From positions 544,001 through 608,000 of the forward strand of contig CAXXIN010000007.1 in NCBI GenBank assembly GCA_963665275.2: a stretch of DNA of 64,000 nt, in the 5' to 3' direction. The position numbers and the translations under genes were made by a program. This DNA is from Negativicutes bacterium. GTDB lineage: Bacteria; Bacillota; Negativicutes; UBA1444. Below the pieces are notes generated by a model. The model saw only the letters and a list, made by a program, of their open reading frames with translations. It ran no database searches and was not told the DNA's origin. Positions 1 through 64,000 of the stretch are shown one piece after another (within the stretch, counting starts at the first letter, position 1; every line of letters begins with the position of its first letter).

Positions 1-564
1 TTTTTCAAAAGTATCTAAGCATCCATTCAAATAGTCAACAGATGGCGGAACATAGCTGGCGGTGTTGATGGAGTATCCGCCGATCCAGTTTTGTGATCGT
101 CGAAACTCACCTGGTGTTTTATTTTCGCCCCGTACGCCCGTCATTAGAATCGCATGGATTTCCCGGATCAATCGCAAGGAAAGCGGCAACGTTTCCAATC
201 GCTCGAATCCATAGCTGGTTGCACTAATATAATTTTTGATTTCCTGAACGTCGTTAGGAACTTCATCAGCCATCCCTGCCTCAGCTTTAATCAAGTCGGA
301 AAAAGTTGCTCTTGTTCCTTCGATTTGCGAAGACAACGCCGCCTCTTTTCTGGCGTACATATACACAAAGAAACTTGGCGAAATCAAGCTATCCGTAACT
401 TCGTCCAGCCTACCAATATATCGGTTTGCCTCAGACAACAAATAAATCATTTCATCGTCATATTGAATAGTTGGGTTTTGTGGTGGCAGCTTGGCAGGAA
501 TAAAAGAAAAGAATCCCGCCTCGCCACTTCCTTGTTTCATTTTTTTGCCTGCACGTGCATCCAT
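1..564 (-). CDS. Fic/DOC family protein, N-terminal part (runs off left edge; absent from ORF track)
   Basis: Manual translation of the minus strand from ATG at 564: MDARAGKKMKQGSGEAGFFSFIPAKLPP...EAALSSQIEGT...PGEFRRSQNWIGG, the typical Fic N-terminal motifs. An RBS-like AAGGGGTGG lies upstream. Confidence 0.85.
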   Translation of the reverse strand, partial: MDARAGKKMKQGSGEAGFFSFIPAKLPPQNPTIQYDDEMIYLLSEANRYIGRLDEVTDSLISPSFFVYMYARKEAALSSQIEGTRATFSDLIKAEAGMADEVPNDVQEIKNYISATSYGFERLETLPLSLRLIREIHAILMTGVRGENKTPGEFRRSQNWIGGYSINTASYVPPSVDYLNGCLDTFEK

Positions 565-692
565 AATCCCACCCCTTAATTTTCAGTCCCAAAGTGATTA
601 TACTTTGATTTAATTTTCATTTCAATTCTTATTTTGAAAATAAAATTATACTATTTGCATTTTCGCAGTATTTCTGATGATAAATTCTCCTC

Positions 693-1583
693 GCGGCTGA
701 CGAGGATCAGCAACGAAGATTTGAGCATAGAACCTGTTCAGCACATCCTGCTGGCATGCAACCTCTTTCATGCACTCCCCTCCGGCAGCAGGTTTCCAGT
801 GATAGTGAAATAATGGGCGCAGTCATATATTTCAATCCTGCTACCGCGCTTTTTGCACTTTGGCCCCGGCTTCTTGCCCTTGATGATGATATGCAACCCC
901 CTCCCACTCGGGCTAATTTCCGTATAGGAATTAAACTGCTTCACAATGTCGATCGCACAAGGTTCTATTTCACCCGTTTGTTGGTTTCTGCATTTCTCCA
1001 GGTCAATTCCGCAGTAGGCGTCGGTCGTGAATATTTCGCCCCGAATGCGCAATGAATCCGCACAAAATGAGCAGTCGTCACGCTGGCATTGAGTAGCCCG
1101 TTCAAAACGAAGGCGTATGCCAAACAAATAACTTTTCTGGCAGGGAAGATATCTTGCAAAAGCTAAGCGGAATATAGGATTATGCAGTCACGTTCCGTGA
1201 GGATCGTAAAACAATCCTCGCGGAAACGCGACTCAACTCATAAAATCCGATAATGGATGCGTGAGCACTGCTCATTTCGAGCGTGACGACTGCTCAATCC
1301 GAGCGGAATAGGTGCTCAACTCACGCGAAATATTCAGGTCGAAGCAAATACAAATCCAATGCCAGAAATGTTATTACTCTCTGTCATGGCTTCCGCTGCT
1401 TCCGTATATATCCCCCAGGTGTTAGGGTCTGTAGGATCTGCATTGCTGCCTGTCTTTAGGGTTACCGGTGTTTTGTCAACCATCACTCCTTTGCTGTTTT
1501 TTGCGCGGTCCCCACAAAATCCAATGTGGTCGGTCTTTCAGCTCCTGCGGTATGTTCTCATAGGATATGTTTTGTTTAAGCAA
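693..1583 (-). pseudogene. Decayed copy of the primase genes at ~44990-45554, interrupted by a MITE and truncated
   Basis: Near-identical DNA to ~44990-45554 (DAYCGIDLEKCRN...YTEISPSGRGLHII). Broken by a 309-bp insertion, and homology ends at ~693. Confidence 0.85.
1028..1336. mobile_element. Non-autonomous IS21-like MITE (309 bp)
   Basis: Perfect 12-bp terminal inverted repeats TGAATATTTCGC/GCGAAATATTCA and a 5-bp target duplication GGTCG (1023-1027, 1337-1341). The empty site is visible in the paralogous copy at ~45309. Sub-terminal repeat GAGCAGTCGTCACGCT occurs in inverted orientation. Confidence 0.85.
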
Positions 1584-1620
1584 CTTTTATGCACCCCATT
1601 GCTGCCCCCGCATGGCAGCG

Positions 1621-2958
1621 GATAGCGTACAATAAAGTTCGCAAAAGAGAATAGGAAAAACCATCGGCAACTCCGAAAAGGTAAGTGTCCAGCAAACCCA
1701 AAAGGAGTGTAGCGCCGATGGTTTACCAAAATTCTACCGTACCTTTTGAAAAAATGCTAATGAAATTTGTGGCAGACGACGATCCCATGCAGGAAATGCT
1801 CAAGTGGCTCTGCGAACGACTCATGGCAGCCGAAGTGGACGGCAAGCTGGAAGCCCAAAAATCAGAGCGAACCCAAACTCGCCAGGGATATCGCTCAGGT
1901 TATCGAGTCAGGCGATTTGACACGCGAATGGGGACAATGTATCTGATGGTGCCCAAGATCCGAAATGGCGGGTATATCCCATTCTTCCTGGAAGCCAGAA
2001 AACGATCCGAAGCCGCTTTGATGAACGTCATTCAGGAAGCCTATGTAAACGGCGTATCGACACGGAAAATCGACAAACTCACCAAAAGTTTGGGGATCGA
2101 CTCCATCTCCCGCAGTCAGGTTTCGGCCATCACCAAAGAATTAAATGAACAAGTTGAAGCCTTCCGCAATCGCCAGTTGGAAGAGATCTATCCGGTTCTA
2201 TGGGTGGATGCCCTGTATGAACGTATCCGCGATCACCATAGTGTTAAAAACATGGCGGTCCTGGTAGTTACAGGCATTAATTGCGACGGCAAACGCGATA
2301 TCCTGGCGATTGAACCGATGGTTGAGGAATCCGCCGCCACGTATACCCAACTGTTCGACAATCTCAAAGCCCGGGGAGTAAAAAAGGTCTGGTTGGTTGT
2401 ATCGGATGCGCATAAGGGGCTGGTCAAAGCCGTGAGGGAATCCTTCGTTGGTTGCGCCTGGCAACGCTGCAAAGTCCATTTCATGCGAAATATCTTGGCC
2501 CATATATCCAGCCGGGAAAAGAAAACCTTTGCGGAAAAACTCAAGCAAATCTGGCTCCAGCCTGACTATGACAGCGCCAAAAAATATGCGGCGTCTCTGA
2601 TGGACGATTATGAAACAAGATATCCGGAAGCGATTGCCACATTGGAAGACGGTCTGGAAGAATCGCTGCAGTTTTTCAGTTTCAATGAAATCGACTCGCG
2701 AAAAATCTCATCCACTAATCTGTTGGAACGGCTAAACAAGGAAATCCGGCGTCGAACAAAGGTGGTCGGTATCTTCCCGAGTATGGATTCCTATGTTCGC
2801 CTAGTAACCAGTTACTTGATTGAATACAGCGAGGATTGGTCTAGCGGGCGATCTTATATTCATCCCATGATCATTACAGAGATCCAGCAAAAACTCGATG
2901 CGGCTGCTTAACCAAGCTGAAGTGCCGATGATTTTTGCGAACATTATTTGACACTATC
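1621..2958 (+). mobile_element. IS256-family insertion sequence
   Basis: Imperfect ~26-bp inverted repeats (GATAGCGTACAATAAAGTTCGCAAAA vs GATAGTGTCAAATAATGTTCGCAAAA) and an 8-bp target duplication TGGCAGCG (1613-1620, 2959-2966). The empty site is at ~45584. Confidence 0.95.
1718..2911 (+). CDS. IS256-family (Mutator) transposase
   Basis: Motifs YRSGYRVRRFDTRMG, LWVDA, VVSDAHKGL, WQRCKVHFMRN, STNLLERLNKEIRRRT. RBS AAGGAG upstream. Confidence 0.95.
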   Translation: MVYQNSTVPFEKMLMKFVADDDPMQEMLKWLCERLMAAEVDGKLEAQKSERTQTRQGYRSGYRVRRFDTRMGTMYLMVPKIRNGGYIPFFLEARKRSEAALMNVIQEAYVNGVSTRKIDKLTKSLGIDSISRSQVSAITKELNEQVEAFRNRQLEEIYPVLWVDALYERIRDHHSVKNMAVLVVTGINCDGKRDILAIEPMVEESAATYTQLFDNLKARGVKKVWLVVSDAHKGLVKAVRESFVGCAWQRCKVHFMRNILAHISSREKKTFAEKLKQIWLQPDYDSAKKYAASLMDDYETRYPEAIATLEDGLEESLQFFSFNEIDSRKISSTNLLERLNKEIRRRTKVVGIFPSMDSYVRLVTSYLIEYSEDWSSGRSYIHPMIITEIQQKLDAAA

Positions 2959-3002
2959 TGGCAGCGGGACTTTTTCTCTTAGGAATAGAGAAGGCGACGC
3001 AT

Positions 3003-3949
3003 TTACGCGCCGCCCCAGAGTTCACTCGCCGGCCAATATCCGGCTTGACTGATAGTCTGCTTTCGTTCCGTAATAATTTCATCCACCGCAAGTCTTGGTA
3101 CTGGGTCTTTAACATCGTAGACGTTTCTCCACTCAAGCGCTTTTTCGATCCATACCCTTGTCCGGTTCTTTTTCCTGTCATACATTGTCACAATTCTGTT
3201 AAGGCGATCCAGCTCTTTTTTATTGAGGTAATTTTTTGCCACCGTAATATCGCTTTTCAAAATCTTTCCGGCAGGAGATGCTTTCCAGTTAGTTAGTCCC
3301 ATTGTCGGGTGTGCGCTGGAGGCTCTATCATGAATTATTTCCGCCGCAGTTTTTCCGGTTATGGCAAAGTGCATTTTATTCTGGACAAAAGCATAGAATG
3401 CCTTCGTTTCCTCTGAACCCGAATTATAATCGCTACTGCACTGTTCAAAGACATCGGCAATTTTCTGGTAAGCCCTACGTTCAGAAGCCCTGATCTCCCT
3501 AATGCGCTCTAACAGCTCATCAAAATAATCCTTGCCAAATGGTCTTCCGTTTTTCAGCATCTCATCATTCAATACAAATCCTTTTAAAATGTACTCCTTT
3601 AATGTTTGAGTTGCCCATATTCTAAACTGAGTAGCCTTTATCGAATTCACCTGGTAGCCGACTGCAATAATGGCATCAAGGTTATAAAATTCGACATTGC
3701 GTTTTATATTTCTTTCGCCTTCGTTTTGAACTGTTTCCATAACGGAAACAGTTGCATTTTTTCAAGTTCACCGGATTCATAGATATTTTTAAGATGCTTA
3801 GAAATGGCGGCTTTCTGAACATCGAACAGTTCTCCCATAGCTTTTTGTGTCAACCAAAAATTTTCATCAGCAAAAAAAAACACATGACTTTTACTTTGCC
3901 TTCATCAGTTTGATAAAGTATTATTTTATTTTTTTAATGTTTTATCCAC
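3003..3949 (-). pseudogene. Frameshifted rhuM copy fused by deletion to the small backbone ORF
   Basis: Near-identical to 47291-48061, with indels at ~3760 and ~3880. The junction at ~3179 joins rhuM (...RIVTMY) to the DRKKNRT... ORF that lies at 45628-45813 in the other copy. Confidence 0.85.
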
Positions 3950-3968
3950 CGTTCGACCTACTCCTTTC

Positions 3969-4904
3969 CTATCCAAGGAAAACATTCTCATTGTGCCATT
4001 CAAGATATTGTGGATCGGGAAGTTGATCTTTTCGTTCCGGCAAAATAATCAATTTGCTGCCATGATGCGCATAGTATTCTTTGCCGTTGCCGAAAACCTC
4101 TTTTATCCGATGACTAACTTCTACGATGAGATTCTTGTCAACGGTAATATAGCCCCTGTCAAAAAGAGTGTGAAAATCACTTCTGAGAAGTAGTCCATTG
4201 CTGATTTTATGTGGCCCCTCCAGACCGTATGGCTTAATATGTGCAGCCTCTAAAACCGGCAAGGTTTTCTCTCCGGTGATTGCACATTTACGTTGATATG
4301 CGTCCGTTATCAAAACCTTGAATGCTCCCTGCCCAATTCTTGGCTTAATGATCTGTTCCTTTCCGTAACGGTTTTCAGCACTTTCCCCCACAGCCCATGG
4401 TTGCATCAATCTTTGCAATTTAAGCTTGTCTTGTACCTGCTCATAAAGCGTCATCCCGATCATTTCTCGCGTATCATACGTTTTACCTTGAACTATGTTG
4501 CGATTCCAATTTTGTGGAACCGGAATCCAGTCCTCTTCATCAAAATAAAATGGCGTGGATAGAATAATACATCCGATGTACGGGTCGGGATCAGATAAAC
4601 GATTCGTTTTTTTGTATTTGTAAATTCGATTGTTAAGTTCCATAAGATTTATAGCGCCATTTGCAATGCCAAATGCCTCCCATGCTAAGGAAGATGGCAA
4701 AATTGAAAACTTCAGAAAGAGCCCTCCGCCCACAATGTAATCCTTGGGGCTATGAAGCTTGAACAAAAAAAGGTCGCCTTCAGCCAGAGCCAAAAAATTG
4801 GTACGGCCTCCCGGCTTCCAAAAATTCACTTCGTCGCAGTTCGCCTGCTTTATAGTTTTAAACCAGTCAAAATCTGTGACCCCGACATACATCTTCACAG
4901 GCAT
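3969..4904 (-). CDS. Putative restriction HNH endonuclease with an N-terminal domain
   Basis: C-terminal CAITG...LEAAHIKPY...NGLLLRSDFHTLFDRG (HNH_2 type). N-terminal VNFWKPGG...GDLFLFKLH. Confidence 0.8.
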   Translation of the reverse strand: MPVKMYVGVTDFDWFKTIKQANCDEVNFWKPGGRTNFLALAEGDLFLFKLHSPKDYIVGGGLFLKFSILPSSLAWEAFGIANGAINLMELNNRIYKYKKTNRLSDPDPYIGCIILSTPFYFDEEDWIPVPQNWNRNIVQGKTYDTREMIGMTLYEQVQDKLKLQRLMQPWAVGESAENRYGKEQIIKPRIGQGAFKVLITDAYQRKCAITGEKTLPVLEAAHIKPYGLEGPHKISNGLLLRSDFHTLFDRGYITVDKNLIVEVSHRIKEVFGNGKEYYAHHGSKLIILPERKDQLPDPQYLEWHNENVFLG

Positions 4905-5083
4905 CCGCGTCCTTATCCCAAATTCAAAACTTACCATTTGAGCGGCGGAATTATTCATCACAAGCCGTAATCCGCTATTAACAATCAAATCCAGTAATTT
5001 CTTCCCTCTGTAAAATCGGTATGCGAAGCATCCCTGAATAAGAGAAACAATACTATATTTTTCTTAAAACAAGGCACCGTTTC

Positions 5084-6136
5084 TTAGTCAAAAAGATGTT
5101 GCGCTTCACAAGCTTCTAAAAAAGGCTTCTTTAAAAAATTGGTATCCGTATTCGGATAACTTTGAGCAAAGCTCAATATTGATTGTAACAACTCATGGGG
5201 AGACAGTTTACCATGAAAATCATTAACCTGAGTAATCCAATCTTTGGCTTCGGCACTACAGCACTTTTCCTTAAAACGTTCTTCAATATCAAATAATTCA
5301 TCCCAAGTTCGAATCTCTGCCGATAAACGGGGTGGCCCTAATGCTATGTTTATATCATGCGGAGCTAAGTGTTCTATATCAGCCGAATTAAGTTGCAAAT
5401 TAATATCCAGCTTGTATGAAGTTGAATTATAGGCGTAGAACGCTTTCCGTCGATTGCCACTTCTATCATGAAGCGGGTCTTTTGCCTGCTTATACATACT
5501 GTTACACTTATTGCATGCTGGAGCCAAGTTTCTAAAATTAATCGACGAAAAAGGGTATTTGCTTTTGGGCAAGTAATGATCATACGCTTCGCGCATCTTA
5601 GAGTACTCACCTTCAATATCACTCAAACCACAAAAAGGGCACTTTCCAAGTTTATTAACGGTCACGAACTGATGATAATGCTCGCCAATCACTCCAATTT
5701 TTTCTGCTACCGTTCGCAAAGTAAGAAAATCCTTTGCATATAGCGGTTCAAAAAATCGTTTTAATGCTCGCCCCAAAGTTGCATGCTGAATATTTATCTC
5801 TGCATATGTTATCGGAACACAGGAAGGATTATTATGGCACAGGTCTTCAATATCATTATTCGATTGATACCAACCTTGTAACTGACTCAGGGAAAACGGC
5901 TTAGGATCTTTAAAGATTAAAAATATCTCTTGTATCCCTTTGATGAAAAAATCTGCACCTTTGGGCTCGGTATGGTAAAAATCAACGATCAGTTCTTTTA
6001 GATCAGGCTTGCCATTAAATAGTGAAATGTCATAATCGCATCCTGGAGCCTTACACCAAACCTGATAAAAAATATAATCAATATACTCCTGCATTTTTTC
6101 CACGGAGTGATTAATATATTTGTAAGGAAATAGCAT
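5084..6136 (-). CDS. HNH endonuclease, PtuB-like partner of the adjacent ATPase
   Basis: CPFCG...DHYLPKSKYPFSSINFRNLAPACNKCN. Abuts the upstream ATPase gene (shared base 6136). Confidence 0.8.
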   Translation of the reverse strand: MLFPYKYINHSVEKMQEYIDYIFYQVWCKAPGCDYDISLFNGKPDLKELIVDFYHTEPKGADFFIKGIQEIFLIFKDPKPFSLSQLQGWYQSNNDIEDLCHNNPSCVPITYAEINIQHATLGRALKRFFEPLYAKDFLTLRTVAEKIGVIGEHYHQFVTVNKLGKCPFCGLSDIEGEYSKMREAYDHYLPKSKYPFSSINFRNLAPACNKCNSMYKQAKDPLHDRSGNRRKAFYAYNSTSYKLDINLQLNSADIEHLAPHDINIALGPPRLSAEIRTWDELFDIEERFKEKCCSAEAKDWITQVNDFHGKLSPHELLQSILSFAQSYPNTDTNFLKKPFLEACEAQHLFD

Positions 6137-7854
6137 TATGTGTCCTCCATGCTATCCAGCACTCTTTTCACGAATAGTATCTTCTCAACCGAATCGCCGA
6201 GCAAAGAATTAACTTCTTCAATCAATTCTTGCTTAGGCGCGCCTACCTCAAACCGTTTTTTAATTTCATCAAGTTGCTTTTCGGCGTAGCCGCCAATAGT
6301 TTCAGTCTTGCCAAAAGATGTCATCGTAATTTTGTTGATCGATGCACCCAAAGTATTGTAATCTGGTCGCCGAACCTCTACCGTCTTCATCCTGAAATTT
6401 TTATTAAATAATAGAACATACTCCTTGCGACTATCTGAAATTAAAAAGGGAGAATGAGTTGTAATCAACATTTCGCGCATCGTGTTCTGAGCTTTTCCCT
6501 CACTAAAACACTCGCGCAGCCTTGTGATAAATTTTGCCCGCCAATCTGGGTCGAAGTGGGTTTCAGGCTCATCCATGAGAAAGAGGCAGTTTTCATCTTT
6601 ATATAAAAGACATAATCCTAACGAATGAATAAATTGATGTTCGCCATCAGAAAGCGATTTCGTATAAATCACGCCCTCTATTTCGCCCTTATCAAGCATA
6701 AATTCTTTGATCCGAAAAACACTTTCTTCATTCAAAGAAATCGCAGTCATATCTTGCTTTAAATATATATTTTTCGACTTATAAATGTGTGCTCGGGTTT
6801 CCAAATCAATCACACAATAATTAAGTGTATGTAGTATTTGGAATGCCTGAAATAAATTTAATGGATAACTTTGGAAATGATATTGGAAAGCTTCTTTGGT
6901 TGCTTCATCAACACAAAAATCCAAAATACGAAATTTCGCCATGCCGTCATCGCCATAAATGGTATGTTGAGCAGTAGAACAGTTTTCTAATCGGTCCATT
7001 GTAGTTTTAAGCTTTAAAGTAAGTTCTCTACGAATCTTATTGGGGTCAAGTTTTTCGTTTTCCGTCATTGCTTCAAAAACATCGTCATGAATTATCTCAT
7101 AGCGATGTTTGTTAATAATTAGCCGGAATTCTTTTACTGCTTTAAGGCCTAATTCTTTCTCAAACGGATACAACACGTCTTTGGGTTGCAAAAGAAGATT
7201 GCTCAATAAAATAGCTTGGCTAAGCTGCTCATCAAGATAAATCAACCTTCCCTCCGGGGTTTGTCCGTAATAATCATCCCGTATCAACAAGTCTCTATAC
7301 TCATCAAAGTGAATAAATCTCATTTTGAAAAAAGGCACACTCAAAATTTCATTCTCGCCCGAAGAATACGCCATAATATATTTGGGTAATAGCTGTTTTG
7401 CGGTTTTTTTATCGAGCGCTTCACTGTAGTCAGTCGCTTCGTTTTGGTTAAGCCAAAACATAGCCGGCGGCTTGCTCAATCTTTTTTCGATGCGAACTTG
7501 CGCAATATTGAGCTTGGATTCACTCCTCAAAGAATCTGGCACAGGAATAAAGTACTCCAGTTCAAAAGCATCAGGAGTACTTACTTCTTCTCGAAATCCG
7601 CCTGGATTTTTTTCTTCATCATAGCGAAAATTATCCGGTCGATACTGCAAATACATACATTCAATATGATAAAAGATCGCCGCTAATGCTTCTAATACAT
7701 TAGACTTCCCACTTCCATTCGGTCCCGCCAAAATGTACGGATTGAATTCGCCTGCCTCCGCATAGTTCCAGTCACGCAGAAAATAAACCTCAAAACCCGC
7801 TTGTAAGCTTCTGAAGCCAGTGGGATCGGTTATTTTCAAGCGTAATAGTTTCAT
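6136..7854 (-). CDS. Restriction-system-associated ABC/AAA ATPase (PtuA-like)
   Basis: Walker A GPNGSGKS, signature LSDGE, Walker B LMDEPETH, H-loop TTHSP. Confidence 0.85.
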   Translation of the reverse strand: MKLLRLKITDPTGFRSLQAGFEVYFLRDWNYAEAGEFNPYILAGPNGSGKSNVLEALAAIFYHIECMYLQYRPDNFRYDEEKNPGGFREEVSTPDAFELEYFIPVPDSLRSESKLNIAQVRIEKRLSKPPAMFWLNQNEATDYSEALDKKTAKQLLPKYIMAYSSGENEILSVPFFKMRFIHFDEYRDLLIRDDYYGQTPEGRLIYLDEQLSQAILLSNLLLQPKDVLYPFEKELGLKAVKEFRLIINKHRYEIIHDDVFEAMTENEKLDPNKIRRELTLKLKTTMDRLENCSTAQHTIYGDDGMAKFRILDFCVDEATKEAFQYHFQSYPLNLFQAFQILHTLNYCVIDLETRAHIYKSKNIYLKQDMTAISLNEESVFRIKEFMLDKGEIEGVIYTKSLSDGEHQFIHSLGLCLLYKDENCLFLMDEPETHFDPDWRAKFITRLRECFSEGKAQNTMREMLITTHSPFLISDSRKEYVLLFNKNFRMKTVEVRRPDYNTLGASINKITMTSFGKTETIGGYAEKQLDEIKKRFEVGAPKQELIEEVNSLLGDSVEKILFVKRVLDSMEDT

Positions 7855-9389
7855 TTTTTGCGCCTCATAACCATCATTTTTTTCTCTTTGTCAAAAAGCT
7901 GCACCAACTGAGGATTTTCTCCACTAAGCATTTCAAAGAGTGTCCTTTTCACGTCTTCATATTGGGGCAGTTCGTCAAATGCGGCGGTTTCAATCTTGGA
8001 CCACAATTCGTCAAATGAAAAAGTTTTCTCACTCGTTGTATCGATAAGATTTTTCAAAGCTTCCACTGAATATTTCCGAGAACTCGTCACTTCTGCATTC
8101 GACGGATTCATGGAAAATTTTATGGGATCATTGTGATTAAGCACCTCGTCTGGTACCATCTCTTGAATAGGAACCCGACTCAAATCCAATTCGCCTTTAA
8201 ATGCCCGCTGACTGAGCGAAGCATAAAGGGCCTCCAATCCGGTGAGACTTTCAGTATATCTTGTTTTAAGAGCTTCGACTTTTTCTACAATGTCGGCAAA
8301 TTGATTTTGGAGTGTTCGTTCTGGACTTAATACTTCAAACAAAAGAATATCTTGTTGATTGATACTCGACTGATTTACTGCATTTTTCGCTCTACGTTTT
8401 ATTTGGGCTTTAATATATTCTGTTCTCCACAAGAACATCAAAAAAACTGGTGTTAATAATTTTGGGTTTAAATGGAATTTCATCATGTTTGATTCGTAGA
8501 CAATATCCTCTGAAATATCTGGCACGATACCTATTTTCCCAAGATACTCCATGCTATTAACGCGGTTGATTAATATATCATCTTTTTTCACTGCATATTG
8601 GTCAATTTCGATTTGGGTCAACGTTACTCTTTTTAGTTTTTCAATAAATTCAACATAACCATCATAAAATGAATCTATCCGAATAATTTTTGTTCCGCTT
8701 CCATACATAGATTGATGCTTATACAAGCCATTTTGCGGGAAGATATTTAAACAATCACCTAATCTTTTCTTTTCCCATCCCTTCTCATTCCGCACCGGAT
8801 CGCCAAACATCTCAATAAAAGTACTTTTCAAGAATTCATCCACCAACCTGATGCTCTCTTTTCGTTTGGCAATCAGCGTTTCCGCTCGGGTGAGAACATT
8901 GGCAATGCGAATTTGGTCGTCGAGGTTCTCGGGGAGAGGAATTTGTGTTGACTCTATAAATTGACGGGATATTCCTCCAACAGTTGCGCCACGAAAGTCA
9001 TTAAGTATCTGTTTTTTACCCTCTGACGATCTCAAGAAAAAATAAACATATTTTGCAAAACCTTTTTTTTGATCAATAGCAATACGAAATACATGTTCAT
9101 TAATAGCCGCTTTAGCATAGGGAAATGAATTTCCAACGAAAGATACCTTCCCTGTAGTTGCACCATCTTTTACGATCAAAATATCATTGCATTTTATTTT
9201 TCCCGTTTTCAATCTGCAAAAAAAACTGACTGTAATAAATTTATTTTTATGGAAGTTAAACTTTCCATCTTCTGATAAGTGCTCCGCGCCCAGACTAGGT
9301 ATTGTCCCTGTTTCAGATGAAACACCGCCTTGAGGCCTGGCACCAGATTCCAATTCTTTTACAAGACCAGCAAGTTTAACTACTCTCAT
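7851..9389 (-). CDS. hsdS: Type I R-M specificity subunit with a C-terminal extension
   Basis: Two target-recognition domains with spacer FIEMFGDPVRNEKGW and end motif SLSQRAFKGEL, followed by ~110 extra residues. Confidence 0.9.
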   Translation of the reverse strand: MRVVKLAGLVKELESGARPQGGVSSETGTIPSLGAEHLSEDGKFNFHKNKFITVSFFCRLKTGKIKCNDILIVKDGATTGKVSFVGNSFPYAKAAINEHVFRIAIDQKKGFAKYVYFFLRSSEGKKQILNDFRGATVGGISRQFIESTQIPLPENLDDQIRIANVLTRAETLIAKRKESIRLVDEFLKSTFIEMFGDPVRNEKGWEKKRLGDCLNIFPQNGLYKHQSMYGSGTKIIRIDSFYDGYVEFIEKLKRVTLTQIEIDQYAVKKDDILINRVNSMEYLGKIGIVPDISEDIVYESNMMKFHLNPKLLTPVFLMFLWRTEYIKAQIKRRAKNAVNQSSINQQDILLFEVLSPERTLQNQFADIVEKVEALKTRYTESLTGLEALYASLSQRAFKGELDLSRVPIQEMVPDEVLNHNDPIKFSMNPSNAEVTSSRKYSVEALKNLIDTTSEKTFSFDELWSKIETAAFDELPQYEDVKRTLFEMLSGENPQLVQLFDKEKKMMVMRRKK

Positions 9390-11017
9390 CCCAGCATTTC
9401 CTCAAGTTCATTCATTTCTTTACTAATTTCATCTTCCAAAGTCTTGAGCTTGGCCAGAATCACTGTGGGCTTTTCATACACAACTTCTTCGAAAACATCC
9501 TCTTTATACTTGCTCATCGAAAGATCATAGTTTTGTGCCACAATCTCCTTTTGGGGCACAAAGAAAAACTTCGCCTTGCGATCGCTTGCTTTGTGCGGAT
9601 CACGGCTCTTATACTGCGTTACGATATCCTGCAGGTCGCCATATCCCTCCTGCTTTGCGCGCTTGTCATCCAGACTGCGGCCATCACTCTTCATGTCGTA
9701 GAACCAGACATTTTCCGTTTCACCGCCCTTGGTGAAGATCAGAATGGCGGTACTTACTCCGGCGTAGGGTTTGAAAACGCCGCTCGGCATTGCAATGACG
9801 GCTTTAAGTTCACATTTTGTGACGAGTATTTTCCGGGCTTCAACGAAGGCTTTGCCGCTACCGAACAAAACGCCCTGCGGTACGATCACGCCCGCAGTCC
9901 CTCCCATTTTCAGCAAGTTGTAGATGTTCTCCACGAACAGCAGTTCAGTTTTCGTAGTCTCCAGTTCCAGTGATTCATTGATATCGCCTTTGTCGATACT
10001 GCCGGTGAACGGCGGATTGGCCATCACGATCTGATACTTATTGACCTCTGCAAAGCCTTTGCTTAAGGTATCCTGGTAATCAATGTGCGGCGTGTCCACG
10101 CCATGCATCATTAGGTTCATCAGCGCCAGTCGGACCATCGTCACATCGATATCGTAGCCGTAAAGGCTGTCATTCAAAATATCACTAACATCTTTGGTCA
10201 AAAGACTACTCACCGAATTACGGATAAAGCCGTCTTCATCCGGTTGAAGATTCTTCTTGTTCTTGTCGAGTTGAGTCACTATATATTGATAAGCGCCCAA
10301 TAAAAAACCGCCGGTCCCGCAGGCCGGATCGGCAATTTGATGACCCAATTGAGGTTCGACCAGTTCCGCAATGAGCTTGATGATATGACGCGGCGTCCGA
10401 AACTGCCCATTCTTCCCAGCGCTGGCGATTTCGGAGAGAAGCATTTCATAGACATCTCCCTGAATATCTTGAAACGCCTGCCCACCTTCGTTGGCATCTC
10501 GTTCAATTTCCGCAAAAATCTCTTCAATGGTAGACATCGCTTCTGACAGCAATGTCGGTTTAGGAATAATGAAGACGGCGTTTTTCATATGATGCGTAAA
10601 TGAAGATTCATCCCCGTTGAGCGTTTTCAAGAAAGGGAAGACTCTTATCTGCACATGCAGAAGCCTTTCCTCTGGCGGCATGTGACTAAACTGGCTCCAG
10701 CGGAGAGTCTGCTTATCGACCCGGAACGGAGCTTCCTTCTCGTCTTTTTCTTTTTTTGCTTCGTCCAACGGTTTTGTTTCATCCAGTTTGAAAACATGCT
10801 CGGGCGGTACCCAATATCCCTCGAATTTTGACGTATAAGTCTCGTCGGCAAAATCTGCATCAGCGATTCTTTTGAGGTCCAGGTCATCCAAGCGCTTCAT
10901 AAACAAAAGGTATGTTATCTGCTCAATCGCCGTCAATGGGTTGGAAATGCCACCGCTCCAGAATTTATCCCAGAGGGAAGCAATTTTGCTTTTCAGTACC
11001 GGGTTATTTTGTAACAA
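9386..11017 (-). CDS. hsdM: Type I R-M methyltransferase subunit
   Basis: GQFRTPRHII, DPACGTGGFL and catalytic NPPF motifs. Confidence 0.95.
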   Translation of the reverse strand: MLQNNPVLKSKIASLWDKFWSGGISNPLTAIEQITYLLFMKRLDDLDLKRIADADFADETYTSKFEGYWVPPEHVFKLDETKPLDEAKKEKDEKEAPFRVDKQTLRWSQFSHMPPEERLLHVQIRVFPFLKTLNGDESSFTHHMKNAVFIIPKPTLLSEAMSTIEEIFAEIERDANEGGQAFQDIQGDVYEMLLSEIASAGKNGQFRTPRHIIKLIAELVEPQLGHQIADPACGTGGFLLGAYQYIVTQLDKNKKNLQPDEDGFIRNSVSSLLTKDVSDILNDSLYGYDIDVTMVRLALMNLMMHGVDTPHIDYQDTLSKGFAEVNKYQIVMANPPFTGSIDKGDINESLELETTKTELLFVENIYNLLKMGGTAGVIVPQGVLFGSGKAFVEARKILVTKCELKAVIAMPSGVFKPYAGVSTAILIFTKGGETENVWFYDMKSDGRSLDDKRAKQEGYGDLQDIVTQYKSRDPHKASDRKAKFFFVPQKEIVAQNYDLSMSKYKEDVFEEVVYEKPTVILAKLKTLEDEISKEMNELEEMLG

Positions 11018-11018
11018 G

Positions 11019-13817
11019 TTATGCTGCCACCTTTTTCGTCAATTCCAAAATTTCGTCGATTTCTTTCGGCGTGAATAAACCGCGGATTCCCTGCGGGTGC
11101 AATATTGTAAACGGGGATTCAATTAAATCCCGTTTCTGCACAGTCTCTTTGTCCAAAATAAATTCTTTCAGCAGATTCAAAAAGTCCAACTGCCGTGAGC
11201 TCAGATTCGTATGGCTGCGGATAAACTGATCAAAGGCTTTGGTGACCGTAGCCGGGAAACTCTCCAGGATTTCCAGACCCAATATGTGCCGGATGAATTG
11301 AAGCAAGGTTGCTTTCCGATTCTGATACACCGTCTTGAGCAACTCTTCGGTAATATGAGGATGTTCCTCGTGCAAGAGAGCCGCCAGGCTCTCCGCCTCT
11401 GCTTCGCTAATGGCTTTGCCTTCTTTGATCTTTTGCAGCACCGGATTGCTTTCCGTCAGTTCCGTGATCAGTCTTTCTACCATCTCGCGGTACTGGGAAA
11501 CACTCACCGTCGAATGTTCCGGTCCAAACTCCACGAACTCCTTGGTTTTCAACAAGTCGACAAAATCAAACTGCGCCGGTCCCGACGTTTGATGATCATT
11601 ATCCCGATATTTCATCAAGGCAGATATCTTTTCGGCCAGTTCATCAAAGGTCGCATCGGTTGCCTTGGCCCAAAAGCTATGGGTCTGAGCCGCCCGAATG
11701 ATGACCTCTTCCTTGGCGACAATATTCACGGACAGCGGCAGTTCTCCCACCACTTCGATAATATTATCCTTCAGCGTATCGTATTTTCTTTTGTCCTCCG
11801 CCAATTTCGCCAAGGATGCTTCCAGCAGATCTTTTTGAAAGCGCATCGCCTTAAAATCAGTTTGCGAAACCGTCCGAAACAACGGTTTGATGTAATCCCG
11901 CAAAAACTCGAGTTTTTCATGCGTCAGCCTTGTCCAGAAATTATCATCCGCTAGCTTTTGCAATTCCGTGGCGGCCCCTTGAATCACTACCGAATTTTGT
12001 GGGAGTTCTTCGATCTGTTGCCGGAGCTTGCGAATCTCTTTTGCGGCAATGGCATCGTTTTGCGTGTCGATTGCTGTTTCAATTTTATCGAGCCTGATTC
12101 CGATGAAACGCACTGGGAGTGGGATTTGCGGAAGGGTGTCTTTCCCTTCGGGGTGCAGTTTAAAATACTCAAAGTTGTCCCAGCAGTCTAGGATTAGGAA
12201 CCGGTCTTTTGTCGTGCACCAAGGCTTTATCTTGTGCGATTCCAACAGGCGCGTGCCGCGACCGATCATCTGCCAGAACTTTGTATAGGAAAATACCGGT
12301 TTCGCAAATACCAGGTTCACCAGTTCCCGAATATCAATGCCGGTATCCAGCATATCGACACTGAGGGCAATTCTCGGCAGGTCATTATGCGTGAACTGAT
12401 TCAGCAGCCCGCCCTTGCCATAGACACGGGGGTCATCGGAAACAAGTACTTTCGCCAATTCCCCGTGATACTCCGGGTATAGAGAATCGAAAATCTTTTC
12501 GATTCTTCGCGCGTGAGCCTTGGACGAACAGAAAAATATTGTTTTCCCCGGAAGAACCCCGTTGGAATCTTTGATAGATTCTTCCATGAACTCTTTGACG
12601 ATGAGCGCATTGGTGCCCTTATTGGTAACCGTTTTTTCCAGTTCAGTACCTTCAAAATTAATCTCTTCGACTTCTTTGCCTGCCAGGATCAACCGTTTTT
12701 GATCTTCTAGCGAGATCGTTCGTTTGCTGATTCCTTCATCCTGAAACTTGGTGTGTATCTTCATCACCTGAAAGTTGCACAAGTAAGGCGGCGCGTGGTT
12801 TACAGCTTCCGCGTACGTGTAGGCAAAGCTGGGCAGGCCATCGTCACAATGAAAGAGTTTGAAGGTGTTGTGGTCGATAATATCGGTCGGTGTCGCCGTG
12901 AGTCCGAGACTAAGTGCCTGGAAATAGTCCAGCACTTCGCCATAAGTGTTGTATATGGAGCGATGGCTTTCATCGATCACAATCAAATCAAAAAAGTGCG
13001 GAGAAAGAGTGTTGTCCTCTTCTCTGATAATATTGAGCATGGTGGGATAGGTGGAAACATAGATCCGGCGATCTTTGGCAACGAGTTTTTCGCCAACCTT
13101 CGGCCATAGGGGCTCGTTGGGCAAGTGTTCTTTGAAAGCGGTTAGCGCCTGTTCACGCAAGGCGATTCTATCCACCAGGAACAATACCCTCTCAACATGA
13201 CCCGCGCGCATAAGCGCATCAATCAGCGCAATGCATGTTCTGGTTTTTCCTGTCCCGGTAGCCATCACCAGCAAAAAACTGCGTTTTTTCTTCTCGATCC
13301 CTTCCATGACGGAACGAATGGCGCGAAGCTGATAATCTCGCCCGGCAATTTCTGTGTTAATCAATTCCTCAGCCAGATGCTTTCGATGCTCGCGAATATA
13401 TTGAAACCGCTCTAAGTCATCTCGAGTGGGATAGCCTACCACTTTTCGGGGAGGATAATGTTCCAAGTCCCAAAAATAAATCTCATGACCATTGGTGTAA
13501 AAACAGAACGGCAGTTTGGAACCATATTGTTTTTGAATGTTGTAGCAATACTGCTTCGCCTGTTCCCGCCCGACGGCAGCATCTTTCGCAGTCTTCTTTG
13601 CTTCGACAACCGCCAGCGGTTTTGCGTCTCGTCCCAATAAAACGTAGTCGCTATATTGATGACCGGCATAAGGAGATCGTTCCTCAGCAACCCGATCTAG
13701 GAACGGCACAGAAATATCAAACTCTTTGACAACTTGCGCCAGGTTATTTACATCCCAGCCCGCAGCAAAAAGCTTGGCGTCAATATGTTCTTTTCGCGTT
13801 TGGGCTTCAGATGTCAT
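11019..13817 (-). CDS. hsdR: Type I R-M restriction subunit (EcoEI-like C-terminus)
   Basis: Nuclease SDYVL...VVEAKK, helicase MATGTGKT, DESH, LTATP, QMIGRGTR. Likely start MTSEAQ at 13817. Confidence 0.95.
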   Translation of the reverse strand: MTSEAQTRKEHIDAKLFAAGWDVNNLAQVVKEFDISVPFLDRVAEERSPYAGHQYSDYVLLGRDAKPLAVVEAKKTAKDAAVGREQAKQYCYNIQKQYGSKLPFCFYTNGHEIYFWDLEHYPPRKVVGYPTRDDLERFQYIREHRKHLAEELINTEIAGRDYQLRAIRSVMEGIEKKKRSFLLVMATGTGKTRTCIALIDALMRAGHVERVLFLVDRIALREQALTAFKEHLPNEPLWPKVGEKLVAKDRRIYVSTYPTMLNIIREEDNTLSPHFFDLIVIDESHRSIYNTYGEVLDYFQALSLGLTATPTDIIDHNTFKLFHCDDGLPSFAYTYAEAVNHAPPYLCNFQVMKIHTKFQDEGISKRTISLEDQKRLILAGKEVEEINFEGTELEKTVTNKGTNALIVKEFMEESIKDSNGVLPGKTIFFCSSKAHARRIEKIFDSLYPEYHGELAKVLVSDDPRVYGKGGLLNQFTHNDLPRIALSVDMLDTGIDIRELVNLVFAKPVFSYTKFWQMIGRGTRLLESHKIKPWCTTKDRFLILDCWDNFEYFKLHPEGKDTLPQIPLPVRFIGIRLDKIETAIDTQNDAIAAKEIRKLRQQIEELPQNSVVIQGAATELQKLADDNFWTRLTHEKLEFLRDYIKPLFRTVSQTDFKAMRFQKDLLEASLAKLAEDKRKYDTLKDNIIEVVGELPLSVNIVAKEEVIIRAAQTHSFWAKATDATFDELAEKISALMKYRDNDHQTSGPAQFDFVDLLKTKEFVEFGPEHSTVSVSQYREMVERLITELTESNPVLQKIKEGKAISEAEAESLAALLHEEHPHITEELLKTVYQNRKATLLQFIRHILGLEILESFPATVTKAFDQFIRSHTNLSSRQLDFLNLLKEFILDKETVQKRDLIESPFTILHPQGIRGLFTPKEIDEILELTKKVAA

Positions 13818-14027
13818 TGATTGTCCTTTCCGCAAAGAAATGCTGCCGATATTGTTGTCGGCAGTTCCCTGCATGCAATTTTATGGCCCCTGTCAATTCT
13901 ATTGATTACACAACTGACTTAAATAGTGTATTGCTTAATCAAGTTTTATTCCACATCTTTTGATAATTCCCCTTCTTGTTAGTTGTTATTGGGAAGGCAT
14001 CTTGCAACAAAGTTCGGATTTCATTTC

Positions 14028-14152
14028 TGCGCATTCGTTCGACCTCCGAGGGTGCAAAAAATCGCCTGAACCTAAGTCCCGGCGAACACAAATCCAACCT
14101 ATTCAAAATACCCCAAAGCTACGAACCCTTATTATTAGCGCTTATTTCCGTT
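14028..14152 (-). repeat. att arm copy C (rlmD-like tail plus conserved hairpin region)
   Basis: Aligns with 16491-16640 and 58627-58774: TAA GCGCTAATAATAAGGGTTCG...TTCGCCGGGACTTAGGTTCAGGCGATTTTTT...ACCCTCGGAGGTC. Confidence 0.9.
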
Positions 14153-14340
14153 ACTGAGTAGAACAGTGGGGTTGCCACCGCCCCCTCATCAAACCGTACG
14201 GGCAGTATACTGCACACGGCTTTCCAATATTCTTCTTCCCTCAGCATTCAGCTAACACGCATCCAGGCAAGACCACTGAAATAAATGAGTTTACGAATTC
14301 CACTCATATGGCCCAATCTATACAGGCGTTGTCGATTGGA
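14153..14340 (-). ncRNA. Group II intron 3' remnant (end of the intron ORF, domains V and VI)
   Basis: Minus strand reads GGAAAGCCGTGTGCAGTATACTGCCCGTACGGTTTGATGAGGGGGCGGTGGCAACCCCACTGTTCTACTCAGT, a domain V/VI pattern. It is preceded by a short ORF tail, NRQRLYRLGHMSGIRKLIYFSGLAWMRVS*. Confidence 0.8.
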
Positions 14341-14341
14341 A

Positions 14342-15550
14342 TCAAATCAGTTCATGTAACGCATCTGCAATTTCTTCAAATGAAACAACAGTGAACAATT
14401 CCCATATAATCCTGTCGTTTCTCTTGTTAAATAGTTCCGCGCTCAAGCTGTCGATTCCGGCAAAGTTAAGCTTTAAAACTTCACGAACGTCTTTAATCTT
14501 TTTCCCACGTTCAGGTCCATATATTGCGCCAAAATTCAGCCTGTCGATCAGATCCTGCATTTCTCGAAATCGCTTAATTTTGTTGTCACCCTGAAAAATA
14601 TAATTGGCCAAAAGTTCCAAATGGCATCCAGCAATTGCCCACTGAGCCTTATCGCGTCTAACACTATTCCGAAGATATAACGATTGAAAGTCGTTCGCCC
14701 TTTGCAGCAGCTCGTCGTCGTTTTCAATATTTTGAACCTGGCGAATCAACAGTTTCATGTCTGCGAAGAGCAAGTCGGGATCATATGAAATATCATGTAT
14801 TGTGCACTCAAATTCAGCTGCCTTTTTATAGTTTGCCAGTACGAACTCCTTATTATCAATAATTCGATCCATATTGAAACTAAACAAAGTAATCACGTCA
14901 TAAATCTGCTTAAACTGTTCATCTGCTCTCTCGGCAGGAACTCCTATCGTATTAGGCCCGAGTGTAGTTAATTTGTCAGCGAACAGCATTTCCAATGTCA
15001 ATAAATTAAATTCTTTTTCAGTCTCTAGCGCGAACAAACTGTTTGGCTTAACTTTTTGCCATTGATATTCCTGCGCTGAAAATAAAAATTCAATTTTTAC
15101 TTCCTGTTTTCCGTTTTGGGCATATAGGTCTGCCCTATTACAAATAGTTGGAACTGTAACAAAATATGTTTCCAGCTCACCCAGTCCAAGTTTGGGATGT
15201 TTGGGCTTGTAGAGTCTGAATTTGCAATACTCTCCGTCGCCCTGAAGATCCGCTTCCACTTCTGCAAGGGCAGCATGCACATCTTCACGGGTTGCCAAGC
15301 TAATCATGTCAATATCTATGCTGGTTCTTTGGGTTGCAGCGGGAATGTAGAACTGCGTTGCCGCACCGCCTTTCAGCATGATTTTCTCTCCAAGCTTTTT
15401 TTGCAGCTGCAAGAACATCTCCAAATCCCAGATAAAAAGTTCAAACTTAGCTTTTGAATTGAATCCGCCATCTGTCATACGCTTTTCTATCTCGCTTTTT
15501 TCAAAAACCGTCGGTCCTAAGATGAGATTTTCTTGTTTTATCCCCTCCAT
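14342..15550 (-). CDS. AbiEii-like nucleotidyltransferase toxin (type IV TA / abortive infection)
   Basis: MLKGGAATQFY...RTSIDIDM (GG...DxD nucleotidyltransferase motif), ADKLTTL, YDV. Overlaps the upstream antitoxin gene. Confidence 0.8.
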   Translation of the reverse strand: MEGIKQENLILGPTVFEKSEIEKRMTDGGFNSKAKFELFIWDLEMFLQLQKKLGEKIMLKGGAATQFYIPAATQRTSIDIDMISLATREDVHAALAEVEADLQGDGEYCKFRLYKPKHPKLGLGELETYFVTVPTICNRADLYAQNGKQEVKIEFLFSAQEYQWQKVKPNSLFALETEKEFNLLTLEMLFADKLTTLGPNTIGVPAERADEQFKQIYDVITLFSFNMDRIIDNKEFVLANYKKAAEFECTIHDISYDPDLLFADMKLLIRQVQNIENDDELLQRANDFQSLYLRNSVRRDKAQWAIAGCHLELLANYIFQGDNKIKRFREMQDLIDRLNFGAIYGPERGKKIKDVREVLKLNFAGIDSLSAELFNKRNDRIIWELFTVVSFEEIADALHELI

Positions 15551-16326
15551 GGCTCCTCCTTCAATTGATACCTCATGAATTCCAATGTTTTTTCTGGCAA
15601 CCTATTCAATTCTATAAGCCAATTGATTTCCCTGACGATTCCTCTATCTTTTGCAGAAATCTTCATTTTTTCCATTGCAACAGTTTTGTTTCTGCGCAAA
15701 CTTTGATAGATTCGTGACAGTTCAGGAATAGCAATACCATAGCCCATCCTAGTTACTGAGTAATATAGATCGACAAATCCCTTTTCTTTCCGGGCTATAT
15801 GCTCCTTTGACAGCGAAAAGTCCTTCCCTGTAAATAGCACAACGTCAACTTGATCAATATTTATTGTTTTGCCTATGATGTTTCTTTCTTTTTCGGTTAG
15901 CGCCATTAGTAGCTTTTCCTTCAGTATTCCTTGTATTTCGTTTATCCCGCTTTCCTCAGCTACTATCAAGGTTGGATACTTTTCTGGCACATGCAAAATT
16001 TCACCAACCAAAGCATCCAAGCCAGAGATATAAAAATTGTATCCGTAGTCTATAAGAGTATCGTAAATTACCTGTGACTGCTTTTGCATGTAATTATATC
16101 CCATCGCATTATGTTCCTTGACCCCAGTCAGGGCATAGTACCCATGCCCCGTTTTATAAAGTTTCCCGCGCTGAACCAATTCATATAGTCGCCAAGAAAT
16201 AGTTTTTTTGTTGATATCCGGATACAGTGAATATATTGTTCTAACATCTATTTCGTTGCCACTTTCCATGTGTCTTGAAAGTTCATTATAAAATTTCTCT
16301 TCAATTGACACGTTATTCGAATCCAC
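15538..16326 (-). CDS. AbiEi-like antitoxin / transcriptional regulator
   Basis: N-terminal winged helix (TISWRLYELVQRGKLYKTGHGYY), YISG and EKGFVDLY motifs. Directly upstream of the toxin gene. Confidence 0.7.
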   Translation of the reverse strand: MDSNNVSIEEKFYNELSRHMESGNEIDVRTIYSLYPDINKKTISWRLYELVQRGKLYKTGHGYYALTGVKEHNAMGYNYMQKQSQVIYDTLIDYGYNFYISGLDALVGEILHVPEKYPTLIVAEESGINEIQGILKEKLLMALTEKERNIIGKTINIDQVDVVLFTGKDFSLSKEHIARKEKGFVDLYYSVTRMGYGIAIPELSRIYQSLRRNKTVAMEKMKISAKDRGIVREINWLIELNRLPEKTLEFMRYQLKEEPWRG

Positions 16327-16336
16327 ACTGCACCTC

Positions 16337-16433
16337 TCAAAACTTTTTTAGCAAATTTATTTTTTGCTCATTTTGTTTTGTTAAGTATATCAAAACTTTT
16401 TGAGCAAATCAATGTTTTGGATCGAAAGTTTTG
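16337..16433. promoter_or_regulatory. Two imperfect inverted repeats, probable AbiEi operators
   Basis: Left arms TCAAAACTTTTT(T/G)AGCAAAT at 16337-16356 and 16390-16409 (19/20 identical). Each is followed by a degenerate inverted arm ending GTTTTG. Confidence 0.6.
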
Positions 16434-16490
16434 CGAATAATTGTTTCGATTTCAATTGCAAACCCTCTTTTGCTCAGGCTTAGTAACTTC

Positions 16491-16652
16491 CGCGCAAACG
16501 TTCGACCCCCGGGGGTGCAAAAAATCGCCTGAACCTAAGTCCAGGCGAACATATATCACACCCATCCAATTATCCCCAATCTCGCGAACCCTTATTATTC
16601 GCGCCTATTGCTTCTCTATCAACGCGACGCACTCGACGTGCCATTTGATAGA
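16491..16652 (-). repeat. att arm copy B / distal junction of element A (displaced rlmD-like 3' end)
   Basis: Encodes HVECVALIEKQ*, against HVECIALIEKQ* in rlmD. Inverted repeat TCTATCAA (16615-16622)/TTGATAGA (16645-16652) is centred on GA at 16633-16634. Conserved hairpin tail follows. Confidence 0.92.
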
Positions 16653-16726
16653 AAGGTGATACTAATACGCGTAATTGGAGATTCGCGAGAAGGTTTACCC
16701 CCTTTGAAGAAGGGGGGGCGATGATA

Positions 16727-18736
16727 CTACTCCGCCCTAACATCAACCTTTGTGTCATAAAAAGTACTGCCGGCAGCTTTGTCAGTTAATCGTTGAGAGG
16801 TAAGGGCGTTCACACCTCGCTTTCCAGGGGCGTTCTTAATCCACCAAACCCCTTCGGCAACGGCAACCCCCGACGGCACTTTTTCTGTTGTTTTAAGGAT
16901 GAAGGTGACCTCACCGCGGCAATTAAACGCCACTACCCGTTGCCCATCTGTCAGATTCTTAGCGGCAGCATCAACAAGGTTCATCTGCAAAGTCATGAAA
17001 GTCTGAGCCTTGTCCCCGACAAGATCGTACCGTTCATTAAAAGAAGAGTTAAGCATAATTGTGGTCGGGGCAGTCATCAGCCAATAGGGCGCTTCATCAC
17101 CATTAGGCGCAAAGTAACTTGGTATCGAATCGACTTCTGAGGGATTACGAACTTCAATTTTGCCGGAGGGTGTTCTGAAATCCATTTTATAGCCCGCTGG
17201 CAGTGGCAATTCAATTGGCTTGCCGGATTTTAGTTTTTCCATATCAACGCTAGCCAACCAGGGATTGGGGTTATCCAGCAGATGATCGATTAATTCGTCG
17301 GCAGTCTGCTGAAAATATGTTTCTTCAAATCCCATAGCTTTAGCTAATAAACCGAATACATCCCAGTTGGATTTGGCTTCGCCAACAGATGGTATGGCCG
17401 GATAGGCCCGTTGCATGCAATAGTGCCCGTAGGCTATGAAAAGATCACTGGTTTCCACTGAAGAAGCTGCCGGCAGGACAACGTCGGCGAAGTTTGCCGT
17501 ATCAGTCATAAATCGTTCATGCACCACGGTAAACAGGTCGTCGCGCTTAAGTCCCTCAAATACTGCGTTTTGGTCAGGTGTAACGGCGGCCGGGTTGGAT
17601 TGGTAAACGTAAAGACCCATTACGGGGTTAACCGGCGTTGTCAACGCCCCGCCCAATTGATTCATGTTAATAATCCGTGTCGGCTTTTCCATAAAGTCTT
17701 CGCGAGTTATGGCAGCCATATTAAGCGCGCTGGCGGTAGATATGTTTCCCATTAAGCCGCCCCCCGGTTTTGCCCAGGCGCCGATCAGCGCCGGCAAGCA
17801 GCTGATGATGCGCACCGTGGTTGCACCGTTTCCATATCGCGACAACCCTGAACCCAACCTGATGAAGGGCGCTCTCGCTTTTGCATATTCTCTGGCAAGC
17901 GCTTCGATGGTACTGACCGTTAGGCCTGTGATCTCACTTACAACGCATGGCGAGTACTGGGGTAGAATGTTGTCTCTAAGTTCCTCATAACCTTGAACAT
18001 ACTTGTCAACAAACGCGTCGTCCGCCAGGTCATCTCTGGCGATGATATGCATAATTCCAAGAGCTAATGCACCGTCACTGCCCGGTTTGGTTAAAAAGAC
18101 CCGGTCAGCGATTTGCGCCGTTGGGGTTTCATAGGTATCCACCAACCATACAGTAGCGCCTCGCTTCCTGGCCTCTCTTATCCCGTGCAAAAAGTGTATA
18201 TTTGTGGCAACGGCATTAATCCCCCAAAGGATAATCAGATCACTTTCCATAACTTCGTCTGGATGCGGCGCGAGGGTATTTCCCATTACCGATTTCCATC
18301 CATATCCCTTGGCAGGGGAACAGATCGTCCTGTCAAGTCGGGTGGCGCCTAAACGGTTTAAAAAAGCCTGACCAACATTACGCTGCACTAAACCCATTGT
18401 TCCCGCATACGAGTAAGGCAAAATGGCTTCCGAACCATGAGCTGCGATAATTCCCTGCCACCGACTGGCAATATGATCGATCGCCTCGTCCCAGCTGACT
18501 GAACGGAATTGCCCACTGCCTTTACTGCCTGAACGCAATAACGGCTTAGTTATTCGCAAAGGTGAGTGCACCGTTCTTTCGTAGTGCACCATTTTAGGGC
18601 AGAGGGTCCCGCGGGTGAAGGAGTGCTCCGGGTCACCCAGCACCTGCACTACCTGATCATTTTCCGTATAGATCAATAACCCGCAAGTATCGGGGCAATC
18701 ATATGGGCATACTGAGCGTTTAATTTCGGTTGCCAT
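16727..18736 (-). CDS. Molybdopterin-dependent oxidoreductase
   Basis: N-terminal CPYDCPDTC...GTLCPK Fe-S motif, FTVVHERFMTDTANFADVVLPA, C-terminal NALTSQRLTD. Confidence 0.88.
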   Translation of the reverse strand: MATEIKRSVCPYDCPDTCGLLIYTENDQVVQVLGDPEHSFTRGTLCPKMVHYERTVHSPLRITKPLLRSGSKGSGQFRSVSWDEAIDHIASRWQGIIAAHGSEAILPYSYAGTMGLVQRNVGQAFLNRLGATRLDRTICSPAKGYGWKSVMGNTLAPHPDEVMESDLIILWGINAVATNIHFLHGIREARKRGATVWLVDTYETPTAQIADRVFLTKPGSDGALALGIMHIIARDDLADDAFVDKYVQGYEELRDNILPQYSPCVVSEITGLTVSTIEALAREYAKARAPFIRLGSGLSRYGNGATTVRIISCLPALIGAWAKPGGGLMGNISTASALNMAAITREDFMEKPTRIINMNQLGGALTTPVNPVMGLYVYQSNPAAVTPDQNAVFEGLKRDDLFTVVHERFMTDTANFADVVLPAASSVETSDLFIAYGHYCMQRAYPAIPSVGEAKSNWDVFGLLAKAMGFEETYFQQTADELIDHLLDNPNPWLASVDMEKLKSGKPIELPLPAGYKMDFRTPSGKIEVRNPSEVDSIPSYFAPNGDEAPYWLMTAPTTIMLNSSFNERYDLVGDKAQTFMTLQMNLVDAAAKNLTDGQRVVAFNCRGEVTFILKTTEKVPSGVAVAEGVWWIKNAPGKRGVNALTSQRLTDKAAGSTFYDTKVDVRAE

Positions 18737-18799
18737 GAACATCTCCTCCAATAACATTGCGTCAGATATATACATGAACCAGTTACGTCTGTGTGACTA

Positions 18800-19135
18800 T
18801 TACTGCCTATACCTTTTTTAAAGCTATCCCGGAAAGAGTCAAATAGATGAAGCGCAGCTAATGTGGGGTGTTGAAACATCATCCGAGGTCCTGAAAACCG
18901 CATGACATCCTTAATTTTATTCCGCATTATTCACAGAATAACAGTGAACCGGACAATGCAAGCACACTGGTTTGTGCTCGCCAAATTTACAACTATCCAG
19001 CCTTTTACAAGCATAATCCAGCAGGGCCTGGCAATCCTCACATTTCACTTTATCCGTTCGATGTTTGGCTTTGCAATATATCAATATCATTTTTTCAACA
19101 CAGATTTTTTCTCTGGTTATTCTTTTCCCCAGCAT
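18800..19135 (-). pseudogene. YgbA-like (nitrous-oxide-stimulated promoter family) protein, frameshifted; 3' end approximate
   Basis: REKICVEKMILIYC...CEDC...RLDSCKFGEHKPVCLHCPVHCY continues in another frame as MRNKIKDVMRFSGPRMM. One extra base near 18930. Confidence 0.7.
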
Positions 19136-19253
19136 GCCTGCCCTCCCAAACGACGCTCTTGGATAGATATCATTGAATTTCAAGCAGGCTTGTTTAGGGG
19201 ATTACTAATATCTAAATTCGAATTCGACTCACCAGCCGGCCCTTTATGTCACC

Positions 19254-19589
19254 TTACTTAAACATACCAAGTTTCTCAACCTTACTTACTCTTGTGGCAA
19301 AACTGCTATACCAAATATCTTGTCCCATCTTTTGGGCATCTTTATGTTTGGTATTATTCTTCCAATTTTCGATGGCTTGCAATGATTCCCAGTAAGATAT
19401 TCTTATCCCCACACCACTGGTATCTCTGACACTTTCCGCACCTAAAAATCCAGGTTGGCTATAGCCAAGTGCTTCCATTTCGTCGGCTGCCTGTTTAAAT
19501 CCGCCATCCCCATCAGTACGAACAGACGTGAATATAACCGCATAATAGGGTGGGGGTGGGGTTTTAGCTATTGCGCTCATCTCTGTCAC
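19254..19589 (-). CDS. Antibiotic-biosynthesis monooxygenase (ABM) domain protein
   Basis: TPPPPYYAVIFTS...QPGFLGAES...SYWESLQAIENWK...H..AQ. Confidence 0.8.
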   Translation of the reverse strand: MTEMSAIAKTPPPPYYAVIFTSVRTDGDGGFKQAADEMEALGYSQPGFLGAESVRDTSGVGIRISYWESLQAIENWKNNTKHKDAQKMGQDIWYSSFATRVSKVEKLGMFK

Positions 19590-19709
19590 TCCTCGTATAC
19601 TTGAATTCGTCTACTGCAACTATTTTTTTTGTCAAAATCGAAACTGGCCAACAGGCTCGTTTCAAAGGTTGCACGGGTCCACGGAAACCCCGATAGCAAT
19701 ATCCGCTAT

Positions 19710-20948
19710 TTATTTGGAGTTGATCGCTGCAACATCATCTGGTTGAAAAAGTTGCCCTGGCAAGAAGAATGCACAGCAGAAGGCGAGTATCGGTATCACA
19801 GCGATCACTGTAAAAACACTAGCTATGCCAAAATGGTCAGCAACATGGCCTAAGAGAACCACCGCGATGCCCCCCAACCCTATACTAAATCCGAGTGTAA
19901 GACTAGCCGCTAAAGCTTCGTACCCAGGCATCATCTCCTGGGCCAATACTATTGTGGACGAGAAAGACGCAATATAGGTAAAACCGATAGCCACCAGCAA
20001 TGGAAAAGTCCAAAAAACGGAGGCAGATCTGAACAACGCAAGCAGAGGCAAGGTGAGAGCCATAGAGGCCAGGATCACTGTTTTGCGGCCAAACCTGTCA
20101 CCAAGGGCTCCTCCTGTATAAGTCCCGACTACGCCACTCAGCATATACCCTGTTATCAGATAGCCGGCATAAACCGGGTTTCCGCCGAGATAGTCCACAA
20201 AATATAAAGGGATGTAGTTCACTAACCCCGCTGCAATACTTGACCGAAGAAAAATATAAATCATTAAAATAATCACCTTGGTATAGAGGATGGGAGCGTT
20301 AACCCTGATTTCCTTTTCGGCAACACGGCTCGCTAATGGCCGGGGAGACATCTGATGCAGGTTTCTCCAGAGTAACGCAGCAAGCACAATTGCCGGAAGG
20401 CAGAAATATAGAGTATTGCTAATAGATCCCGGTAGTGCCAACAAAGCCATCATGAAAACAGATCCGCAGGCTTGGCCTAAATTACCACCCAATGAATAGA
20501 TTGCCATGCTGCGACCCCGACTGTACAGGTTGCTTACTGCATAGACGCTCTTGGCGGCTTGGGGATGGAACGTGGCAACTCCTAGACCTGTGATGGTCAC
20601 GATTGCAAGTAACGCAGGGTAAGAAGGAGCTAAACCAGTGACTGCCGTGCCAACTCCGGCCAGTAGAAGCCCGGCAGGCACCAACCAGCTTAATGCCAAG
20701 CGATCGCTGAAGTAGCCGAAAATGGGTTGAATTACCGATGATGTTAAATTTTGAATTAACACAATAAAGCCGACTTGAGTATAGGTCAGGGCAAAGGCGC
20801 TTTTGAAAAAGGGTAAAAGTATTGGTAGCGCCCCTACACTTAAATCAGCAACTGCATGACTTAAGGAAATTAGCAGCAAGGATTTGTTCAGGTAAGATGG
20901 TTTCTTGTCGGACATATTGTATCTCCCATATGTGTTCATTAACAACAT
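19710..20948 (-). CDS. MFS transporter (Fsr-like)
   Basis: About 12 hydrophobic segments, QPIFGYFSDR, FHPQA, GDRFGRK. Confidence 0.85.
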   Translation of the reverse strand: MLLMNTYGRYNMSDKKPSYLNKSLLLISLSHAVADLSVGALPILLPFFKSAFALTYTQVGFIVLIQNLTSSVIQPIFGYFSDRLALSWLVPAGLLLAGVGTAVTGLAPSYPALLAIVTITGLGVATFHPQAAKSVYAVSNLYSRGRSMAIYSLGGNLGQACGSVFMMALLALPGSISNTLYFCLPAIVLAALLWRNLHQMSPRPLASRVAEKEIRVNAPILYTKVIILMIYIFLRSSIAAGLVNYIPLYFVDYLGGNPVYAGYLITGYMLSGVVGTYTGGALGDRFGRKTVILASMALTLPLLALFRSASVFWTFPLLVAIGFTYIASFSSTIVLAQEMMPGYEALAASLTLGFSIGLGGIAVVLLGHVADHFGIASVFTVIAVIPILAFCCAFFLPGQLFQPDDVAAINSK

Positions 20949-20984
20949 TTCTTATTTCGTTCTGTGTAGAAGCGAAGAAAGCAG

Positions 20985-21386
20985 CTATTTGTCCGTTGTA
21001 CGGGATGCCTCTTTAGCTTTTTTCGCTTGTTTATAAGACGACCAGAACATCTGCATACTCATCACCGCAAAGAAAACGCTGAAAATCTGACGCAGCAGAG
21101 TCTCGGAGATGCTGTTGGCAACATAGGCACCAACTACGCCCCCAAGCATCAGGCCTACAGCAAGAAAAGGGATAACCCGGTAGTTGATCATCTTGTTGCG
21201 GTGATGCCTGGCCACGCCGACCAAAGCGGTCGGAATCATGGCAGCCAGTGCGGCAGCCTGAGCGGCATGCTGGCCGATTCCCATGAATACCACTGCAGAG
21301 GCAACCAATACCGCTCCACCGCCGATTCCGAGCAGTCCGCTGAGCACACCCGTGACCATCCCTGTAAGAATGGCGATAATGATCAC
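20985..21386 (-). CDS. TauE/SafE-family membrane protein, half-size (second half)
   Basis: GVLSGLLGIGGGAVLV...QHAAQA. GTG start overlaps the TGA of the upstream half (GTGA). Confidence 0.7.
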   Translation of the reverse strand: MIIIAILTGMVTGVLSGLLGIGGGAVLVASAVVFMGIGQHAAQAAALAAMIPTALVGVARHHRNKMINYRVIPFLAVGLMLGGVVGAYVANSISETLLRQIFSVFFAVMSMQMFWSSYKQAKKAKEASRTTDK

Positions 21387-21757
21387 AAGCTCACCCCCAT
21401 CCTGATAGCGATGGAAAGCGCGAGGACCGCAAAAATCATTTTTAGGATATGGGGCTTCACGTAGGGCATGAGGGACGCCCCGATGAAAGCACCAAATATA
21501 CCGCCGACGGCGAACAGCCCGGCAAGCCCAAAGTCGAGCTGGCCGAACTCTTTGTATACAAAAGCGCTGACAACAGCTCCCGGTATAATAACGGCCAGGC
21601 TCGTTGCGTGCGCCATATGCTGGCTCACGCCCAGGAAGCTGACCATGAGAGGAACGAGAATGATGGCTCCGCCGATTCCCAGTAGTCCGCCGACGACTCC
21701 CCCGGCAAAGCCGATGAGGAGGGCTTTCAAATTCTCCACTCGCTGCATCCCTTTCAT
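21383..21757 (-). CDS. TauE/SafE-family membrane protein, half-size (first half)
   Basis: GVVGGLLGIGGAIILVP...QHMAHATSL. Confidence 0.75.
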   Translation of the reverse strand: MKGMQRVENLKALLIGFAGGVVGGLLGIGGAIILVPLMVSFLGVSQHMAHATSLAVIIPGAVVSAFVYKEFGQLDFGLAGLFAVGGIFGAFIGASLMPYVKPHILKMIFAVLALSIAIRMGVSL

Positions 21758-21943
21758 AAAATACAGAGATCAACCGTGCTTTGAATCAACGGAGCCGACC
21801 TATTTGGGATCGACACCGCTTTGCTTGCTTTACTATGCGAGAAATTCATTTCCTTGTTCACCGCCTTCTTCACCCATTGCCCCGCCCATCGGACGACTAA
21901 ATCGGCGAGATCGTGTTGGTCACGGACAAGCTGCAATTTTTTA

Positions 21944-22510
21944 TTATTGAAGATACTTTTGTTTAAATTCTCCCAGCATCGCGTGAAATTTTTCATGCGT
22001 TCCCATCCCAATGCGTTCTATTTCAATTTTTTCGAAGACTTCCGCCATTTCTTTCTGGTCCTCGGCAGAGATCTTCACATCAGCTATTGTATAGAGGTCG
22101 CGATCCTCCTTGGCAATGTGTTCGGTTAAAAGCCGAGCATAGCTTTTTGCTACCCCACTTAAATCTGACGCTGCGCTCTTGTTTCCCGCCTGGCGCCTTT
22201 TTAGCACTTCAGTCATTTCAACAACCAGTTTCCTGCCCAAAGCATGTTCTGCCAACAAATCCCTCACCAACTCAGATGTGGTCGGCACGCCCTCTTCTAC
22301 CAGTGCAGGGAACAAAACGTCCTCTTCTTTAGCGTGATGGCACTTGTCGACAAAGACTTTGAAGAACTCGATTAGTCTCTCAAGGTCAGCCGCGTATATA
22401 GCACCCTGAGTTCCCGGGGGTTCCACCAGCTTCGCACATAACTGTTCGAGGATCCGAAGTGACATTTTTACTCCATGATGTTCTTCTTTAAGCAGATCCG
22501 TGGCTTGCAT
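21944..22510 (-). CDS. Hemerythrin (HHE) domain protein
   Basis: LKEEH...CHHAKEEDVLFP...EH...HIAKED. Confidence 0.85.
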   Translation of the reverse strand: MQATDLLKEEHHGVKMSLRILEQLCAKLVEPPGTQGAIYAADLERLIEFFKVFVDKCHHAKEEDVLFPALVEEGVPTTSELVRDLLAEHALGRKLVVEMTEVLKRRQAGNKSAASDLSGVAKSYARLLTEHIAKEDRDLYTIADVKISAEDQKEMAEVFEKIEIERIGMGTHEKFHAMLGEFKQKYLQ

Positions 22511-22552
22511 CCTACACACCTCCATTATATTTTTTTTACGTTGTTCCCGTCC

Positions 22553-23734
22553 TCACTGGCTATATTCTGAAAAACGTCGACCAAATTCAAGGCAAGCCTG
22601 CTCATCCGGACTCCACAGATTTTTTAACTCCCCATCCATGACCGCAAACCCGGCTTCGGTGAGCAGCCGCGCCAAGACCTTGGGTCCTTCGCCACTCCAG
22701 CCATATGTGCCAAACGCTGCTGCCTTTTTCCCTTTGAAGGCAAGGCCTTTAATCTCTTCCATTAATCCCGCAAGAGAAGATAATATCCCCTTGTTGACGG
22801 TTGGGCAACCTAAAAGGATGGCCTTGGATTTAAATACTTCGGTGATGATATCGTTCTTGTCTGTTCGGGAACTGTTATAGAGTTTCACCATGACATCAGG
22901 ATCGGCAGTTCGTATTCCGGCCGCTATCTCTTCTGCCATGCGACGGGTTCCGTCCCACATGGTATCATAAATGATCGTGATCTGATTTTCCTTGTATGCC
23001 GCGGCCCATTTCACATAATTTTCTACGATTTGGAGCGGGTTGCTGCGCCAGAAGACCCCATGGCTTGGACAAATCATATCGATCGGCAGATTGAGAGCGA
23101 CGATGTCTTTGATTTTTTTCGCTACCAGCGGACTGAAAGGATTCAAGATATTGGCATAGTATTTGATGCACTCGGCATATAGTTCGTGTGGATCAACCAA
23201 GTCATTGTACATCTGCTCCGTAGCGTAGTGCTGGCCGAAGGCGTCATTGCTGAAAACGATGTTGTCCCCGGCAAGATAGCTGAGCATGCTGTCCGGCCAA
23301 TGGGGCATGGGCATTTCGATAAATGTCAGCTCTTTTGTACCCAGATTGAATTTGTCCCCTGTTTTCACGGCCTTGAAGTTCCAGTCCTGCCCATATTGAC
23401 CTTTGAGCGATTTTACGGCATTGGCGGTGCAGTAGATCGGCGTCTCCGGAATGCGCCGCATTAGTTCCGGCAGCGCTCCGCTATGATCCACCTCGCCATG
23501 GTTCATGATAATCGCGTCAATCGAAGCGAGATCTATTGTCTGCTGGAGATTATGGACAAATTCCTTGGCAAAAGGCAGCCAGACCGTGTCAATAAGGACA
23601 GTTTTTTCATCCTGAATCAAATAAGAGTTGTACGAAGAGCCCCGATGGGTTGAATACTCTTCGCCGTGAAATTTGCGCAGCTCCCAGTCAATCTTTCCTA
23701 CCCAGGTAACCCCTGGTTTAATTTGAAATGCCAT
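22553..23734 (-). CDS. Flavodiiron protein (FprA/NorV-like NO/O2 reductase)
   Basis: HGEVDHSG, HWPDSM, SNDAFGQH, PSHG, flavodoxin-like TMWDGT and FGTYGWSG. Confidence 0.92.
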   Translation of the reverse strand: MAFQIKPGVTWVGKIDWELRKFHGEEYSTHRGSSYNSYLIQDEKTVLIDTVWLPFAKEFVHNLQQTIDLASIDAIIMNHGEVDHSGALPELMRRIPETPIYCTANAVKSLKGQYGQDWNFKAVKTGDKFNLGTKELTFIEMPMPHWPDSMLSYLAGDNIVFSNDAFGQHYATEQMYNDLVDPHELYAECIKYYANILNPFSPLVAKKIKDIVALNLPIDMICPSHGVFWRSNPLQIVENYVKWAAAYKENQITIIYDTMWDGTRRMAEEIAAGIRTADPDVMVKLYNSSRTDKNDIITEVFKSKAILLGCPTVNKGILSSLAGLMEEIKGLAFKGKKAAAFGTYGWSGEGPKVLARLLTEAGFAVMDGELKNLWSPDEQACLEFGRRFSEYSQ

Positions 23735-23804
23735 TAATGAACCCTCCCCTGCATGATTTTTTCGGGTTGTGCGTTTTTCGAGCTAAAATATCGGTAGTTG
23801 TTCG

Positions 23805-24260
23805 CTACAAACCGTGCTTTCCCGAAATAGTCTCCATGTTCATTTTATAGACTAAAACTCGGTCCAGCATCTTTTCGATCACGGTCAGGCCTTTTTCAAA
23901 GTAATCAGGACTTTTACGTTTCACAACCCAGGTCATCACTTGCCGTTTGAACTCCGGTTCGTCGATCAGCTCAATTCCCCCTTCGACAATGACGGATTTG
24001 TACTTCCTGCCGAATCTACTGGGGACGATCTCATTTTCGCCGATGATCACTGCACATACCCATGGAGTTGCTTTCATGGAGCTCACTTTCCGACCTTCTT
24101 TTGAACCGTGGAAGTATAAGCTATTGCCATCGCGAACATAATCCATCGGTAACCCGTAAGGCCTGTCTGCCGGATCGTTTAGGCAAAGCACCGCATATTG
24201 ATTTTCATCAACAATCGCAAGAGCCTCTTCTTGAGACAACACCAAATCCAGCCGCCTCAT
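23805..24260 (-). CDS. Pyridoxamine 5'-phosphate oxidase / NimA-like flavin-binding protein
   Basis: MRRLD...PYGLPMDY...LYFHGSKEGRK...YKSVIVEG...ISGK. Confidence 0.8.
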   Translation of the reverse strand: MRRLDLVLSQEEALAIVDENQYAVLCLNDPADRPYGLPMDYVRDGNSLYFHGSKEGRKVSSMKATPWVCAVIIGENEIVPSRFGRKYKSVIVEGGIELIDEPEFKRQVMTWVVKRKSPDYFEKGLTVIEKMLDRVLVYKMNMETISGKHGL

Positions 24261-24329
24261 CTTTATTCCCCCTCATAAAAGTTCCGTCTCCTTACCGGCT
24301 TACAATTCAACAACTTCATAGAATTAAGT

Positions 24330-24692
24330 TTATGGAACATTCGTATTTTTGCCACTTTCAATATATTCCTTTAGGGCAACGGCGTTGTTGTGTTCAGTGT
24401 CTTTAGCAGCAAATACGAACGTTAAAGAGCCTACGGACACCTTTTCCATTATCGGGCGAAGTAGGTCATTCTTATTAGATAGTTCTGCAAAATAGCGCAT
24501 TTTAAACTCAGCCCATTTTGCCACATCATGCGCATACCACTTTCGAAGCTTCTCACTGGGGGCGATAGTCTTTTGCCAATCGCTAATTTGGACTTCTGAT
24601 TTAGTTAAGCCCCTCGGCCAAAGTCTATCCACCAAGATTCTGTAGCCGTCGCTTTCATCAACTTTGTCATAGACCCGCTTTATCTTTATCAT
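24330..24692 (-). CDS. DUF488 (YeaO-like) protein
   Basis: IKRVYD...DGYRILVDRLWPRG...IAPSEKLRKWYAHD...HNNAVAL. Confidence 0.88.
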   Translation of the reverse strand: MIKIKRVYDKVDESDGYRILVDRLWPRGLTKSEVQISDWQKTIAPSEKLRKWYAHDVAKWAEFKMRYFAELSNKNDLLRPIMEKVSVGSLTFVFAAKDTEHNNAVALKEYIESGKNTNVP

Positions 24693-24823
24693 TGTCTTAC
24701 CTCCAGTCCTCGATAACCCACTTCGCCAAGGCGGTGTGACAAATTGGGCATCTTATTTACATAACATGCCCAATTTACAAGGCTATTGAACGCCAGGGCA
24801 GTTATGCCAAAGTTTTTGATAAA

Positions 24824-25048
24824 CTACTCGACAGAAATTACCTGTACAGGACAGACTTCTGCTCCTTGGCGGGCGCACGATGCAAGATTATCCTCGACTT
24901 CTCCTTCAGCAATGTTACCACCGATCTGAAATTTAGCGACAATCTGGCTTTTCGCATCTTCGGCATTTTGTTCGTAGACATCAGAACATCTCGACCAACA
25001 GGCCCCGCAGCTGATGCATCCATCACGGTCTATGATGATTTTTACCAT
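24824..25048 (-). CDS. Ferredoxin
   Basis: CISCGACW..C...CPVQVI. Confidence 0.85.
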   Translation of the reverse strand: MVKIIIDRDGCISCGACWSRCSDVYEQNAEDAKSQIVAKFQIGGNIAEGEVEDNLASCARQGAEVCPVQVISVE

Positions 25049-25156
25049 TTCATTCACCTCCACATTTTATCTCAATGGTTATTCTTCAAGGGTTTAACCA
25101 ACCATGAAGTCCATTGGCAATTATACTGCTGCCTTTTTGTGATGTTGTGCCTGGGC

Positions 25157-25603
25157 TCAACCCTGAGTCAACTTGACCCACTCGCCGACCATCATTGAGG
25201 CCGGATATAAAACCTCTTCTTCATTTTGGGCGTGGATCATCAGTCTTTTCGCAAAACGAAGCATTTCAGGCCGATTTTCTTCTTTCGCTGCATCCCGGAG
25301 AATTTTCAGTGCTGCGCCAATATCCTGATGATCTGTCACCCTTAGAGGCAGCTCTTTTTTTAGTTGGTCCGTCAGATAGAGCACTTCCTTCATTTCCTCC
25401 GTTATATTACCTGCAGCCAAAGCGGGCAACAGAGACAATGGCGGCAATACAAGCTGCTCTTCTGTCGCAAAATGAGGCCGGATCATTTCCATCAATTTGC
25501 GGGCAGCATCAGCGACCTTTCCTCCGCCCTGGAACCCGGATTCCAATTCTTTAAGCAAATCTTCGTGTTCCATAGCCAGTGATTTGGGTGTTTTAACTTC
25601 CAT
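25157..25603 (-). CDS. Hemerythrin-like protein
   Basis: EH...HFATEE...DH...HAQNEEEVLYP. Confidence 0.7.
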   Translation of the reverse strand: MEVKTPKSLAMEHEDLLKELESGFQGGGKVADAARKLMEMIRPHFATEEQLVLPPLSLLPALAAGNITEEMKEVLYLTDQLKKELPLRVTDHQDIGAALKILRDAAKEENRPEMLRFAKRLMIHAQNEEEVLYPASMMVGEWVKLTQG

Positions 25604-25732
25604 AAAACAGCACCCCTCTTATATCTCCCTGATCAAACAGTTTTTCCATAGTTTACGTCTTCAACAAAGGGCAGCTGCCCTATCGGTTCGATAGATAATA
25701 ATCGGATGCCAATAGAGTCAGCTTTCTTGCAC

Positions 25733-27364
25733 TTATGCTTTCATAAACAGATCAATGTCGCCCTCAACTGTGCCGATGCCGGCAATTCCAAACGTTTCAA
25801 CCAGCACCTTGGCGACATTCGGGGATAAGAATCCCGGCAGTGTCGGCCCCAGGTGAATGTTCTTCACGCCCAGATACAACAGCGCCAACAAAACAATGAC
25901 CGCTTTTTGCTCATACCAGGCAATGTTGTAGGCGATCGGCAACTTGTTGATATCGTCAAGGCCGAAGACTTCTTTCAGTTTCAGCGCAATCACGGCCAGC
26001 GAATAGGAGTCATTGCACTGCCCTGCGTCCAGCACGCGGGGAATCCCGCCGATATCGCCCAGAGCCAGCTTGTTGTAGCGGTATTTGGCACAGCCTGCCG
26101 TCAGGATAACCGTGTCTTTGGGCAGTTTTGCCGCGAAATCCGTGTAGTATTCCCTCGACTTCATCCGGCCATCGCAACCGGCCATCACAAAGAATTTCTT
26201 GATCGCGCCGGATTTCACCGCAGCCACTACTTTATCCGCCAATGCAAATACCTGCTCGTGGGCAAACCCACCGACAATTTTGCCGGTTTCGATTTCGGTC
26301 GGCGACTTCAGTGTCTTGGCCATGGCAATGACGGCCGAAAAATCTTTTTTACCGTTTTTATCGGCTTCGATGTGCGGGCAGCCGGGATATCCCGAAGAAC
26401 CGGTCGTGAAGATCCGGGCCCGGACTTCCTCGCTGCGGGGCGGAACGATGCAATTGGTCGTGAACAGGATAGGCCCGTTGAATGATTCAAACTCGCCCAC
26501 CTGTTTCCACCAGGCATTGCCATAGTTTCCGACCAGATTGTCATACTTTTTAAACGCCGGATAATAATGGGCAGGCAACATTTCACTATGGGTATACACA
26601 TCGACGCCAGTGCCTTTTGTTTGTTCCAGCAGTTGCTCCAGGTCGGTCAGATCGTGACCCGATATTAGAATGGCCGGATTGTGGCGCACACCGAGATTCA
26701 CTTCCGTAATCTGAGGATGGCCATACTTTGTCGTGTTGGCCTCATCCAGCATCGCCATTGCCGTTACACCAAATTGCCCCGTCTTCAGTGTCAATGCCAC
26801 CAGTTCGTCGGCAGAAAGGCCATCATTGAGCGTTGCCACCAGGGCTTCATAAACGAAAGCGTAAAGTTCATTGTTTTCCTTGCCGATATTCAGGGCATGG
26901 TGCGCATATGCCGCCAGACCCTTCAATCCATAGGTAATCAGTTCGCGCAACGAACGGACGTCTTCATTCTTTGTTGCCAGCACACCAACGGTGGCGGCCT
27001 TAGTCAGCATGCTTTCCAGGGATGAAACTTCGAATGTTGCCGCGTCATGCAATTGTTTCACCGAAATCTTGGCCCGCAGTTCATTGCGCAGCACCAGCAT
27101 TTTTTTGATTTCTTTTTCAAAGGCGGCCCCGTCATAGTTGGCATTCGTAATTGTCATGAACAGGCTGTTGAGCACCTCGTGGTTTACCGGTCCCAGTTCA
27201 TTGACATCCAGTTTGCCTTTGACTACGATTTCCGAGATGCCTTTCAGCGTGTATATGAGCAAATCCTGAAGCTTGGCGATCTCTTCGGTTTTGCCACATA
27301 CGCCTCTGATTTCGCACCCTGTGCCTTTTGCTGTTTCTTGACATTGATAACAGAACATACTCAT
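25733..27364 (-). CDS. hcp: Hybrid cluster protein (hydroxylamine/NO reductase)
   Basis: MFCYQCQET...GVCGK, SGHDL, THSEMLP, TTNC, GCDG, GCAKY, GQCNDS, WYEQKA. Confidence 0.97.
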
Positions 27365-27449
27365 GGATATTCCCCCTTCTATTTTCCAGTTACATGGTTA
27401 TGGTGTTCTGGCAGTCAGCCAAATTTAAGGCATTGGCTGTTCATCTGTC

Positions 27450-27740
27450 CTATTGGATTATGATCTTGTAAAAGGTGGGTGTTGGACTCCCTTCAAACAA
27501 CCCAATCACTTTTTTTCCAGCTTCCGCATGGATAGGGCTGGAATGCATGGTCATAAAGTTCTCTTTACCCTCCATTTCAACGACGGCAGCATAGGTGCCG
27601 CCTTTTTCGGGTTCCAGAAGGCTCCTGCGGATAAACCCTGGGAATTTGCTGAACTCCGAGTTTGACCATTTGAACCAGGTCTTAAATGCTTCGTCCTGAC
27701 CGTCTTTAATCTTCGGGAACTGAATAATGGATACGAACAT
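27450..27740 (-). CDS. ABM-domain protein
   Basis: FKTWF...FPGFIRRSLL...FMTMHSSPIH; size and pattern fit the ABM family. Confidence 0.65.
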   Translation of the reverse strand: MFVSIIQFPKIKDGQDEAFKTWFKWSNSEFSKFPGFIRRSLLEPEKGGTYAAVVEMEGKENFMTMHSSPIHAEAGKKVIGLFEGSPTPTFYKIIIQ

Positions 27741-27807
27741 GAACTACACCTTCTTTCCATATTTTTTCGGCTTCGCTTGACCGTCTGGAATTCCCCACTG
27801 ATCACAA

Positions 27808-28395
27808 TTACAAGGCTATGGAACGTTGGTATTGTTGCCAAAGCTTCTGGGGACAGTCGTCCAGCACTTCTTTGTGAACCTGTCCAAGAATGGCCAGCGG
27901 CTGAACCATACCCAAGAACATCATGGCAGCGGCTGTGGCATCAATGTCCGGGCTGATCTCGCCCCTTTCCTGTCCCAGCAGCAGCAGCTTTTTCACCTGT
28001 TGTACATAGAAACCCACCGCAGACAACATGCTGGCCTTCAATTCAGGGTTGCGGTCGCTGCTGAGAAGAAAGTACAGAACGCGCGGCGTCGCAGCTTCTT
28101 CTTTGAGTAATGATACATGCAGTTCAAATAAAATCTTCAACTTGGCTATAGACGTTCCAGTAACGGTATTCATTTGATCTAAGTTATACTTAAGGCGTTT
28201 GTCTATGTGTTCGATTAGGGCGGCGACAATTTCCTCCCGTCCTTTGAAATGCCTGTATATGGCCGCCGGAACGATCCCAACCCTTGCCGCGATGTCCTGG
28301 ATGCTTAATTTGTCCAGTCCACTATGTTCGACAATCGCCAACGCAGCCTGAATAATTTCTTCTCTCCTGACTTCGGTGCTCTTTCTGCTTCTCAC
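27808..28395 (-). CDS. TetR/AcrR-family regulator
   Basis: RREEIIQAAL...IAARVGIVPAAIYRHFKGREEI. Confidence 0.92.
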   Translation of the reverse strand: MRSRKSTEVRREEIIQAALAIVEHSGLDKLSIQDIAARVGIVPAAIYRHFKGREEIVAALIEHIDKRLKYNLDQMNTVTGTSIAKLKILFELHVSLLKEEAATPRVLYFLLSSDRNPELKASMLSAVGFYVQQVKKLLLLGQERGEISPDIDATAAAMMFLGMVQPLAILGQVHKEVLDDCPQKLWQQYQRSIAL

Positions 28396-28488
28396 GAAAT
28401 CCCTCCTGACAACCTGTCGTTACAATTTCCGATCATTGGTTGTCTTTATGTTGCCGTTTGCCGGAGCCGACTGTCGCCTGGCAATAAA

Positions 28489-28713
28489 CTACGCGACGGC
28501 AATGACCTGCATGGGACATCCGTCAGCCGCCTGACGGACGCAGTCTGCCAAATTTTCCCCGACTTCTCCTTCACCGCTATTCCCCTGGACCTGATATTTA
28601 CCAACAATCTGGCTTTTCGCATCATCGGCATTGGATTCGAAGACTTCCGGGCAACTTCCCCAACAGGCTCCACAACCAATACAACCATCCCTGTCGATCG
28701 CTATTTTTACCAT
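28489..28713 (-). CDS. Ferredoxin (paralog of 24824-25048)
   Basis: CIGCGACWGSCPEVF...CPMQVI. Confidence 0.85.
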   Translation of the reverse strand: MVKIAIDRDGCIGCGACWGSCPEVFESNADDAKSQIVGKYQVQGNSGEGEVGENLADCVRQAADGCPMQVIAVA

Positions 28714-28777
28714 TTATTTTGCCTCCTGCTTTTATAGTCGAATATTCGTCAGGTTCACCAAAAATCCTGTCCCAACC

Positions 28778-29902
28778 TCAGGCAATATTCTTGTGAAATC
28801 TCTTGACTGCCATTGTTAAAACCAGGCTCCCAAGAACGAACAGTGCCAACATTTGCGGCCATAATATCGCCACTCCAGCTCCCTTTAGAAAAATTCCCCG
28901 GATGATAATCAGAAAATATCGCAATGGATTCAGATAGGTGAACAATTGCACTATCCCCGGCATATTGGCGATGGGGAACATGAATCCGGACAGGAGCACC
29001 GCCGGGAGATAAAAGAAGAAGGCCGACATCATGGCTTGCTGCTGGGTATCCGAAATGGTGGAAATGTAAAGACCGATGCCAATTGTTGTCATCAGATAAA
29101 ACCCATTGGCTGCCAGTAGCATGGCGATGCTGCCCTGAACCGGGATATCGAACCAGAATACGCTAATCAGCGTAACAAAAATCATGTTGACATAACCGAG
29201 AATAATCGACGGCATCGTTTTACCCAAAATAAATTCTGCCGAAGTGATCGGTGTAACAATGATCTGCTCCATGGTGCCCATTTCCTTTTCCCGGACTACC
29301 GACATACTGGTCAGCAGCAAGGTAACCAGCATTACGATCGATGCAATGACCCCCGGAACGTAAAAGTTCCGACTGGTCAAGTTTTCGTTAAACCAGGCTC
29401 GGGTCAGAAGATTGACCCCCATCGGTTCCTTTCCGGGAACCCCCGTTCGTTTCTGCAGAATTTCAATGGCGTCATTTCGTATAATGCCGTTTGCATAGTT
29501 CAAGACTACGCCGGCGGTGTTGGAATCCGTGCCGTCGACAATGATCTGAACTGAGGCCGTGGTCCCGGCTGTCAGGTTGGCGCTGTAATCAGGCGGAATA
29601 CGAAGAATCGCCGACACTTCTGCATGGTCGATGAGTTCGTCCATCTCCCTGTCGCTCCCTATCACTGTCTTAACCGTAAAGTAGCCCGAGCGAACAAATC
29701 GGTCGATCAGATCCCTGCTTTCCGGCGTTTGGCTCTGATCGTAGATGGCAGTGTCCACCTGTTTCACATCCGTTGTCACTGCATAACCAAAGACCATGCT
29801 CTGCACCAGCGGCATCACCAGCACAATCGCCCGCATTTTGGAATTGCGAAATATCTGGATAAATTCCTTCCTGATCATGCACAGTAATCGTTCCATCGCC
29901 AT
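28778..29902 (-). CDS. ABC-2 exporter permease (YbhR-like)
   Basis: KEFIQ, VREKEMGTMEQ, LLSGFMFPIANMP, NPLRYF. Confidence 0.9.
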   Translation of the reverse strand: MAMERLLCMIRKEFIQIFRNSKMRAIVLVMPLVQSMVFGYAVTTDVKQVDTAIYDQSQTPESRDLIDRFVRSGYFTVKTVIGSDREMDELIDHAEVSAILRIPPDYSANLTAGTTASVQIIVDGTDSNTAGVVLNYANGIIRNDAIEILQKRTGVPGKEPMGVNLLTRAWFNENLTSRNFYVPGVIASIVMLVTLLLTSMSVVREKEMGTMEQIIVTPITSAEFILGKTMPSIILGYVNMIFVTLISVFWFDIPVQGSIAMLLAANGFYLMTTIGIGLYISTISDTQQQAMMSAFFFYLPAVLLSGFMFPIANMPGIVQLFTYLNPLRYFLIIIRGIFLKGAGVAILWPQMLALFVLGSLVLTMAVKRFHKNIA

Positions 29903-29905
29903 ATT

Positions 29906-31039
29906 CTACACCAACCTTTTCTTCAGCTTAACGTTGGCGACGACGATCAGCACCACGGCAAAGAGCAGGAGAACTCCGGCCTCATATTTTATCATCGCCA
30001 TTCCGGCCCCTTTGAGGTAGATGTTCTTTAAGATGGCGACAAAAAATCTGGAAGGAACCATATAGGTCAGTCCCTGAATGACAACTGGCATATTCGCTAT
30101 GGAATACATAAATCCCGACAGCAAAAATGACGGCAAAAAGGTCAGCACCATCGCCAGCTGGCTTGCCAGCAGTTGCGACCGGGTTACGATACTGATCAGC
30201 ATTCCCATGGTAAGGGCCCCGGGGAGAAATATCGCCGCCATGCCGAAAACAAGGGCGGCATTGCCGCGGAGCGGAACATCAAATATGATTTGCCCCATTA
30301 AAACCGCCAAAGCGACATCCAGCATGCCGATTACAAAATAGGGAGTCAATTTCCCTGTAATCAATTCACCGGGAGTCAGCGGCGTGGTGATTAACTGCTC
30401 CATCGTTCCGTTCTCCCATTCGCGGGCGATGGTGAGCGAAGTCAGCAATGCGGCGATGACCATCATGATGACAGCGATCAGGCCCGGAATAATATAGTTT
30501 TTCGCCTGCATGTTCTGGTTGAACCATACCCGCGGCTTGGCTTCCAATGGGACGATTGCAGTTTTGGCGCCCCGTTGCCGGGCTGTTTGAATCAGTAGGG
30601 AACTGGTATAGCCGTCTGTCACCATTTGGGCATACCCAATAGCGATAGTGGCGGTATTGGCATCACTGCCGTCGGCAATCAGCTGCACATCAGCAGCATG
30701 ACCGCTCTCCAGCTTGCGGCTGAAGTCACGGGGAACCACCAACGCCAGTATCGCCTCGCGTTTGTCGATAGCCTCTTCAATCTCCGCATAGGAAGTGACA
30801 TAACCGGTCAGACCGAAATAACGGGAAGCGGTAAACCGTCCGATGAATTCGCGGCTGTCGCTGGTTCCGTTTTGGTCCCATATCACCAGTGGCACATTGT
30901 CCACATCCAGGCTCAGTGAGGAACCAAAAAGAAAGATCAGTAGAATGGGCATCGCAATCGCCATTCCAAGGCTGCGGGGGTCGCGGATGATGTGGATGAA
31001 TTCTTTTTTAGCAATGGCGATGATCCGATGGATATTCAT
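29906..31039 (-). CDS. ABC-2 exporter permease (YbhS-like)
   Basis: KEFIHIIRDPRS, AREWENGTMEQL, LLSGF. Confidence 0.9.
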   Translation of the reverse strand: MNIHRIIAIAKKEFIHIIRDPRSLGMAIAMPILLIFLFGSSLSLDVDNVPLVIWDQNGTSDSREFIGRFTASRYFGLTGYVTSYAEIEEAIDKREAILALVVPRDFSRKLESGHAADVQLIADGSDANTATIAIGYAQMVTDGYTSSLLIQTARQRGAKTAIVPLEAKPRVWFNQNMQAKNYIIPGLIAVIMMVIAALLTSLTIAREWENGTMEQLITTPLTPGELITGKLTPYFVIGMLDVALAVLMGQIIFDVPLRGNAALVFGMAAIFLPGALTMGMLISIVTRSQLLASQLAMVLTFLPSFLLSGFMYSIANMPVVIQGLTYMVPSRFFVAILKNIYLKGAGMAMIKYEAGVLLLFAVVLIVVANVKLKKRLV

Positions 31040-32013
31040 AAGGCCACCGCCGGAATTCCCGTTTTACTGTCACGGGCTTCAATGATCGATACAAACACGT
31101 CTTCAAGAGAGGGCTTGATTTTTTCCAGTTTTGTATATGTGGCTTTCCGCTCCTCTAATGCCGTGACAATAACCGGTATTGCCGTTTGTGCATCTTCGAC
31201 GCTCAGGTGCAGACCGCGCCCGAAGAGCGCTGCTTCCTTTATCTTGGAAATGCCTTTAATTTTTTGCAGTATCCCGAAAGGATCGGGGCACTCCAGATTC
31301 AGGATATCCGCGTTCATGTATCTGGCTTTCAATTCGTCGGGAGTGCCAATGGCCACCATTTCACCCCGGTAAATCATGGCCAGGCGGTCGCAGTATTCGG
31401 CTTCATCCATATAGTGGGTTGTCACGAACACAGTAACGCCTTCAGCGGCAAGCTGGTAAATCAGATCCCAGAAGTTGCGGCGGGAGATCGGATCGACGCC
31501 AGATGTCGGCTCATCCAGAAATATCACCGGCGGTTTATGAAGCAAGGCGCAGCCCAGAGCCAGCCGCTGCCGCCATCCCCCGGGCAAAATGGAAGTGAGA
31601 CTGTTTCGATGCTCTTCCAATCCGGACATTTTTACGACCCAATCTTTGCGCGCTTTTTTTTCTTCTTTCGGAATCTGATAAATACCGCTGTAAAAGTCGA
31701 TATTTTCTTCCACCGTCAGATCTTCATACAGCGAAAACTTTTGCGACATATATCCGATGTGGGCTTTGATCTGTTCAGCTTCTGTAAACACGTCAAAACC
31801 AATTACGTTGGCTTTTCCGGCTGTAGGAACAATGATGCCGCAGAGCATCCGCATGGTGGTCGACTTCCCGGCTCCGTTCGGCCCGAGAAATCCAAATATT
31901 TCACCCCGTTTCACCTGAAAGGACACCTTGTTTACGGCCTGGAAATCTCCGAATCTCTTTTCCAGATTTTCCACCGTTACTGCGTATTCAGGCGTTATTG
32001 TATTATCTGACAT
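31036..32013 (-). CDS. ABC transporter ATP-binding protein
   Basis: GPNGAGKS, LPGGWRQR, LDEPTSGVDP, TTHYMDEAE. Confidence 0.93.
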   Translation of the reverse strand: MSDNTITPEYAVTVENLEKRFGDFQAVNKVSFQVKRGEIFGFLGPNGAGKSTTMRMLCGIIVPTAGKANVIGFDVFTEAEQIKAHIGYMSQKFSLYEDLTVEENIDFYSGIYQIPKEEKKARKDWVVKMSGLEEHRNSLTSILPGGWRQRLALGCALLHKPPVIFLDEPTSGVDPISRRNFWDLIYQLAAEGVTVFVTTHYMDEAEYCDRLAMIYRGEMVAIGTPDELKARYMNADILNLECPDPFGILQKIKGISKIKEAALFGRGLHLSVEDAQTAIPVIVTALEERKATYTKLEKIKPSLEDVFVSIIEARDSKTGIPAVAL

Positions 32014-32944
32014 CAGAACCACTTCCTTCGGAGGACAGGATCTGCGAAATGAATACATCTTCGAGGGATGGTACGACAATTTCCGTTTCCGCCTGTACTC
32101 CCATCTCAGCCATCATTTTTTTTACTGCGGACAGTGCCTGTGACGCTTCCCCGTCCAGCACGAGATGGATTTTTGCGCCGAATAGCCCTGCAGCTACGTA
32201 TGTCATACTTTCTCGCAAGGAGGCAAGCACTTGTCTGGGTTCGTTGCAGCGGATTTCGACTAGGGCACCGCGCATATGCGCCTTCACTTCGTCCGGCGTT
32301 CCGGAAAGAATCATTTGTCCCCGATGTAAAAGGCCGATTCTCGCGCAGCGTTCGGCTTCGTCAAGATACGCCGTGGATACAAAGATCGTGACCTTTTCTT
32401 CAAGCAGCCTATACAATATGCGCCAAAAATCCCGTCGGGACAGAGGATCAACGCCATTGGTGGGTTCGTCCAGCAGGAGCACCTTGGGTGTATGAACCAA
32501 GGCACAGGCAAGCGCCAATTTCTGTTTCATGCCGCCGGACAGGTTCCGCGCCTGGCGGTCCCGAAACGGCGTCATGTTGCTGAATGAAAGGAGTTCGGCG
32601 ATTTTTTCTTTTCTCTCTTTGCGCGAAACATTATACAAGTCCGCGTAAAAATCGATATTCTCCTGTACCGTCAGGTCCGGATAAAGCCCGAAGCGCTGGG
32701 GCATATAACTGATATGAGTTCGTAGTTGTTCTGCTTCATTCACAGTATGGCAACCATAGACCCAGGCATCTCCAGCGCTCGGAGTCATCAGTCCCGCGAG
32801 CAGGCGCATCACGGTCGTTTTCCCTGCGCCATCCGGCCCCACCAGACCAAAGACTTCCCCTTCTTTGACGGTCAGCGTCAGATTGTTTACTGCCGTGTTC
32901 TCACCAAATTTTTGCGTCAACCCCTGGGTGCGAATGGCATCCAT
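32003..32944 (-). CDS. ABC transporter ATP-binding protein
   Basis: GPDGAGKT, LSGGMKQK, LDEPTNGVDP. Confidence 0.93.
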   Translation of the reverse strand: MDAIRTQGLTQKFGENTAVNNLTLTVKEGEVFGLVGPDGAGKTTVMRLLAGLMTPSAGDAWVYGCHTVNEAEQLRTHISYMPQRFGLYPDLTVQENIDFYADLYNVSRKERKEKIAELLSFSNMTPFRDRQARNLSGGMKQKLALACALVHTPKVLLLDEPTNGVDPLSRRDFWRILYRLLEEKVTIFVSTAYLDEAERCARIGLLHRGQMILSGTPDEVKAHMRGALVEIRCNEPRQVLASLRESMTYVAAGLFGAKIHLVLDGEASQALSAVKKMMAEMGVQAETEIVVPSLEDVFISQILSSEGSGSDVR

Positions 32945-32947
32945 GAC

Positions 32948-33940
32948 TTATTCCCCGCCCAGTTGAATCAATGCGTCGGCAGGCATGCCGGGTTTCAGCT
33001 CCCGGGTGGTGTTATCGAGGGTAATCTTGATGCGGTATACCAGTTTCACCCGTTCTTCCGCTGTTTGGATGCTCTTGGGGGTAAATTCGGCTTCCGATGC
33101 AATAAAACCAATGTTTCCTTGGTAGACCTTGCCTGGATAGGTATCTGTTGTCACTGCCACTTTTTGTCCGAGTTTAACTTTGCCGAGATCAGTTTCGGCA
33201 ATATATGCTTTGAGCCAGACCTGGTTTAAATTCCCAACCGTCACCACTGGAGTTCCCGGCGATACATATTCGCCGGCTTCAATGTTTTTGGACAATACCA
33301 CTCCATCGACCGGCGCTGTAATCTGAGCATAGGACAACCGGGTTTGCGCCAGTTTCAGAACCTGTTTGGCCTGTTCCACCCGCGCGGCGGCCAAGTCGAT
33401 TTCTTCCTGCCTGGGGCCTTCCACTGCCAGGCTGAGTTGCTGCACGGTTTGGTCAGCGCGGGCGTTTGCCGTTGCATAGGCAGTTTGACTTCGATCGCGG
33501 TCCTGCGCGGCTATTGCGCCTTTGGCAAAAAGCTGCTGCATGCGTTGATACTCCACCGCTGCATTGTTTCTGTCCGCTTCGGCGCTACGAACTACCGCCC
33601 GGGCTACTGAAACGTCCTGCGGACGCGAACCGTTCGTCAACTGCGCAAGAGTTGCTTGGGTTGCAAGCAGTTGTGCATTGGCATTGGCCACATCCAGTTC
33701 AAGATCGGCAGTTTCCAGTTTGGCCACGCTCTGTCCCTTCTTGACACTCTCGCCTTCGTCCACCAGTCGACGGTCAACATGGCCGGCAATTTTGAAACCC
33801 ACTCCGACCGTGGTGACTTCAATGTTGCCGGATACCTTGACCTGGTTTGGATTGATTTCCTTTTTGAAGTATAGGAAGTATGCGCTGGCCGCCACTGCAA
33901 TGACCAAAATGGGGATCAATATTTTCAGTCTTTTTTTCAT
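32948..33940 (-). CDS. HlyD/YbhG-family membrane fusion (periplasmic adaptor) protein
   Basis: N-terminal membrane anchor, lipoyl-like halves, coiled coil, AEFTPK and LKPGMPAD. Confidence 0.92.
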   Translation of the reverse strand: MKKRLKILIPILVIAVAASAYFLYFKKEINPNQVKVSGNIEVTTVGVGFKIAGHVDRRLVDEGESVKKGQSVAKLETADLELDVANANAQLLATQATLAQLTNGSRPQDVSVARAVVRSAEADRNNAAVEYQRMQQLFAKGAIAAQDRDRSQTAYATANARADQTVQQLSLAVEGPRQEEIDLAAARVEQAKQVLKLAQTRLSYAQITAPVDGVVLSKNIEAGEYVSPGTPVVTVGNLNQVWLKAYIAETDLGKVKLGQKVAVTTDTYPGKVYQGNIGFIASEAEFTPKSIQTAEERVKLVYRIKITLDNTTRELKPGMPADALIQLGGE

Positions 33941-33999
33941 GTCTGCTCCTCCAAATTTTCAGGCTCACACATTGCGTTACGATAGGCAATTATGTATAA

Positions 34000-34025
34000 T
34001 ATAAGTGAATATACTTTCACTTATA
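34000..34025. promoter_or_regulatory. Palindromic operator in the divergent promoter region, probably bound by the TetR
   Basis: Perfect 10-bp inverted repeat TATAAGTGAA-N6-TTCACTTATA upstream of the HlyD gene. Confidence 0.6.
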
Positions 34026-34166
34026 ATTTAACACAATACTTTTGCCAATGCAATAGCAACGTTACTCGCACTTTAACTTGCAAAACCAAGATCATGCAGG
34101 GAATGGCGTCAAAATGGAGAATTTCATCTTAAATCCGCATTTAACAAGTGAGGGAACAAGCATCTG

Positions 34167-35381
34167 ATGAAAATTTACTCTTCTCATAACCCCTGGACTC
34201 AGAAGTATCTGCTTGCTTTGTGTTCAACGGCGATCCTGCTCGCCATCATCACATTGACGACACATTACAACATAGAACTGCAAAAAGATAATGCACTGAT
34301 GATCAATCAGAGCGGCAAACAGCGAATGCTCGTAAAAGAAATCGCGTTGAAAAGCTTGCAAATCACATCGAACCCGGTACCTGGCACCGAAGAAAAGCTG
34401 AAAGACGAGTTGTTGACAGCACTGGCTCAACTGCAAAAAAGTCATTCCGAAATGAGCCGATCCAAAATCCCGGAAGTGAAAAAAATTTATTTTTCATCGC
34501 CTAATTCGCTGGATCGCCAAGTTCGCCGCTTTATTGACGATGGCCTGGTATTCGCGGGAAAACCTGTGGAGGATCTGGAACACCAAAAGTCCCGTGTTGA
34601 ATCTTTGCTTATTTCAGCTTCCGGAGAACTTTTGGTTACACTGGAAGAGGTAACCTATCTTTTTCAGCTTGAAAGCGAGAAAAAGACTTTAAACCTTCTG
34701 CGCATTGCTCAGGGTTCTTTGGTCATTGCACTGTTTGTGCTGCTTCTGCAGGGATTGTATATTTTTCGCCCAATGATTCATACAATCGCACAGGAAAAGG
34801 AAGAACTCCTCAAACTGAACGAAGATCTGGCACAGCAGGCGTCCATTGATGGTTTGACAGGAGTAGCCAATCGCCGCCGTCTGGACGAATTTGTACAGCG
34901 AGAACTGGCCCGCTCTCTTCGTGAGAGAACCTCGATGTCCGTCATCATGGTGGACATCGACTTTTTCAAAGCCTATAACGATGTATATGGGCATCTTGCG
35001 GGCGATGAATGTCTCAAAAAGGTAGCCCATGCATTGACTGTAGCTGCCAGACGTCCCACTGACCTAGTAGCCCGTTATGGAGGCGAAGAATTTGCAATCG
35101 TATTGCCGAACACCGATTTTCCAGGGATGGCGCTGATCGCCGAGGCCTGCAGGAAAAGCGTAGAGAGTTTGGCAATACCCCATAGCGGCTCTTTAGTCAG
35201 TGGAGTTATCACTATCAGCCTTGGACTTGCCGGCATCACTGAGGAGCAGAGAAGCATCGAAAGTCTCTTCGATGCCGCAGACAGCGCCCTGTATAAGGCA
35301 AAGAACTCTGGCCGCAATAAAGCAGTTGTTTTCGAGCCTCAACCTGACGATAATACAGCCAAGGAGTTGGTAGCTCTATGA
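34167..35381 (+). CDS. Membrane diguanylate cyclase with a NarX/PilJ-like sensor domain
   Basis: TM - [10 protein letters not shown] (P-box-like) - TM - coiled coil - DGLTG...RPTD..RYGGEEF. Confidence 0.85.
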
Positions 35382-36277
35382 CTTGTGCCGATATTAGCAG
35401 TGAGGGATATGTATATAACCCTCCGAGCGAGGATAAAGGGTTGGTGCTCCGGGTTGCAGCGGGTTGCTCCCATAACGCCTGCACGTTTTGCGGAATGTAT
35501 CGAAACGTAAATTTTCGCGTACGGCCGCTTGATGAACTTCTTCCCCTGATTGCCGAAGCAAAAGAAAGAACACCCAACCTGCGGCGGGTTTTTCTCGGAG
35601 ATGGCAATGCGCTTGCCGCTCCCACCGCTGAATTGCTGACGATCCTGAAGCGCCTCAAATCTGCATTTCCGACCGTAAGCACGATCTCTTGCGCGGCCCG
35701 GGCGAATGACTTACTGGAGAAAGCTCCTGCAGACCTGGCGTTACTTAACGCGAATGGCCTGTCATTGATTTATTTGGGCGTCGAAAGCGGCGACGATGAA
35801 GTCTTGCGTCGAATTAACAAGGGCGTCACAGCCGATGATGTCATTCAAGCCGGGCAAGCAGCTAATAAGGCGGGTATCGAGCTTTCCACCATGATCATTC
35901 TCGGGCTCGGCGGTAAGGAACTCACCGAAGAACACGCGATGCACACGGCTGATATTCTCAATGCGCTATCTCCTGCTATGTTGGGGATAATGACGTTATT
36001 GCCCCGGGCAGGAACACCGTTAGAACGACAGATTGCGGTTGAGCAGTTTCAGCGCCTCAATCGTCAGGAAACGCTGCAGGAGTTGTTGAAATTGCTCACT
36101 CGTCTTGACCTGCATCGACCGTCCATCCTACGTGCAAGCCATATCTATAATTTTGTTGATCTGGCCGGAACTTTACCGGAAGATAAAGAATCTCTGCTGG
36201 CGCAGGTTCGCCAAAGACTTGAAGAAGAACCGACAACAGAGAAAGATCTGATTTACAAAAACTACGGGATATTTTGA
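35378..36277 (+). CDS. Radical SAM protein
   Basis: YNPPSE...[13 protein letters not shown] (CxxxCxxC), [13 protein letters not shown]. Confidence 0.88.
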
Positions 36278-36463
36278 CAACTGCAAATAAGTTTCTCGTT
36301 AGCCATATGTTCCCTAACCAATAATCCGGCCGGACAAGGTTGTCTCGGGCGAATACCAGCGAATTATCAAACGGACCTCCGTTTGGTTATCATTCGCGTC
36401 TGGTTATCCTTCACATTTGCCCATTTCATAAGTGTGTCTATACAACTACTCTTTAAATTTACA

Positions 36464-37741
36464 TCATTCACTTTTCCCTTTATGTCCGCCCACATAATCC
36501 GCCCGTTCAAGGAAGGTTCCACCAGCCATCGACCCAGCATAAAAAATCGTTTTTTTGCCAAATCGCTTCCGAACATCATCTACTACTCTATCCATGGCAT
36601 GTTTCTTTTCTTCTCCTTCAAAAAACAGTTCCAACTGCTCAAGTCCTTGAGGCACGATTTTCCCGGCAGTAAAATTTACCGATCGCACCGGTTCACCATG
36701 CCACCGCTTAATAAACTCCTGGCGTGTCGCTTCACTAATTATATCCGTTGAGTGTTCTGGGCGAACCAACTTAATCCGTGCAGCAAAACCCACCTGTAAA
36801 TTTCTATCCGAGTACCCGATCCCCAAATATACCTCTTGGCATTTTTCCTGGTGTTTACGTAGCCTGGCGCAAACATCTCCCACCATTTCCTTGATGACTA
36901 TTAGGATTTCTGCTTTTTCGTAGTAATCCCTCATCAATATCTGGTTTTTACTATAGGATTTACTTTTCGGCAGTACCTTCTGGCTAAGGATGCTAGCATC
37001 CAAGCCCCATGCGTGGTAATACAGCTGCAATCCCATTACGCCTAGAGTTTTATGCAACCGCATTGGATTGGTGTGTGCCAGCGCCTCAATCGTATAAATA
37101 CCCATTTGCTTGAGTTTCTTATCGTACCCTCTGGATATACCCCAAAACGCAGTCAGCGGCTGTATCTTCCATACCGTTTGCGGCACCATTTCATATGTCC
37201 ATTTTGCAATCCACGGCGGCTGCTTTTTGGCTTCATTATCCAGTGCCAGTTTCGCCAAAAGCGGATTATCTCCAATGCCTGCGGTCACAATAAGGCCCAA
37301 CTCTTCCTTCACCATCTTCAAAATGGCTTCCGCAATCGCCTCTGCGGGTCCAAACAAATTTAGCGATGCGGTAACATCCAATATGGACTCATCAATACTA
37401 TAAATGTGTAGATCTTCATCGGTTACAAATCGGCGGAATATATTCTGCATCGCCTGGTTCATATTGATATATAGCGCCATATTGGGCTCCACTACCATAA
37501 TCGGCGAACGCTTGGGGATTTCAAAGAGTCGATTTCCGGTCTTGATATTATATTCCAATTTAACCCTCGGGCTACTGGCCAATACGACAGCGCCGGTTCT
37601 CCTTAAATCCGATACTACAGCAATATAGGCTTCTAGAGGATCAAGCCCCCGCCGAACCGCCTCTACGGATGCAAAAAAAGATTTTGCGTCGATGCACAAT
37701 ACGCTTCTGCGAGGAAAGCGAGAAAAATCAACGAGCCCCAT
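36464..37741 (-). CDS. Y-family (UmuC/DinB-like) DNA polymerase
   Basis: CIDAKSFFASVE, YSIDES, GIGDNPLLAKLALD, C-terminal VGGH. Confidence 0.93.
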   Translation of the reverse strand: MGLVDFSRFPRRSVLCIDAKSFFASVEAVRRGLDPLEAYIAVVSDLRRTGAVVLASSPRVKLEYNIKTGNRLFEIPKRSPIMVVEPNMALYINMNQAMQNIFRRFVTDEDLHIYSIDESILDVTASLNLFGPAEAIAEAILKMVKEELGLIVTAGIGDNPLLAKLALDNEAKKQPPWIAKWTYEMVPQTVWKIQPLTAFWGISRGYDKKLKQMGIYTIEALAHTNPMRLHKTLGVMGLQLYYHAWGLDASILSQKVLPKSKSYSKNQILMRDYYEKAEILIVIKEMVGDVCARLRKHQEKCQEVYLGIGYSDRNLQVGFAARIKLVRPEHSTDIISEATRQEFIKRWHGEPVRSVNFTAGKIVPQGLEQLELFFEGEEKKHAMDRVVDDVRKRFGKKTIFYAGSMAGGTFLERADYVGGHKGKSE

Positions 37742-37889
37742 CGCTATGGCCTTCTTGGTCTTTCATCTGCTCGTTGTGCTCAGACAGAAGCATCCCCGCC
37801 CACTTGACCATACACCGGTCGATGTAAACTATCTGAACCATCTGCTGGTAAATAGGAATACTCAGTAAATCTATAGTAGGTTCGCTCAT
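37728..37889 (-). CDS. Small YolD-like protein (53 aa; absent from ORF track)
   Basis: Manual translation MSEPTIDLL...DRCMVKWAGMLLSEH (YolD-like DRGxxKW...EH). RBS GAGGTG upstream; overlaps the polymerase start. Confidence 0.55.
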   Translation of the reverse strand: MSEPTIDLLSIPIYQQMVQIVYIDRCMVKWAGMLLSEHNEQMKDQEGHSDGAR

Positions 37890-37916
37890 TACTATCCACC
37901 TCTATAGTAATATTAT

Positions 37917-37932
37917 CAGAACATATGTTCTG
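37917..37932. promoter_or_regulatory. LexA (SOS/Cheo) box
   Basis: Perfect palindrome CAGAACATATGTTCTG (GAAC-N4-GTTC) upstream of the YolD-like and Y-polymerase genes. Confidence 0.85.
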
Positions 37933-38067
37933 TGTAAATGTCATAGACTTACCATTTGCGAGCTGGACGGAAATGAAAAAAGCCGGCAAAGATGGTCCTC
38001 AAAACCACCCTAGCCAGCTTTTCTTTCACTTCACCCCACTTATAACAACGCCTAGGCTTTTATCTAC

Positions 38068-39486
38068 CTAGAAACTCGTCGCATCACACTCAATCTCCGT
38101 TCCATCAAGCAAGCTAACAATCACTTGCTTCCTGCCAACCACTGTTATTTTCTCTACCAAGGCAAAGTATAGATCAATAACAAACTCGTCAATTTTCGAC
38201 CGGCTCAACACGATCTCTATGAACTGCCTAGATTTATATCGTTTCAGCAGGTTATCGCTTTTCAAACCCTCTTTCCACGTTCCAATAAAATAAGCCTTGT
38301 TCTCAATCATCGCATTAAACACATCAACAAAAGTCTGATACAAAACCCCATCGTCAATATGCTGGCTCTCACATCCTTTTTCACCCTTCACCACATACTT
38401 GCCGTTGCAGCGCCAGACGATCCGTCTGAACCGATCATCGGTTGAATTCCATACTTTTCTGCCATAAGCATGGCCGCAGGAACCGCAAATCACTCGGCCT
38501 GCAAAGGGATTATCCTCTGTCGCACATTCAAGTTTCTGAATGCCATACTTCAGAGCAAAATTCCGACGTCGTTCCATCTCCAGCTGCACCGCTTCCCACA
38601 TCTCCTTGTCGATGATCGCGGGATGACTATCCTCCACATAATACTGCGGCACCTGACCGGTATTGTCCGCCCGCTTTTTGTTCAAGAAATCCACGGTGTA
38701 GGTTTTTTGCAGCAATGCGTCTCCCATATATTTTTCGTTTGTCAGCATTTTTCGGATGCTGTTTTCGTACCATTTTGCTTTGCCATTCCAATTGGGAACG
38801 CGGTCTTTTTCTAGGTCCCGCGCAATTCGATTAGCCCCTTTTCCGTCGAGAAATTCTCTGTAGATACGCCTGACGATTTTAGCCTGCTTTTCATTGATCA
38901 CCAGATTGCCGTTTTTGTCTTTGTCATAGCCAAGGAACTTGGTAGCGTTAATAAAGAGCCTTCCCTGCTCAAACCGCCGCCGGATTCCCCAGGTACTATT
39001 CTCCGAGATCGACCGGGACTCGTCTTGCGCCAGCGAACTGAGAATCGAAAGCAAAACTTCGCCCTTACTGTCGAGCGTAAAAATCGCCTCTTTCTCGAAG
39101 GTCACCCCGATGCCCAAGTCTTTTAGCAGCCGAACAAAGTTGAGGCAATCCAGCGTATTACGGGCAAACCGCGAGATGGATTTCGTAATGATCATGTCGA
39201 TCTTGCCGGCTTTACAGTCTGCAATCATCTTATTGAATTGATCACGTTTTTTTGTGGAAGTGCCGCTAATGCCTTCATCGGCATATATCCCAGCGCACTC
39301 ATAATCCGGCTGCTTTTCAATATAGGTAGTGTAGTAGTTAACCTGGGCTTCGTAGCTTGATAACTGTTCTTCCTGATCGGTCGACACCCGGCAATACGCT
39401 GCTACGCGTTTTTTCTTCGGCTCCAGGTTTTCCGCAAGGCTGGTGCGATTGGGCCTTGCGGGTATAACGGTAATGTTTCTCGCCAT
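38068..39486 (-). CDS. Large serine recombinase
   Basis: VAAYCRVST, DEGISGT, KSISRFARN, zinc ribbon CGSCG...WRC. Confidence 0.95.
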   Translation of the reverse strand: MARNITVIPARPNRTSLAENLEPKKKRVAAYCRVSTDQEEQLSSYEAQVNYYTTYIEKQPDYECAGIYADEGISGTSTKKRDQFNKMIADCKAGKIDMIITKSISRFARNTLDCLNFVRLLKDLGIGVTFEKEAIFTLDSKGEVLLSILSSLAQDESRSISENSTWGIRRRFEQGRLFINATKFLGYDKDKNGNLVINEKQAKIVRRIYREFLDGKGANRIARDLEKDRVPNWNGKAKWYENSIRKMLTNEKYMGDALLQKTYTVDFLNKKRADNTGQVPQYYVEDSHPAIIDKEMWEAVQLEMERRRNFALKYGIQKLECATEDNPFAGRVICGSCGHAYGRKVWNSTDDRFRRIVWRCNGKYVVKGEKGCESQHIDDGVLYQTFVDVFNAMIENKAYFIGTWKEGLKSDNLLKRYKSRQFIEIVLSRSKIDEFVIDLYFALVEKITVVGRKQVIVSLLDGTEIECDATSF

Positions 39487-40639
39487 ATCTCATAACCTCC
39501 TCGACCATGGTTTCGTTTTGTATATTCAACCTGCTGACCACGGAATCATCAACTGTCGTGCCTTGGCAGGCGTCTTTGCCGTTCTTAACATAGTTGCTAC
39601 ATTGCCAGACGATCTTTTTGCAGGCATGGTTGCTGTTCCATGTCCGCCGACGTAGGGGAGAGCCGCATTTACTGCAAAACAGCAGGCCGGTCAGCGGATA
39701 GCCGGTTTGGTACTTCGCCCGTATTTCTGCCGAGTTCCCTTTAGCCTTTCCGCGTAGTGCAATTTGCCGCTGCGACTCCTCCCACACGCCGCGAGGAATA
39801 ATCGGTGGGTGGTTATTTTCAATGTAATAGCTTTCGATTTCGCCGTGGTTCACGCACTTCTTTTTGCGCAGATGGTCCGCGCTGTAGGTCTTTTGAAGCT
39901 TGGCATCTCCCATGTACTTCTCATTTTTGAGGATGCCCAGGATCGTGCTGGAATGCCACCTACCACCGGCAACGGTTTCTACTCCTTCAGCGTTTAGGTC
40001 TTTTGCGATAACAAAGCTTCCCTTGCCGCCGATATAGTCGTCAAAAATGCGCTTGACCACGCTGGCTTGTTCGGCGTTGATCACAAGTTCCCCGTTCTTG
40101 TTTTTGTCATAGCCGAGGAACCTTGTGGTGTTGACGACAACTTCCCCTTTTTGAAACTTACGCCGGTATCGCCACTTCAGATTGTCACTGACATTTTTGC
40201 TTTCTTCTTGGGCAAAAGCAGAGAGGACGGTCAGCATCAGCTCACCATCCCCGTTACTACTGGATATTTGCTCTTTTTCAAAGAATACTTCCACGCCCAG
40301 TTCTTTTAGTTCCCGCACCAGTTCAAGCACAATGGCTGTGTTTCTGGCAAACCGGGAAATAGACTTTGTCAGGATCAAGTCGAGCTTCCCTGCTCTCGCA
40401 AGCGCCAGCATCTTCCGAAACTCTGGCCGGTCGTCTTTGGTCCCTGTGATTCCCTGATCCGCAAATACGCCTGCGTACTCGTAGTCCGGATTTGCTTCGA
40501 TCAAGCCTTGGTAATACTGTGTCTGGTTTACCAGCGACTCGCCCTGCGCCTCACTGTCTGAAGATACCCTGGCATAGGCGCAGACCCGTTTGCGTTTGGC
40601 TGTCATCGCTGGTAATGGTTCGATGATTCTGACCCTCAT
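39338..40639 (-). CDS. Large serine recombinase
   Basis: VCAYARVSS, DQGITGT, KSISRFARN, CSKCG...WQC. Confidence 0.95.
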   Translation of the reverse strand: MRVRIIEPLPAMTAKRKRVCAYARVSSDSEAQGESLVNQTQYYQGLIEANPDYEYAGVFADQGITGTKDDRPEFRKMLALARAGKLDLILTKSISRFARNTAIVLELVRELKELGVEVFFEKEQISSSNGDGELMLTVLSAFAQEESKNVSDNLKWRYRRKFQKGEVVVNTTRFLGYDKNKNGELVINAEQASVVKRIFDDYIGGKGSFVIAKDLNAEGVETVAGGRWHSSTILGILKNEKYMGDAKLQKTYSADHLRKKKCVNHGEIESYYIENNHPPIIPRGVWEESQRQIALRGKAKGNSAEIRAKYQTGYPLTGLLFCSKCGSPLRRRTWNSNHACKKIVWQCSNYVKNGKDACQGTTVDDSVVSRLNIQNETMVEEVMRYGEKHYRYTRKAQSHQPCGKPGAEEKTRSSVLPGVDRSGRTVIKLRSPG

Positions 40640-40769
40640 AGTCTCTGTCCTTTCTATCAACTGTCATGACTATACATCACTCTGCGGCCGGGTTAAGTCA
40701 AGTTAATAGAGCCGATAAACTGCCGAACGCAGGACATTCTTCTAGGATGGCAGAACATTATCAAACGAG

Positions 40770-41314
40770 GTGATGGCCATGTCGACTGGCGATATCTTGC
40801 CGGATGTGTTAGCTCCCAATCTTAAACTCGTGATCTGCGGCTCCGCTGTCGGTGCCGAGTCCGCCCGTGCGGGTTCTTACTACGCAGGAAGAAACAATCT
40901 GTTCTGGCAAATACTCCATGAAATAGGCCTTACAGACCGTGTTTTGCACACTTCGGAATACCGCAACCTGCTTCAGTACGGAGTCGGCTTGACTGATGCC
41001 GCCAAGAAGGTCTCTGGGGTGGACGCCAATATCAAAACAGAGGATTATGATGCAGGCGCTTTTGTGCAGAAATGCTTTTCTTTCAACCCCAAATCATCTG
41101 TTTCAATGGCAAAAAGGCCGCCGCAAATTTATGTTCCTGGCAGCATCAGCACAATTGCAGAACAAAAGAAATCGGCTACGGAATCTACCCACACCCGATC
41201 CTGCCAAATGGCTCCACCCTATTCGTAGCCCCTTCGACCTCTGCAACCGCCAAGAGATATTGGCAGCCTGACTATTGGCGTGAACTGGCCGCATTACTAA
41301 AGCAACTGCCTTGA
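40770..41314 (+). pseudogene. G/U mismatch-specific DNA glycosylase (MUG-like), frameshifted
   Basis: LPDVLAPNLKLVICG...YYAGRNNLFW...GLTD in one frame, then FNGKKAA...PSTSATA in another. Shift at CAGAAATG near 41070. Confidence 0.75.
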
Positions 41315-41498
41315 CCAAGCAGAATGCTGATTGAAACACCGGCGAACAAAACAGAACCCGCCGCAGTTTGCAGACGGGTTGAGAACCTATTGTCTTTTTT
41401 CAAGACATCTCTTTTCTTCACTTCACCCAGCATTCTTTCTGCATAAAGGATTCGCCAAAATAGGCAGAATAAGGCTTGGCTATGCAGAAACCAATTAC

Positions 41499-41819
41499 CT
41501 ACAAGATATCCAGATACTTGCTCGCCCCAAAGAGAACGCGCATGATCACAACCTGTTTGCCTACTTCATCGACCAGATAAAATATCAAATAGTTATCCAC
41601 GACGACTTTCCGATATCCCTTAGCTCTAAGAGGTTCTTCAAGTACATACGAACCGGAAAACGGAAATACCGTCAGCCGCATCGTCGCCTTTTCTATTTGC
41701 TCAAACAAATCATCGGCGGCCTTTGCAGCTGAAAGCGTATTGAAAATATAGCCATAGATCGCATCGAGATCTTCTGCCGCTTTCGGAGCAACTCGCACGC
41801 AATACTTATGCTCTGGCAT
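41499..41819 (-). CDS. RelE/ParE-family toxin
   Basis: AAEDLDAIYGYI...FPFSG...GYRKVVVDNYLIFY...IMRV. Confidence 0.85.
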   Translation of the reverse strand: MPEHKYCVRVAPKAAEDLDAIYGYIFNTLSAAKAADDLFEQIEKATMRLTVFPFSGSYVLEEPLRAKGYRKVVVDNYLIFYLVDEVGKQVVIMRVLFGASKYLDIL

Positions 41820-42072
41820 ATTTTGTCCTCAGTTTTTTAAACACTTCTTCACCGTCTAGTAGCGGTACCCCATCAGCAATTTGCTTTTCCGCTTCAGCCA
41901 GTTTTTGATACACGTCCAAAAGCGCCATTTGTCGTTCGTATGTTTTCATGCTCATAACCACCAAGTCCCCATAGCCATTCTTGGTAATAAAAATGGGCTC
42001 TTGCTTTTTATGACAAAGTTCAGATATCTCATTGGTGTTTCGCAAATCCGTAATCGGCCTGATTTCCGGCAT
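41806..42072 (-). CDS. Phd/YefM-family antitoxin
   Basis: IRPITDLRN...EPIFITKNGYGDLVVMS. Confidence 0.88.
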   Translation of the reverse strand: MPEIRPITDLRNTNEISELCHKKQEPIFITKNGYGDLVVMSMKTYERQMALLDVYQKLAEAEKQIADGVPLLDGEEVFKKLRTKYARA

Positions 42073-42115
42073 AGCCAACCCTCCTCGGTGTTTTTACATC
42101 ATTATTATAGCATAA

Positions 42116-42580
42116 TTACGTACAAATACCCACGCCAGCCAACTCATCTTCGCTCCAAAACCTCGCTTTGATATAACAAGCATGGCAACAATACTTCCGC
42201 TTCTTATCCCCATAAGCTCGGAAGGGTTTGCCGCAATGCCGGCAAGTAAACGAATATATCGCCGCTTCGCTTTTACATTGTGCCTCAGGATGCTCATTCC
42301 ACCATTTTCGGCGACAATCCGCTGAACAAAAGCGGCGGCTTCTGCCTTTCAGGTTTTTCTTGAAGTCTTGACCGCAGGCAGGGCAGAAAAAATTGTTCTT
42401 CCCTGATTCAACAACAGTTAGCGATACAGCTTTTGAGCCTCCCTCAAACCCCTTCTTTTTACAAATGCCACGAACCGTATCCCGTGAAATTCCCATGACT
42501 GCTGCAATAGCTTTATATCCGGCTCCCTGGAGCCGAAGGTCATGAATTTGCTGTTTTATGGCTTCGGTCATCAGCCGCAC
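42116..42580 (-). CDS. HTH plus zinc-finger protein (sigma-70-region-like, prophage type)
   Basis: LRLQGAGYKAIA...SRDTVRGIC; CPACG; RRFCSADCRRKWW; CRHCG; RKYCCHACY. Confidence 0.7.
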   Translation of the reverse strand: MRLMTEAIKQQIHDLRLQGAGYKAIAAVMGISRDTVRGICKKKGFEGGSKAVSLTVVESGKNNFFCPACGQDFKKNLKGRSRRFCSADCRRKWWNEHPEAQCKSEAAIYSFTCRHCGKPFRAYGDKKRKYCCHACYIKARFWSEDELAGVGICT

Positions 42581-42654
42581 TCCTTTCTATATTTACGTAG
42601 GCAAAGTACAACCGCTAGTTGGCATTGCCTTTTATTTTGCGCCGGCAACGTCCA

Positions 42655-42750
42655 ATACCCCCTAGTTCTGTTTTGCGAAATTTCACGTGTGCCTGGGGCG
42701 CGCTCTACAAACTTAAAAGCCCCAAGGAAATGACCCCCTATGGGGTCTGA
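42655..42750 (-). other. cos/packaging-site-like motif
   Basis: Minus strand GACCCCATAGGGGGTC...GCGCGCCCCAGGCACACGTGAAATTTCGCAAAA...GGGGG resembles the motif I recall between HNH and small-terminase genes of Firmicute cos phages. Confidence 0.45.
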
Positions 42751-42808
42751 AAGTGATAGCATAGGCCCACGATCGTTCTGTAATGGCATCCTCTGAAGCA
42801 CTCAGTGC

Positions 42809-43087
42809 CTACTGCAACTTTTGTTTTCTAAGATGATAATCATCTACCAAGTGCTCCATCTTATCCCTTATCAGCTCAATCACGCCAGTAACAAACATTG
42901 CAGCTTGCTGCGAAGAAAAGCCGGCTGCTTCCAGTATCGCTCTTGCTCTCTCCACATGAATCGCCTCAATCCCCACAGCAAGAAAAATCATTCCATCTGC
43001 CTGCGGAAATACGTCTAGTCTTGCGTTTTGCATGATTAATGTATTAGCGTCTCGGATTGCTTGTTCTCTTTTCGCTATACGGTCCAT
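42809..43087 (-). CDS. Hypothetical protein
   Basis: 92-aa ORF with RBS GGAGG, directly after the putative origin. Confidence 0.6.
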   Translation of the reverse strand: MDRIAKREQAIRDANTLIMQNARLDVFPQADGMIFLAVGIEAIHVERARAILEAAGFSSQQAAMFVTGVIELIRDKMEHLVDDYHLRKQKLQ

Positions 43088-43112
43088 AATTTCGCCTCCA
43101 TTTTTTCAAGAC

Positions 43113-43238
43113 GACAGCGCATCTTTTTGAATGACAGCGCATTTTACCTATTTTCACCTTTTTTTCACATGAAAGAGTAGTAGTAAAAAAACATGGAAAG
43201 TGCCTAAAATGCGCTGTCACTTGTAGAAATGCGCTGTC
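43113..43238. repeat. Iteron-type replication origin candidate
   Basis: GACAGCGCAT at 43113 and 43133, inverted ATGCGCTGTC at 43209 and 43229, flanking an AT-rich core. Lies just past the primase/helicase stop. Confidence 0.75.
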
Positions 43239-43242
43239 TTTG

Positions 43243-45057
43243 CTACAGGCCTGCAATGTCATTGAAATCTTGCGTGCTTTGTGGCCGAAGTTTTAGACCC
43301 ACTACGCATCGTTCTCCGCTGCTATTCATTGCAAGTTTTACCCCTTTGGTTTTTAATGTTTCACTAAATTTTCTCCGACTAAAAAAACACCTCATCCCGT
43401 TTTTCACTACCCAGTCCCGAAAGTTCTGGAATAAATCAACGGTTTTGGTCTTGATGTTTGGTGCCTCCTCGCAACATTCATCCAACCAATCTGTAAATAC
43501 ATCATTTTCAGAACGATATTCCTGCGTTGCTTGAATCACATCCTCCGGGGGATTCAATCCTTCCTTTTGCCATTGAAGACAACCCTCGACCATCCAGCGA
43601 AGAATGCCTGGCCATTCTTGCCGAAGATTTTCTTTCAGCAGGTTGTCCCGAGCCGCGCCCTCAAATTTCTCCGTGAACGGTATCAGCCTGATTCGACGCC
43701 AAAAGGCGCCATCTTCTCCGCTGGCAGCCGGCTTATGATTGGTCAGTAGACACAGTTTAAACGACGGTGTAAAATCAAAAAATTCACAGTGCAAGAAGCG
43801 TGCTTTAATCACGTCCTGCCCAGTTAACTGCTTTACAAGCGCCATATTCATTTTCCGGCCTTCAATCGTTTCGCTGGCCAACACAAAGCGCGAACCCCGC
43901 AGAGCCGCAATGTCGTTGTTGATGCCTTCATTCCTTTTCACAAGCAAGGTTTCCGCCGGCGTTGTGGTGGCGTAATCCCCCATTATCGACTGAACTACAT
44001 TGAATAACGTGGATTTGCCATTCGCACCCGTCCCCCACGCAATGGCCAGGATTTGTTCTCGACAGTCACTTGTCAAACAGTATCCCAAAAACTTCTGCAC
44101 GAATCGGATTACGCTCGAATTCCCGCCCCCGAGTATGGTATCTGGAAAAATTTCCTCTAAAAACTGTGTGAACCGTGGACACCTTGCTACCGGGTCATAC
44201 ATCACCGGCGCTTGCTTGGTAATCAGATCAGTGTTGTCATGCGGCAACAGGGTTCCACTTTTCAAATCGATGGTTCCATTTTGCACATTGAGCTTCCATG
44301 GACTGCGATCAAAAGCGTCCACTGTGACACTCAATTTATACGAAGCCCCCTCGGCCATGGCTTTCATCCGAACAAGCGCTTCTGATTTGTTGGCATGCAA
44401 AGCAATGGCTTTCCTGTCAGCAGGTTCGGTGGCGGCGGCCGCCTCCGCGTAAATGGATCGAACACATTCAGCAGCCAATTTCATGATCTCGTGCGATTCA
44501 TCCCGTCGCCAGCACCCACCGGAATAAACGAACCAGGATTTAAGTTGTGGACAGTGCAGCACCCGGCCTTGGAACCTTCGGGCGAAACGCGATGCATTGC
44601 CCAGGTCCGTCAAATGTTTCGCCTGACTATATTCAGGATCATAATGCGCCGTTTGTTTTTCCTGTGCCCTTGCAATGGTCATAGCTCCGTAGGTCTTTTC
44701 TCCGTGCTGTTCGTCCCACTTGGGCCGGTATAGCTCCGATTGCCGAAACAATCTGTCTATCTGCTCAGAATCCTGCGTCCAAAAGGCAAGAATCATACAG
44801 AGTGCGGAATCCGCTTCAGATTGGGAAGTGTACCGGTCCGGATAATCCTGCCAACGCCCTTCCCATAAATCCATAAATAGAAAACTGTTGCGCTTGGCCC
44901 CCTGTGCTCTACTTACGATTTCATCGTCCGTCAGAAGATTTCCGTCCCCCTTTACCAGCGATTCATCTTGCGTCGGTGGCGGCTGAGGAGGATCAGCGGC
45001 GAAGATTTTAGCGTAGAATATGTTCAGTACATCCTGCCGGCTTGCAATCTCTTTCAT
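43243..45057 (-). CDS. P4-family/D5-like primase-helicase
   Basis: SQSEADSALC..LAFWT, TDLGNASRF, Walker A GTGANGKST, TNHKP, FWRRIRLIPF. Confidence 0.9.
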   Translation of the reverse strand: MKEIASRQDVLNIFYAKIFAADPPQPPPTQDESLVKGDGNLLTDDEIVSRAQGAKRNSFLFMDLWEGRWQDYPDRYTSQSEADSALCMILAFWTQDSEQIDRLFRQSELYRPKWDEQHGEKTYGAMTIARAQEKQTAHYDPEYSQAKHLTDLGNASRFARRFQGRVLHCPQLKSWFVYSGGCWRRDESHEIMKLAAECVRSIYAEAAAATEPADRKAIALHANKSEALVRMKAMAEGASYKLSVTVDAFDRSPWKLNVQNGTIDLKSGTLLPHDNTDLITKQAPVMYDPVARCPRFTQFLEEIFPDTILGGGNSSVIRFVQKFLGYCLTSDCREQILAIAWGTGANGKSTLFNVVQSIMGDYATTTPAETLLVKRNEGINNDIAALRGSRFVLASETIEGRKMNMALVKQLTGQDVIKARFLHCEFFDFTPSFKLCLLTNHKPAASGEDGAFWRRIRLIPFTEKFEGAARDNLLKENLRQEWPGILRWMVEGCLQWQKEGLNPPEDVIQATQEYRSENDVFTDWLDECCEEAPNIKTKTVDLFQNFRDWVVKNGMRCFFSRRKFSETLKTKGVKLAMNSSGERCVVGLKLRPQSTQDFNDIAGL

Positions 45058-45554
45058 GCACTCCCCTCCGGCAACAGGTTTCCGGTGATGGTGAAATAGT
45101 GGGCGCAGTCATACATTTCAATCCGGCCACCGCGCTTTTTGCATTTTGGACCTGGCTTCTTGCCCTTGATAATGATATGCAGCCCACTCCCACTCGGGCT
45201 AATTTCCGTATAGGAATTAAACTGCTTCACAATGTCGAGCGCCCAAGGTTCTATTTCACCCGTTTGAGGGTTTCTGCATTTGTCCAGGTCAATTCCGCAG
45301 TAGGCGTCGGTCGCAGCAAATACAAATCCTATGCCAGAAATGTTATTGATCTTTGTCATGGCTTCCGCTGCTTCCGTATATCCCCCCCAGGTGTTGGGGT
45401 CTGTAGGATCTGCATTGCTGCCTGTCTTTAGGTTTACCGGTGTTTTGTCAACCATCACTCCTTTGCTGTTTTTGCGCGGTCCCCACACAACCCACTGGGG
45501 TCGGTCTTTCAGCTCCTGCGGTATGTTCTCATAGGATATGTTTTGTGTAAGCAA
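45054..45554 (-). CDS. Primase/polymerase N-terminal catalytic domain protein
   Basis: IPQELK...QWVVW...DPNTW...GIGFV...GIDLDKC...YTEISPSGSGLHI...IEMY...YFTITG. Confidence 0.85.
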   Translation of the reverse strand: MLTQNISYENIPQELKDRPQWVVWGPRKNSKGVMVDKTPVNLKTGSNADPTDPNTWGGYTEAAEAMTKINNISGIGFVFAATDAYCGIDLDKCRNPQTGEIEPWALDIVKQFNSYTEISPSGSGLHIIIKGKKPGPKCKKRGGRIEMYDCAHYFTITGNLLPEGSA

Positions 45555-45627
45555 CTTTTATGCACCCCATCGCTAGCCCCGCGTGGCAGCGGGACTTTTT
45601 CTTTTGGGAATAGAGAAGGCGACGCAT

Positions 45628-45813
45628 TTACGCGCCGCCCCAGGGTTCACTCGCCGGCCAATATCCGGCTTGGCTGATAGTCTGCTTTTGTTCCGTAATA
45701 ATGTCCTCCACCGCAAGCCTTGGTACTGGGTCTTTTACATCGTAGACGTTTTTCCACTCAAGCGCTTTTTCGATCCACACCTTTGTCCGGTTCTTTTTCC
45801 TGTCTCTGGACAT
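45628..45813 (-). CDS. Small hypothetical backbone protein
   Basis: RBS GGAGGTGA upstream. The reading frame is conserved in the second copy at 3003-3179. Confidence 0.55.
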   Translation of the reverse strand: MSRDRKKNRTKVWIEKALEWKNVYDVKDPVPRLAVEDIITEQKQTISQAGYWPASEPWGGA

Positions 45814-45870
45814 AACTCACCTCCTGCTCCGTCGGCAATGCTCCTGCAACATCAACGGGTTCTTTCTTTG

Positions 45871-46059
45871 TTATCGGCCGCTTATCTTGTCACTATTGGG
45901 GGCAGTTATCTTGTTCACCCAATATGCCGGGATGAACACGCGTCCTCCTATACGCACACTGGGCACTTCCCCACGCTTGATCGCCTGCCACATGCCGCTT
46001 CTGGACAAAGGAACAATCTTGAGCGCCTCTTTGATTGTGAACAGCTTTGTGTCTACCAT
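45871..46059 (-). CDS. Excisionase-like HTH protein
   Basis: LFTIKEA...LSRSGMWQAIKRGEVPSVRIGGRVFIP. Confidence 0.8.
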   Translation of the reverse strand: MVDTKLFTIKEALKIVPLSRSGMWQAIKRGEVPSVRIGGRVFIPAYWVNKITAPNSDKISGR

Positions 46060-46148
46060 CTCTCAGCCTCCCGTTTTCTAAACTCATTCAATGTGTTTTG
46101 TTTCCCTAAGTAAATGGCGCTTTCACGCCCTAAACTATTTCTCTCAAT

Positions 46149-46862
46149 TTAACTCTTTCGCTTCTTGAACGGTTTCAATATGAGTCGTATATCTGTTTGG
46201 ACATCGCGCAAAACGATTTCATCTTCAAGAATCCTGGAGTGGGTTTCCACTTTTTTTATATACCAATCCACAAACACCGTATGCATTTTACCACCCCAAC
46301 CCTGCTCTACGGTTCTCGTGTCATCACCGTAGCCTTCCGCACCTTGCGCAATTTCCCAGGATGCACGATATTCAATTTGAACCTGAGCTGGAATATCAAA
46401 AGGAATACCATATTCCGCTTTATATCTGGCCATAATCCACGAAAAAATCATAGAATCAACATTTAGATCATTTTCATAGAGCGGAGAATCCGAGGCATCG
46501 AGAAATACTTCCCTGCATTTATCGGCAGGCTCGTTTACTTCTGGCTCAGGATAAATCTCCACGTTTCCCTTTTGCCATTTCTCAAATTCAGCAAGGATAT
46601 CGCTCAATTCACCCTCGCAGATTTCGGCGATGAAACCTCTAGCCGCTGCCCTGACTTCTGCCACTTGTTTCATACTGTGGGCCTTCAAAAGGTGCGCCGC
46701 CGCCGCAATTTCCCACTTGGTTTCAGGCGGATATTCGCTCCACTTTCCTCCGGCACGTCCCTTATTTCCTCTTTGCGGCGTGGGAACCAGCCCTGCGTTC
46801 ACCCATCGGCGCAAGGTTTCACAGGAGATGGATGCATTTTGCAATACTTCCTCACGTGTCAT
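46149..46862 (-). CDS. Protein with an N-terminal MerR-like HTH
   Basis: MTREEVL...ISCETLRRWVNAGLVPTP; the C-terminal part is unrecognised. Confidence 0.6.
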   Translation of the reverse strand: MTREEVLQNASISCETLRRWVNAGLVPTPQRGNKGRAGGKWSEYPPETKWEIAAAAHLLKAHSMKQVAEVRAAARGFIAEICEGELSDILAEFEKWQKGNVEIYPEPEVNEPADKCREVFLDASDSPLYENDLNVDSMIFSWIMARYKAEYGIPFDIPAQVQIEYRASWEIAQGAEGYGDDTRTVEQGWGGKMHTVFVDWYIKKVETHSRILEDEIVLRDVQTDIRLILKPFKKRKS

Positions 46863-46881
46863 TGATATATCCCTCAATATT

Positions 46882-46938
46882 TCAAAACACATTATGTGTG
46901 TTTTGTTTTAATTATATCACTCGCGCTATTGCTGTCAA
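46882..46938 (-). promoter_or_regulatory. Sigma-A promoter with a downstream operator-like inverted repeat
   Basis: TTGACA (46933-46938), 16-bp spacer, TG-n-TATAAT (46911-46916). Inverted repeat CAAAACACA...TGTGTTTTG at ~46883-46905. Confidence 0.65.
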
Positions 46939-47047
46939 TAAGCAGGAGCTTTTGTTCATAGATTTTTTTGTGTTTATCCTATATTAATATATCCCTTATC
47001 TCCGCATCCATAACATTTTTAAAGCAATTAAAATGCAGATTCAATAA

Positions 47048-48061
47048 CTAATCGCCTTTTAAATACTTCTTCATCGCTTTGTCAAAATTCGAGATATACT
47101 CTTTATCTTGTTTTTCCCTAAACCTTTCATACTCACTTTGTGCTTTTGTAATGGCTGCCTCATGACTAATTTTTCCTGCATCTTTGAGAACTTCCTGCCG
47201 ATTATACTTTAAGAATTCATCTGTAATATCCAGCCAATCCTTCATGGTCATAATCTGTTCGTTCAATGCCTGAAATTCAGCATAATCAATATACATTGTC
47301 ACTATTCTGTTAAGGCGATCCAGCTCTTTTTCATTGAGGTAATTTTTTGCCACCGTAATATCGCTTTTCAAAATCTTTCCGGCAGGAGATGCTTTCCAGT
47401 TAGTTAGTCCCATTGTCGGGCGTGCGCTGTCAGCTCTATCATGAATTATTTCCGCCGCAGTTTTTCCGGTTATGGCAAAGTGCATTTTATTCTGGACAAA
47501 AGCATAGAATGCCCTCGTTTCCTCTGAACCCGAATTATAATCGCTACTGCACTGTTCAAATACATCGGCAATTTTCTGGTAAGCCCTACGTTCAGAAGCC
47601 CTGATCTCCCTAATGCGCTCTAACAGCTCATCAAAATAATCCTTGCCAAATGGTCTTCCGTTTTTTAGCATCTCATCATTCAATACAAAGCCTTTTAAAA
47701 TGTACTCCTTTAATGTTTGAGTTGCCCAGATTCTAAACTGAGTAGCCTTTATCGAATTCACCCGGTACCCGACTGCAATAATGGCATCAAGATTATAAAA
47801 TTCGACATTGCGTTTTATATTTCTTTCGCCTTCGTTTTGAACTGTTTCCATAACGGAAACAGTTGCATTTTTTTCAAGTTCACCGGATTCATAGATATTT
47901 TTAAGATGCTTAGAAATGGCGGCTTTCTGAACATCGAACAGTTCTCCCATGGCTTTTTGTGTCAACCAAAAATTTTCATCAGTAAAATAAACACTGACTT
48001 TTACTTTGCCTTCATCAGTTTGATAAAGTATTATTTTATTTTCTTTAGATGAATTATCCAC
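47048..48061 (-). CDS. RhuM-family protein
   Basis: WLTQKAMGELF, YNLDAIIAVGYRVNS, ATQFRIWAT, IREIRASERR, VAKNYL, AGKISHE. GTG start after AAAGGAG. Confidence 0.9.
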   Translation of the reverse strand: MDNSSKENKIILYQTDEGKVKVSVYFTDENFWLTQKAMGELFDVQKAAISKHLKNIYESGELEKNATVSVMETVQNEGERNIKRNVEFYNLDAIIAVGYRVNSIKATQFRIWATQTLKEYILKGFVLNDEMLKNGRPFGKDYFDELLERIREIRASERRAYQKIADVFEQCSSDYNSGSEETRAFYAFVQNKMHFAITGKTAAEIIHDRADSARPTMGLTNWKASPAGKILKSDITVAKNYLNEKELDRLNRIVTMYIDYAEFQALNEQIMTMKDWLDITDEFLKYNRQEVLKDAGKISHEAAITKAQSEYERFREKQDKEYISNFDKAMKKYLKGD

Positions 48062-48361
48062 CGTTCGACCTACTCCTTTCCTCGTTCTCTTGCAAAAGCT
48101 GCTTCTAATTCCACTATACGCCTTAAACACGGCATCTTCCGCACTCTGGCAGAAGATGATATCGAAACAATCAAGGCGAAAGACACGATTGCCAGCTGCA
48201 TATCGGCCACGAATCTCTATAATCCTAATCCTTATTCAGCGGGCTTCTTACCTTCAACATGATGCTCCCTTTGCGTGCCACACGGGCTAACATCAATACC
48301 CCCCGAGGGTTATTCGGCCGCTCTCTTGTTGCTGTCATAATTTGCGTAACTCAGGGCAACT

Positions 48362-49201
48362 TCACCAAACAAACGATTCTTCTGGGATGTTCGTAATAAC
48401 CAATTCTTTACCCTTAACACTGACTCTGGCGTTATGCTGAATATCGTACCCAGTCACCATGTACTGTTTATAGATATCCCTTATTAGATCGCAGTCATCA
48501 TAAGTAATAATCCACGGAATATCCCTAAGGTGTTCGGTTATAACCTGCTCAAGATTTCTGTGATCAGATTCTTTGAAGTAATTTGTATATAGCCGGCTCC
48601 CTTTAACTACGTATGGAGGATCAATATTTAAGAAAGCAGTATCGTTTGGGAAGTCTAATTGGTTAATAATCAAATCACTGGCATCGTAGTTATACAGCGA
48701 AATGCGATCCTCTAGCAAAGCAATATCCGTGATTTTCCTTTTTATCTCTTCCTTATTGAATCGACAATCCAGCTTATATTCGCCTTTCTGCATCAATCCG
48801 CCAATTGAGCCGCCTTTGATGATGCCAGAAAAGTTCACGCGATTTAAAAACAATGTTGCGAAGCCATCGCTCAAAGCATCTGCAGCACTGTCTTTGTACA
48901 CTGCCTTTTGTTTCTCTCGTTCATCAATTGTGATGGGCGTATCTGTAATTTTTCTAAGCAAATCGTCGGTGCTGTAAAGCACGGAATGCCAAAAATGATA
49001 TATATGCGAATCGAAATCATTTAATACAACGGATTGCACAACGTTATCGCATAACAAACCAATCCCTATTCCAAACCCTCCCGCAAAAGGCTCAACATAG
49101 GTTCTATCGCCCAGTGAATTGGTTTCAACAAGGTGCTTAACCTTGTCATAGATTTTTGATTTTCCGCCTGGATAGCGAAGCGGCGAAAGCGATTTAGCCA
49201 T
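48362..49201 (-). CDS. D12/Dam-class N6-adenine DNA methyltransferase
   Basis: SPLRYPGGKS, EPFAGG, LND, DPPY. Confidence 0.92.
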   Translation of the reverse strand: MAKSLSPLRYPGGKSKIYDKVKHLVETNSLGDRTYVEPFAGGFGIGIGLLCDNVVQSVVLNDFDSHIYHFWHSVLYSTDDLLRKITDTPITIDEREKQKAVYKDSAADALSDGFATLFLNRVNFSGIIKGGSIGGLMQKGEYKLDCRFNKEEIKRKITDIALLEDRISLYNYDASDLIINQLDFPNDTAFLNIDPPYVVKGSRLYTNYFKESDHRNLEQVITEHLRDIPWIITYDDCDLIRDIYKQYMVTGYDIQHNARVSVKGKELVITNIPEESFVW

Positions 49202-49204
49202 TGT

Positions 49205-52200
49205 CTACCTCTCACACACCAGATTTCTGTATGTCATAAACGCATTAGGAAGCCAATCCGACAAATCATAAGGATTCAAGTATATCTTTGTCCTTGTGTT
49301 ATCGAGTTTCTTCCGTATCGCAGGTACAACTTTAAAGTCGACTGAAGGATTAGGTTGAGGCGTGCCGATGTCCTCTGATATCAGCTTCCTCAGTGGCACG
49401 AGATACTTTTCTTGTTCGCTGTCATCGTATTCGTCTGGCAACTGCCCATATTGAGAATAGTCGAGAAGCTGCAGCCCTAAATGTCTGTCGAAAAATTGGT
49501 GGTTTCTCTGATTCCAGTAGTTGTCCAGACAATTCTTACAGGAATGCGAGCATTCACATTCTGAAAGAATGCTCCTTGCCCTATCGAGAACCTTATCAAG
49601 AATTGAGCCTATCAGCGATGAGTATCCCGCGCCGCTTGTGAGGTTGTCATAGAAGAACATTTCAATGTGCGATTTTCCGTCGCTCTTGATTCTCGGACGC
49701 CAACCGCCGCTGATTTCATTATAGTCAATGTCCAAGACAAGCGAAATAGATTTCTTGAGTGCTTCGTGCAAGGTTGTCACGGCCGCCCTAAGTATGCTTT
49801 TTTCTTCTGCATTGCTATTACCAATGAGTTTGGATGAGTCGTAAAAAATGTCCAACATAAACATATCCGTCAAAAATTCATACCCCAAATAGATACCAGT
49901 AGTGACAGTCCCCTCGTGGCGGCATAGTGGACGGCTATCGTGGTATGGTTGCGAGAAAGAAAATGCTCCTGAATTTGTGCCTGCAACCTCTGCACCGCCG
50001 CATTTCCTGCAAACATTGAAACCGTTCTTGCTTTTCCCCATGTTCACGGTCAAGACTTTTCGGTCAGGAAGATTGGCGAAGCGGATATTGCTCCGCCCGA
50101 ATTCTTCCATCCGTATGTCTTCTGGAACATAGGAATAATACGGAGCCTCCGCATAGGTGTATTGCTCATCTTCATCCTCGAACTTTACCTCATCGCCTTT
50201 GACGGGTGAAAAGCCCCAAGGCCGCAGCATTTTATTCTTTACAATGGGCACGCCACAATACGGACAAACTAATTGGTGTGAATCCTCTTGCTCCAAGCCA
50301 AACCAGTTGCACTCAGAACAAACGTAGATATCTTTATAATAGTCCGTGTTTTTGAAGTAGAATTCGGCCTGATTCGTTTCAAAACCTCTCGGACGAGGGT
50401 TGGCATAGAGTCCACCGCTCTTGAATTTTTTCTTGTCAATCGTTACAAAGCGTCCAGGGGCATATTCACTGAGGGCGACGGCGATATCCCGCTCCGGCGC
50501 ATATTGAATATCTCGCGGTGCGTTCCGTCCGCGTTCAGATTCCTTCTCAATGAAAAACCTAACAACATTTTTGGGGAACGAGTACGACGGAATAAAGCCT
50601 TCACGGTAAAAGACATCAAATGCAGGAGTTTCTTTGTCGTTGTTAATGTATTCATCGCGTTTGCCTTCAGCTAAAACTCTTTGGCATATTTTGCGGAAAC
50701 GAACAATGGTCACATCAGTAGATAATTTTGATGATTTCGCAAATGTTTCCGCAAATTCAATGAAATTTTCACTGTACAGTTCGCAGAACGATATTATACC
50801 TATGTCAACGATGCCGTCAAATTGGCCGCTCATGTCCGGTGTTGACATAAACCCATTCAACGCCAGCATATTGACATGACGTTGCTTTATTTTCGGATTA
50901 TCCCGGTCAATCCACGGCTTGCGCGGCGAACCGGAAATCATCTCGTCTGGATGCAAGAAGTAATGACTGTCGTGTGTTCCTCCCGAAGCGTATGTTACGA
51001 TCGTAGAGATTCCTGCATTCTTACGTCCAGCACGTCCTGCTCTTTGCTGGTAGTTTTCTCTCATAGGCGGTATGTTGCGAAGGCCGACAGCGGTTAAAGA
51101 GCCTATATCTATACCTACTTCCATAGTTGTCGTGCAACTTAAAACATCAATTGACTCCTCACCTTTTTCGCCTGCATTGATGTCTTGGAAGCGCATTTCA
51201 TACTTTTCTGTACGGCTCCAAGTATCACTGCGGATTTCTTTATGGGAAAGTTGCGCAGTATGTTCTTCAGTGTTTATTGTGTGAATGCTATCGATTTTAC
51301 TTAAGGCATTGAGAACCGGAAGGCGCCAAAAATCAAAGCGAGATAAGTCGGATTCGCCGATTGCCACTAAGTCCGTCGATTCAAAACAAGCACCGCAATA
51401 TTCGCCAATCTTGAATGGAGACAATTTCCCGCACCTAACACAACGAAACCATATGATGTCTTTGTCAGCAAACTTAATTTTTACCGCACGCAGCTTGATG
51501 TGGAAGCGACCAACTGAAGAGGAAGCGAAAAACAGGTCACGCACCTTATCGATGGTTTTTACTAAAGCGGTATTGTCAAGACAAAGGCGCTCTTGAATTC
51601 GTTGGAGGAATGTCTTATCCAGTGCGGCTGCGAAGTCAAAACTCAATCCGAATTCATGTGCTTTACTGCGTCCAGGCAGGCCCTTTCTAACATCATCTGG
51701 AATTGTTTCTCCCAAAGCTGCGCTGTCGTCCATTACATCCCAGAATAGTAACACAAGCAGCTGATAAAGGGTACTATTATCAACGCCGATTCCGGCGTCC
51801 TCTAATAAATCATCCACACAATCATCAAGTTCTTTTTGCATAGGGGCTAAAAAACCGATACCTATATCCTTGAAAGAGCGTGGACTTTCTGTGAAGAAAG
51901 TAAGCAACTGCTCATAGTAATCTTCAGGCAGCGACTGATATTCAAAGGCAATCGCCGAATAGTTAATAGATTTTCCTCGCCGTTCCGCTCTATTTTTTTC
52001 AATGCTGAATTTTCGTTGGTCATCTCTGAACTTATTTTTGCTTGTCCCGCTAAAGAAAGATAGGTTGTTTTGGATACAGACATCCAAGAACGCGGGGTAA
52101 AGATCAAACAGAGAGTGTTCATTTCTGTCGACTTGTAGTAGCAGAGATGCAAGCATAACCGCCTGGCGGAATGCGTCTGCATCAGATGATTTTGACAAAT

Positions 52201-54436
52201 CCAAGGCTAATTTCGCGGCGTTTTGGCGCGAGTCGGAGAACAACAGAACCTTCTTCCCTTGATTAATTAGTTCTGACTTCGGAAGTTTTGGCGGCTGAAG
52301 TTCAAACTGCGCTTTTGTAAGATTGTAGAATGGCACATTGCCTTTTGTTGATAAATCCACAGGCTTCTTCAAAGGCATTGATTTTTTACACTTGGGACAA
52401 ACGCCAAAGTTGAACGACTGCGACTTCGAGTCAAATTGATTGCTATAGACAACGGCGAGCAAGCTTTCATCGTCGTGGGGAGACGCATAGAGTTTTCCCG
52501 TCAAAGGGTCAAGTGCACCGATTTTATCATTCTTTTTTTTCTGATAGTTTTTAGGAATTACATAGAGCAACATCTCTTCAAGAGAATTTGCATCGCCATT
52601 TAAGCCTCGTTGCGGGAATACATACCAATAGGGCTGTCCTTCGATTTTCTGCAAGAAGACGCGTAGATACAGTCCACCGCACTTAATGTGGTTAACTAGC
52701 TCATATATCCTTCCACCACATGAGCAGTTATCTCGCGGCATTGAGATAATTTTACCAAGAGGGAGTTTCTCGCTTACAGAATATTTTGCGCAGGTGCATT
52801 GGGGGTTAGAACATGCATATAGCCCTTGAATCCCTCGCAAGAACATATGAAGACGCACGGGGAAAAGAACATTTCCATCTTTCGCGGCAAGTGCCACCAA
52901 CGCTAATAGAGCGTCGAGCGCTTTTTCGGCATTAGAAGCATCGCCAAATATTATGTTCTTTATCTCATTGTATGACTTTGCGCCATCACGACACAATCGA
53001 TTCAATTTGACGAAAGCTTCGTATTGGGGGAGGTTGTCGTTAAGCCATTCTTGTGCTTGAGATGGGCTGATATCTTCCGGCAAATCATAACGGAAAACAG
53101 CTGTAGCGAAAGCCTTAATTCTGTTGGAAACTTCTTCACCTTGAACTTGATCGGAGCCAAGTGAGGCTAACGCATCAATATTTATCTTAACCGCATACTC
53201 TTCAGATATATGGTCTTTTGAGCCGACCAAAAACTCACAAAAGGATGCGTTCTTTCCTGTGAGCCCTGTGTAGAAGTCATTTATCGCAGTTTGCTCGCCT
53301 TGGGGCATACTTGCAGTAGTAAGGATAAACTGAACTCTATCCTTTGAAATCCCCAAACGGTAAAACAGACGTTCCAACAAGAGCGCGATTTCTCCACCGG
53401 CAGAGCCGCGATACATATGCGCTTCATCCAAAACTATGAGGAGCTTGTTATCCGCCGATTCATCAAGCCATTCTTTTGTCTTATCCCAGATGTTGGCTTC
53501 ACGCTGGCGCATGAGCATATACTCCAACATTGAGTAGTTCGTAATCAAGATGTCCGGCGGACACCCCTGCATCTCAAAGCGAGTAATGTACTCAGCGTCG
53601 TAAGGCGATGGGTTGTGAATGTTCTTCTCAAGATTTTCAACGAAAACTTGAAGTCCGTTTTTTCCATATCGGGCAGGGTATTTATTGATGCGCTTTAACC
53701 CACCTATGTTGTTGGTTTGCCTCCTTTGCACATCTTTATCGGCAGTTTCGTCAATTAAATAGTTTTCTCGAAAAGTCGCAGCCAATTCGCGGCTACTTGC
53801 AAGTTTTGCATCCCCGGAGTAAGGGGTTCTGCCTGTATACATCCCGAAATGAGGTATCCTTGTTGCCTGAGTATCTCTCATGAAAATGTCTTTGAACTGT
53901 TCACTACCGATAATTTTTCTAAATCTGGCCAATTGGTCGGAAACCAGAGCATTCATTGGATAAATGATGAGCGTTCGCACCGCTTCCTTTTTGAACGCTC
54001 TTGAACGATTTTTCGCTTCTCCGAAGCATTTAGCAATAATTGGCCAAAGGAAACATTCGGTTTTACCTGAACCGGTGCCGGTTGAAACGAAAAGGTCTCT
54101 GCCTGACAGGAAGAATTCCAGTGCCTTAACCTGATGTTCAAACGGGTCAGGGAATATTCCGAGATTCTCTTTAACAAGTTTTAGCAGAGAATCTTTTACT
54201 CCCTGTTCAATCTGCTGGGAGTTCCTGATCCCATCAACTATTTTCTTGTATGAAGCCGAAGTTTCAATGTATGGTTCGCGCGCAATGTTCGTATGCTCTG
54301 AGCATAGTTCCCCCAGAAGGTCATCGACATACAGCAACAGCGTTTCGCTGTTGGCCAAATAGTCGGACTTTATGTAATTCTCCAGCCTGTCCCTAATAGA
54401 CTTATAATATTGCTGAACCCCGTTTGAGCTATTCAT
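49205..54436 (-). CDS. Large DEAH helicase with a DUF1998 C-terminus (DruE-like)
   Basis: [64 protein letters not shown]...CEC..SC..CL. Confidence 0.92.
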
Positions 54437-55445
54437 CCACGCAGCCTCCCTTTACCTCGATGCCGATGTTGGTAAGCGCAGCAATTGCTTCCCGCAATAA
54501 GTCATTCCGTATCAAAAAGTTGACCTTGTCAAAAGCATTGTTCTCAGGCCAAGACAAAAGCAACAGGTAGTAGTATTCACGGTTGGGCAAGTGTCCCCCT
54601 ATTCTTATTTTTGAATACTCCTCGTCTTGCTTTGCAATGGTGGCTTTAAGGGGCTTTCCGTAATGCGCTTTTAAGGCAAAATACAGCCGCCTATACTCAT
54701 ACGAGGTAAAGCTGTCGTTCTGCGGTTCAACAGTTTCTTCAGCAAATTGCAGGGCATCGTCCACCAACATAACCCTATAAAATGGACCAATTTCACTTTT
54801 CCGAGCTACGGTGCAGTCTGTTTCCATCTTTTTCCCCCAAGACTGCGACGGAACATTGTTTGATTGGGGATTAAAGAACTCAAGCTCGGAAAGGCTGATG
54901 TCTCTGTCATAGAAATCTATAGAGTCAAACCGTGATTGAAAATACATTTCACGAGTTAAGTCGTCTCTAATCATAAACTCTTTCACAAAAACTCTGTATG
55001 CTGTGGGGCTTAAAAAAGCGCCTAGTCCGTTAACATTATAAGCTGAATTGGGCACTCCAAAGAACAACGCTGTATTCCCAAGCGGCAAGCTTCGCCCGTA
55101 GTTGGCTATTCGGTTGCGGTTACTGTTATCAGTCAGAAGATAACCAGTTTCCTCGTAGACCCTCCTGATGTGAACAGGGAAGTTCACCAGTTGATTTCCG
55201 GTGTCAATGAATCTTTCTGAGATAGGAGGAAACAATTCCACAAACCGCGCCATCAAGTCATTCAGCACGATTGTCTGGTTATGCTTTGTTGTTCCGATAA
55301 CGCCGCCCGATAAATTTTGCGCCGTGCAAAGGCACCACTGTCCAAGAGCTGAGTAGCAGAGCCTATAAACAAAGGAGTCTTCGGATTCGCCGCGAAAACT
55401 GCTGATGCCCATATCTGATGACATTGTGGTTAACAAATTATTCAT
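54429..55445 (-). CDS. Hypothetical protein (DruD-like by position and size)
   Basis: ~338 aa, with an ATGA overlap upstream and an overlap with the helicase start. Confidence 0.7.
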
Positions 55446-57031
55446 CCCGCAAACCACCGCCTGAACAGATTCTTGTATTGACATCTTCCGGCATCTCCGG
55501 AATACTTAATCAACCGCTCGGACGTGTTATAAGGTGCAATCCGCATTACATCCACGCAGTAAGGTAAAATGTCGAATGCCAGTACACGGCATAAATCCAT
55601 TTCGGAGGATACATAAATGCACTTATGCTCGACCAAACTTCGACGAAAACCAAACTCGCTAAGCATATCTCTGAGCGATTGAGAATACCGTGTGCCCGGC
55701 AACACACATTGAAGGTTAGCCTCTTTTTCCTCGACCGTTGATGGATCTTCCGTTAAATCGGCATTGCCCAATAACGCTTCAATGCGATTAAGATTAAGAT
55801 AATGGCAATACCGCAAAAATTCTTCAGAAATATAGTATAAAGTTCTATCATAGGCGACCGTTAAGAAAATAATTTTATCCCTATGACGCTCAAATAGCGG
55901 TAATAGTTCAGTTTCATTAAAACTTCCGATGAAGTTATCCAAGCAAACAACGCGCCCGTCAATCGATAAGAATTTTTCTACATCTTGCGCCGAAAGGTCT
56001 TTGCAAAATGCAAGTGTCCTCACATTTGAAGTCGATACTAGCGCATTCGCGATGCACTTCATTAAGATCATGCCCACGCCCCGATTTATAACTACAGGTA
56101 CCCCTTGAAACAGGGTACAGCACAGATGCTCTTTCAATATGGCAAAGTATTCTGAGTTGCTTGGTACACCTAAGTTCTCTAAGTTGTATCCCAAATAATC
56201 CTTAAACTCATCCATATTATTGGGGCATTTTGGCTTTACAGCAGCTTCTTGTTGGGCTGCTTTGATATTTTGCTGTTTTTTCAATTCAGCTCTGATTTGG
56301 GCTTCAATTTGTTTTTTGCTGTCTATTATTTCTGTCAATTCTTTCCTAAGTTGCTGTATAATTTCTTCTCGATCATGTATTTTGGATTTGAAAGCCGCAA
56401 TTGATTCTTCGTTGCTTTGTATGGCGGCGCTCATTTTTTCAAGGCTTGCATTAGTACGTTTAAGGTCCTTAATCTCAGATGAACACTCATTAAGCTTTGT
56501 ACCAGTTCTAAACAATTCTAATTGAACATTTTCAAATTGTCCTTGCAACTTCTTTATTTCAGAAGCTTTGTCTTTTATCTCATTATCGAACTTCTCCCGC
56601 TTGCCATCGGAATCTTTAATAGCCTTTACTGCCACACTCAATAATGCAATGAATTCTTCCGAGTACTCTTCATTGACAAGTTTGAGAAACAAACCGATAT
56701 TGTCCGCAAAGAAACAGTTCGGCAATGTATGCAAAAGCGCAGCTTCTTTGCTATCGCCATCATCTATTCTTTGGGTTATGCATCCTTGAATCTCCTCCAT
56801 CCACCTACTAATATGTTTTTCAATGAAGGACGTGATAAAGGGCTGGTTGCGAAACCTATAGAGCAATGTATTTACTTGCGCCTGATTTTTCATGCTTGTT
56901 GCGCGGAATCCGGGCATAACTTTTGCGAAGTCTTTCGGGTAATGCTTGAAATAGCAAACCGATTCTTGAAGCGGGATTACTGAGCATATATAACGCACTT
57001 CGTCTTCGGTAAGTTGAGGAAGATACTTCAT
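55442..57031 (-). CDS. Coiled-coil protein with a possible degenerate NTPase C-terminus (DruC-like by position)
   Basis: 529 aa, long heptad-rich region, then VVCLDNFIG. ATGA overlaps on both sides. Confidence 0.7.
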   Translation of the reverse strand: MKYLPQLTEDEVRYICSVIPLQESVCYFKHYPKDFAKVMPGFRATSMKNQAQVNTLLYRFRNQPFITSFIEKHISRWMEEIQGCITQRIDDGDSKEAALLHTLPNCFFADNIGLFLKLVNEEYSEEFIALLSVAVKAIKDSDGKREKFDNEIKDKASEIKKLQGQFENVQLELFRTGTKLNECSSEIKDLKRTNASLEKMSAAIQSNEESIAAFKSKIHDREEIIQQLRKELTEIIDSKKQIEAQIRAELKKQQNIKAAQQEAAVKPKCPNNMDEFKDYLGYNLENLGVPSNSEYFAILKEHLCCTLFQGVPVVINRGVGMILMKCIANALVSTSNVRTLAFCKDLSAQDVEKFLSIDGRVVCLDNFIGSFNETELLPLFERHRDKIIFLTVAYDRTLYYISEEFLRYCHYLNLNRIEALLGNADLTEDPSTVEEKEANLQCVLPGTRYSQSLRDMLSEFGFRRSLVEHKCIYVSSEMDLCRVLAFDILPYCVDVMRIAPYNTSERLIKYSGDAGRCQYKNLFRRWFAG

Positions 57032-58467
57032 ATCCGCCCCTCCATGATAAATTGTTTTGCGGCCGAGTTTATCAAACCATACGATTCACATTTTTCTATG
57101 TATTGAAAAGCGATTTCACTGAGATCGCATAAATCAAAAACATCTGCTGTGAAAGGTTCTGTTCGCCTGTAATGAGAGATCAGGTCGTTGAGCAACTGCT
57201 CACCAATCAATTCATTATGTTGCCGAGGGTAAATACAACCGTCAAGATAGCTAAACATATAGCGCCTTATTACACATCCCGGAAATAGTGAAATGGACTG
57301 TCCTTTGCTCACAGGCGTAACGCCGGAGCGGCTGAACAAGTAGTGTTTGCTGTCATTCGACACATTATATACGCTTTCATATCTTTCCGCTATTTGAAAG
57401 TCGTCAAAGCCGATAGAGTGTTGTTCGCCCTTGGCAATTATAATCTCGACATTATTTTTGCACACTTTTGTTTGTGCCTTAACCGACACTCTTGAAATAC
57501 TACTTGAAACCTTCTCAATATCTTCGGAATGGGCATTTATATTGCCGTGAGCTTGCAGTGCAAAACTCGAATACAAAAAGACGTTATTGGATTCGATTAC
57601 TGCAACGTCTTCGACCTGTACCGCCGGCGGCCATAATAGGGTCAGCGTTTCGGAGGCTTCTAGCTGATAACCCCACGCTGCCACTAATGAATCCATATAG
57701 GCAGTCTTGCTCTTGAATATCAAATTTTTACCTAAAAAATTCCTTCCCATCGTTTGGAATTGAAATGTTTCATCCACTTTAATCTCGTTTGGCAGGCTAC
57801 TATCATAAGGTATCGAATATTGGCTTTGAAATGCAACGAAATATTGCACATTTGTGTACAACACAGTACTGCGAACCAGCTTTGCTTTATAGTTTTCATC
57901 ATTTCCTTGTATCTTAAAAAAAATGGGCGCATTGGTATCGAAAGATCGAAAAACCTCGTACTTCCGTTTAATCCCATTAAAAGTGTTCGATAAGAAATAA
58001 TTATGAGAGAAACGCATAATGTAAATCGGCGTGGGGGCATTTGGTGCAAAATTCTTATGGTTAATCAGCAATGAATCAAAAGGTTGTTCTTGAGCAGAAG
58101 CCCTCAACTCAAACCTAGTTGATAACTGCTCATAAGCAATTATCTCATCATCGCTAAAACTAAGTCCCAGATAAAACATCTTGGAACGCTTGTCAAAATA
58201 AAATTCCGCTCTCTCATTCTTGCTTTTCCTCGAATGTGGTTCTGTGCTTATTGCGCTGTATTGCCCGAGATAATCTTCACATCCTACATCATTGTTGCCG
58301 CTACGATGCCTAAAATGCGGAATCATGCTTATGCTTCCCACAGCAGCAATGCGGACTTCCTCGCCGCAATGAGCGCACTCGTAACGATACCGTTCCAGAC
58401 CACCACTTTGGGCGGCCAACTCCGCAGATACTTCGGATTGAAGAAAAGTATCATACGCCTTTCGCAT
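57028..58467 (-). CDS. Hypothetical protein with a CoiA-like N-terminal zinc motif (DruB-like by position)
   Basis: YECAHCGEEV...PHFRH...C; RBS GGGAG before MRKAYD. Confidence 0.7.
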   Translation of the reverse strand: MRKAYDTFLQSEVSAELAAQSGGLERYRYECAHCGEEVRIAAVGSISMIPHFRHRSGNNDVGCEDYLGQYSAISTEPHSRKSKNERAEFYFDKRSKMFYLGLSFSDDEIIAYEQLSTRFELRASAQEQPFDSLLINHKNFAPNAPTPIYIMRFSHNYFLSNTFNGIKRKYEVFRSFDTNAPIFFKIQGNDENYKAKLVRSTVLYTNVQYFVAFQSQYSIPYDSSLPNEIKVDETFQFQTMGRNFLGKNLIFKSKTAYMDSLVAAWGYQLEASETLTLLWPPAVQVEDVAVIESNNVFLYSSFALQAHGNINAHSEDIEKVSSSISRVSVKAQTKVCKNNVEIIIAKGEQHSIGFDDFQIAERYESVYNVSNDSKHYLFSRSGVTPVSKGQSISLFPGCVIRRYMFSYLDGCIYPRQHNELIGEQLLNDLISHYRRTEPFTADVFDLCDLSEIAFQYIEKCESYGLINSAAKQFIMEGRI

Positions 58468-58626
58468 TCCCGCAACACTCCCATTCAATAAAATGATGGT
58501 TAGAAATTGCCAGCTTTCTCCAGCGTTTTGTAAGTCAAGTGGGGAGAAAATTACTGTACTTACCATTATTTACTCTTCCATACTTTTCCGCGAATCCCTC
58601 CCAAATTCCGCCAATTTATCGATTTT

Positions 58627-58774
58627 CGCGTATTCGTAGACCCCGGGGGTCGGAAAAATCGCCTGAACCTAAGTCCAGGCGAACATAAATCTAACCTATT
58701 CGAAATACCCCAAGGCCGCGAAGCCTTATTATTCGCGCCTACTGCTTCTCTATCAACGCTATGCACTCCACATG
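58627..58774 (-). repeat. att arm copy A (rlmD 3' end plus conserved tail)
   Basis: HVECIALIEKQ* followed by GCGCGAATAATAAGG...TCGCCTGGACTTAGGTTCAGGCGATTTTT...ACCCCCGGGGTC; aligns with copies B and C. Confidence 0.92.
58654..58682 (-). terminator. Rho-independent terminator-like hairpin after rlmD (also present in att copies B and C)
   Basis: TCGCCTGGAC-TTAG-GTTCAGGCGA followed by TTTTT on the minus strand. Confidence 0.65.
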
Positions 58775-60139
58775 ATACGTCTGCGGAAACATGTCGACAG
58801 GCTGGATCTCGCTTGCCCGATACCCCATCGGTTCGAGCAATGCCAAGTCTCTGGCCAAGGTCGCCGGATTGCAGGACACATACACCATACGAACCGGTGC
58901 CATCTCTGCTGCCGTTCGCAGAACAATCTCGTCACAGCCAGCCCGCGGTGGATCGAGAACAATCACATCGGGGCGAACCCCTGCGTTCTTCAATTCAACG
59001 ATTTTTTCCGCCACATCTCCGGCGATGAACGAAACATTGCCAATTCGATTGGCCGCCGCATTACGTTCGGCGTCAGCCACAGCTGCTGTCGAATATTCAA
59101 TCCCATAGACCTCTGCAGCGCGTTCCGCCAGAAATAAGCTGATTGTCCCTGTGCCGCTGTATAGGTCAAACACCGTTTCACTGCCGGTAAGCTTAGCTTT
59201 CGCAACCGCCTCTTCATATAGAACTTGCGTCTGGATAGCATTCACTTGAAAAAAAGACTCTGCAGAAATTTGAAAAGAAAAATGTCCAATTTTATCGTGA
59301 ATTACTGGCGCTCCCCACAAAACATGCGTTTCTTTTCCGAGAATCACGTTCGTTCGGGCGGAGTTGATATTCTGCTGGATGGACGTCAATTCCGGCATCG
59401 CCGCCTTCAGTCGTCGGACCAGTTCCGCATTTCCCGGGAAATCCTGCGTTGCCGTCACCAGCACCGCCATTACTTCTCCGGTTGCGATTCCGACTCGCCC
59501 CATAACATGGCGCAAGACACCCTGCCCGGTTTTTTCATCATAGGGATGGACACCGACTGCCGCGGCAATCCGGCGGACTTCAACCAGCAATCGATCATTG
59601 AGCGCATGCTGAATCAGGCAGCTTTCCGTCGGGACGATTGCATGACTCCCCGCAGCAAAACAGCCGGCGACGATCTCCGATCCACTATATCCGACTGGGA
59701 ACTGCGCCTTGTTCCGATAACGCCAGGGTTCTGCCATTCCCAGAACGGGGTTGATTTTTACGTCCGTCAATTTACCGATCCTCTGTATCGCATCCTGCAC
59801 GGACTGAAATTTTGCCGACAGCTGCCCAGCGTATGAAAGATGCTGCAACTGACAGCCGCCGCAAGCCTCATATACCGGGCATGGTGGAGTGACCCTTTTG
59901 GAGTCGGGCTGTTCAACGCGCAGCAATCGTCCCCGTGCAAAATTGGCGCGCACTTCCTCGATCACGACCATCACCGTCTCACCTGGCAAAGCATAGCGGA
60001 CAAAAACAGTAAAGTTTTCGGCTCGCCCCACGCCTTCGCCGGAGTGGCCCAATCCGGTAATCGGAAAAGTATAAGTCCGGCCGAGTTGAACCGGTCGGAC
60101 TTTTTCGTTTGAATTCAGGAATTTTCGATTGCGGGACAT
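58739..60139 (-). CDS. rlmD: 23S rRNA (uracil-5)-methyltransferase RlmD/RumA
   Basis: TRAM domain, CPVYEACGGC, SFFQVN, DPPRAG, VSCNPATLARD, DMFPQTYHVE. Confidence 0.96.
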   Translation of the reverse strand: MSRNRKFLNSNEKVRPVQLGRTYTFPITGLGHSGEGVGRAENFTVFVRYALPGETVMVVIEEVRANFARGRLLRVEQPDSKRVTPPCPVYEACGGCQLQHLSYAGQLSAKFQSVQDAIQRIGKLTDVKINPVLGMAEPWRYRNKAQFPVGYSGSEIVAGCFAAGSHAIVPTESCLIQHALNDRLLVEVRRIAAAVGVHPYDEKTGQGVLRHVMGRVGIATGEVMAVLVTATQDFPGNAELVRRLKAAMPELTSIQQNINSARTNVILGKETHVLWGAPVIHDKIGHFSFQISAESFFQVNAIQTQVLYEEAVAKAKLTGSETVFDLYSGTGTISLFLAERAAEVYGIEYSTAAVADAERNAAANRIGNVSFIAGDVAEKIVELKNAGVRPDVIVLDPPRAGCDEIVLRTAAEMAPVRMVYVSCNPATLARDLALLEPMGYRASEIQPVDMFPQTYHVECIALIEKQ

Positions 60140-60155
60140 ATCTAGTGAACTCCTC

Positions 60156-61598
60156 TTACTTCGCGGTGAGCTTTTCTTTGAGAATCCGATTTACCACTTC
60201 CGGGTTGGCCCGTCCTTTGGTCTGGCGCATGATCTGTCCCACCAGGAATCCGATGGCTTTTTCCTTGCCGGCGTTGAAATCCACGACCGACTGAGGATTG
60301 GCTGCGATCACTGCTTCGACGATGCTGCCAAGTTCGCCCTCGTCACTCATCTGAACCAAGCCCTGTTCTTTGATGATGACCCCGGCGGTTTTTCCTTCGG
60401 TCCACATGGATTCGAATACCGACTTGGCAATCTTACCGGAAATCGTTCCTTTGTCGATCAAAGCAATCATTTCCGCCAGATTGGCCGGTGATACAGGGCA
60501 ATTTCGAATATCCAACGAGCAGGCGTTCAAATGCTTTGATACTTCACCCATCAGCCAGTTGGCTGCTGCTTTGGCATCCACTCCCGCTGCGATGAGTGCG
60601 TCAAAATAATCTGCCATGGGCCGCGCCGCAGTGATGACTTCCGCATCGTAAGCGGAAAGCCCGTGGTTGGCTATGAGACGTTCTTTGCGGGCATCCGGCA
60701 GTTCGGGCAATGCCTGACGAATTTTCTCAACCCACGCAGGATCAACGATGATCGGAACCAAGTCAGGTTCGGGGAAGTAGCGGTAGTCCTGCGCCTGTTC
60801 CTTGTTGCGCATGGATAAGGTGATCCCGCGGTTATCATCCCAGGTTCGCGTCTCCTGAATGATGCGTCCACCTTCTGAGAGAACCTCGTCCTGCCGTTCC
60901 TGTTCATACTCAAGTGCCCGTTGTACGGCTTTGAACGAATTGACATTCTTGACTTCAGCCTTGGTGCCTAGCTTCTCCTGCCCGACCGGCCGCAGGGAAA
61001 TATTCGCATCGCAACGCAGACTGCCTTCTTCCATCTTGCAGTCGGATACATCGATATAGCTAAGAATGCTCTTAATCTTTTCCAGATAGGCCTTGGCTTC
61101 TTCCGGAGTCCGAATATCAGGCTCAGACACAATCTCAAGCAGAGGAACGCCGGTACGGTTATAGTCCACCAGCGCATATTCCGAGTTGGAGATGGTGCCG
61201 GAATGAATGAGCTTTCCAGCATCTTCTTCCATGTGTACCCGGGTAATTCCGATTCGCCTGGTCTCGCCGTTGACTTCGATATCGAGGTACCCGCCTTCGC
61301 AAATCGGCAGATCATATTGTGATGTCTGGAAGTTCTTCGGTAAATCCGGATAATAGTAATTTTTGCGGTCAAATTTGCTATAGGGAGAAATCTTGCAATT
61401 CAAGGCGATCCCGGTGCGAACTGCGAATTCTAGTACTTTTTCATTCAGTACTGGCAAGACTCCCGGTAAGCCGAGGCAGACCGGACATACGTGGGTGTTT
61501 TGCTCGCCGCCGAATTCGGTGGTGCAGCCGCAAAAGATCTTGGAAGCGGTCTTTAATTCCGTATGAACCTCCAACCCGATTACTGTTTCAAACTGCAT
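60156..61598 (-). CDS. gatB: Asp/Glu-tRNA amidotransferase subunit B
   Basis: [38 protein letters not shown]. Confidence 0.98.
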
Positions 61599-61600
61599 GT

Positions 61601-63067
61601 TCAGTCCACCTCCCGGATTGAAGCCATCTGCTTGTGATAATCATGAGCCTGTTCAAAGGTATAAGCTACCTGCAAAATTTTCTCTTCCGACAGATGCGGC
61701 CCGATGATCTGCATGCCAATCGGCAACCCGCCGGCAAAACCGCACGGCAGGGACAACGCTGGGACACCTGCGAGATTGATGGGAATGGTGCAAACATCCA
61801 TGAGGTACATCGCCAATGGATCTTCGATTTTATCTCCCACCTTGAATGCCGTGGTCGGGGCCGTAGGAGCGATCAGCACATCCACTTTATCAAATACCTT
61901 ATCAAAATCCTGCTTGATCAAGGCCCGGACCTTCAACGCTTTCAAATAGTAAGCATCATAGTAACCCGAGCTCAGTGCATAAGTTCCGAGCATGATACGG
62001 CGCTGAACCTCCGGACCGAAGCCCTCCGCCCGCGTGCGCTTGTACATCGAGATAATATCGTTGCCTGCGCCTCGATGCCCGAACCCGACGCCATCATAAC
62101 GGCCCAGATTGGAACTGGCTTCCGCAGTTGCGATCAAATAGTACGTCGCCAAGGCATATTGAGTATTCGGCATCGATACTTCGACCAGTTCAGCGCCCAT
62201 CGCCACAAGTTCATCAATGGAACGGCGAATGGCGGTTTCCACTTCCGGCTGCATTCCAGCTACGAAGTATTCACGTGGCAGCCCGATTTTCAAGCCTTTG
62301 ACGCCGGTGCCGAGATTCTTGGTGTAGTCGGGAACCGGTATATCAATAGAAGTTGAATCGCGACGATCATGACCGCTGATAGCCCCGAGCACCAGCGCGC
62401 AGTCCCTGACATCCCGGGCAAACGGCCCGATCTGATCCAGCGACGAGGCGTAAGCAACGAGTCCGTAACGGGAAACACGGCCATAGGTAGGTTTCAAACC
62501 GACGATACCGCAGTAGGCCGCAGGCAATCGGATGGATCCGCCTGTATCGGACCCCAGAGACCAAATAGCCTCTCCGGCTGCAACCGCCGCGCCCGACCCA
62601 CCACTGGAACCACCAGGAACACAGTCCGTATCCCAAGGGTTCCGCGTGGTAAAAAAGCCGGAATTCTCGGTTGAAGATCCCATGGCAAATTCGTCCAGAT
62701 TCGCCTTCCCAACGATTACGGCATCGGCTGCCGCCAGTTTCTCCGTAACCGTAGCATCATACGGCGGCACAAAATTGGCCAGAATTTTTGATGCGCAAGT
62801 CGTTTTCGTTCCCTTGGTGCACATATTGTCTTTCAACGCGCCGGGAATTCCAGCCAGCGGCGAAACCACCTCGCCCCGCGCGATTTTTTCATCAACGGTT
62901 TTCGCCTTGGCGATAGCTGCTTCAGACGTCCGGGTAATGAAAGACCGAATGACCGAATCCGCTTTATCTGTCCGATCGAGTACCGACCGGGTGATTTCCA
63001 CCGCACTCACTTCGCGTCGGGTTAGTTTTTCATGCAATTCATGTGCTTTAAGCCTAAAGAGATCCAT
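61601..63067 (-). CDS. gatA: Asp/Glu-tRNA amidotransferase subunit A
   Basis: Amidase signature [37 protein letters not shown]. Confidence 0.98.
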
Positions 63068-63081
63068 TCCCGCTCCCCCCA

Positions 63082-63369
63082 CTATTCCACGATTTTCGGC
63101 ACTTTGAAGAAACCGTTCTCCGGTTCCGGTGCGTTTTGCAGTGCTTCTTCCTGCGACAGGGAAGGTTGAACGACATCAGGCCGCATCACATTTCGCACAT
63201 CCAGTACATGGGCCATCGGCTCAACTCCCGTAGTATCGACTTGATTCAAAACATCGATATATTCGAGAATCGCATCCAGCTGTCCCGTATACTTGTCGAG
63301 GTCTTTCTCCGAAAGCTCGAGACGCGACAACAGCGCCACGTGCTCTACATCTTTGCGGTTCAGTTTCAT
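63082..63369 (-). CDS. gatC: Asp/Glu-tRNA amidotransferase subunit C
   Basis: [11 protein letters not shown]...DTTGVEP...NAPE...FFKVPKI. Confidence 0.96.
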
Positions 63370-63399
63370 TTCGCCACCACCTAGTTCATTATTAGTGTA

Positions 63400-64000
<601 letters not shown>

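What the first reader, a model, noticed from the sequence alone, without database searches (positions are those of the whole stretch)
14028..58774. Tandem att-cassette array at rlmD: three att arms, each followed by a different defence system
Seen: a ~130-150 bp unit (rlmD-like last codons, stop, conserved tail) occurs three times in the same orientation, at 58627-58774, 16491-16652 and 14028-14152. Directly downstream sit a Druantia-like operon, an AbiE pair and a type I R-M plus ATPase-HNH locus, respectively. Copy B has 8-bp inverted arms centred on GA. Known: large serine recombinases use a 2-bp crossover core, rumA/rlmD 3' ends are integration hotspots in Firmicutes, and SCC elements stack at rlmH. 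Inference: each incoming element restores the rlmD end and leaves a reusable site, building an SCC- or integron-like defence array that the recombinases at 38-40.6 kb could excise or reshuffle.
Basis: partly seen in the sequence, partly recalled or inferred. Interest (0 to 1): 0.82.

Follow-up and report, generated by a model that had tools for sequence, protein, structure and literature searches.

The report
Stacked mobile elements at rlmD hotspot
Behind the rRNA methyltransferase gene rlmD, mobile elements have landed one after another at the same recombination site, leaving one intact 42-kb element and the stranded anti-phage genes of older ones; this is a known kind of hotspot, here with unusually short recombinases and an intron that inserts into the site itself.

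Summary
The three co-oriented copies and the defence genes behind them are real, but the copies are not equivalent. C (58.8 kb) is rlmD joined to an element arm. B (16.6 kb) is a hybrid of two element arms. A (14.1 kb) has lost its core to a group II intron remnant and lacks rlmD-like codons. Junctions place the crossover at CA (His codon), not GA. Only C and B bound an excisable unit: a 42-kb element with primase/helicase, two large serine recombinases, Druantia and 20 kb of metabolic cargo. A metagenome contig has the AbiE unit directly at rlmD, the state without that element. Relatives show tandem prophages and dense arrays of 1-6 kb modules at this site; defence hits followed 5 of 22 hybrid sites. 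This is tandem accretion at the rumA/rlmD hotspot, analogous to SCC tandem defence cassettes; reshuffling is not shown. Not found in my searches: both recombinases lack most of the directionality coiled coil; one intron lineage hits the same att position in three genomes; the recombinase gene is itself a target. The scan noted a similar array earlier in a Clostridia genome.

The parts
58739..60139 (-). rlmD (rumA), last gene of ligA-gatCAB-rlmD; its last 11 codons lie on the element's arm
   Evidence: TIGR00479 498 bits, cut-off 184; Pfam
58627..58774 (-). Site C: attL-type junction; host arm, core CA (58774-58773), element right arm with stop codon and hairpin (58682-58659)
49205..58566 (-). 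Druantia type I-like operon: DruB, coiled-coil gene, DruD, DruE; no DruA
   Evidence: PADLOC
47048..49201 (-). Dam-type methylase and RhuM (PDC-S05)
40770..46892 (.). Element core: MerR-like HTH, primase N-part, D5 helicase, HTH protein, Phd/ParE pair, uracil-DNA glycosylase
   Evidence: Pfam, PHROGs
39338..40660 (-). Large serine recombinase 1 (440 aa), catalytic motif intact, no helical hairpin after the zinc domain
38068..39486 (-). Large serine recombinase 2 (472 aa), 55% identical to phi-m46.1/rum phage recombinases; ~68-residue gap where longer relatives have a coiled coil
36464..37930 (-). Y-family polymerase with an upstream LexA-box-like palindrome (37930-37919; box consensus recalled)
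16727..36277 (.). Non-defence cargo of the 42-kb element (GGDEF, ABC/HlyD, Hcp, hemerythrins, flavodiiron, MFS, molybdopterin oxidoreductase)
   Evidence: Pfam; about 9 kb of it at ~80% identity in G010
16492..16706 (-). Site B: hybrid junction; P arm (16706-16641), core CA (16640-16639), right arm with hairpin (16548-16525); the only P arm found on this contig
14342..16326 (-). AbiEi-AbiEii pair; sits directly behind rlmD in metagenome contig L175
14153..14340 (-). Group II intron 3' remnant (domains V-VI at 14224-14153) abutting arm A
   Evidence: Rfam; same remnant in L175
14029..14152 (-). Site A: right-arm tail only, no core, no rlmD-like codons
3969..13874 (-). Type I R-M (R, M, S), PtuA-like ATPase, PtuB-like protein, HNH
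693..3970 (-). Decayed second copy of the RhuM/primase module (91-97% identical to 45-48 kb), cut by an IS256-family element (1621-2959)
1..650 (-). Fic gene (runs off the window) whose G010 counterpart lies directly behind a hybrid att site; its arm is missing here

Best explanation
The locus is a stack made by repeated integration at one site, followed by decay. Elements carrying a pair of large serine recombinases (prophages in some relatives, a primase/helicase satellite-like island here) recombine at the CA of the His codon near the rlmD 3' end. The element's right arm supplies the last codons, a stop and a terminator, so the junction stays a usable target. The newest element (C to B, 42.1 kb) went in at the junction of a resident AbiE unit and pushed it outward, so B is a hybrid of the new element's P arm and the older element's right arm. 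Older elements lost their cores by deletion, IS and intron insertion, stranding the genes just inside their arms (AbiE; R-M plus Septu-like genes; Fic). Shown: the anatomy, the hybrid nature of B, the arrangement without the 42-kb element in a relative, tandem elements in relatives. Inferred: order of events, catalysis by these two proteins, and that loss of the coiled coil relaxes site pairing so that attL-type and hybrid sites can be reused. C x B recombination should excise the 42-kb circle; AbiE and R-M cannot leave by site-specific recombination as the sequence stands.
For: C and B share sequence from CA onward and differ to its left. Contig L175 reads rlmD end, CA, right arm, AbiEi, AbiEii, intron remnant, 84% identical over 2445 bases; its 90 bases left of CA match C at 55 and B at 22. 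G022 has two prophages in tandem at rlmD, each with its own recombinase pair, with an att site between them. G116 has rlmD, an element with the pair (67% and 81% identical, the second interrupted by an intron) and a DUF927/Cch-type helicase, then seven further att or P-arm hits in 40 kb. Recombinase-2 genes are cut exactly at the CA of Gln154 in 7 loci; in L047 the left side is the same P arm and only CA is shared. The phi-m46.1 record's two ends also share sequence from CA. The window holds a decayed second core module. Both recombinases are 60-90 residues shorter after the zinc motif than longer homologues; coiled-coil deletion makes LI integrase promiscuous (PMC5499577, section 17).
Against: No excision circle or scar was observed; the only raw-read run laid held 3 reads, none close. 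The far end of the island has no recognisable att site or native rlmD 3' end. L175 is a single 2.5-kb contig of a relative (RlmD 70% identical over the part present), so direction of change is inferred. Only 1 of the 8 AbiEi relatives found had an att arm. The recombinases were not assayed; recombinase 1 has an unconfident C-terminus (pLDDT under 50 from residue 379).
Confidence: 0.72

Rival explanations
1. An actively used cassette platform: the recombinase pair of the rlmD-proximal element excises, captures and reorders small att-bounded modules in trans, as CcrAB does for SCC neighbours, so that the array works like an integron.
For: Arrays with sites 0.8-6 kb apart in G039, G034, L121, L126, L131, L136, many with intact cores; 41 of 41 right-arm hits co-oriented in 12 array loci, the window included (loci were oriented by one of their sites). 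The same module starts behind an arm among different neighbours: L121/L136, 2.8 kb at 95%; a phosphatase module in G039, L124, G047; AbiE first in L175, second here. Short recombinases. Shown for SCC in PMC11470126.
Against: In this window A has no core and the outer segment has no distal P arm. No reversed order of two modules was found. G039, G034 and G007 hold arrays or sites but no close homologue of recombinase 2 at E<=1e-30, only other serine recombinases elsewhere. Accretion plus deletion gives the same pattern.
Confidence: 0.2
2. The repeats are mainly a terminator-bearing leader copied with accessory operons by homologous or illegitimate recombination; the recombinase pair is incidental.
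For: The best-conserved part is a hairpin plus T run found alone at 4 other places in the genome.
Against: A distinct P arm joins the tail at one exact dinucleotide in 25 loci from Negativicutes, Clostridia and Bacillus records (the pattern required that junction); the same P arm is joined at CA inside a recombinase gene; the sites bound prophages.
Confidence: 0.05

Closest known systems
rumA/rlmD-integrating serine-recombinase prophages, ICEs and tandem elements (phi-m46.1 group; PMC5053989, PMC12785378; nested island at rumA in Dehalobacter, PMC11578063)
   Same: Same target codon, recombinase 55% identical, ends share sequence from CA, tandem elements with three att sites reported in streptococci.
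   Different: Different P and right arms; no phage structural or conjugation genes in the 42-kb element; cargo is defence and anaerobic metabolism, not drug resistance; relatives carry many small stripped modules.
SCC/SCCmec with tandem defence cassettes (Hossain et al. 2024, PMC11470126; SCC-like islands in PMC10061031)
   Same: Two large serine recombinases beside a primase/helicase module, insertion in the last codons of an rRNA methyltransferase gene, recombinase-less neighbours rich in defence genes.
   Different: Target is rlmD, not rlmH; recombinases score 57-159 bits against CcrA/B/C cut-offs of 700-900; excision in trans is shown for SCC, untested here.
ICE/IME-CIME accretion (PMC5704250, PMC7168690)
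   Same: Integration into the att site of a decayed resident, giving chimeric internal sites.
   Different: No relaxase among the 56 ORFs scanned; the AbiE unit has lost its distal site, so it is not a complete CIME.
Integrons and group IIC-attC introns (PMC3001079)
   Same: Co-oriented modules separated by related recombination sites, newest next to the platform gene; an intron that inserts into the recombination site.
   Different: Serine not tyrosine recombinase; multi-gene units of 1-42 kb; the intron matches Rfam D1-D4-4 and its class was not determined.

Membership tests
rumA/rlmD-targeting serine-recombinase elements | Insertion in the last codons of rlmD with the gene restored | tested here: met
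rumA/rlmD-targeting serine-recombinase elements | Recombinase of the phi-m46.1/rum clade | tested here: met
   55% identity over 99% to FM864213.1 and phi-Ssu_rum records
rumA/rlmD-targeting serine-recombinase elements | Two cognate junctions flanking the element | tested here: met
   C and B, both with CA core; state without the element in L175
rumA/rlmD-targeting serine-recombinase elements | Excision and circularisation | not testable with these tools
   no reads of this organism laid
SCC (staphylococcal cassette chromosome) | Insertion at rlmH | tested here: not met
   target is rlmD
SCC (staphylococcal cassette chromosome) | CcrA/CcrB or CcrC | tested here: not met
   far below NCBIfam cut-offs
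SCC (staphylococcal cassette chromosome) | Helicase/primase operon upstream of one or two large serine recombinases | tested here: met
   primase N-part and D5 helicase; DUF927/Cch-type helicase in G116
SCC (staphylococcal cassette chromosome) | Tandem att-bounded, recombinase-less cassettes mobilised in trans | tested here: inconclusive
   present in relatives; in the window site A lacks its core; mobilisation not assayed
Integron | IntI tyrosine integrase | tested here: not met
   no tyrosine-recombinase Pfam hit among 56 window ORFs
Integron | Single-gene cassettes with attC sites | tested here: not met
   units of 2.5 and 42 kb, multi-gene; no Rfam hit at gathering score; no dedicated attC model was run
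Integron | Reordering of cassettes | tested here: inconclusive
   shared modules among different neighbours, no reversed order
CIME (AbiE unit) | Both att sites retained, no recombinase | tested here: not met
   distal P arm and core replaced by an intron remnant
Prophage (42-kb element) | Terminase, capsid and tail genes | tested here: not met
   none by Pfam; PHROGs run on 9 window proteins only
Druantia type I | DruA-DruE (five-gene layout recalled) | tested here: inconclusive
   DruB, DruD, DruE1 strong; second gene no DruC hit; no DruA

The most novel reading that the evidence does not exclude
A serine-recombinase counterpart of the integron in Negativicutes and Clostridia: a two-subunit recombinase that has shed its directionality coiled coil treats all rlmD-type junctions as exchangeable, so small att-bounded modules (defence and metabolic) are excised, captured and re-stacked in trans; the platform has its own parasites, a group II intron that homes into the att arm and elements that insert at a pseudo-att inside the recombinase gene.
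Probability: 0.2. Interest if true: 0.8.

Novelty: new variant of a known kind. Interest (0 to 1): 0.5.

Why it matters
It extends the SCC model of defence mobilisation to a second rRNA-methyltransferase hotspot in anaerobic Bacillota and gives exact, testable att sites. A natural coiled-coil-short recombinase pair would test directly whether that domain alone sets directionality and how tandem arrays grow. The genes behind these arms are a mappable place to mine for defence systems, although most modules outside this genus are metabolic. An intron that targets serine-recombinase att arms would parallel attC-targeting introns of integrons.

Tried and rejected
GA core: rejected; in L047 the four bases between CA and GA come from the recombinase gene, not the P arm, and two G010 sites with identical left arms already differ before GA. 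The column counts (CA in 33 of 33, GA in 32 of 33) do not decide this, because most sites were found with patterns that required both. Structured ncRNA: no Rfam hit at gathering score in the window. Free attP in viral contigs: 0 and 1 matches, the one match not an evident attP; no att arm in the 25 kb fetched around the best phage hit. First core pattern was mis-spaced and missed the known sites; replaced. Reads: run X21 held 3 distant reads; joints in metagenome contigs that skip the AbiE unit (14000-16491, 14111-16575, 14121-16585) have sides of 27-37 bases and may be cross-mapping between arms, so they were not used. Intron 3' search: 8 of 301 genomes matched; the profiles found no att arm at the intron 3' end in the 8 loci from other genomes. 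Intron 5' search: 4 of 401 matched; 2 at an att core, this genome's relic without one, G046 a fragment without its 5' end. Fold search only confirmed the serine-integrase fold. No complex prediction was run. The CcrAB mechanism paper (PMC3714108) was not held, so subunit-specific half-site binding is recalled only. No supplementary files were read; the target-gene tables of PMC10083194 may list this site.
Full report
Observation. The window is part of contig C7 of a 3.97-Mb genome; relatives were drawn from its class, and titled records with the same att site name Negativicutes, Sporomusaceae, Pelosinus, Clostridium and Bacillus among others. A repeat family of three copies lies at 14044, 16507 and 58641. 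Identities are 80-82% over ~127 bases and far above shuffled controls (147 and 122 bits against a maximum of 28 in 30 shuffles). The genes behind them are Druantia B, D, E without A, an AbiEi/AbiEii pair, and type I R-M with PtuA/PtuB-like genes and an HNH protein.

The copies differ. C is the rlmD end itself. B begins with a 66-base arm that is not rlmD-like, then shares sequence with C from the dinucleotide CA onward. A lacks the first ~25 bases; domains V-VI of a group II intron abut it. DNA profiles of the two arms found 4 long right arms in the genome (3 here, 1 on C14), 4 hairpin-only matches, one weak partial match on C19, and 2 P arms (B and one on C19). So the arm is not scattered genome-wide, but its hairpin, which looks like an intrinsic terminator, is.

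What lies between. C to B spans 42,134 bases and reads as one element: Druantia, Dam, RhuM, an HTH gene, primase and D5 helicase, a Phd/ParE pair, two large serine recombinases, a Y-family polymerase and 20 kb of transport, redox and signalling genes. These are the only homologues of either recombinase found in the genome. No capsid, terminase or relaxase family was hit among 56 ORFs. Beyond A, the first 4 kb hold a second, broken copy of the RhuM/primase module (91-97% identical) cut by an IS256-family element, then a Fic gene and, just outside the window, a 5' piece of a group II intron (RF02003). Genes shared with most of five congeners resume about 4.5 kb beyond the window start; no att site marks that end.

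Relatives. The C arm matched 33 of 61 genomes, this one included, some only by the rlmD end or the hairpin. G029 and G049 have rlmD with no tail. G022 has two prophages in tandem at rlmD, each with a recombinase pair, separated by an att site. G116 has rlmD, an element with the pair and a DUF927/Cch-type helicase, then seven further att or P-arm hits within 40 kb, and the modules scanned there are metabolic or regulatory. G039, G034, L121, L126 and L131 show sites 0.1-11 kb apart, most 1-6 kb. Metagenome contig L175, 1 of 8 AbiEi relatives found, has rlmD, CA, right arm, AbiEi, AbiEii and the same intron remnant (84% over 2445 bases): the arrangement expected before insertion, or after excision, of the 42-kb element. 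In G010 the Fic unit lies directly behind a hybrid site.

Defence content. An exact-pattern scan of species genomes gave 25 loci with a hybrid site. After dropping one duplicate locus and three with no downstream ORF of 100 residues, 22 sites remained; the first one or two ORFs had a PADLOC hit at E<=1e-12 in 5 of 22 (L117, L118, L122, L125, L132), or 7 if two WYL regulators are counted. The rest were metabolic, regulatory or unknown. Directly behind rlmD, 5 of 11 genomes had a hit, one being prophage methylases, including 3 of 3 congeners scanned (Mrr, SIR2-Argonaute, a GmrSD-type fragment). No matched random control was run. Defence is common, above all in this genus, but not the rule.

Crossover. 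Homologues of recombinase 2 are truncated exactly at the CA of Gln154 in 7 loci. In L047 the left side is the P arm also seen at B; intact genes differ from it at the base before CA, and the bases after CA follow the gene, so only CA is shared. The two ends in the phi-m46.1 record also agree from CA. GA is the centre of the inverted 8-mers but not the likely exchange point. The asymmetry of the arms about CA would fit two subunits with different half-site preferences (inference; the CcrA/CcrB precedent is recalled).

Recombinases. Both keep the catalytic motif. Recombinase 2 is 55% identical to those of phi-m46.1 and rum phages; CcrA/B/C scores are far below cut-off. After the zinc motif they have 112 and 139 residues, against 189-211 in 9 longer homologues among 27 listed. 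The alignment shows a ~68-residue gap where the long forms are helical; the models show only short helices there in recombinase 2 and none in recombinase 1, whose tail is low-confidence. In LI integrase, deleting the coiled coil makes P x B and L x R reactions similar (PMC5499577, abstract and section 17 read). I infer relaxed site pairing; this is not shown.

Intron. The intron 3' end at A and intron 5' ends in G116 (L136) and G058 (L173) fall at the same place, within a base, just after the TGATA motif of the right arm. Three junctions in three genomes suggest an att-targeting intron; the 3' remnant and the 5' pieces were not shown to be one intron, other 3' matches were not at arms, and no full-length copy was examined.

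Known systems. Tandem elements with three att sites at rum are described in streptococci (PMC5053989, passages; PMC7168690, passages), accretion into a decayed resident's site in PMC5704250 (passages), rlmD prophages in PMC12785378 (passages), a nested island at rumA in PMC11578063 (passages). SCC recombinases excise neighbouring recombinase-less defence cassettes singly and in combination (PMC11470126, passages); SCC-like composites occur in other Bacillota (PMC10061031, passages). PMC10083194 (passages) reports no enrichment of recombinase targets near defence genes. attC-targeting introns: PMC3001079 (abstract). Nine searches of the open library (judged from listings) showed no paper on this arm family, on coiled-coil-short pairs at rlmD, or on introns in such att sites; most subscription papers are outside the library.

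Verdict. A real locus, best read as tandem accretion and decay at the known rumA/rlmD hotspot, working like SCC but not a member of it and not an integron. One unit is plausibly mobile; the two outer defence loci are stranded. New variant of a known kind, interest 0.5.

Noticed in passing
L047:3820, L156:2499, L083:2448, L085:~1519, L157:4434, L102:12999, L129:167; corresponds to the Gln154 codon of window 38068-39486: The recombinase-2 gene is itself an insertion target at CA of the QDES motif, with several left-arm types; in G032 and G023 other recombinase genes lie just upstream. Recombination of an att site with this pseudo-site could strip an element of its core.
   Followed up: partly
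window 14153; L136:150-165; L173:~1630: Group II intron ends at the same position of the att right arm in three genomes; the 5' pieces match RF02003.
   Followed up: partly
L001:19162-19293 (about 700 bases beyond the window start): A 5' intron piece lies 15 kb downstream of the 3' piece at A, in permuted order; unexplained (two copies, or one circle opened inside the intron).
   Followed up: no
L004:9630-9774 (contig C14) and L110:5478-5620 (contig C19): A long right arm without core or P arm on C14, near a TauE homologue of the window's cargo; a P arm facing an inverted partial right arm on C19.
   Followed up: no
L002:10028-10067, L001:12094-12130, L005:9807-9874, L006:10342-10405: The arm's hairpin alone follows ordinary genes; the two on C7 are on the same strand as the array and may be relics of older arms.
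   Followed up: partly
window 36464-37930; L037, L046, L051, L061, L104, L108: The Y-family polymerase is 89-93% identical across genera and lies in or near these arrays.
   Followed up: partly
L044:6446, L048:18463, L085:~1519: A second left-arm type of about 40 bases ends at CA, at rlmD-type sites and inside a recombinase gene; possibly a very small element.
   Followed up: no
L071:7689-8130: G016 carries a duplicated 146-codon rlmD 3' end followed by a Mokosh-like gene; the first copy is followed by HEC-05.
   Followed up: no
L185:13610-17429: In G116 recombinase 2 is interrupted at residue ~268 by a group II intron with a full-length RT ORF.
   Followed up: no
window 39338-39486: The last 49 codons of recombinase 1 overlap the start of recombinase 2 in another frame; the overlap is kept in homologues.
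   Followed up: no

Follow-up and report, generated by a model that had tools for sequence, protein, structure and literature searches.

A Druantia type I-like operon with a Dam-like adenine methyltransferase after DruE and no DruA

A tightly coupled operon of five genes is located on the minus strand at 48362-58467 of the window, which is the whole stretch of 64,000 nucleotides that was analysed, and all five reading frames are intact according to the list of open reading frames. The operon represents the last cargo block of an island of about 20 kb, which abuts rlmD. The following features were annotated in the operon and in the island:

58468..58690, minus strand: upstream non-coding stretch from the rlmD terminator to DruB, presumed promoter region and right island edge
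57028..58467, minus strand: DruB-type protein, 479 aa (open reading frame in full 57028-58566, 512 aa)
55442..57031, minus strand: DruC-position protein, 529 aa
54429..55445, minus strand: DruD-type protein, 338 aa (open reading frame in full 54429-55484, 351 aa)
49205..54436, minus strand: DruE helicase, 1743 aa
48362..49201, minus strand: predicted D12-class (Dam-like) N6-adenine methyltransferase, 279 aa
38068-39486: large serine recombinase, island gene
43243-45057: P4-family primase, island gene
46149-46892: gene for a neighbour protein near the methylase
47048-48130: RhuM gene, neighbour of the methylase
58682-58659: terminator-like hairpin after rlmD

The DruB start was placed at the ATG at 58467 because the homologs are 477-479 aa long and the match to the PADLOC profile begins at residue 34, and the DruD start at the ATG at 55445 because the match to the DruD profile begins at residue 14. 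From the coordinates, DruB and DruC overlap by 4 bp, as do DruC and DruD if the 338-aa start is assumed, while DruD and DruE overlap by 8 bp. DruE and the methylase are separated by 3 bp (TAG aca ATG), with an RBS-like GAGAGG for the methylase located within the 3′ end of DruE. An earlier sequence-only reading of this DNA had described coupled minus-strand genes of ~479, 529, ~338 and 1743 aa with a methylase 3 bp further on, with which the coordinates agree, and its lengths for the first and third genes are in line with the starts given by homolog lengths and profile alignments.

The largest protein was identified as DruE by the PADLOC model DruE1 (PDLC00013), with a score of 1958 bits over residues 2-1739, as compared to 612-635 bits for the DruE2 models. 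It contains the Pfam domains DEAD, Helicase_C and MZB (formerly DUF1998), and the motifs GSGKT at 122, DEAH at 337 and QRAGRAGR at 1131 are intact. It belongs to the YprA/MrfA family of SF2 DEAH helicases, and the zinc domain MZB (DUF1998) is located at its C-terminus. No nuclease family was detected in it by Pfam, and the helicase and MZB domains alone were recovered, just as the earlier description of a DEAH helicase ending in DUF1998 had it. DruE is 33-35% identical to the DruE proteins of canonical type I plasmids over nearly the full length.

The methylase scores 74.1 bits with the Pfam family MethyltransfD12 (PF02086), for which the cut-off is 22, and carries the motifs FAGG at 39 and DPPY at 194, of which DPPY is retained in all 28 related methylase copies. 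The match to TIGR00571 (dam) of 62 bits is below the cut-off of 114.85, and the closest solved structure is 7m6b (E 1.6e-15). Judged from these matches, the protein is a D12-class (Dam family) N6-adenine enzyme, not an orthodox Dam equivalog. In PADLOC, the methylase matches PD-Lambda-5_B (338 bits, the best match) and MTase_II (271 bits), but no Druantia model.

Two of the three remaining proteins were recognized by strong profile matches. The DruB-type protein matches DruB1 (PDLC00003) over profile positions 1-477 of 477 (683 bits, E 4e-206) and belongs to a family of 374 homologous clusters, mostly 477-479 aa in length; the DruB of the canonical plasmids matches another model, PDLC00005, not PDLC00003. 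It starts with a Zn-finger-like motif (CxxC ... HFRH ... CE), which aligns to canonical DruB (hhalign, E 2.3e-4) and is followed by beta-sandwich domains. The AlphaFold model is mostly beta with a mean pLDDT of 66, and comparisons with Foldseek and VIA-align returned generic Ig-like sandwiches only (Z<=4.5), with no informative match in the PDB. The DruD-type protein matches DruD1 (PDLC00008) with 532 bits (E 1.6e-160), and its C-terminal ~90 aa align weakly to canonical DruD (hhalign E 0.003; blastp 1e-4). The AlphaFold model of this protein (pLDDT 88.5, pTM 0.88) gave nothing in Foldseek at E<=0.001, its best VIA-align matches were to the winged helices of PadR, MarR and cullin (Z 5.0-5.4, residues ~1-150), and no usable match was found in the ESM Atlas. 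The protein is composed of an N-terminal winged-helix-like domain and alpha/beta domains without a known match. The weak or missing structural matches of the DruB- and DruD-type proteins do not show that their folds are new.

In the protein in the DruC position, a coiled coil (~120-265) separates the N-terminal domain from the C-terminal domain, and the latter shows a degenerate P-loop-like pattern. It is matched weakly, and only in the coiled coil, by the PADLOC model DruC1 (PDLC00006, E 2.3e-4) and not at all by the second DruC model, PDLC00007; coiled coils of SMC, JetC and LmuB proteins are also weakly matched. The alignment to canonical DruC (hhalign E 0.012) covers 42 columns only. The protein agrees with DruC in position, size and coiled-coil build, and it is retained in 34 related loci. 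In the ESM Atlas, it falls among unnamed Bacillota clusters, with AAA/AAA_5 clusters at 0.81-0.83, which we treat as a lead only. Homologs described as “inactivated CnuB” are reported from Druantia types I and II (Bell et al., 2025, PMC12458937) and are offered here for comparison.

No nuclease or methyl-reading domain was recognized in any of the operon proteins by Pfam, Foldseek or VIA-align. A Pfam search for nucleases at E<=5 with the DruB, DruC and DruD types and the DruE C-terminus returned coiled-coil noise, MZB and a sub-threshold match of the DruB-type protein to CoiA_N (E 0.018), and profile searches of the PDB with four queries (A1, A2, A3 and A7) gave nothing meaningful. The four core proteins covary over 28 operons, i.e., 27 related loci and the window, with Spearman coefficients of 0.94-0.96 (0.94 for the DruC-position protein and DruE). 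Of the B, C and D roles, which had been assigned from gene order and size, those of B and D are now backed by profile scores.

DruA was searched for in the source genome (92.6% complete) with PF14236 (DUF4338) and PDLC00001, and no match was found; the PF14236 search recovered DruA in three of three canonical plasmids. Likewise, a local DruA HMM, which recovered six of six controls, had no matches in the window and the 41 related loci. Druantia type I reportedly consists of druABCDE. In the DruE tree, the DruA-less, methylase-linked group and the DruA-bearing group are sister clades. All six plasmid loci with a DruE1-like helicase that fall outside the clade contain DruA/DUF4338 and lack a methylase of this family, a contrast that does not provide independent statistical support because it involves two deep clades only and perhaps a single evolutionary event. 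With DruA absent, a weakly matching C gene and a methylase outside the Druantia models, no defined system accounts for all five genes, in agreement with the sequence-only reading. Its further remark, that the architecture was not recognized among the named subtypes, holds in part: the literature search, which covered sources other than the figures and supplementary PDF of Bell 2025, where one may be shown, found no description of a DruA-less or Dam-linked type I system, but B, D and E are already covered by the PADLOC type I models, and Table S1 of Bell et al. (2025, PMC12458937) includes the helicase clade under the name “Druantia Type I-like”.

DruA is a defining gene of type I Druantia, as restated in PMC7251935, and of the five canonical genes PADLOC strongly recognizes no more than three in the operon. 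Both observations would be expected from a decaying or incomplete type I system that has lost DruA and its function and to which the methylase is irrelevant. We consider such decay very improbable, given the intact and coupled frames, the covariation of the core proteins, the size of the DruB family and the presence in one sequencing run of an operon copy of ~99% identity with other flanks. Since no locus in the clade has DruA, its absence is the stable condition of the whole clade rather than a recent loss.

We also compared the methylase gene across the related loci, 31 of which could be assessed. In 24 of these, DruE is directly followed on its 3′ side by an intact member of the methylase family, and in 20 of the 24 the methylase start lies between -29 and +19 bp relative to the stop codon of DruE. 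Decayed remnants follow DruE in another three (L015, L020 and L024). Co-occurrence of the methylase with homologous operons had been named beforehand as a test, and these counts speak for it: the layout with the methylase after DruE is conserved, not accidental, and recurs in many Bacillota. The elements that flank the related loci vary and include Tn7-like TnsD/TnsE, Mob relaxases, serine and tyrosine recombinases and rlmD; since they differ, the methylase travels with the Dru genes and not with the backbone. For background, 16 genomes in a sample of 401 from the phylum contained any methylase homolog at E<=1e-20, with identities of at most 48%, barring the copy in the window and a fragment of 52% identity that abuts a DruB fragment. 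DruB1 was present in three of the 401 genomes.

D12 enzymes of the Dam-like kind work by themselves and are often carried by mobile elements. The methylase could be an independent orphan or anti-restriction enzyme at the 3′ end of the operon, which shields the island on transfer or serves as an epigenetic regulator, with the core ignoring the mark. In line with this, the methylase is only loosely congruent with DruE (Spearman 0.45, against 0.94-0.96 for the DruB, DruC and DruD types) and was replaced by another on at least two occasions with DruE still 78-83% identical, which is also awkward for a sequence-specific reader. Homologs of 37-48% identity occur without a DruB1 match in 13 of the 401 genomes (the 16 less the window's own, G346 and G180). 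Two loci, L029 and L040, have intact DruB-DruC-DruD-DruE types and no methylase of the family in the locus, and so the core may not be self-toxic without it; the L040 genome has no methylase of the family at E<=1e-10, and the L029 genome has a distant one only (46 bits). However, the linkage persists over unrelated mobile backbones, 20 of the 24 copies are translationally coupled to DruE, or nearly so, and an anti-restriction enzyme would be expected among transfer genes rather than within a defence operon. Moreover, the decayed copies are found only beside another methylase of the family or a broken DruE: such a methylase is located 0.7-2.5 kb upstream of DruB in four loci (L015, L016, L020 and L021), and L024 combines the remnant with a split DruE. 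On balance, we regard an orphan enzyme as unlikely.

PD-lambda-5 is a two-gene defence of E. coli that consists of a methylase and a partner. The operon methylase belongs to the PD-Lambda-5_B family, its best match in PADLOC, and eight copies scanned from the related loci score 341-396 bits. This raises the question of whether it is a leftover B gene beside a DruA-less Druantia remnant, i.e., two separate systems of which one is incomplete. One locus, L015, indeed has a methylase of the same family next to a PD-Lambda-5_A protein (207 bits), adjoining the Druantia operon, but this pair is upstream on the opposite strand and is distinct from the copy whose remnant follows DruE. In the window, the partner is the Druantia core and no A gene is located beside the methylase: PD-Lambda-5_A was not among the matches listed for 47048-48130 (best 25 of 37 families) or 46149-46892, and a genome search with PDLC04017, one of at least 25 A models, found none. 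Since the methylase directly follows DruE with no A gene between them in 24 loci, we attach very little weight to this explanation.

We therefore favour, with a probability of roughly 0.6, the reading that the operon is a restriction-modification-like subtype of Druantia type I, in which DruB-DruC-DruD-DruE are combined with a methylase that marks self DNA, DruA is missing and the whole is carried as cargo of an integrative island. The methyltransferase would mark a short motif on the DNA of the host. DruE would load on DNA together with the Zn-finger/beta-sandwich, coiled-coil/dead P-loop-like and winged-helix proteins, and the complex might then act on unmarked DNA and block the replication of phages or plasmids. 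Both the discrimination of self from non-self by methylation and the defence itself are inferred.

According to a preprint, m6A appears at CAGCTGNC when the type I Druantia of E. coli is expressed, even though the system has no known methylase domain and no gene is given as responsible; among the 33 systems compared there, this type ranked first in extent (10.1101/2024.04.14.589459). Methyltransferase accessory modules are described for types I and II (10.64898/2026.05.12.722862). A tentative extension, which we hold to be possible but rather doubtful, is that the Dam-like methylase fills the functional slot occupied by DruA (GNAT-fold DUF4338) in all other type I Druantia, that all type I systems perform epigenetic self/non-self discrimination, and that DruA, directly or via a recruited host enzyme, causes the m6A seen with the E. 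coli system. If so, the Bacillota subtype would be a naturally occurring “explicit” form through which the mechanism of the type I family as a whole could be tested. In E. coli, type I Druantia ranks with the strongest and broadest phage defences, and here an adenine methylase is hard-wired to the helicase while DruA is missing. A widespread methylase-linked subtype opens direct tests of whether the family works by modification and of what DruA does. The subtype is also under-described in the catalogues: the C gene is barely detected by the PADLOC DruC models and the methylase is covered by no Druantia model, so that annotation will probably present these loci as partial systems.

As compared to canonical type I loci (e.g., R. 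solanacearum pUW163a and P. putida pKF715A), the operon has the same B-C-D-E order and sizes, its B, D and E are taken in by the type I models, and the Zn-finger motif of DruB and the C-terminal ~90 aa of DruD are common at the profile level. In contrast, its B and C have no pairwise similarity to canonical B and C, the PADLOC matches are to PDLC00003/8 rather than 00005/6/9, and the Dam-like methylase after DruE is absent from the canonical plasmid loci, which have DruA (DUF4338). Druantia type II is said to consist of DruM-DruF-DruG-DruE, with DruM a cytosine methylase. It likewise combines a DruE helicase with a DNA methyltransferase in one operon, whereas the enzyme here is of the D12 N6-adenine class; no DruM, DruF or DruG was found at E<=0.001 among the matches listed for the five operon proteins, the DruE list comprising the best 25 of 27 families.

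DISARM and ARMADA, like the operon, show genetic coupling between a DNA methyltransferase and a helicase of the YprA/DUF1998 type (Bell et al., 2025, PMC12458937). The coupling suggests, by analogy, the same modification-dependent logic, and the operon may be comparable in this respect to Druantia type II, DISARM and ARMADA. Their methylases are described in the same source as large PglX/DrmMI-type enzymes that occur with a BrxHII-like helicase or a PLD nuclease, whereas the methylase of the operon is small and Dam-like and is accompanied by the DruB/C/D set. An assignment to DISARM itself, in which the DrmA helicase and the DUF1998 protein DrmB are separate and occur with the PLD nuclease DrmC and a DrmMI/MII methylase, was rejected: the DrmA matches in PADLOC are only partial (~65 aa, E ~5e-11), DrmB, DrmC and DrmM were not among the matches listed, which for DruE were those to the best 25 of 27 families, and Pfam found no PLD domain.

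A direct-repeat search of 37600-58800 for att repeats gave short, chance-like families only, as expected for a serine recombinase, and there are no tRNA genes within the window that could serve as a target. Loose contig ends from three public runs (X4, X5 and X7) cluster at 58654-58690, which fits with an island edge at this position.

The operon at 48362-58467 on the minus strand, DruB'-DruC'-DruD'-DruE followed by an adenine methylase (primes mark the window-type proteins, unprimed DruB, DruC and DruD those of canonical Druantia type I), represents a subtype of type I Druantia that is widespread and stable, has no DruA and includes a Dam-like methylase as a fixed component. Five reading frames, all in the same direction, were called on this strand at 48362-58566. 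As called, the first encodes 512 aa; we placed its start at the ATG at 58467 (479 aa) because its homologues are 477-479 aa long and residue 34 is the first that the PADLOC profile covers, in agreement with the start chosen in the sequence-only reading. The same argument, from the start of the profile alignment, places the start of the third gene at the ATG at 55445 (338 aa). The first four genes overlap successively by 4, 4 and 8 bp, and the methylase gene starts 3 bp past the DruE stop (TAG aca ATG). The G+C content of the block is 0.43, as compared to 0.53 in the right housekeeping flank (rlmD, gatCAB, ligA). Three of the proteins were identified with PADLOC:

DruB', 479 aa, minus strand: DruB1, 683 bits, whole profile
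DruD', 338 aa, minus strand: DruD1, 532 bits
DruE, 1743 aa, minus strand: DruE1, 1958 bits over residues 2-1739

DruE contains the Pfam domains DEAD, Helicase_C and MZB (former DUF1998), with the motifs GSGKT (Walker A, with K125), DEAH and QRAGRAGR all intact, and no nuclease family was detected in it with Pfam. DruC' (529 aa) matched PADLOC DruC1 weakly (E 2.3e-4) on its coiled coil, otherwise gave SMC/JetC/LmuB coiled-coil noise, and had no match to the second PADLOC DruC model. The product of the last gene belongs to the D12 class of N6-adenine methyltransferases (74 bits with Pfam, cut-off 22) and has both FAGG and DPPY. In PADLOC it matches PD-Lambda-5_B best (338 bits), and against the orthodox Dam model it stays under the cut-off. 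The reading frames, junctions and PADLOC/Pfam identities confirm the five-gene operon that had been described from the sequence; of its B/C/D assignment, made there by order and size, the DruB and DruD parts stood, while the DruC part has the weak coiled-coil match.

Homologs of DruB' form 374 clusters, mostly in Clostridia and other Bacillota. An alignment of DruB' was used to scan genomes, one for each species, and yielded 41 related loci (L numbers), in which the reading frames were labelled by blastp with the proteins of the window. DruE is present in 32 loci, of which 31 could be assessed downstream, since L022 breaks off within DruE. In 24/31, DruE is directly followed by an intact same-family methylase, which starts -29 to +19 bp from the DruE stop in 20 of these 24, and decayed remnants were detected at this position with a methylase HMM in three more (L015, L020 and L024, the last with a split DruE), so that the methylase does co-occur with homologous operons. 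DPPY is kept in all methylase copies of the loci (28/28). In L015, L016, L020 and L021, another methylase of the family lies 0.7-2.5 kb upstream of DruB. The one in L015 sits beside a PD-Lambda-5_A protein, and this complete pair (6590-9313, minus strand; A 207 bits, B 372 bits), directly upstream of the Druantia operon, is therefore a separate PD-lambda-5 system, of which the methylase may be standing in for the decayed downstream copy. The core is intact without a same-family methylase nearby only in L029 and L040; the L029 genome has a single distant match of 46 bits, and none was found at E<=1e-10 in the L040 genome.

Among 401 sampled genomes of the phylum, DruB1 was found in three and a methylase homolog at E<=1e-20 in 16, none with more than 48% identity except the window's own copy and one 52% C-terminal fragment, which abuts DruB fragments and is a deletion scar. 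The mobile backbones around the 41 loci are unrelated to one another (Tn7-like TnsD/TnsE, MobA and Mob_Pre relaxases, serine/tyrosine recombinases), and rlmD again flanks the operon in L027 and L042. Pairwise distances were compared between proteins of the window and of 27 related loci, 28 operons in all. The Spearman correlation with DruE was close for DruB', DruC' and DruD' (0.94-0.96) and loose for the methylase (0.45); 0/2000 permutations reached the observed value in either case, in a type of test that is inflated by kinship. The methylases fall into two clades, with the window's in clade 1; each clade has a well conserved stretch between the SAM motif and DPPY. A clade 2 enzyme takes the place of clade 1 in L005 and L006 and lies upstream in L015, L016, L020 and L021, and DruE in clade 2 methylase loci is still 78-83% identical to that of the window.

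No DruA was found in the genome (92.6% complete) with PF14236 or PADLOC DruA1 (PDLC00001). When the PF14236 search was repeated with three plasmids bearing canonical type I as positive controls, DruA was recovered from 3/3 plasmids and not from the genome of the window. An HMM built from six DruA proteins recovered 6/6 controls and matched nothing in the window or in any of the 41 loci, and the DruA domain was seen in 0/34 upstream proteins scanned in these loci. Upstream, DruB' is preceded by rlmD and the rlmD terminator. These searches uphold the earlier observation that the operon lacks DruA.

Canonical type I differs in several respects. On R. solanacearum pUW163a and P. putida pKF715A, the order is DruA-B-C-D-E with no methylase within 9 kb; a published survey (PMC7251935) names the UW163 set a complete type I. 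DruE of the canonical plasmids is 33-35% identical to that of the window, whereas DruB and DruC have no pairwise similarity to their counterparts, DruD has a weak C-terminal match to DruD', and the plasmid proteins match other PADLOC models (PDLC00002, 00005, 00006, 00009). At the profile level, DruB' and DruB have in common an N-terminal CxxC...HFxH...CE motif (E 2.3e-4), DruD' and DruD about 90 C-terminal residues (E 0.003) and DruC' and DruC 42 columns (E 0.012). Because of these profile similarities, the three proteins are best seen as putative, deeply diverged counterparts of DruB, DruC and DruD.

A tblastn search of plasmids with DruE matched 169 records, of which we examined H12 and, from the top ten, H1, H3, H4 and H7-H10, leaving out H2, H5 and H6. 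H7 is unannotated, and the locus of H12 is type III (DruH-DruE). In the other six (P. putida, Ralstonia, Halalkaliarchaeum, Nitrosococcus, Meiothermus, Leisingera), DruA or a DUF4338 protein adjoins DruE, and a window-type methylase was found in 0/6; PMC10853773 terms DUF4338 a GNAT-like acetyltransferase domain. In a FastTree phylogeny of 39 DruE sequences rooted with the type III protein, the 6 DruA-linked and 32 DruB'-type helicases are sister clades, and the contrast between DruA and methylase may thus reflect a single ancient event. L029 is the first branch of the DruB'-type clade, and L040 sits amid loci that bear the methylase.

Our literature search found no paper on a DruA-less, methylase-linked Druantia architecture, and the text of Bell et al. 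2025 (PMC12458937), figures and supplementary PDF aside, contains no description of a form that lacks DruA or is linked to a Dam-type methylase. Table S1 of that paper lists ~1,700 helicases as 'Druantia Type I-like'. According to two preprints, E. coli expressing type I Druantia carries m6A at CAGCTGNC, the responsible gene being unknown (Ojima et al., 10.1101/2024.04.14.589459), and types I and II have methyltransferase accessory modules (10.64898/2026.05.12.722862). Within what sequence can show, the interpretation proposed at the outset, a DruBCDE-like variant with an adenine methylase, is supported. The best explanation, with a probability of roughly 60%, is a restriction-modification-like mechanism, which we infer. 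In a simple version, this mechanism is at odds with the two loci that have an intact core but no methylase, with the exchanges of the methylase and with the lack of a recognised nuclease.

The model of DruB' (alignment of 22 sequences; mean pLDDT 66) has confident beta-sandwiches at residues 85-270 and 357-479, a poorly predicted Zn-finger region and generic Ig-like structure matches only. That of DruD' (28 sequences; pLDDT 88.5, pTM 0.88) gave nothing at E<=0.001 with Foldseek and Z 5.0-5.4 with VIA-align when its first ~150 residues were matched to winged helices of PadR, MarR and cullin, which hints weakly at a DNA-binding domain there. In DruC', a coiled coil is accompanied by a conserved C-domain, in which a pattern (G.P...NR..G, then R[IV]VCLDNF) resembles a degenerate P-loop and Walker B. 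These putative motifs would fit the inactivated homologs of CnuB, an McrB-like GTPase, that Druantia I and II encode according to Bell et al. 2025 (PMC12458937).

An integrative island of ~20 kb at 38068-58690, inserted just downstream of rlmD, carries the operon as its outermost cargo. The other island genes are:

38068-39486: large serine recombinase
40770-41228: UDG-like gene
between the UDG-like gene and the primase: HTH gene
43243-45057: P4-family primase
after the primase, before the defense cargo: MerR-like gene
47048-48130, minus strand: RhuM-family gene (Pfam Virulence_RhuM 365 bits; PADLOC candidate PDC-S05 488 bits)

Contigs of the public sequencing runs X4, X5 and X7 depart from the window at 58654-58690. 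Run X5, labelled as another organism, contains 46340-58620 (RhuM, methylase, DruE-D-C-B) in two contigs at ~99% identity (74 differences in ~12.3 kb), while the island's replication part differs by 5-8% or has no coverage there and the right flank is essentially absent, which points to recent horizontal spread of this cargo block. In L027 and L042, which belong to another family, rlmD again lies upstream of DruB, 208 bp away, suggesting a common target site.

The RhuM-family gene follows the methylase after 231 bp. Homologs (43-49% identity) lie beside the operon, upstream or downstream, in L008, L013, L019 and L031, overlapping the methylase end in L019, and the gene may be a co-travelling defense candidate.

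DruB fragments adjoin a C-terminal methylase fragment in L008 (~10.8 kb) and in sampled genome G346 (C85:2470-3506), so the genes between were lost; the methylase remnant after the split DruE of L024 (12513-12692) is also a deletion scar.

A small Xre-type HTH protein (77-91 aa), reminiscent of restriction-modification controller proteins, was found in six related loci, directly upstream of DruB in four; tblastn with these proteins gave no copy in the window:

L009:5744-6019, Xre-type HTH protein
L019:424-657, Xre-type HTH protein
L037:9612-9887, Xre-type HTH protein
L038:9610-9885, Xre-type HTH protein
L008:8578-8844, Xre-type HTH protein
L026:1943-2206, Xre-type HTH protein

In the Lachnospiraceae branch, a protein of 272-305 aa with no Pfam or PADLOC match is encoded just upstream of DruB:

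L036:8843-9760, 272-305-aa protein
L041:8862-9779, 272-305-aa protein
L045:8843-9760, 272-305-aa protein
L037:8581-9399, 272-305-aa protein
L040:8846-9721, 272-305-aa protein

The three 305-aa copies cluster together, and the protein may be a further accessory gene of this branch.
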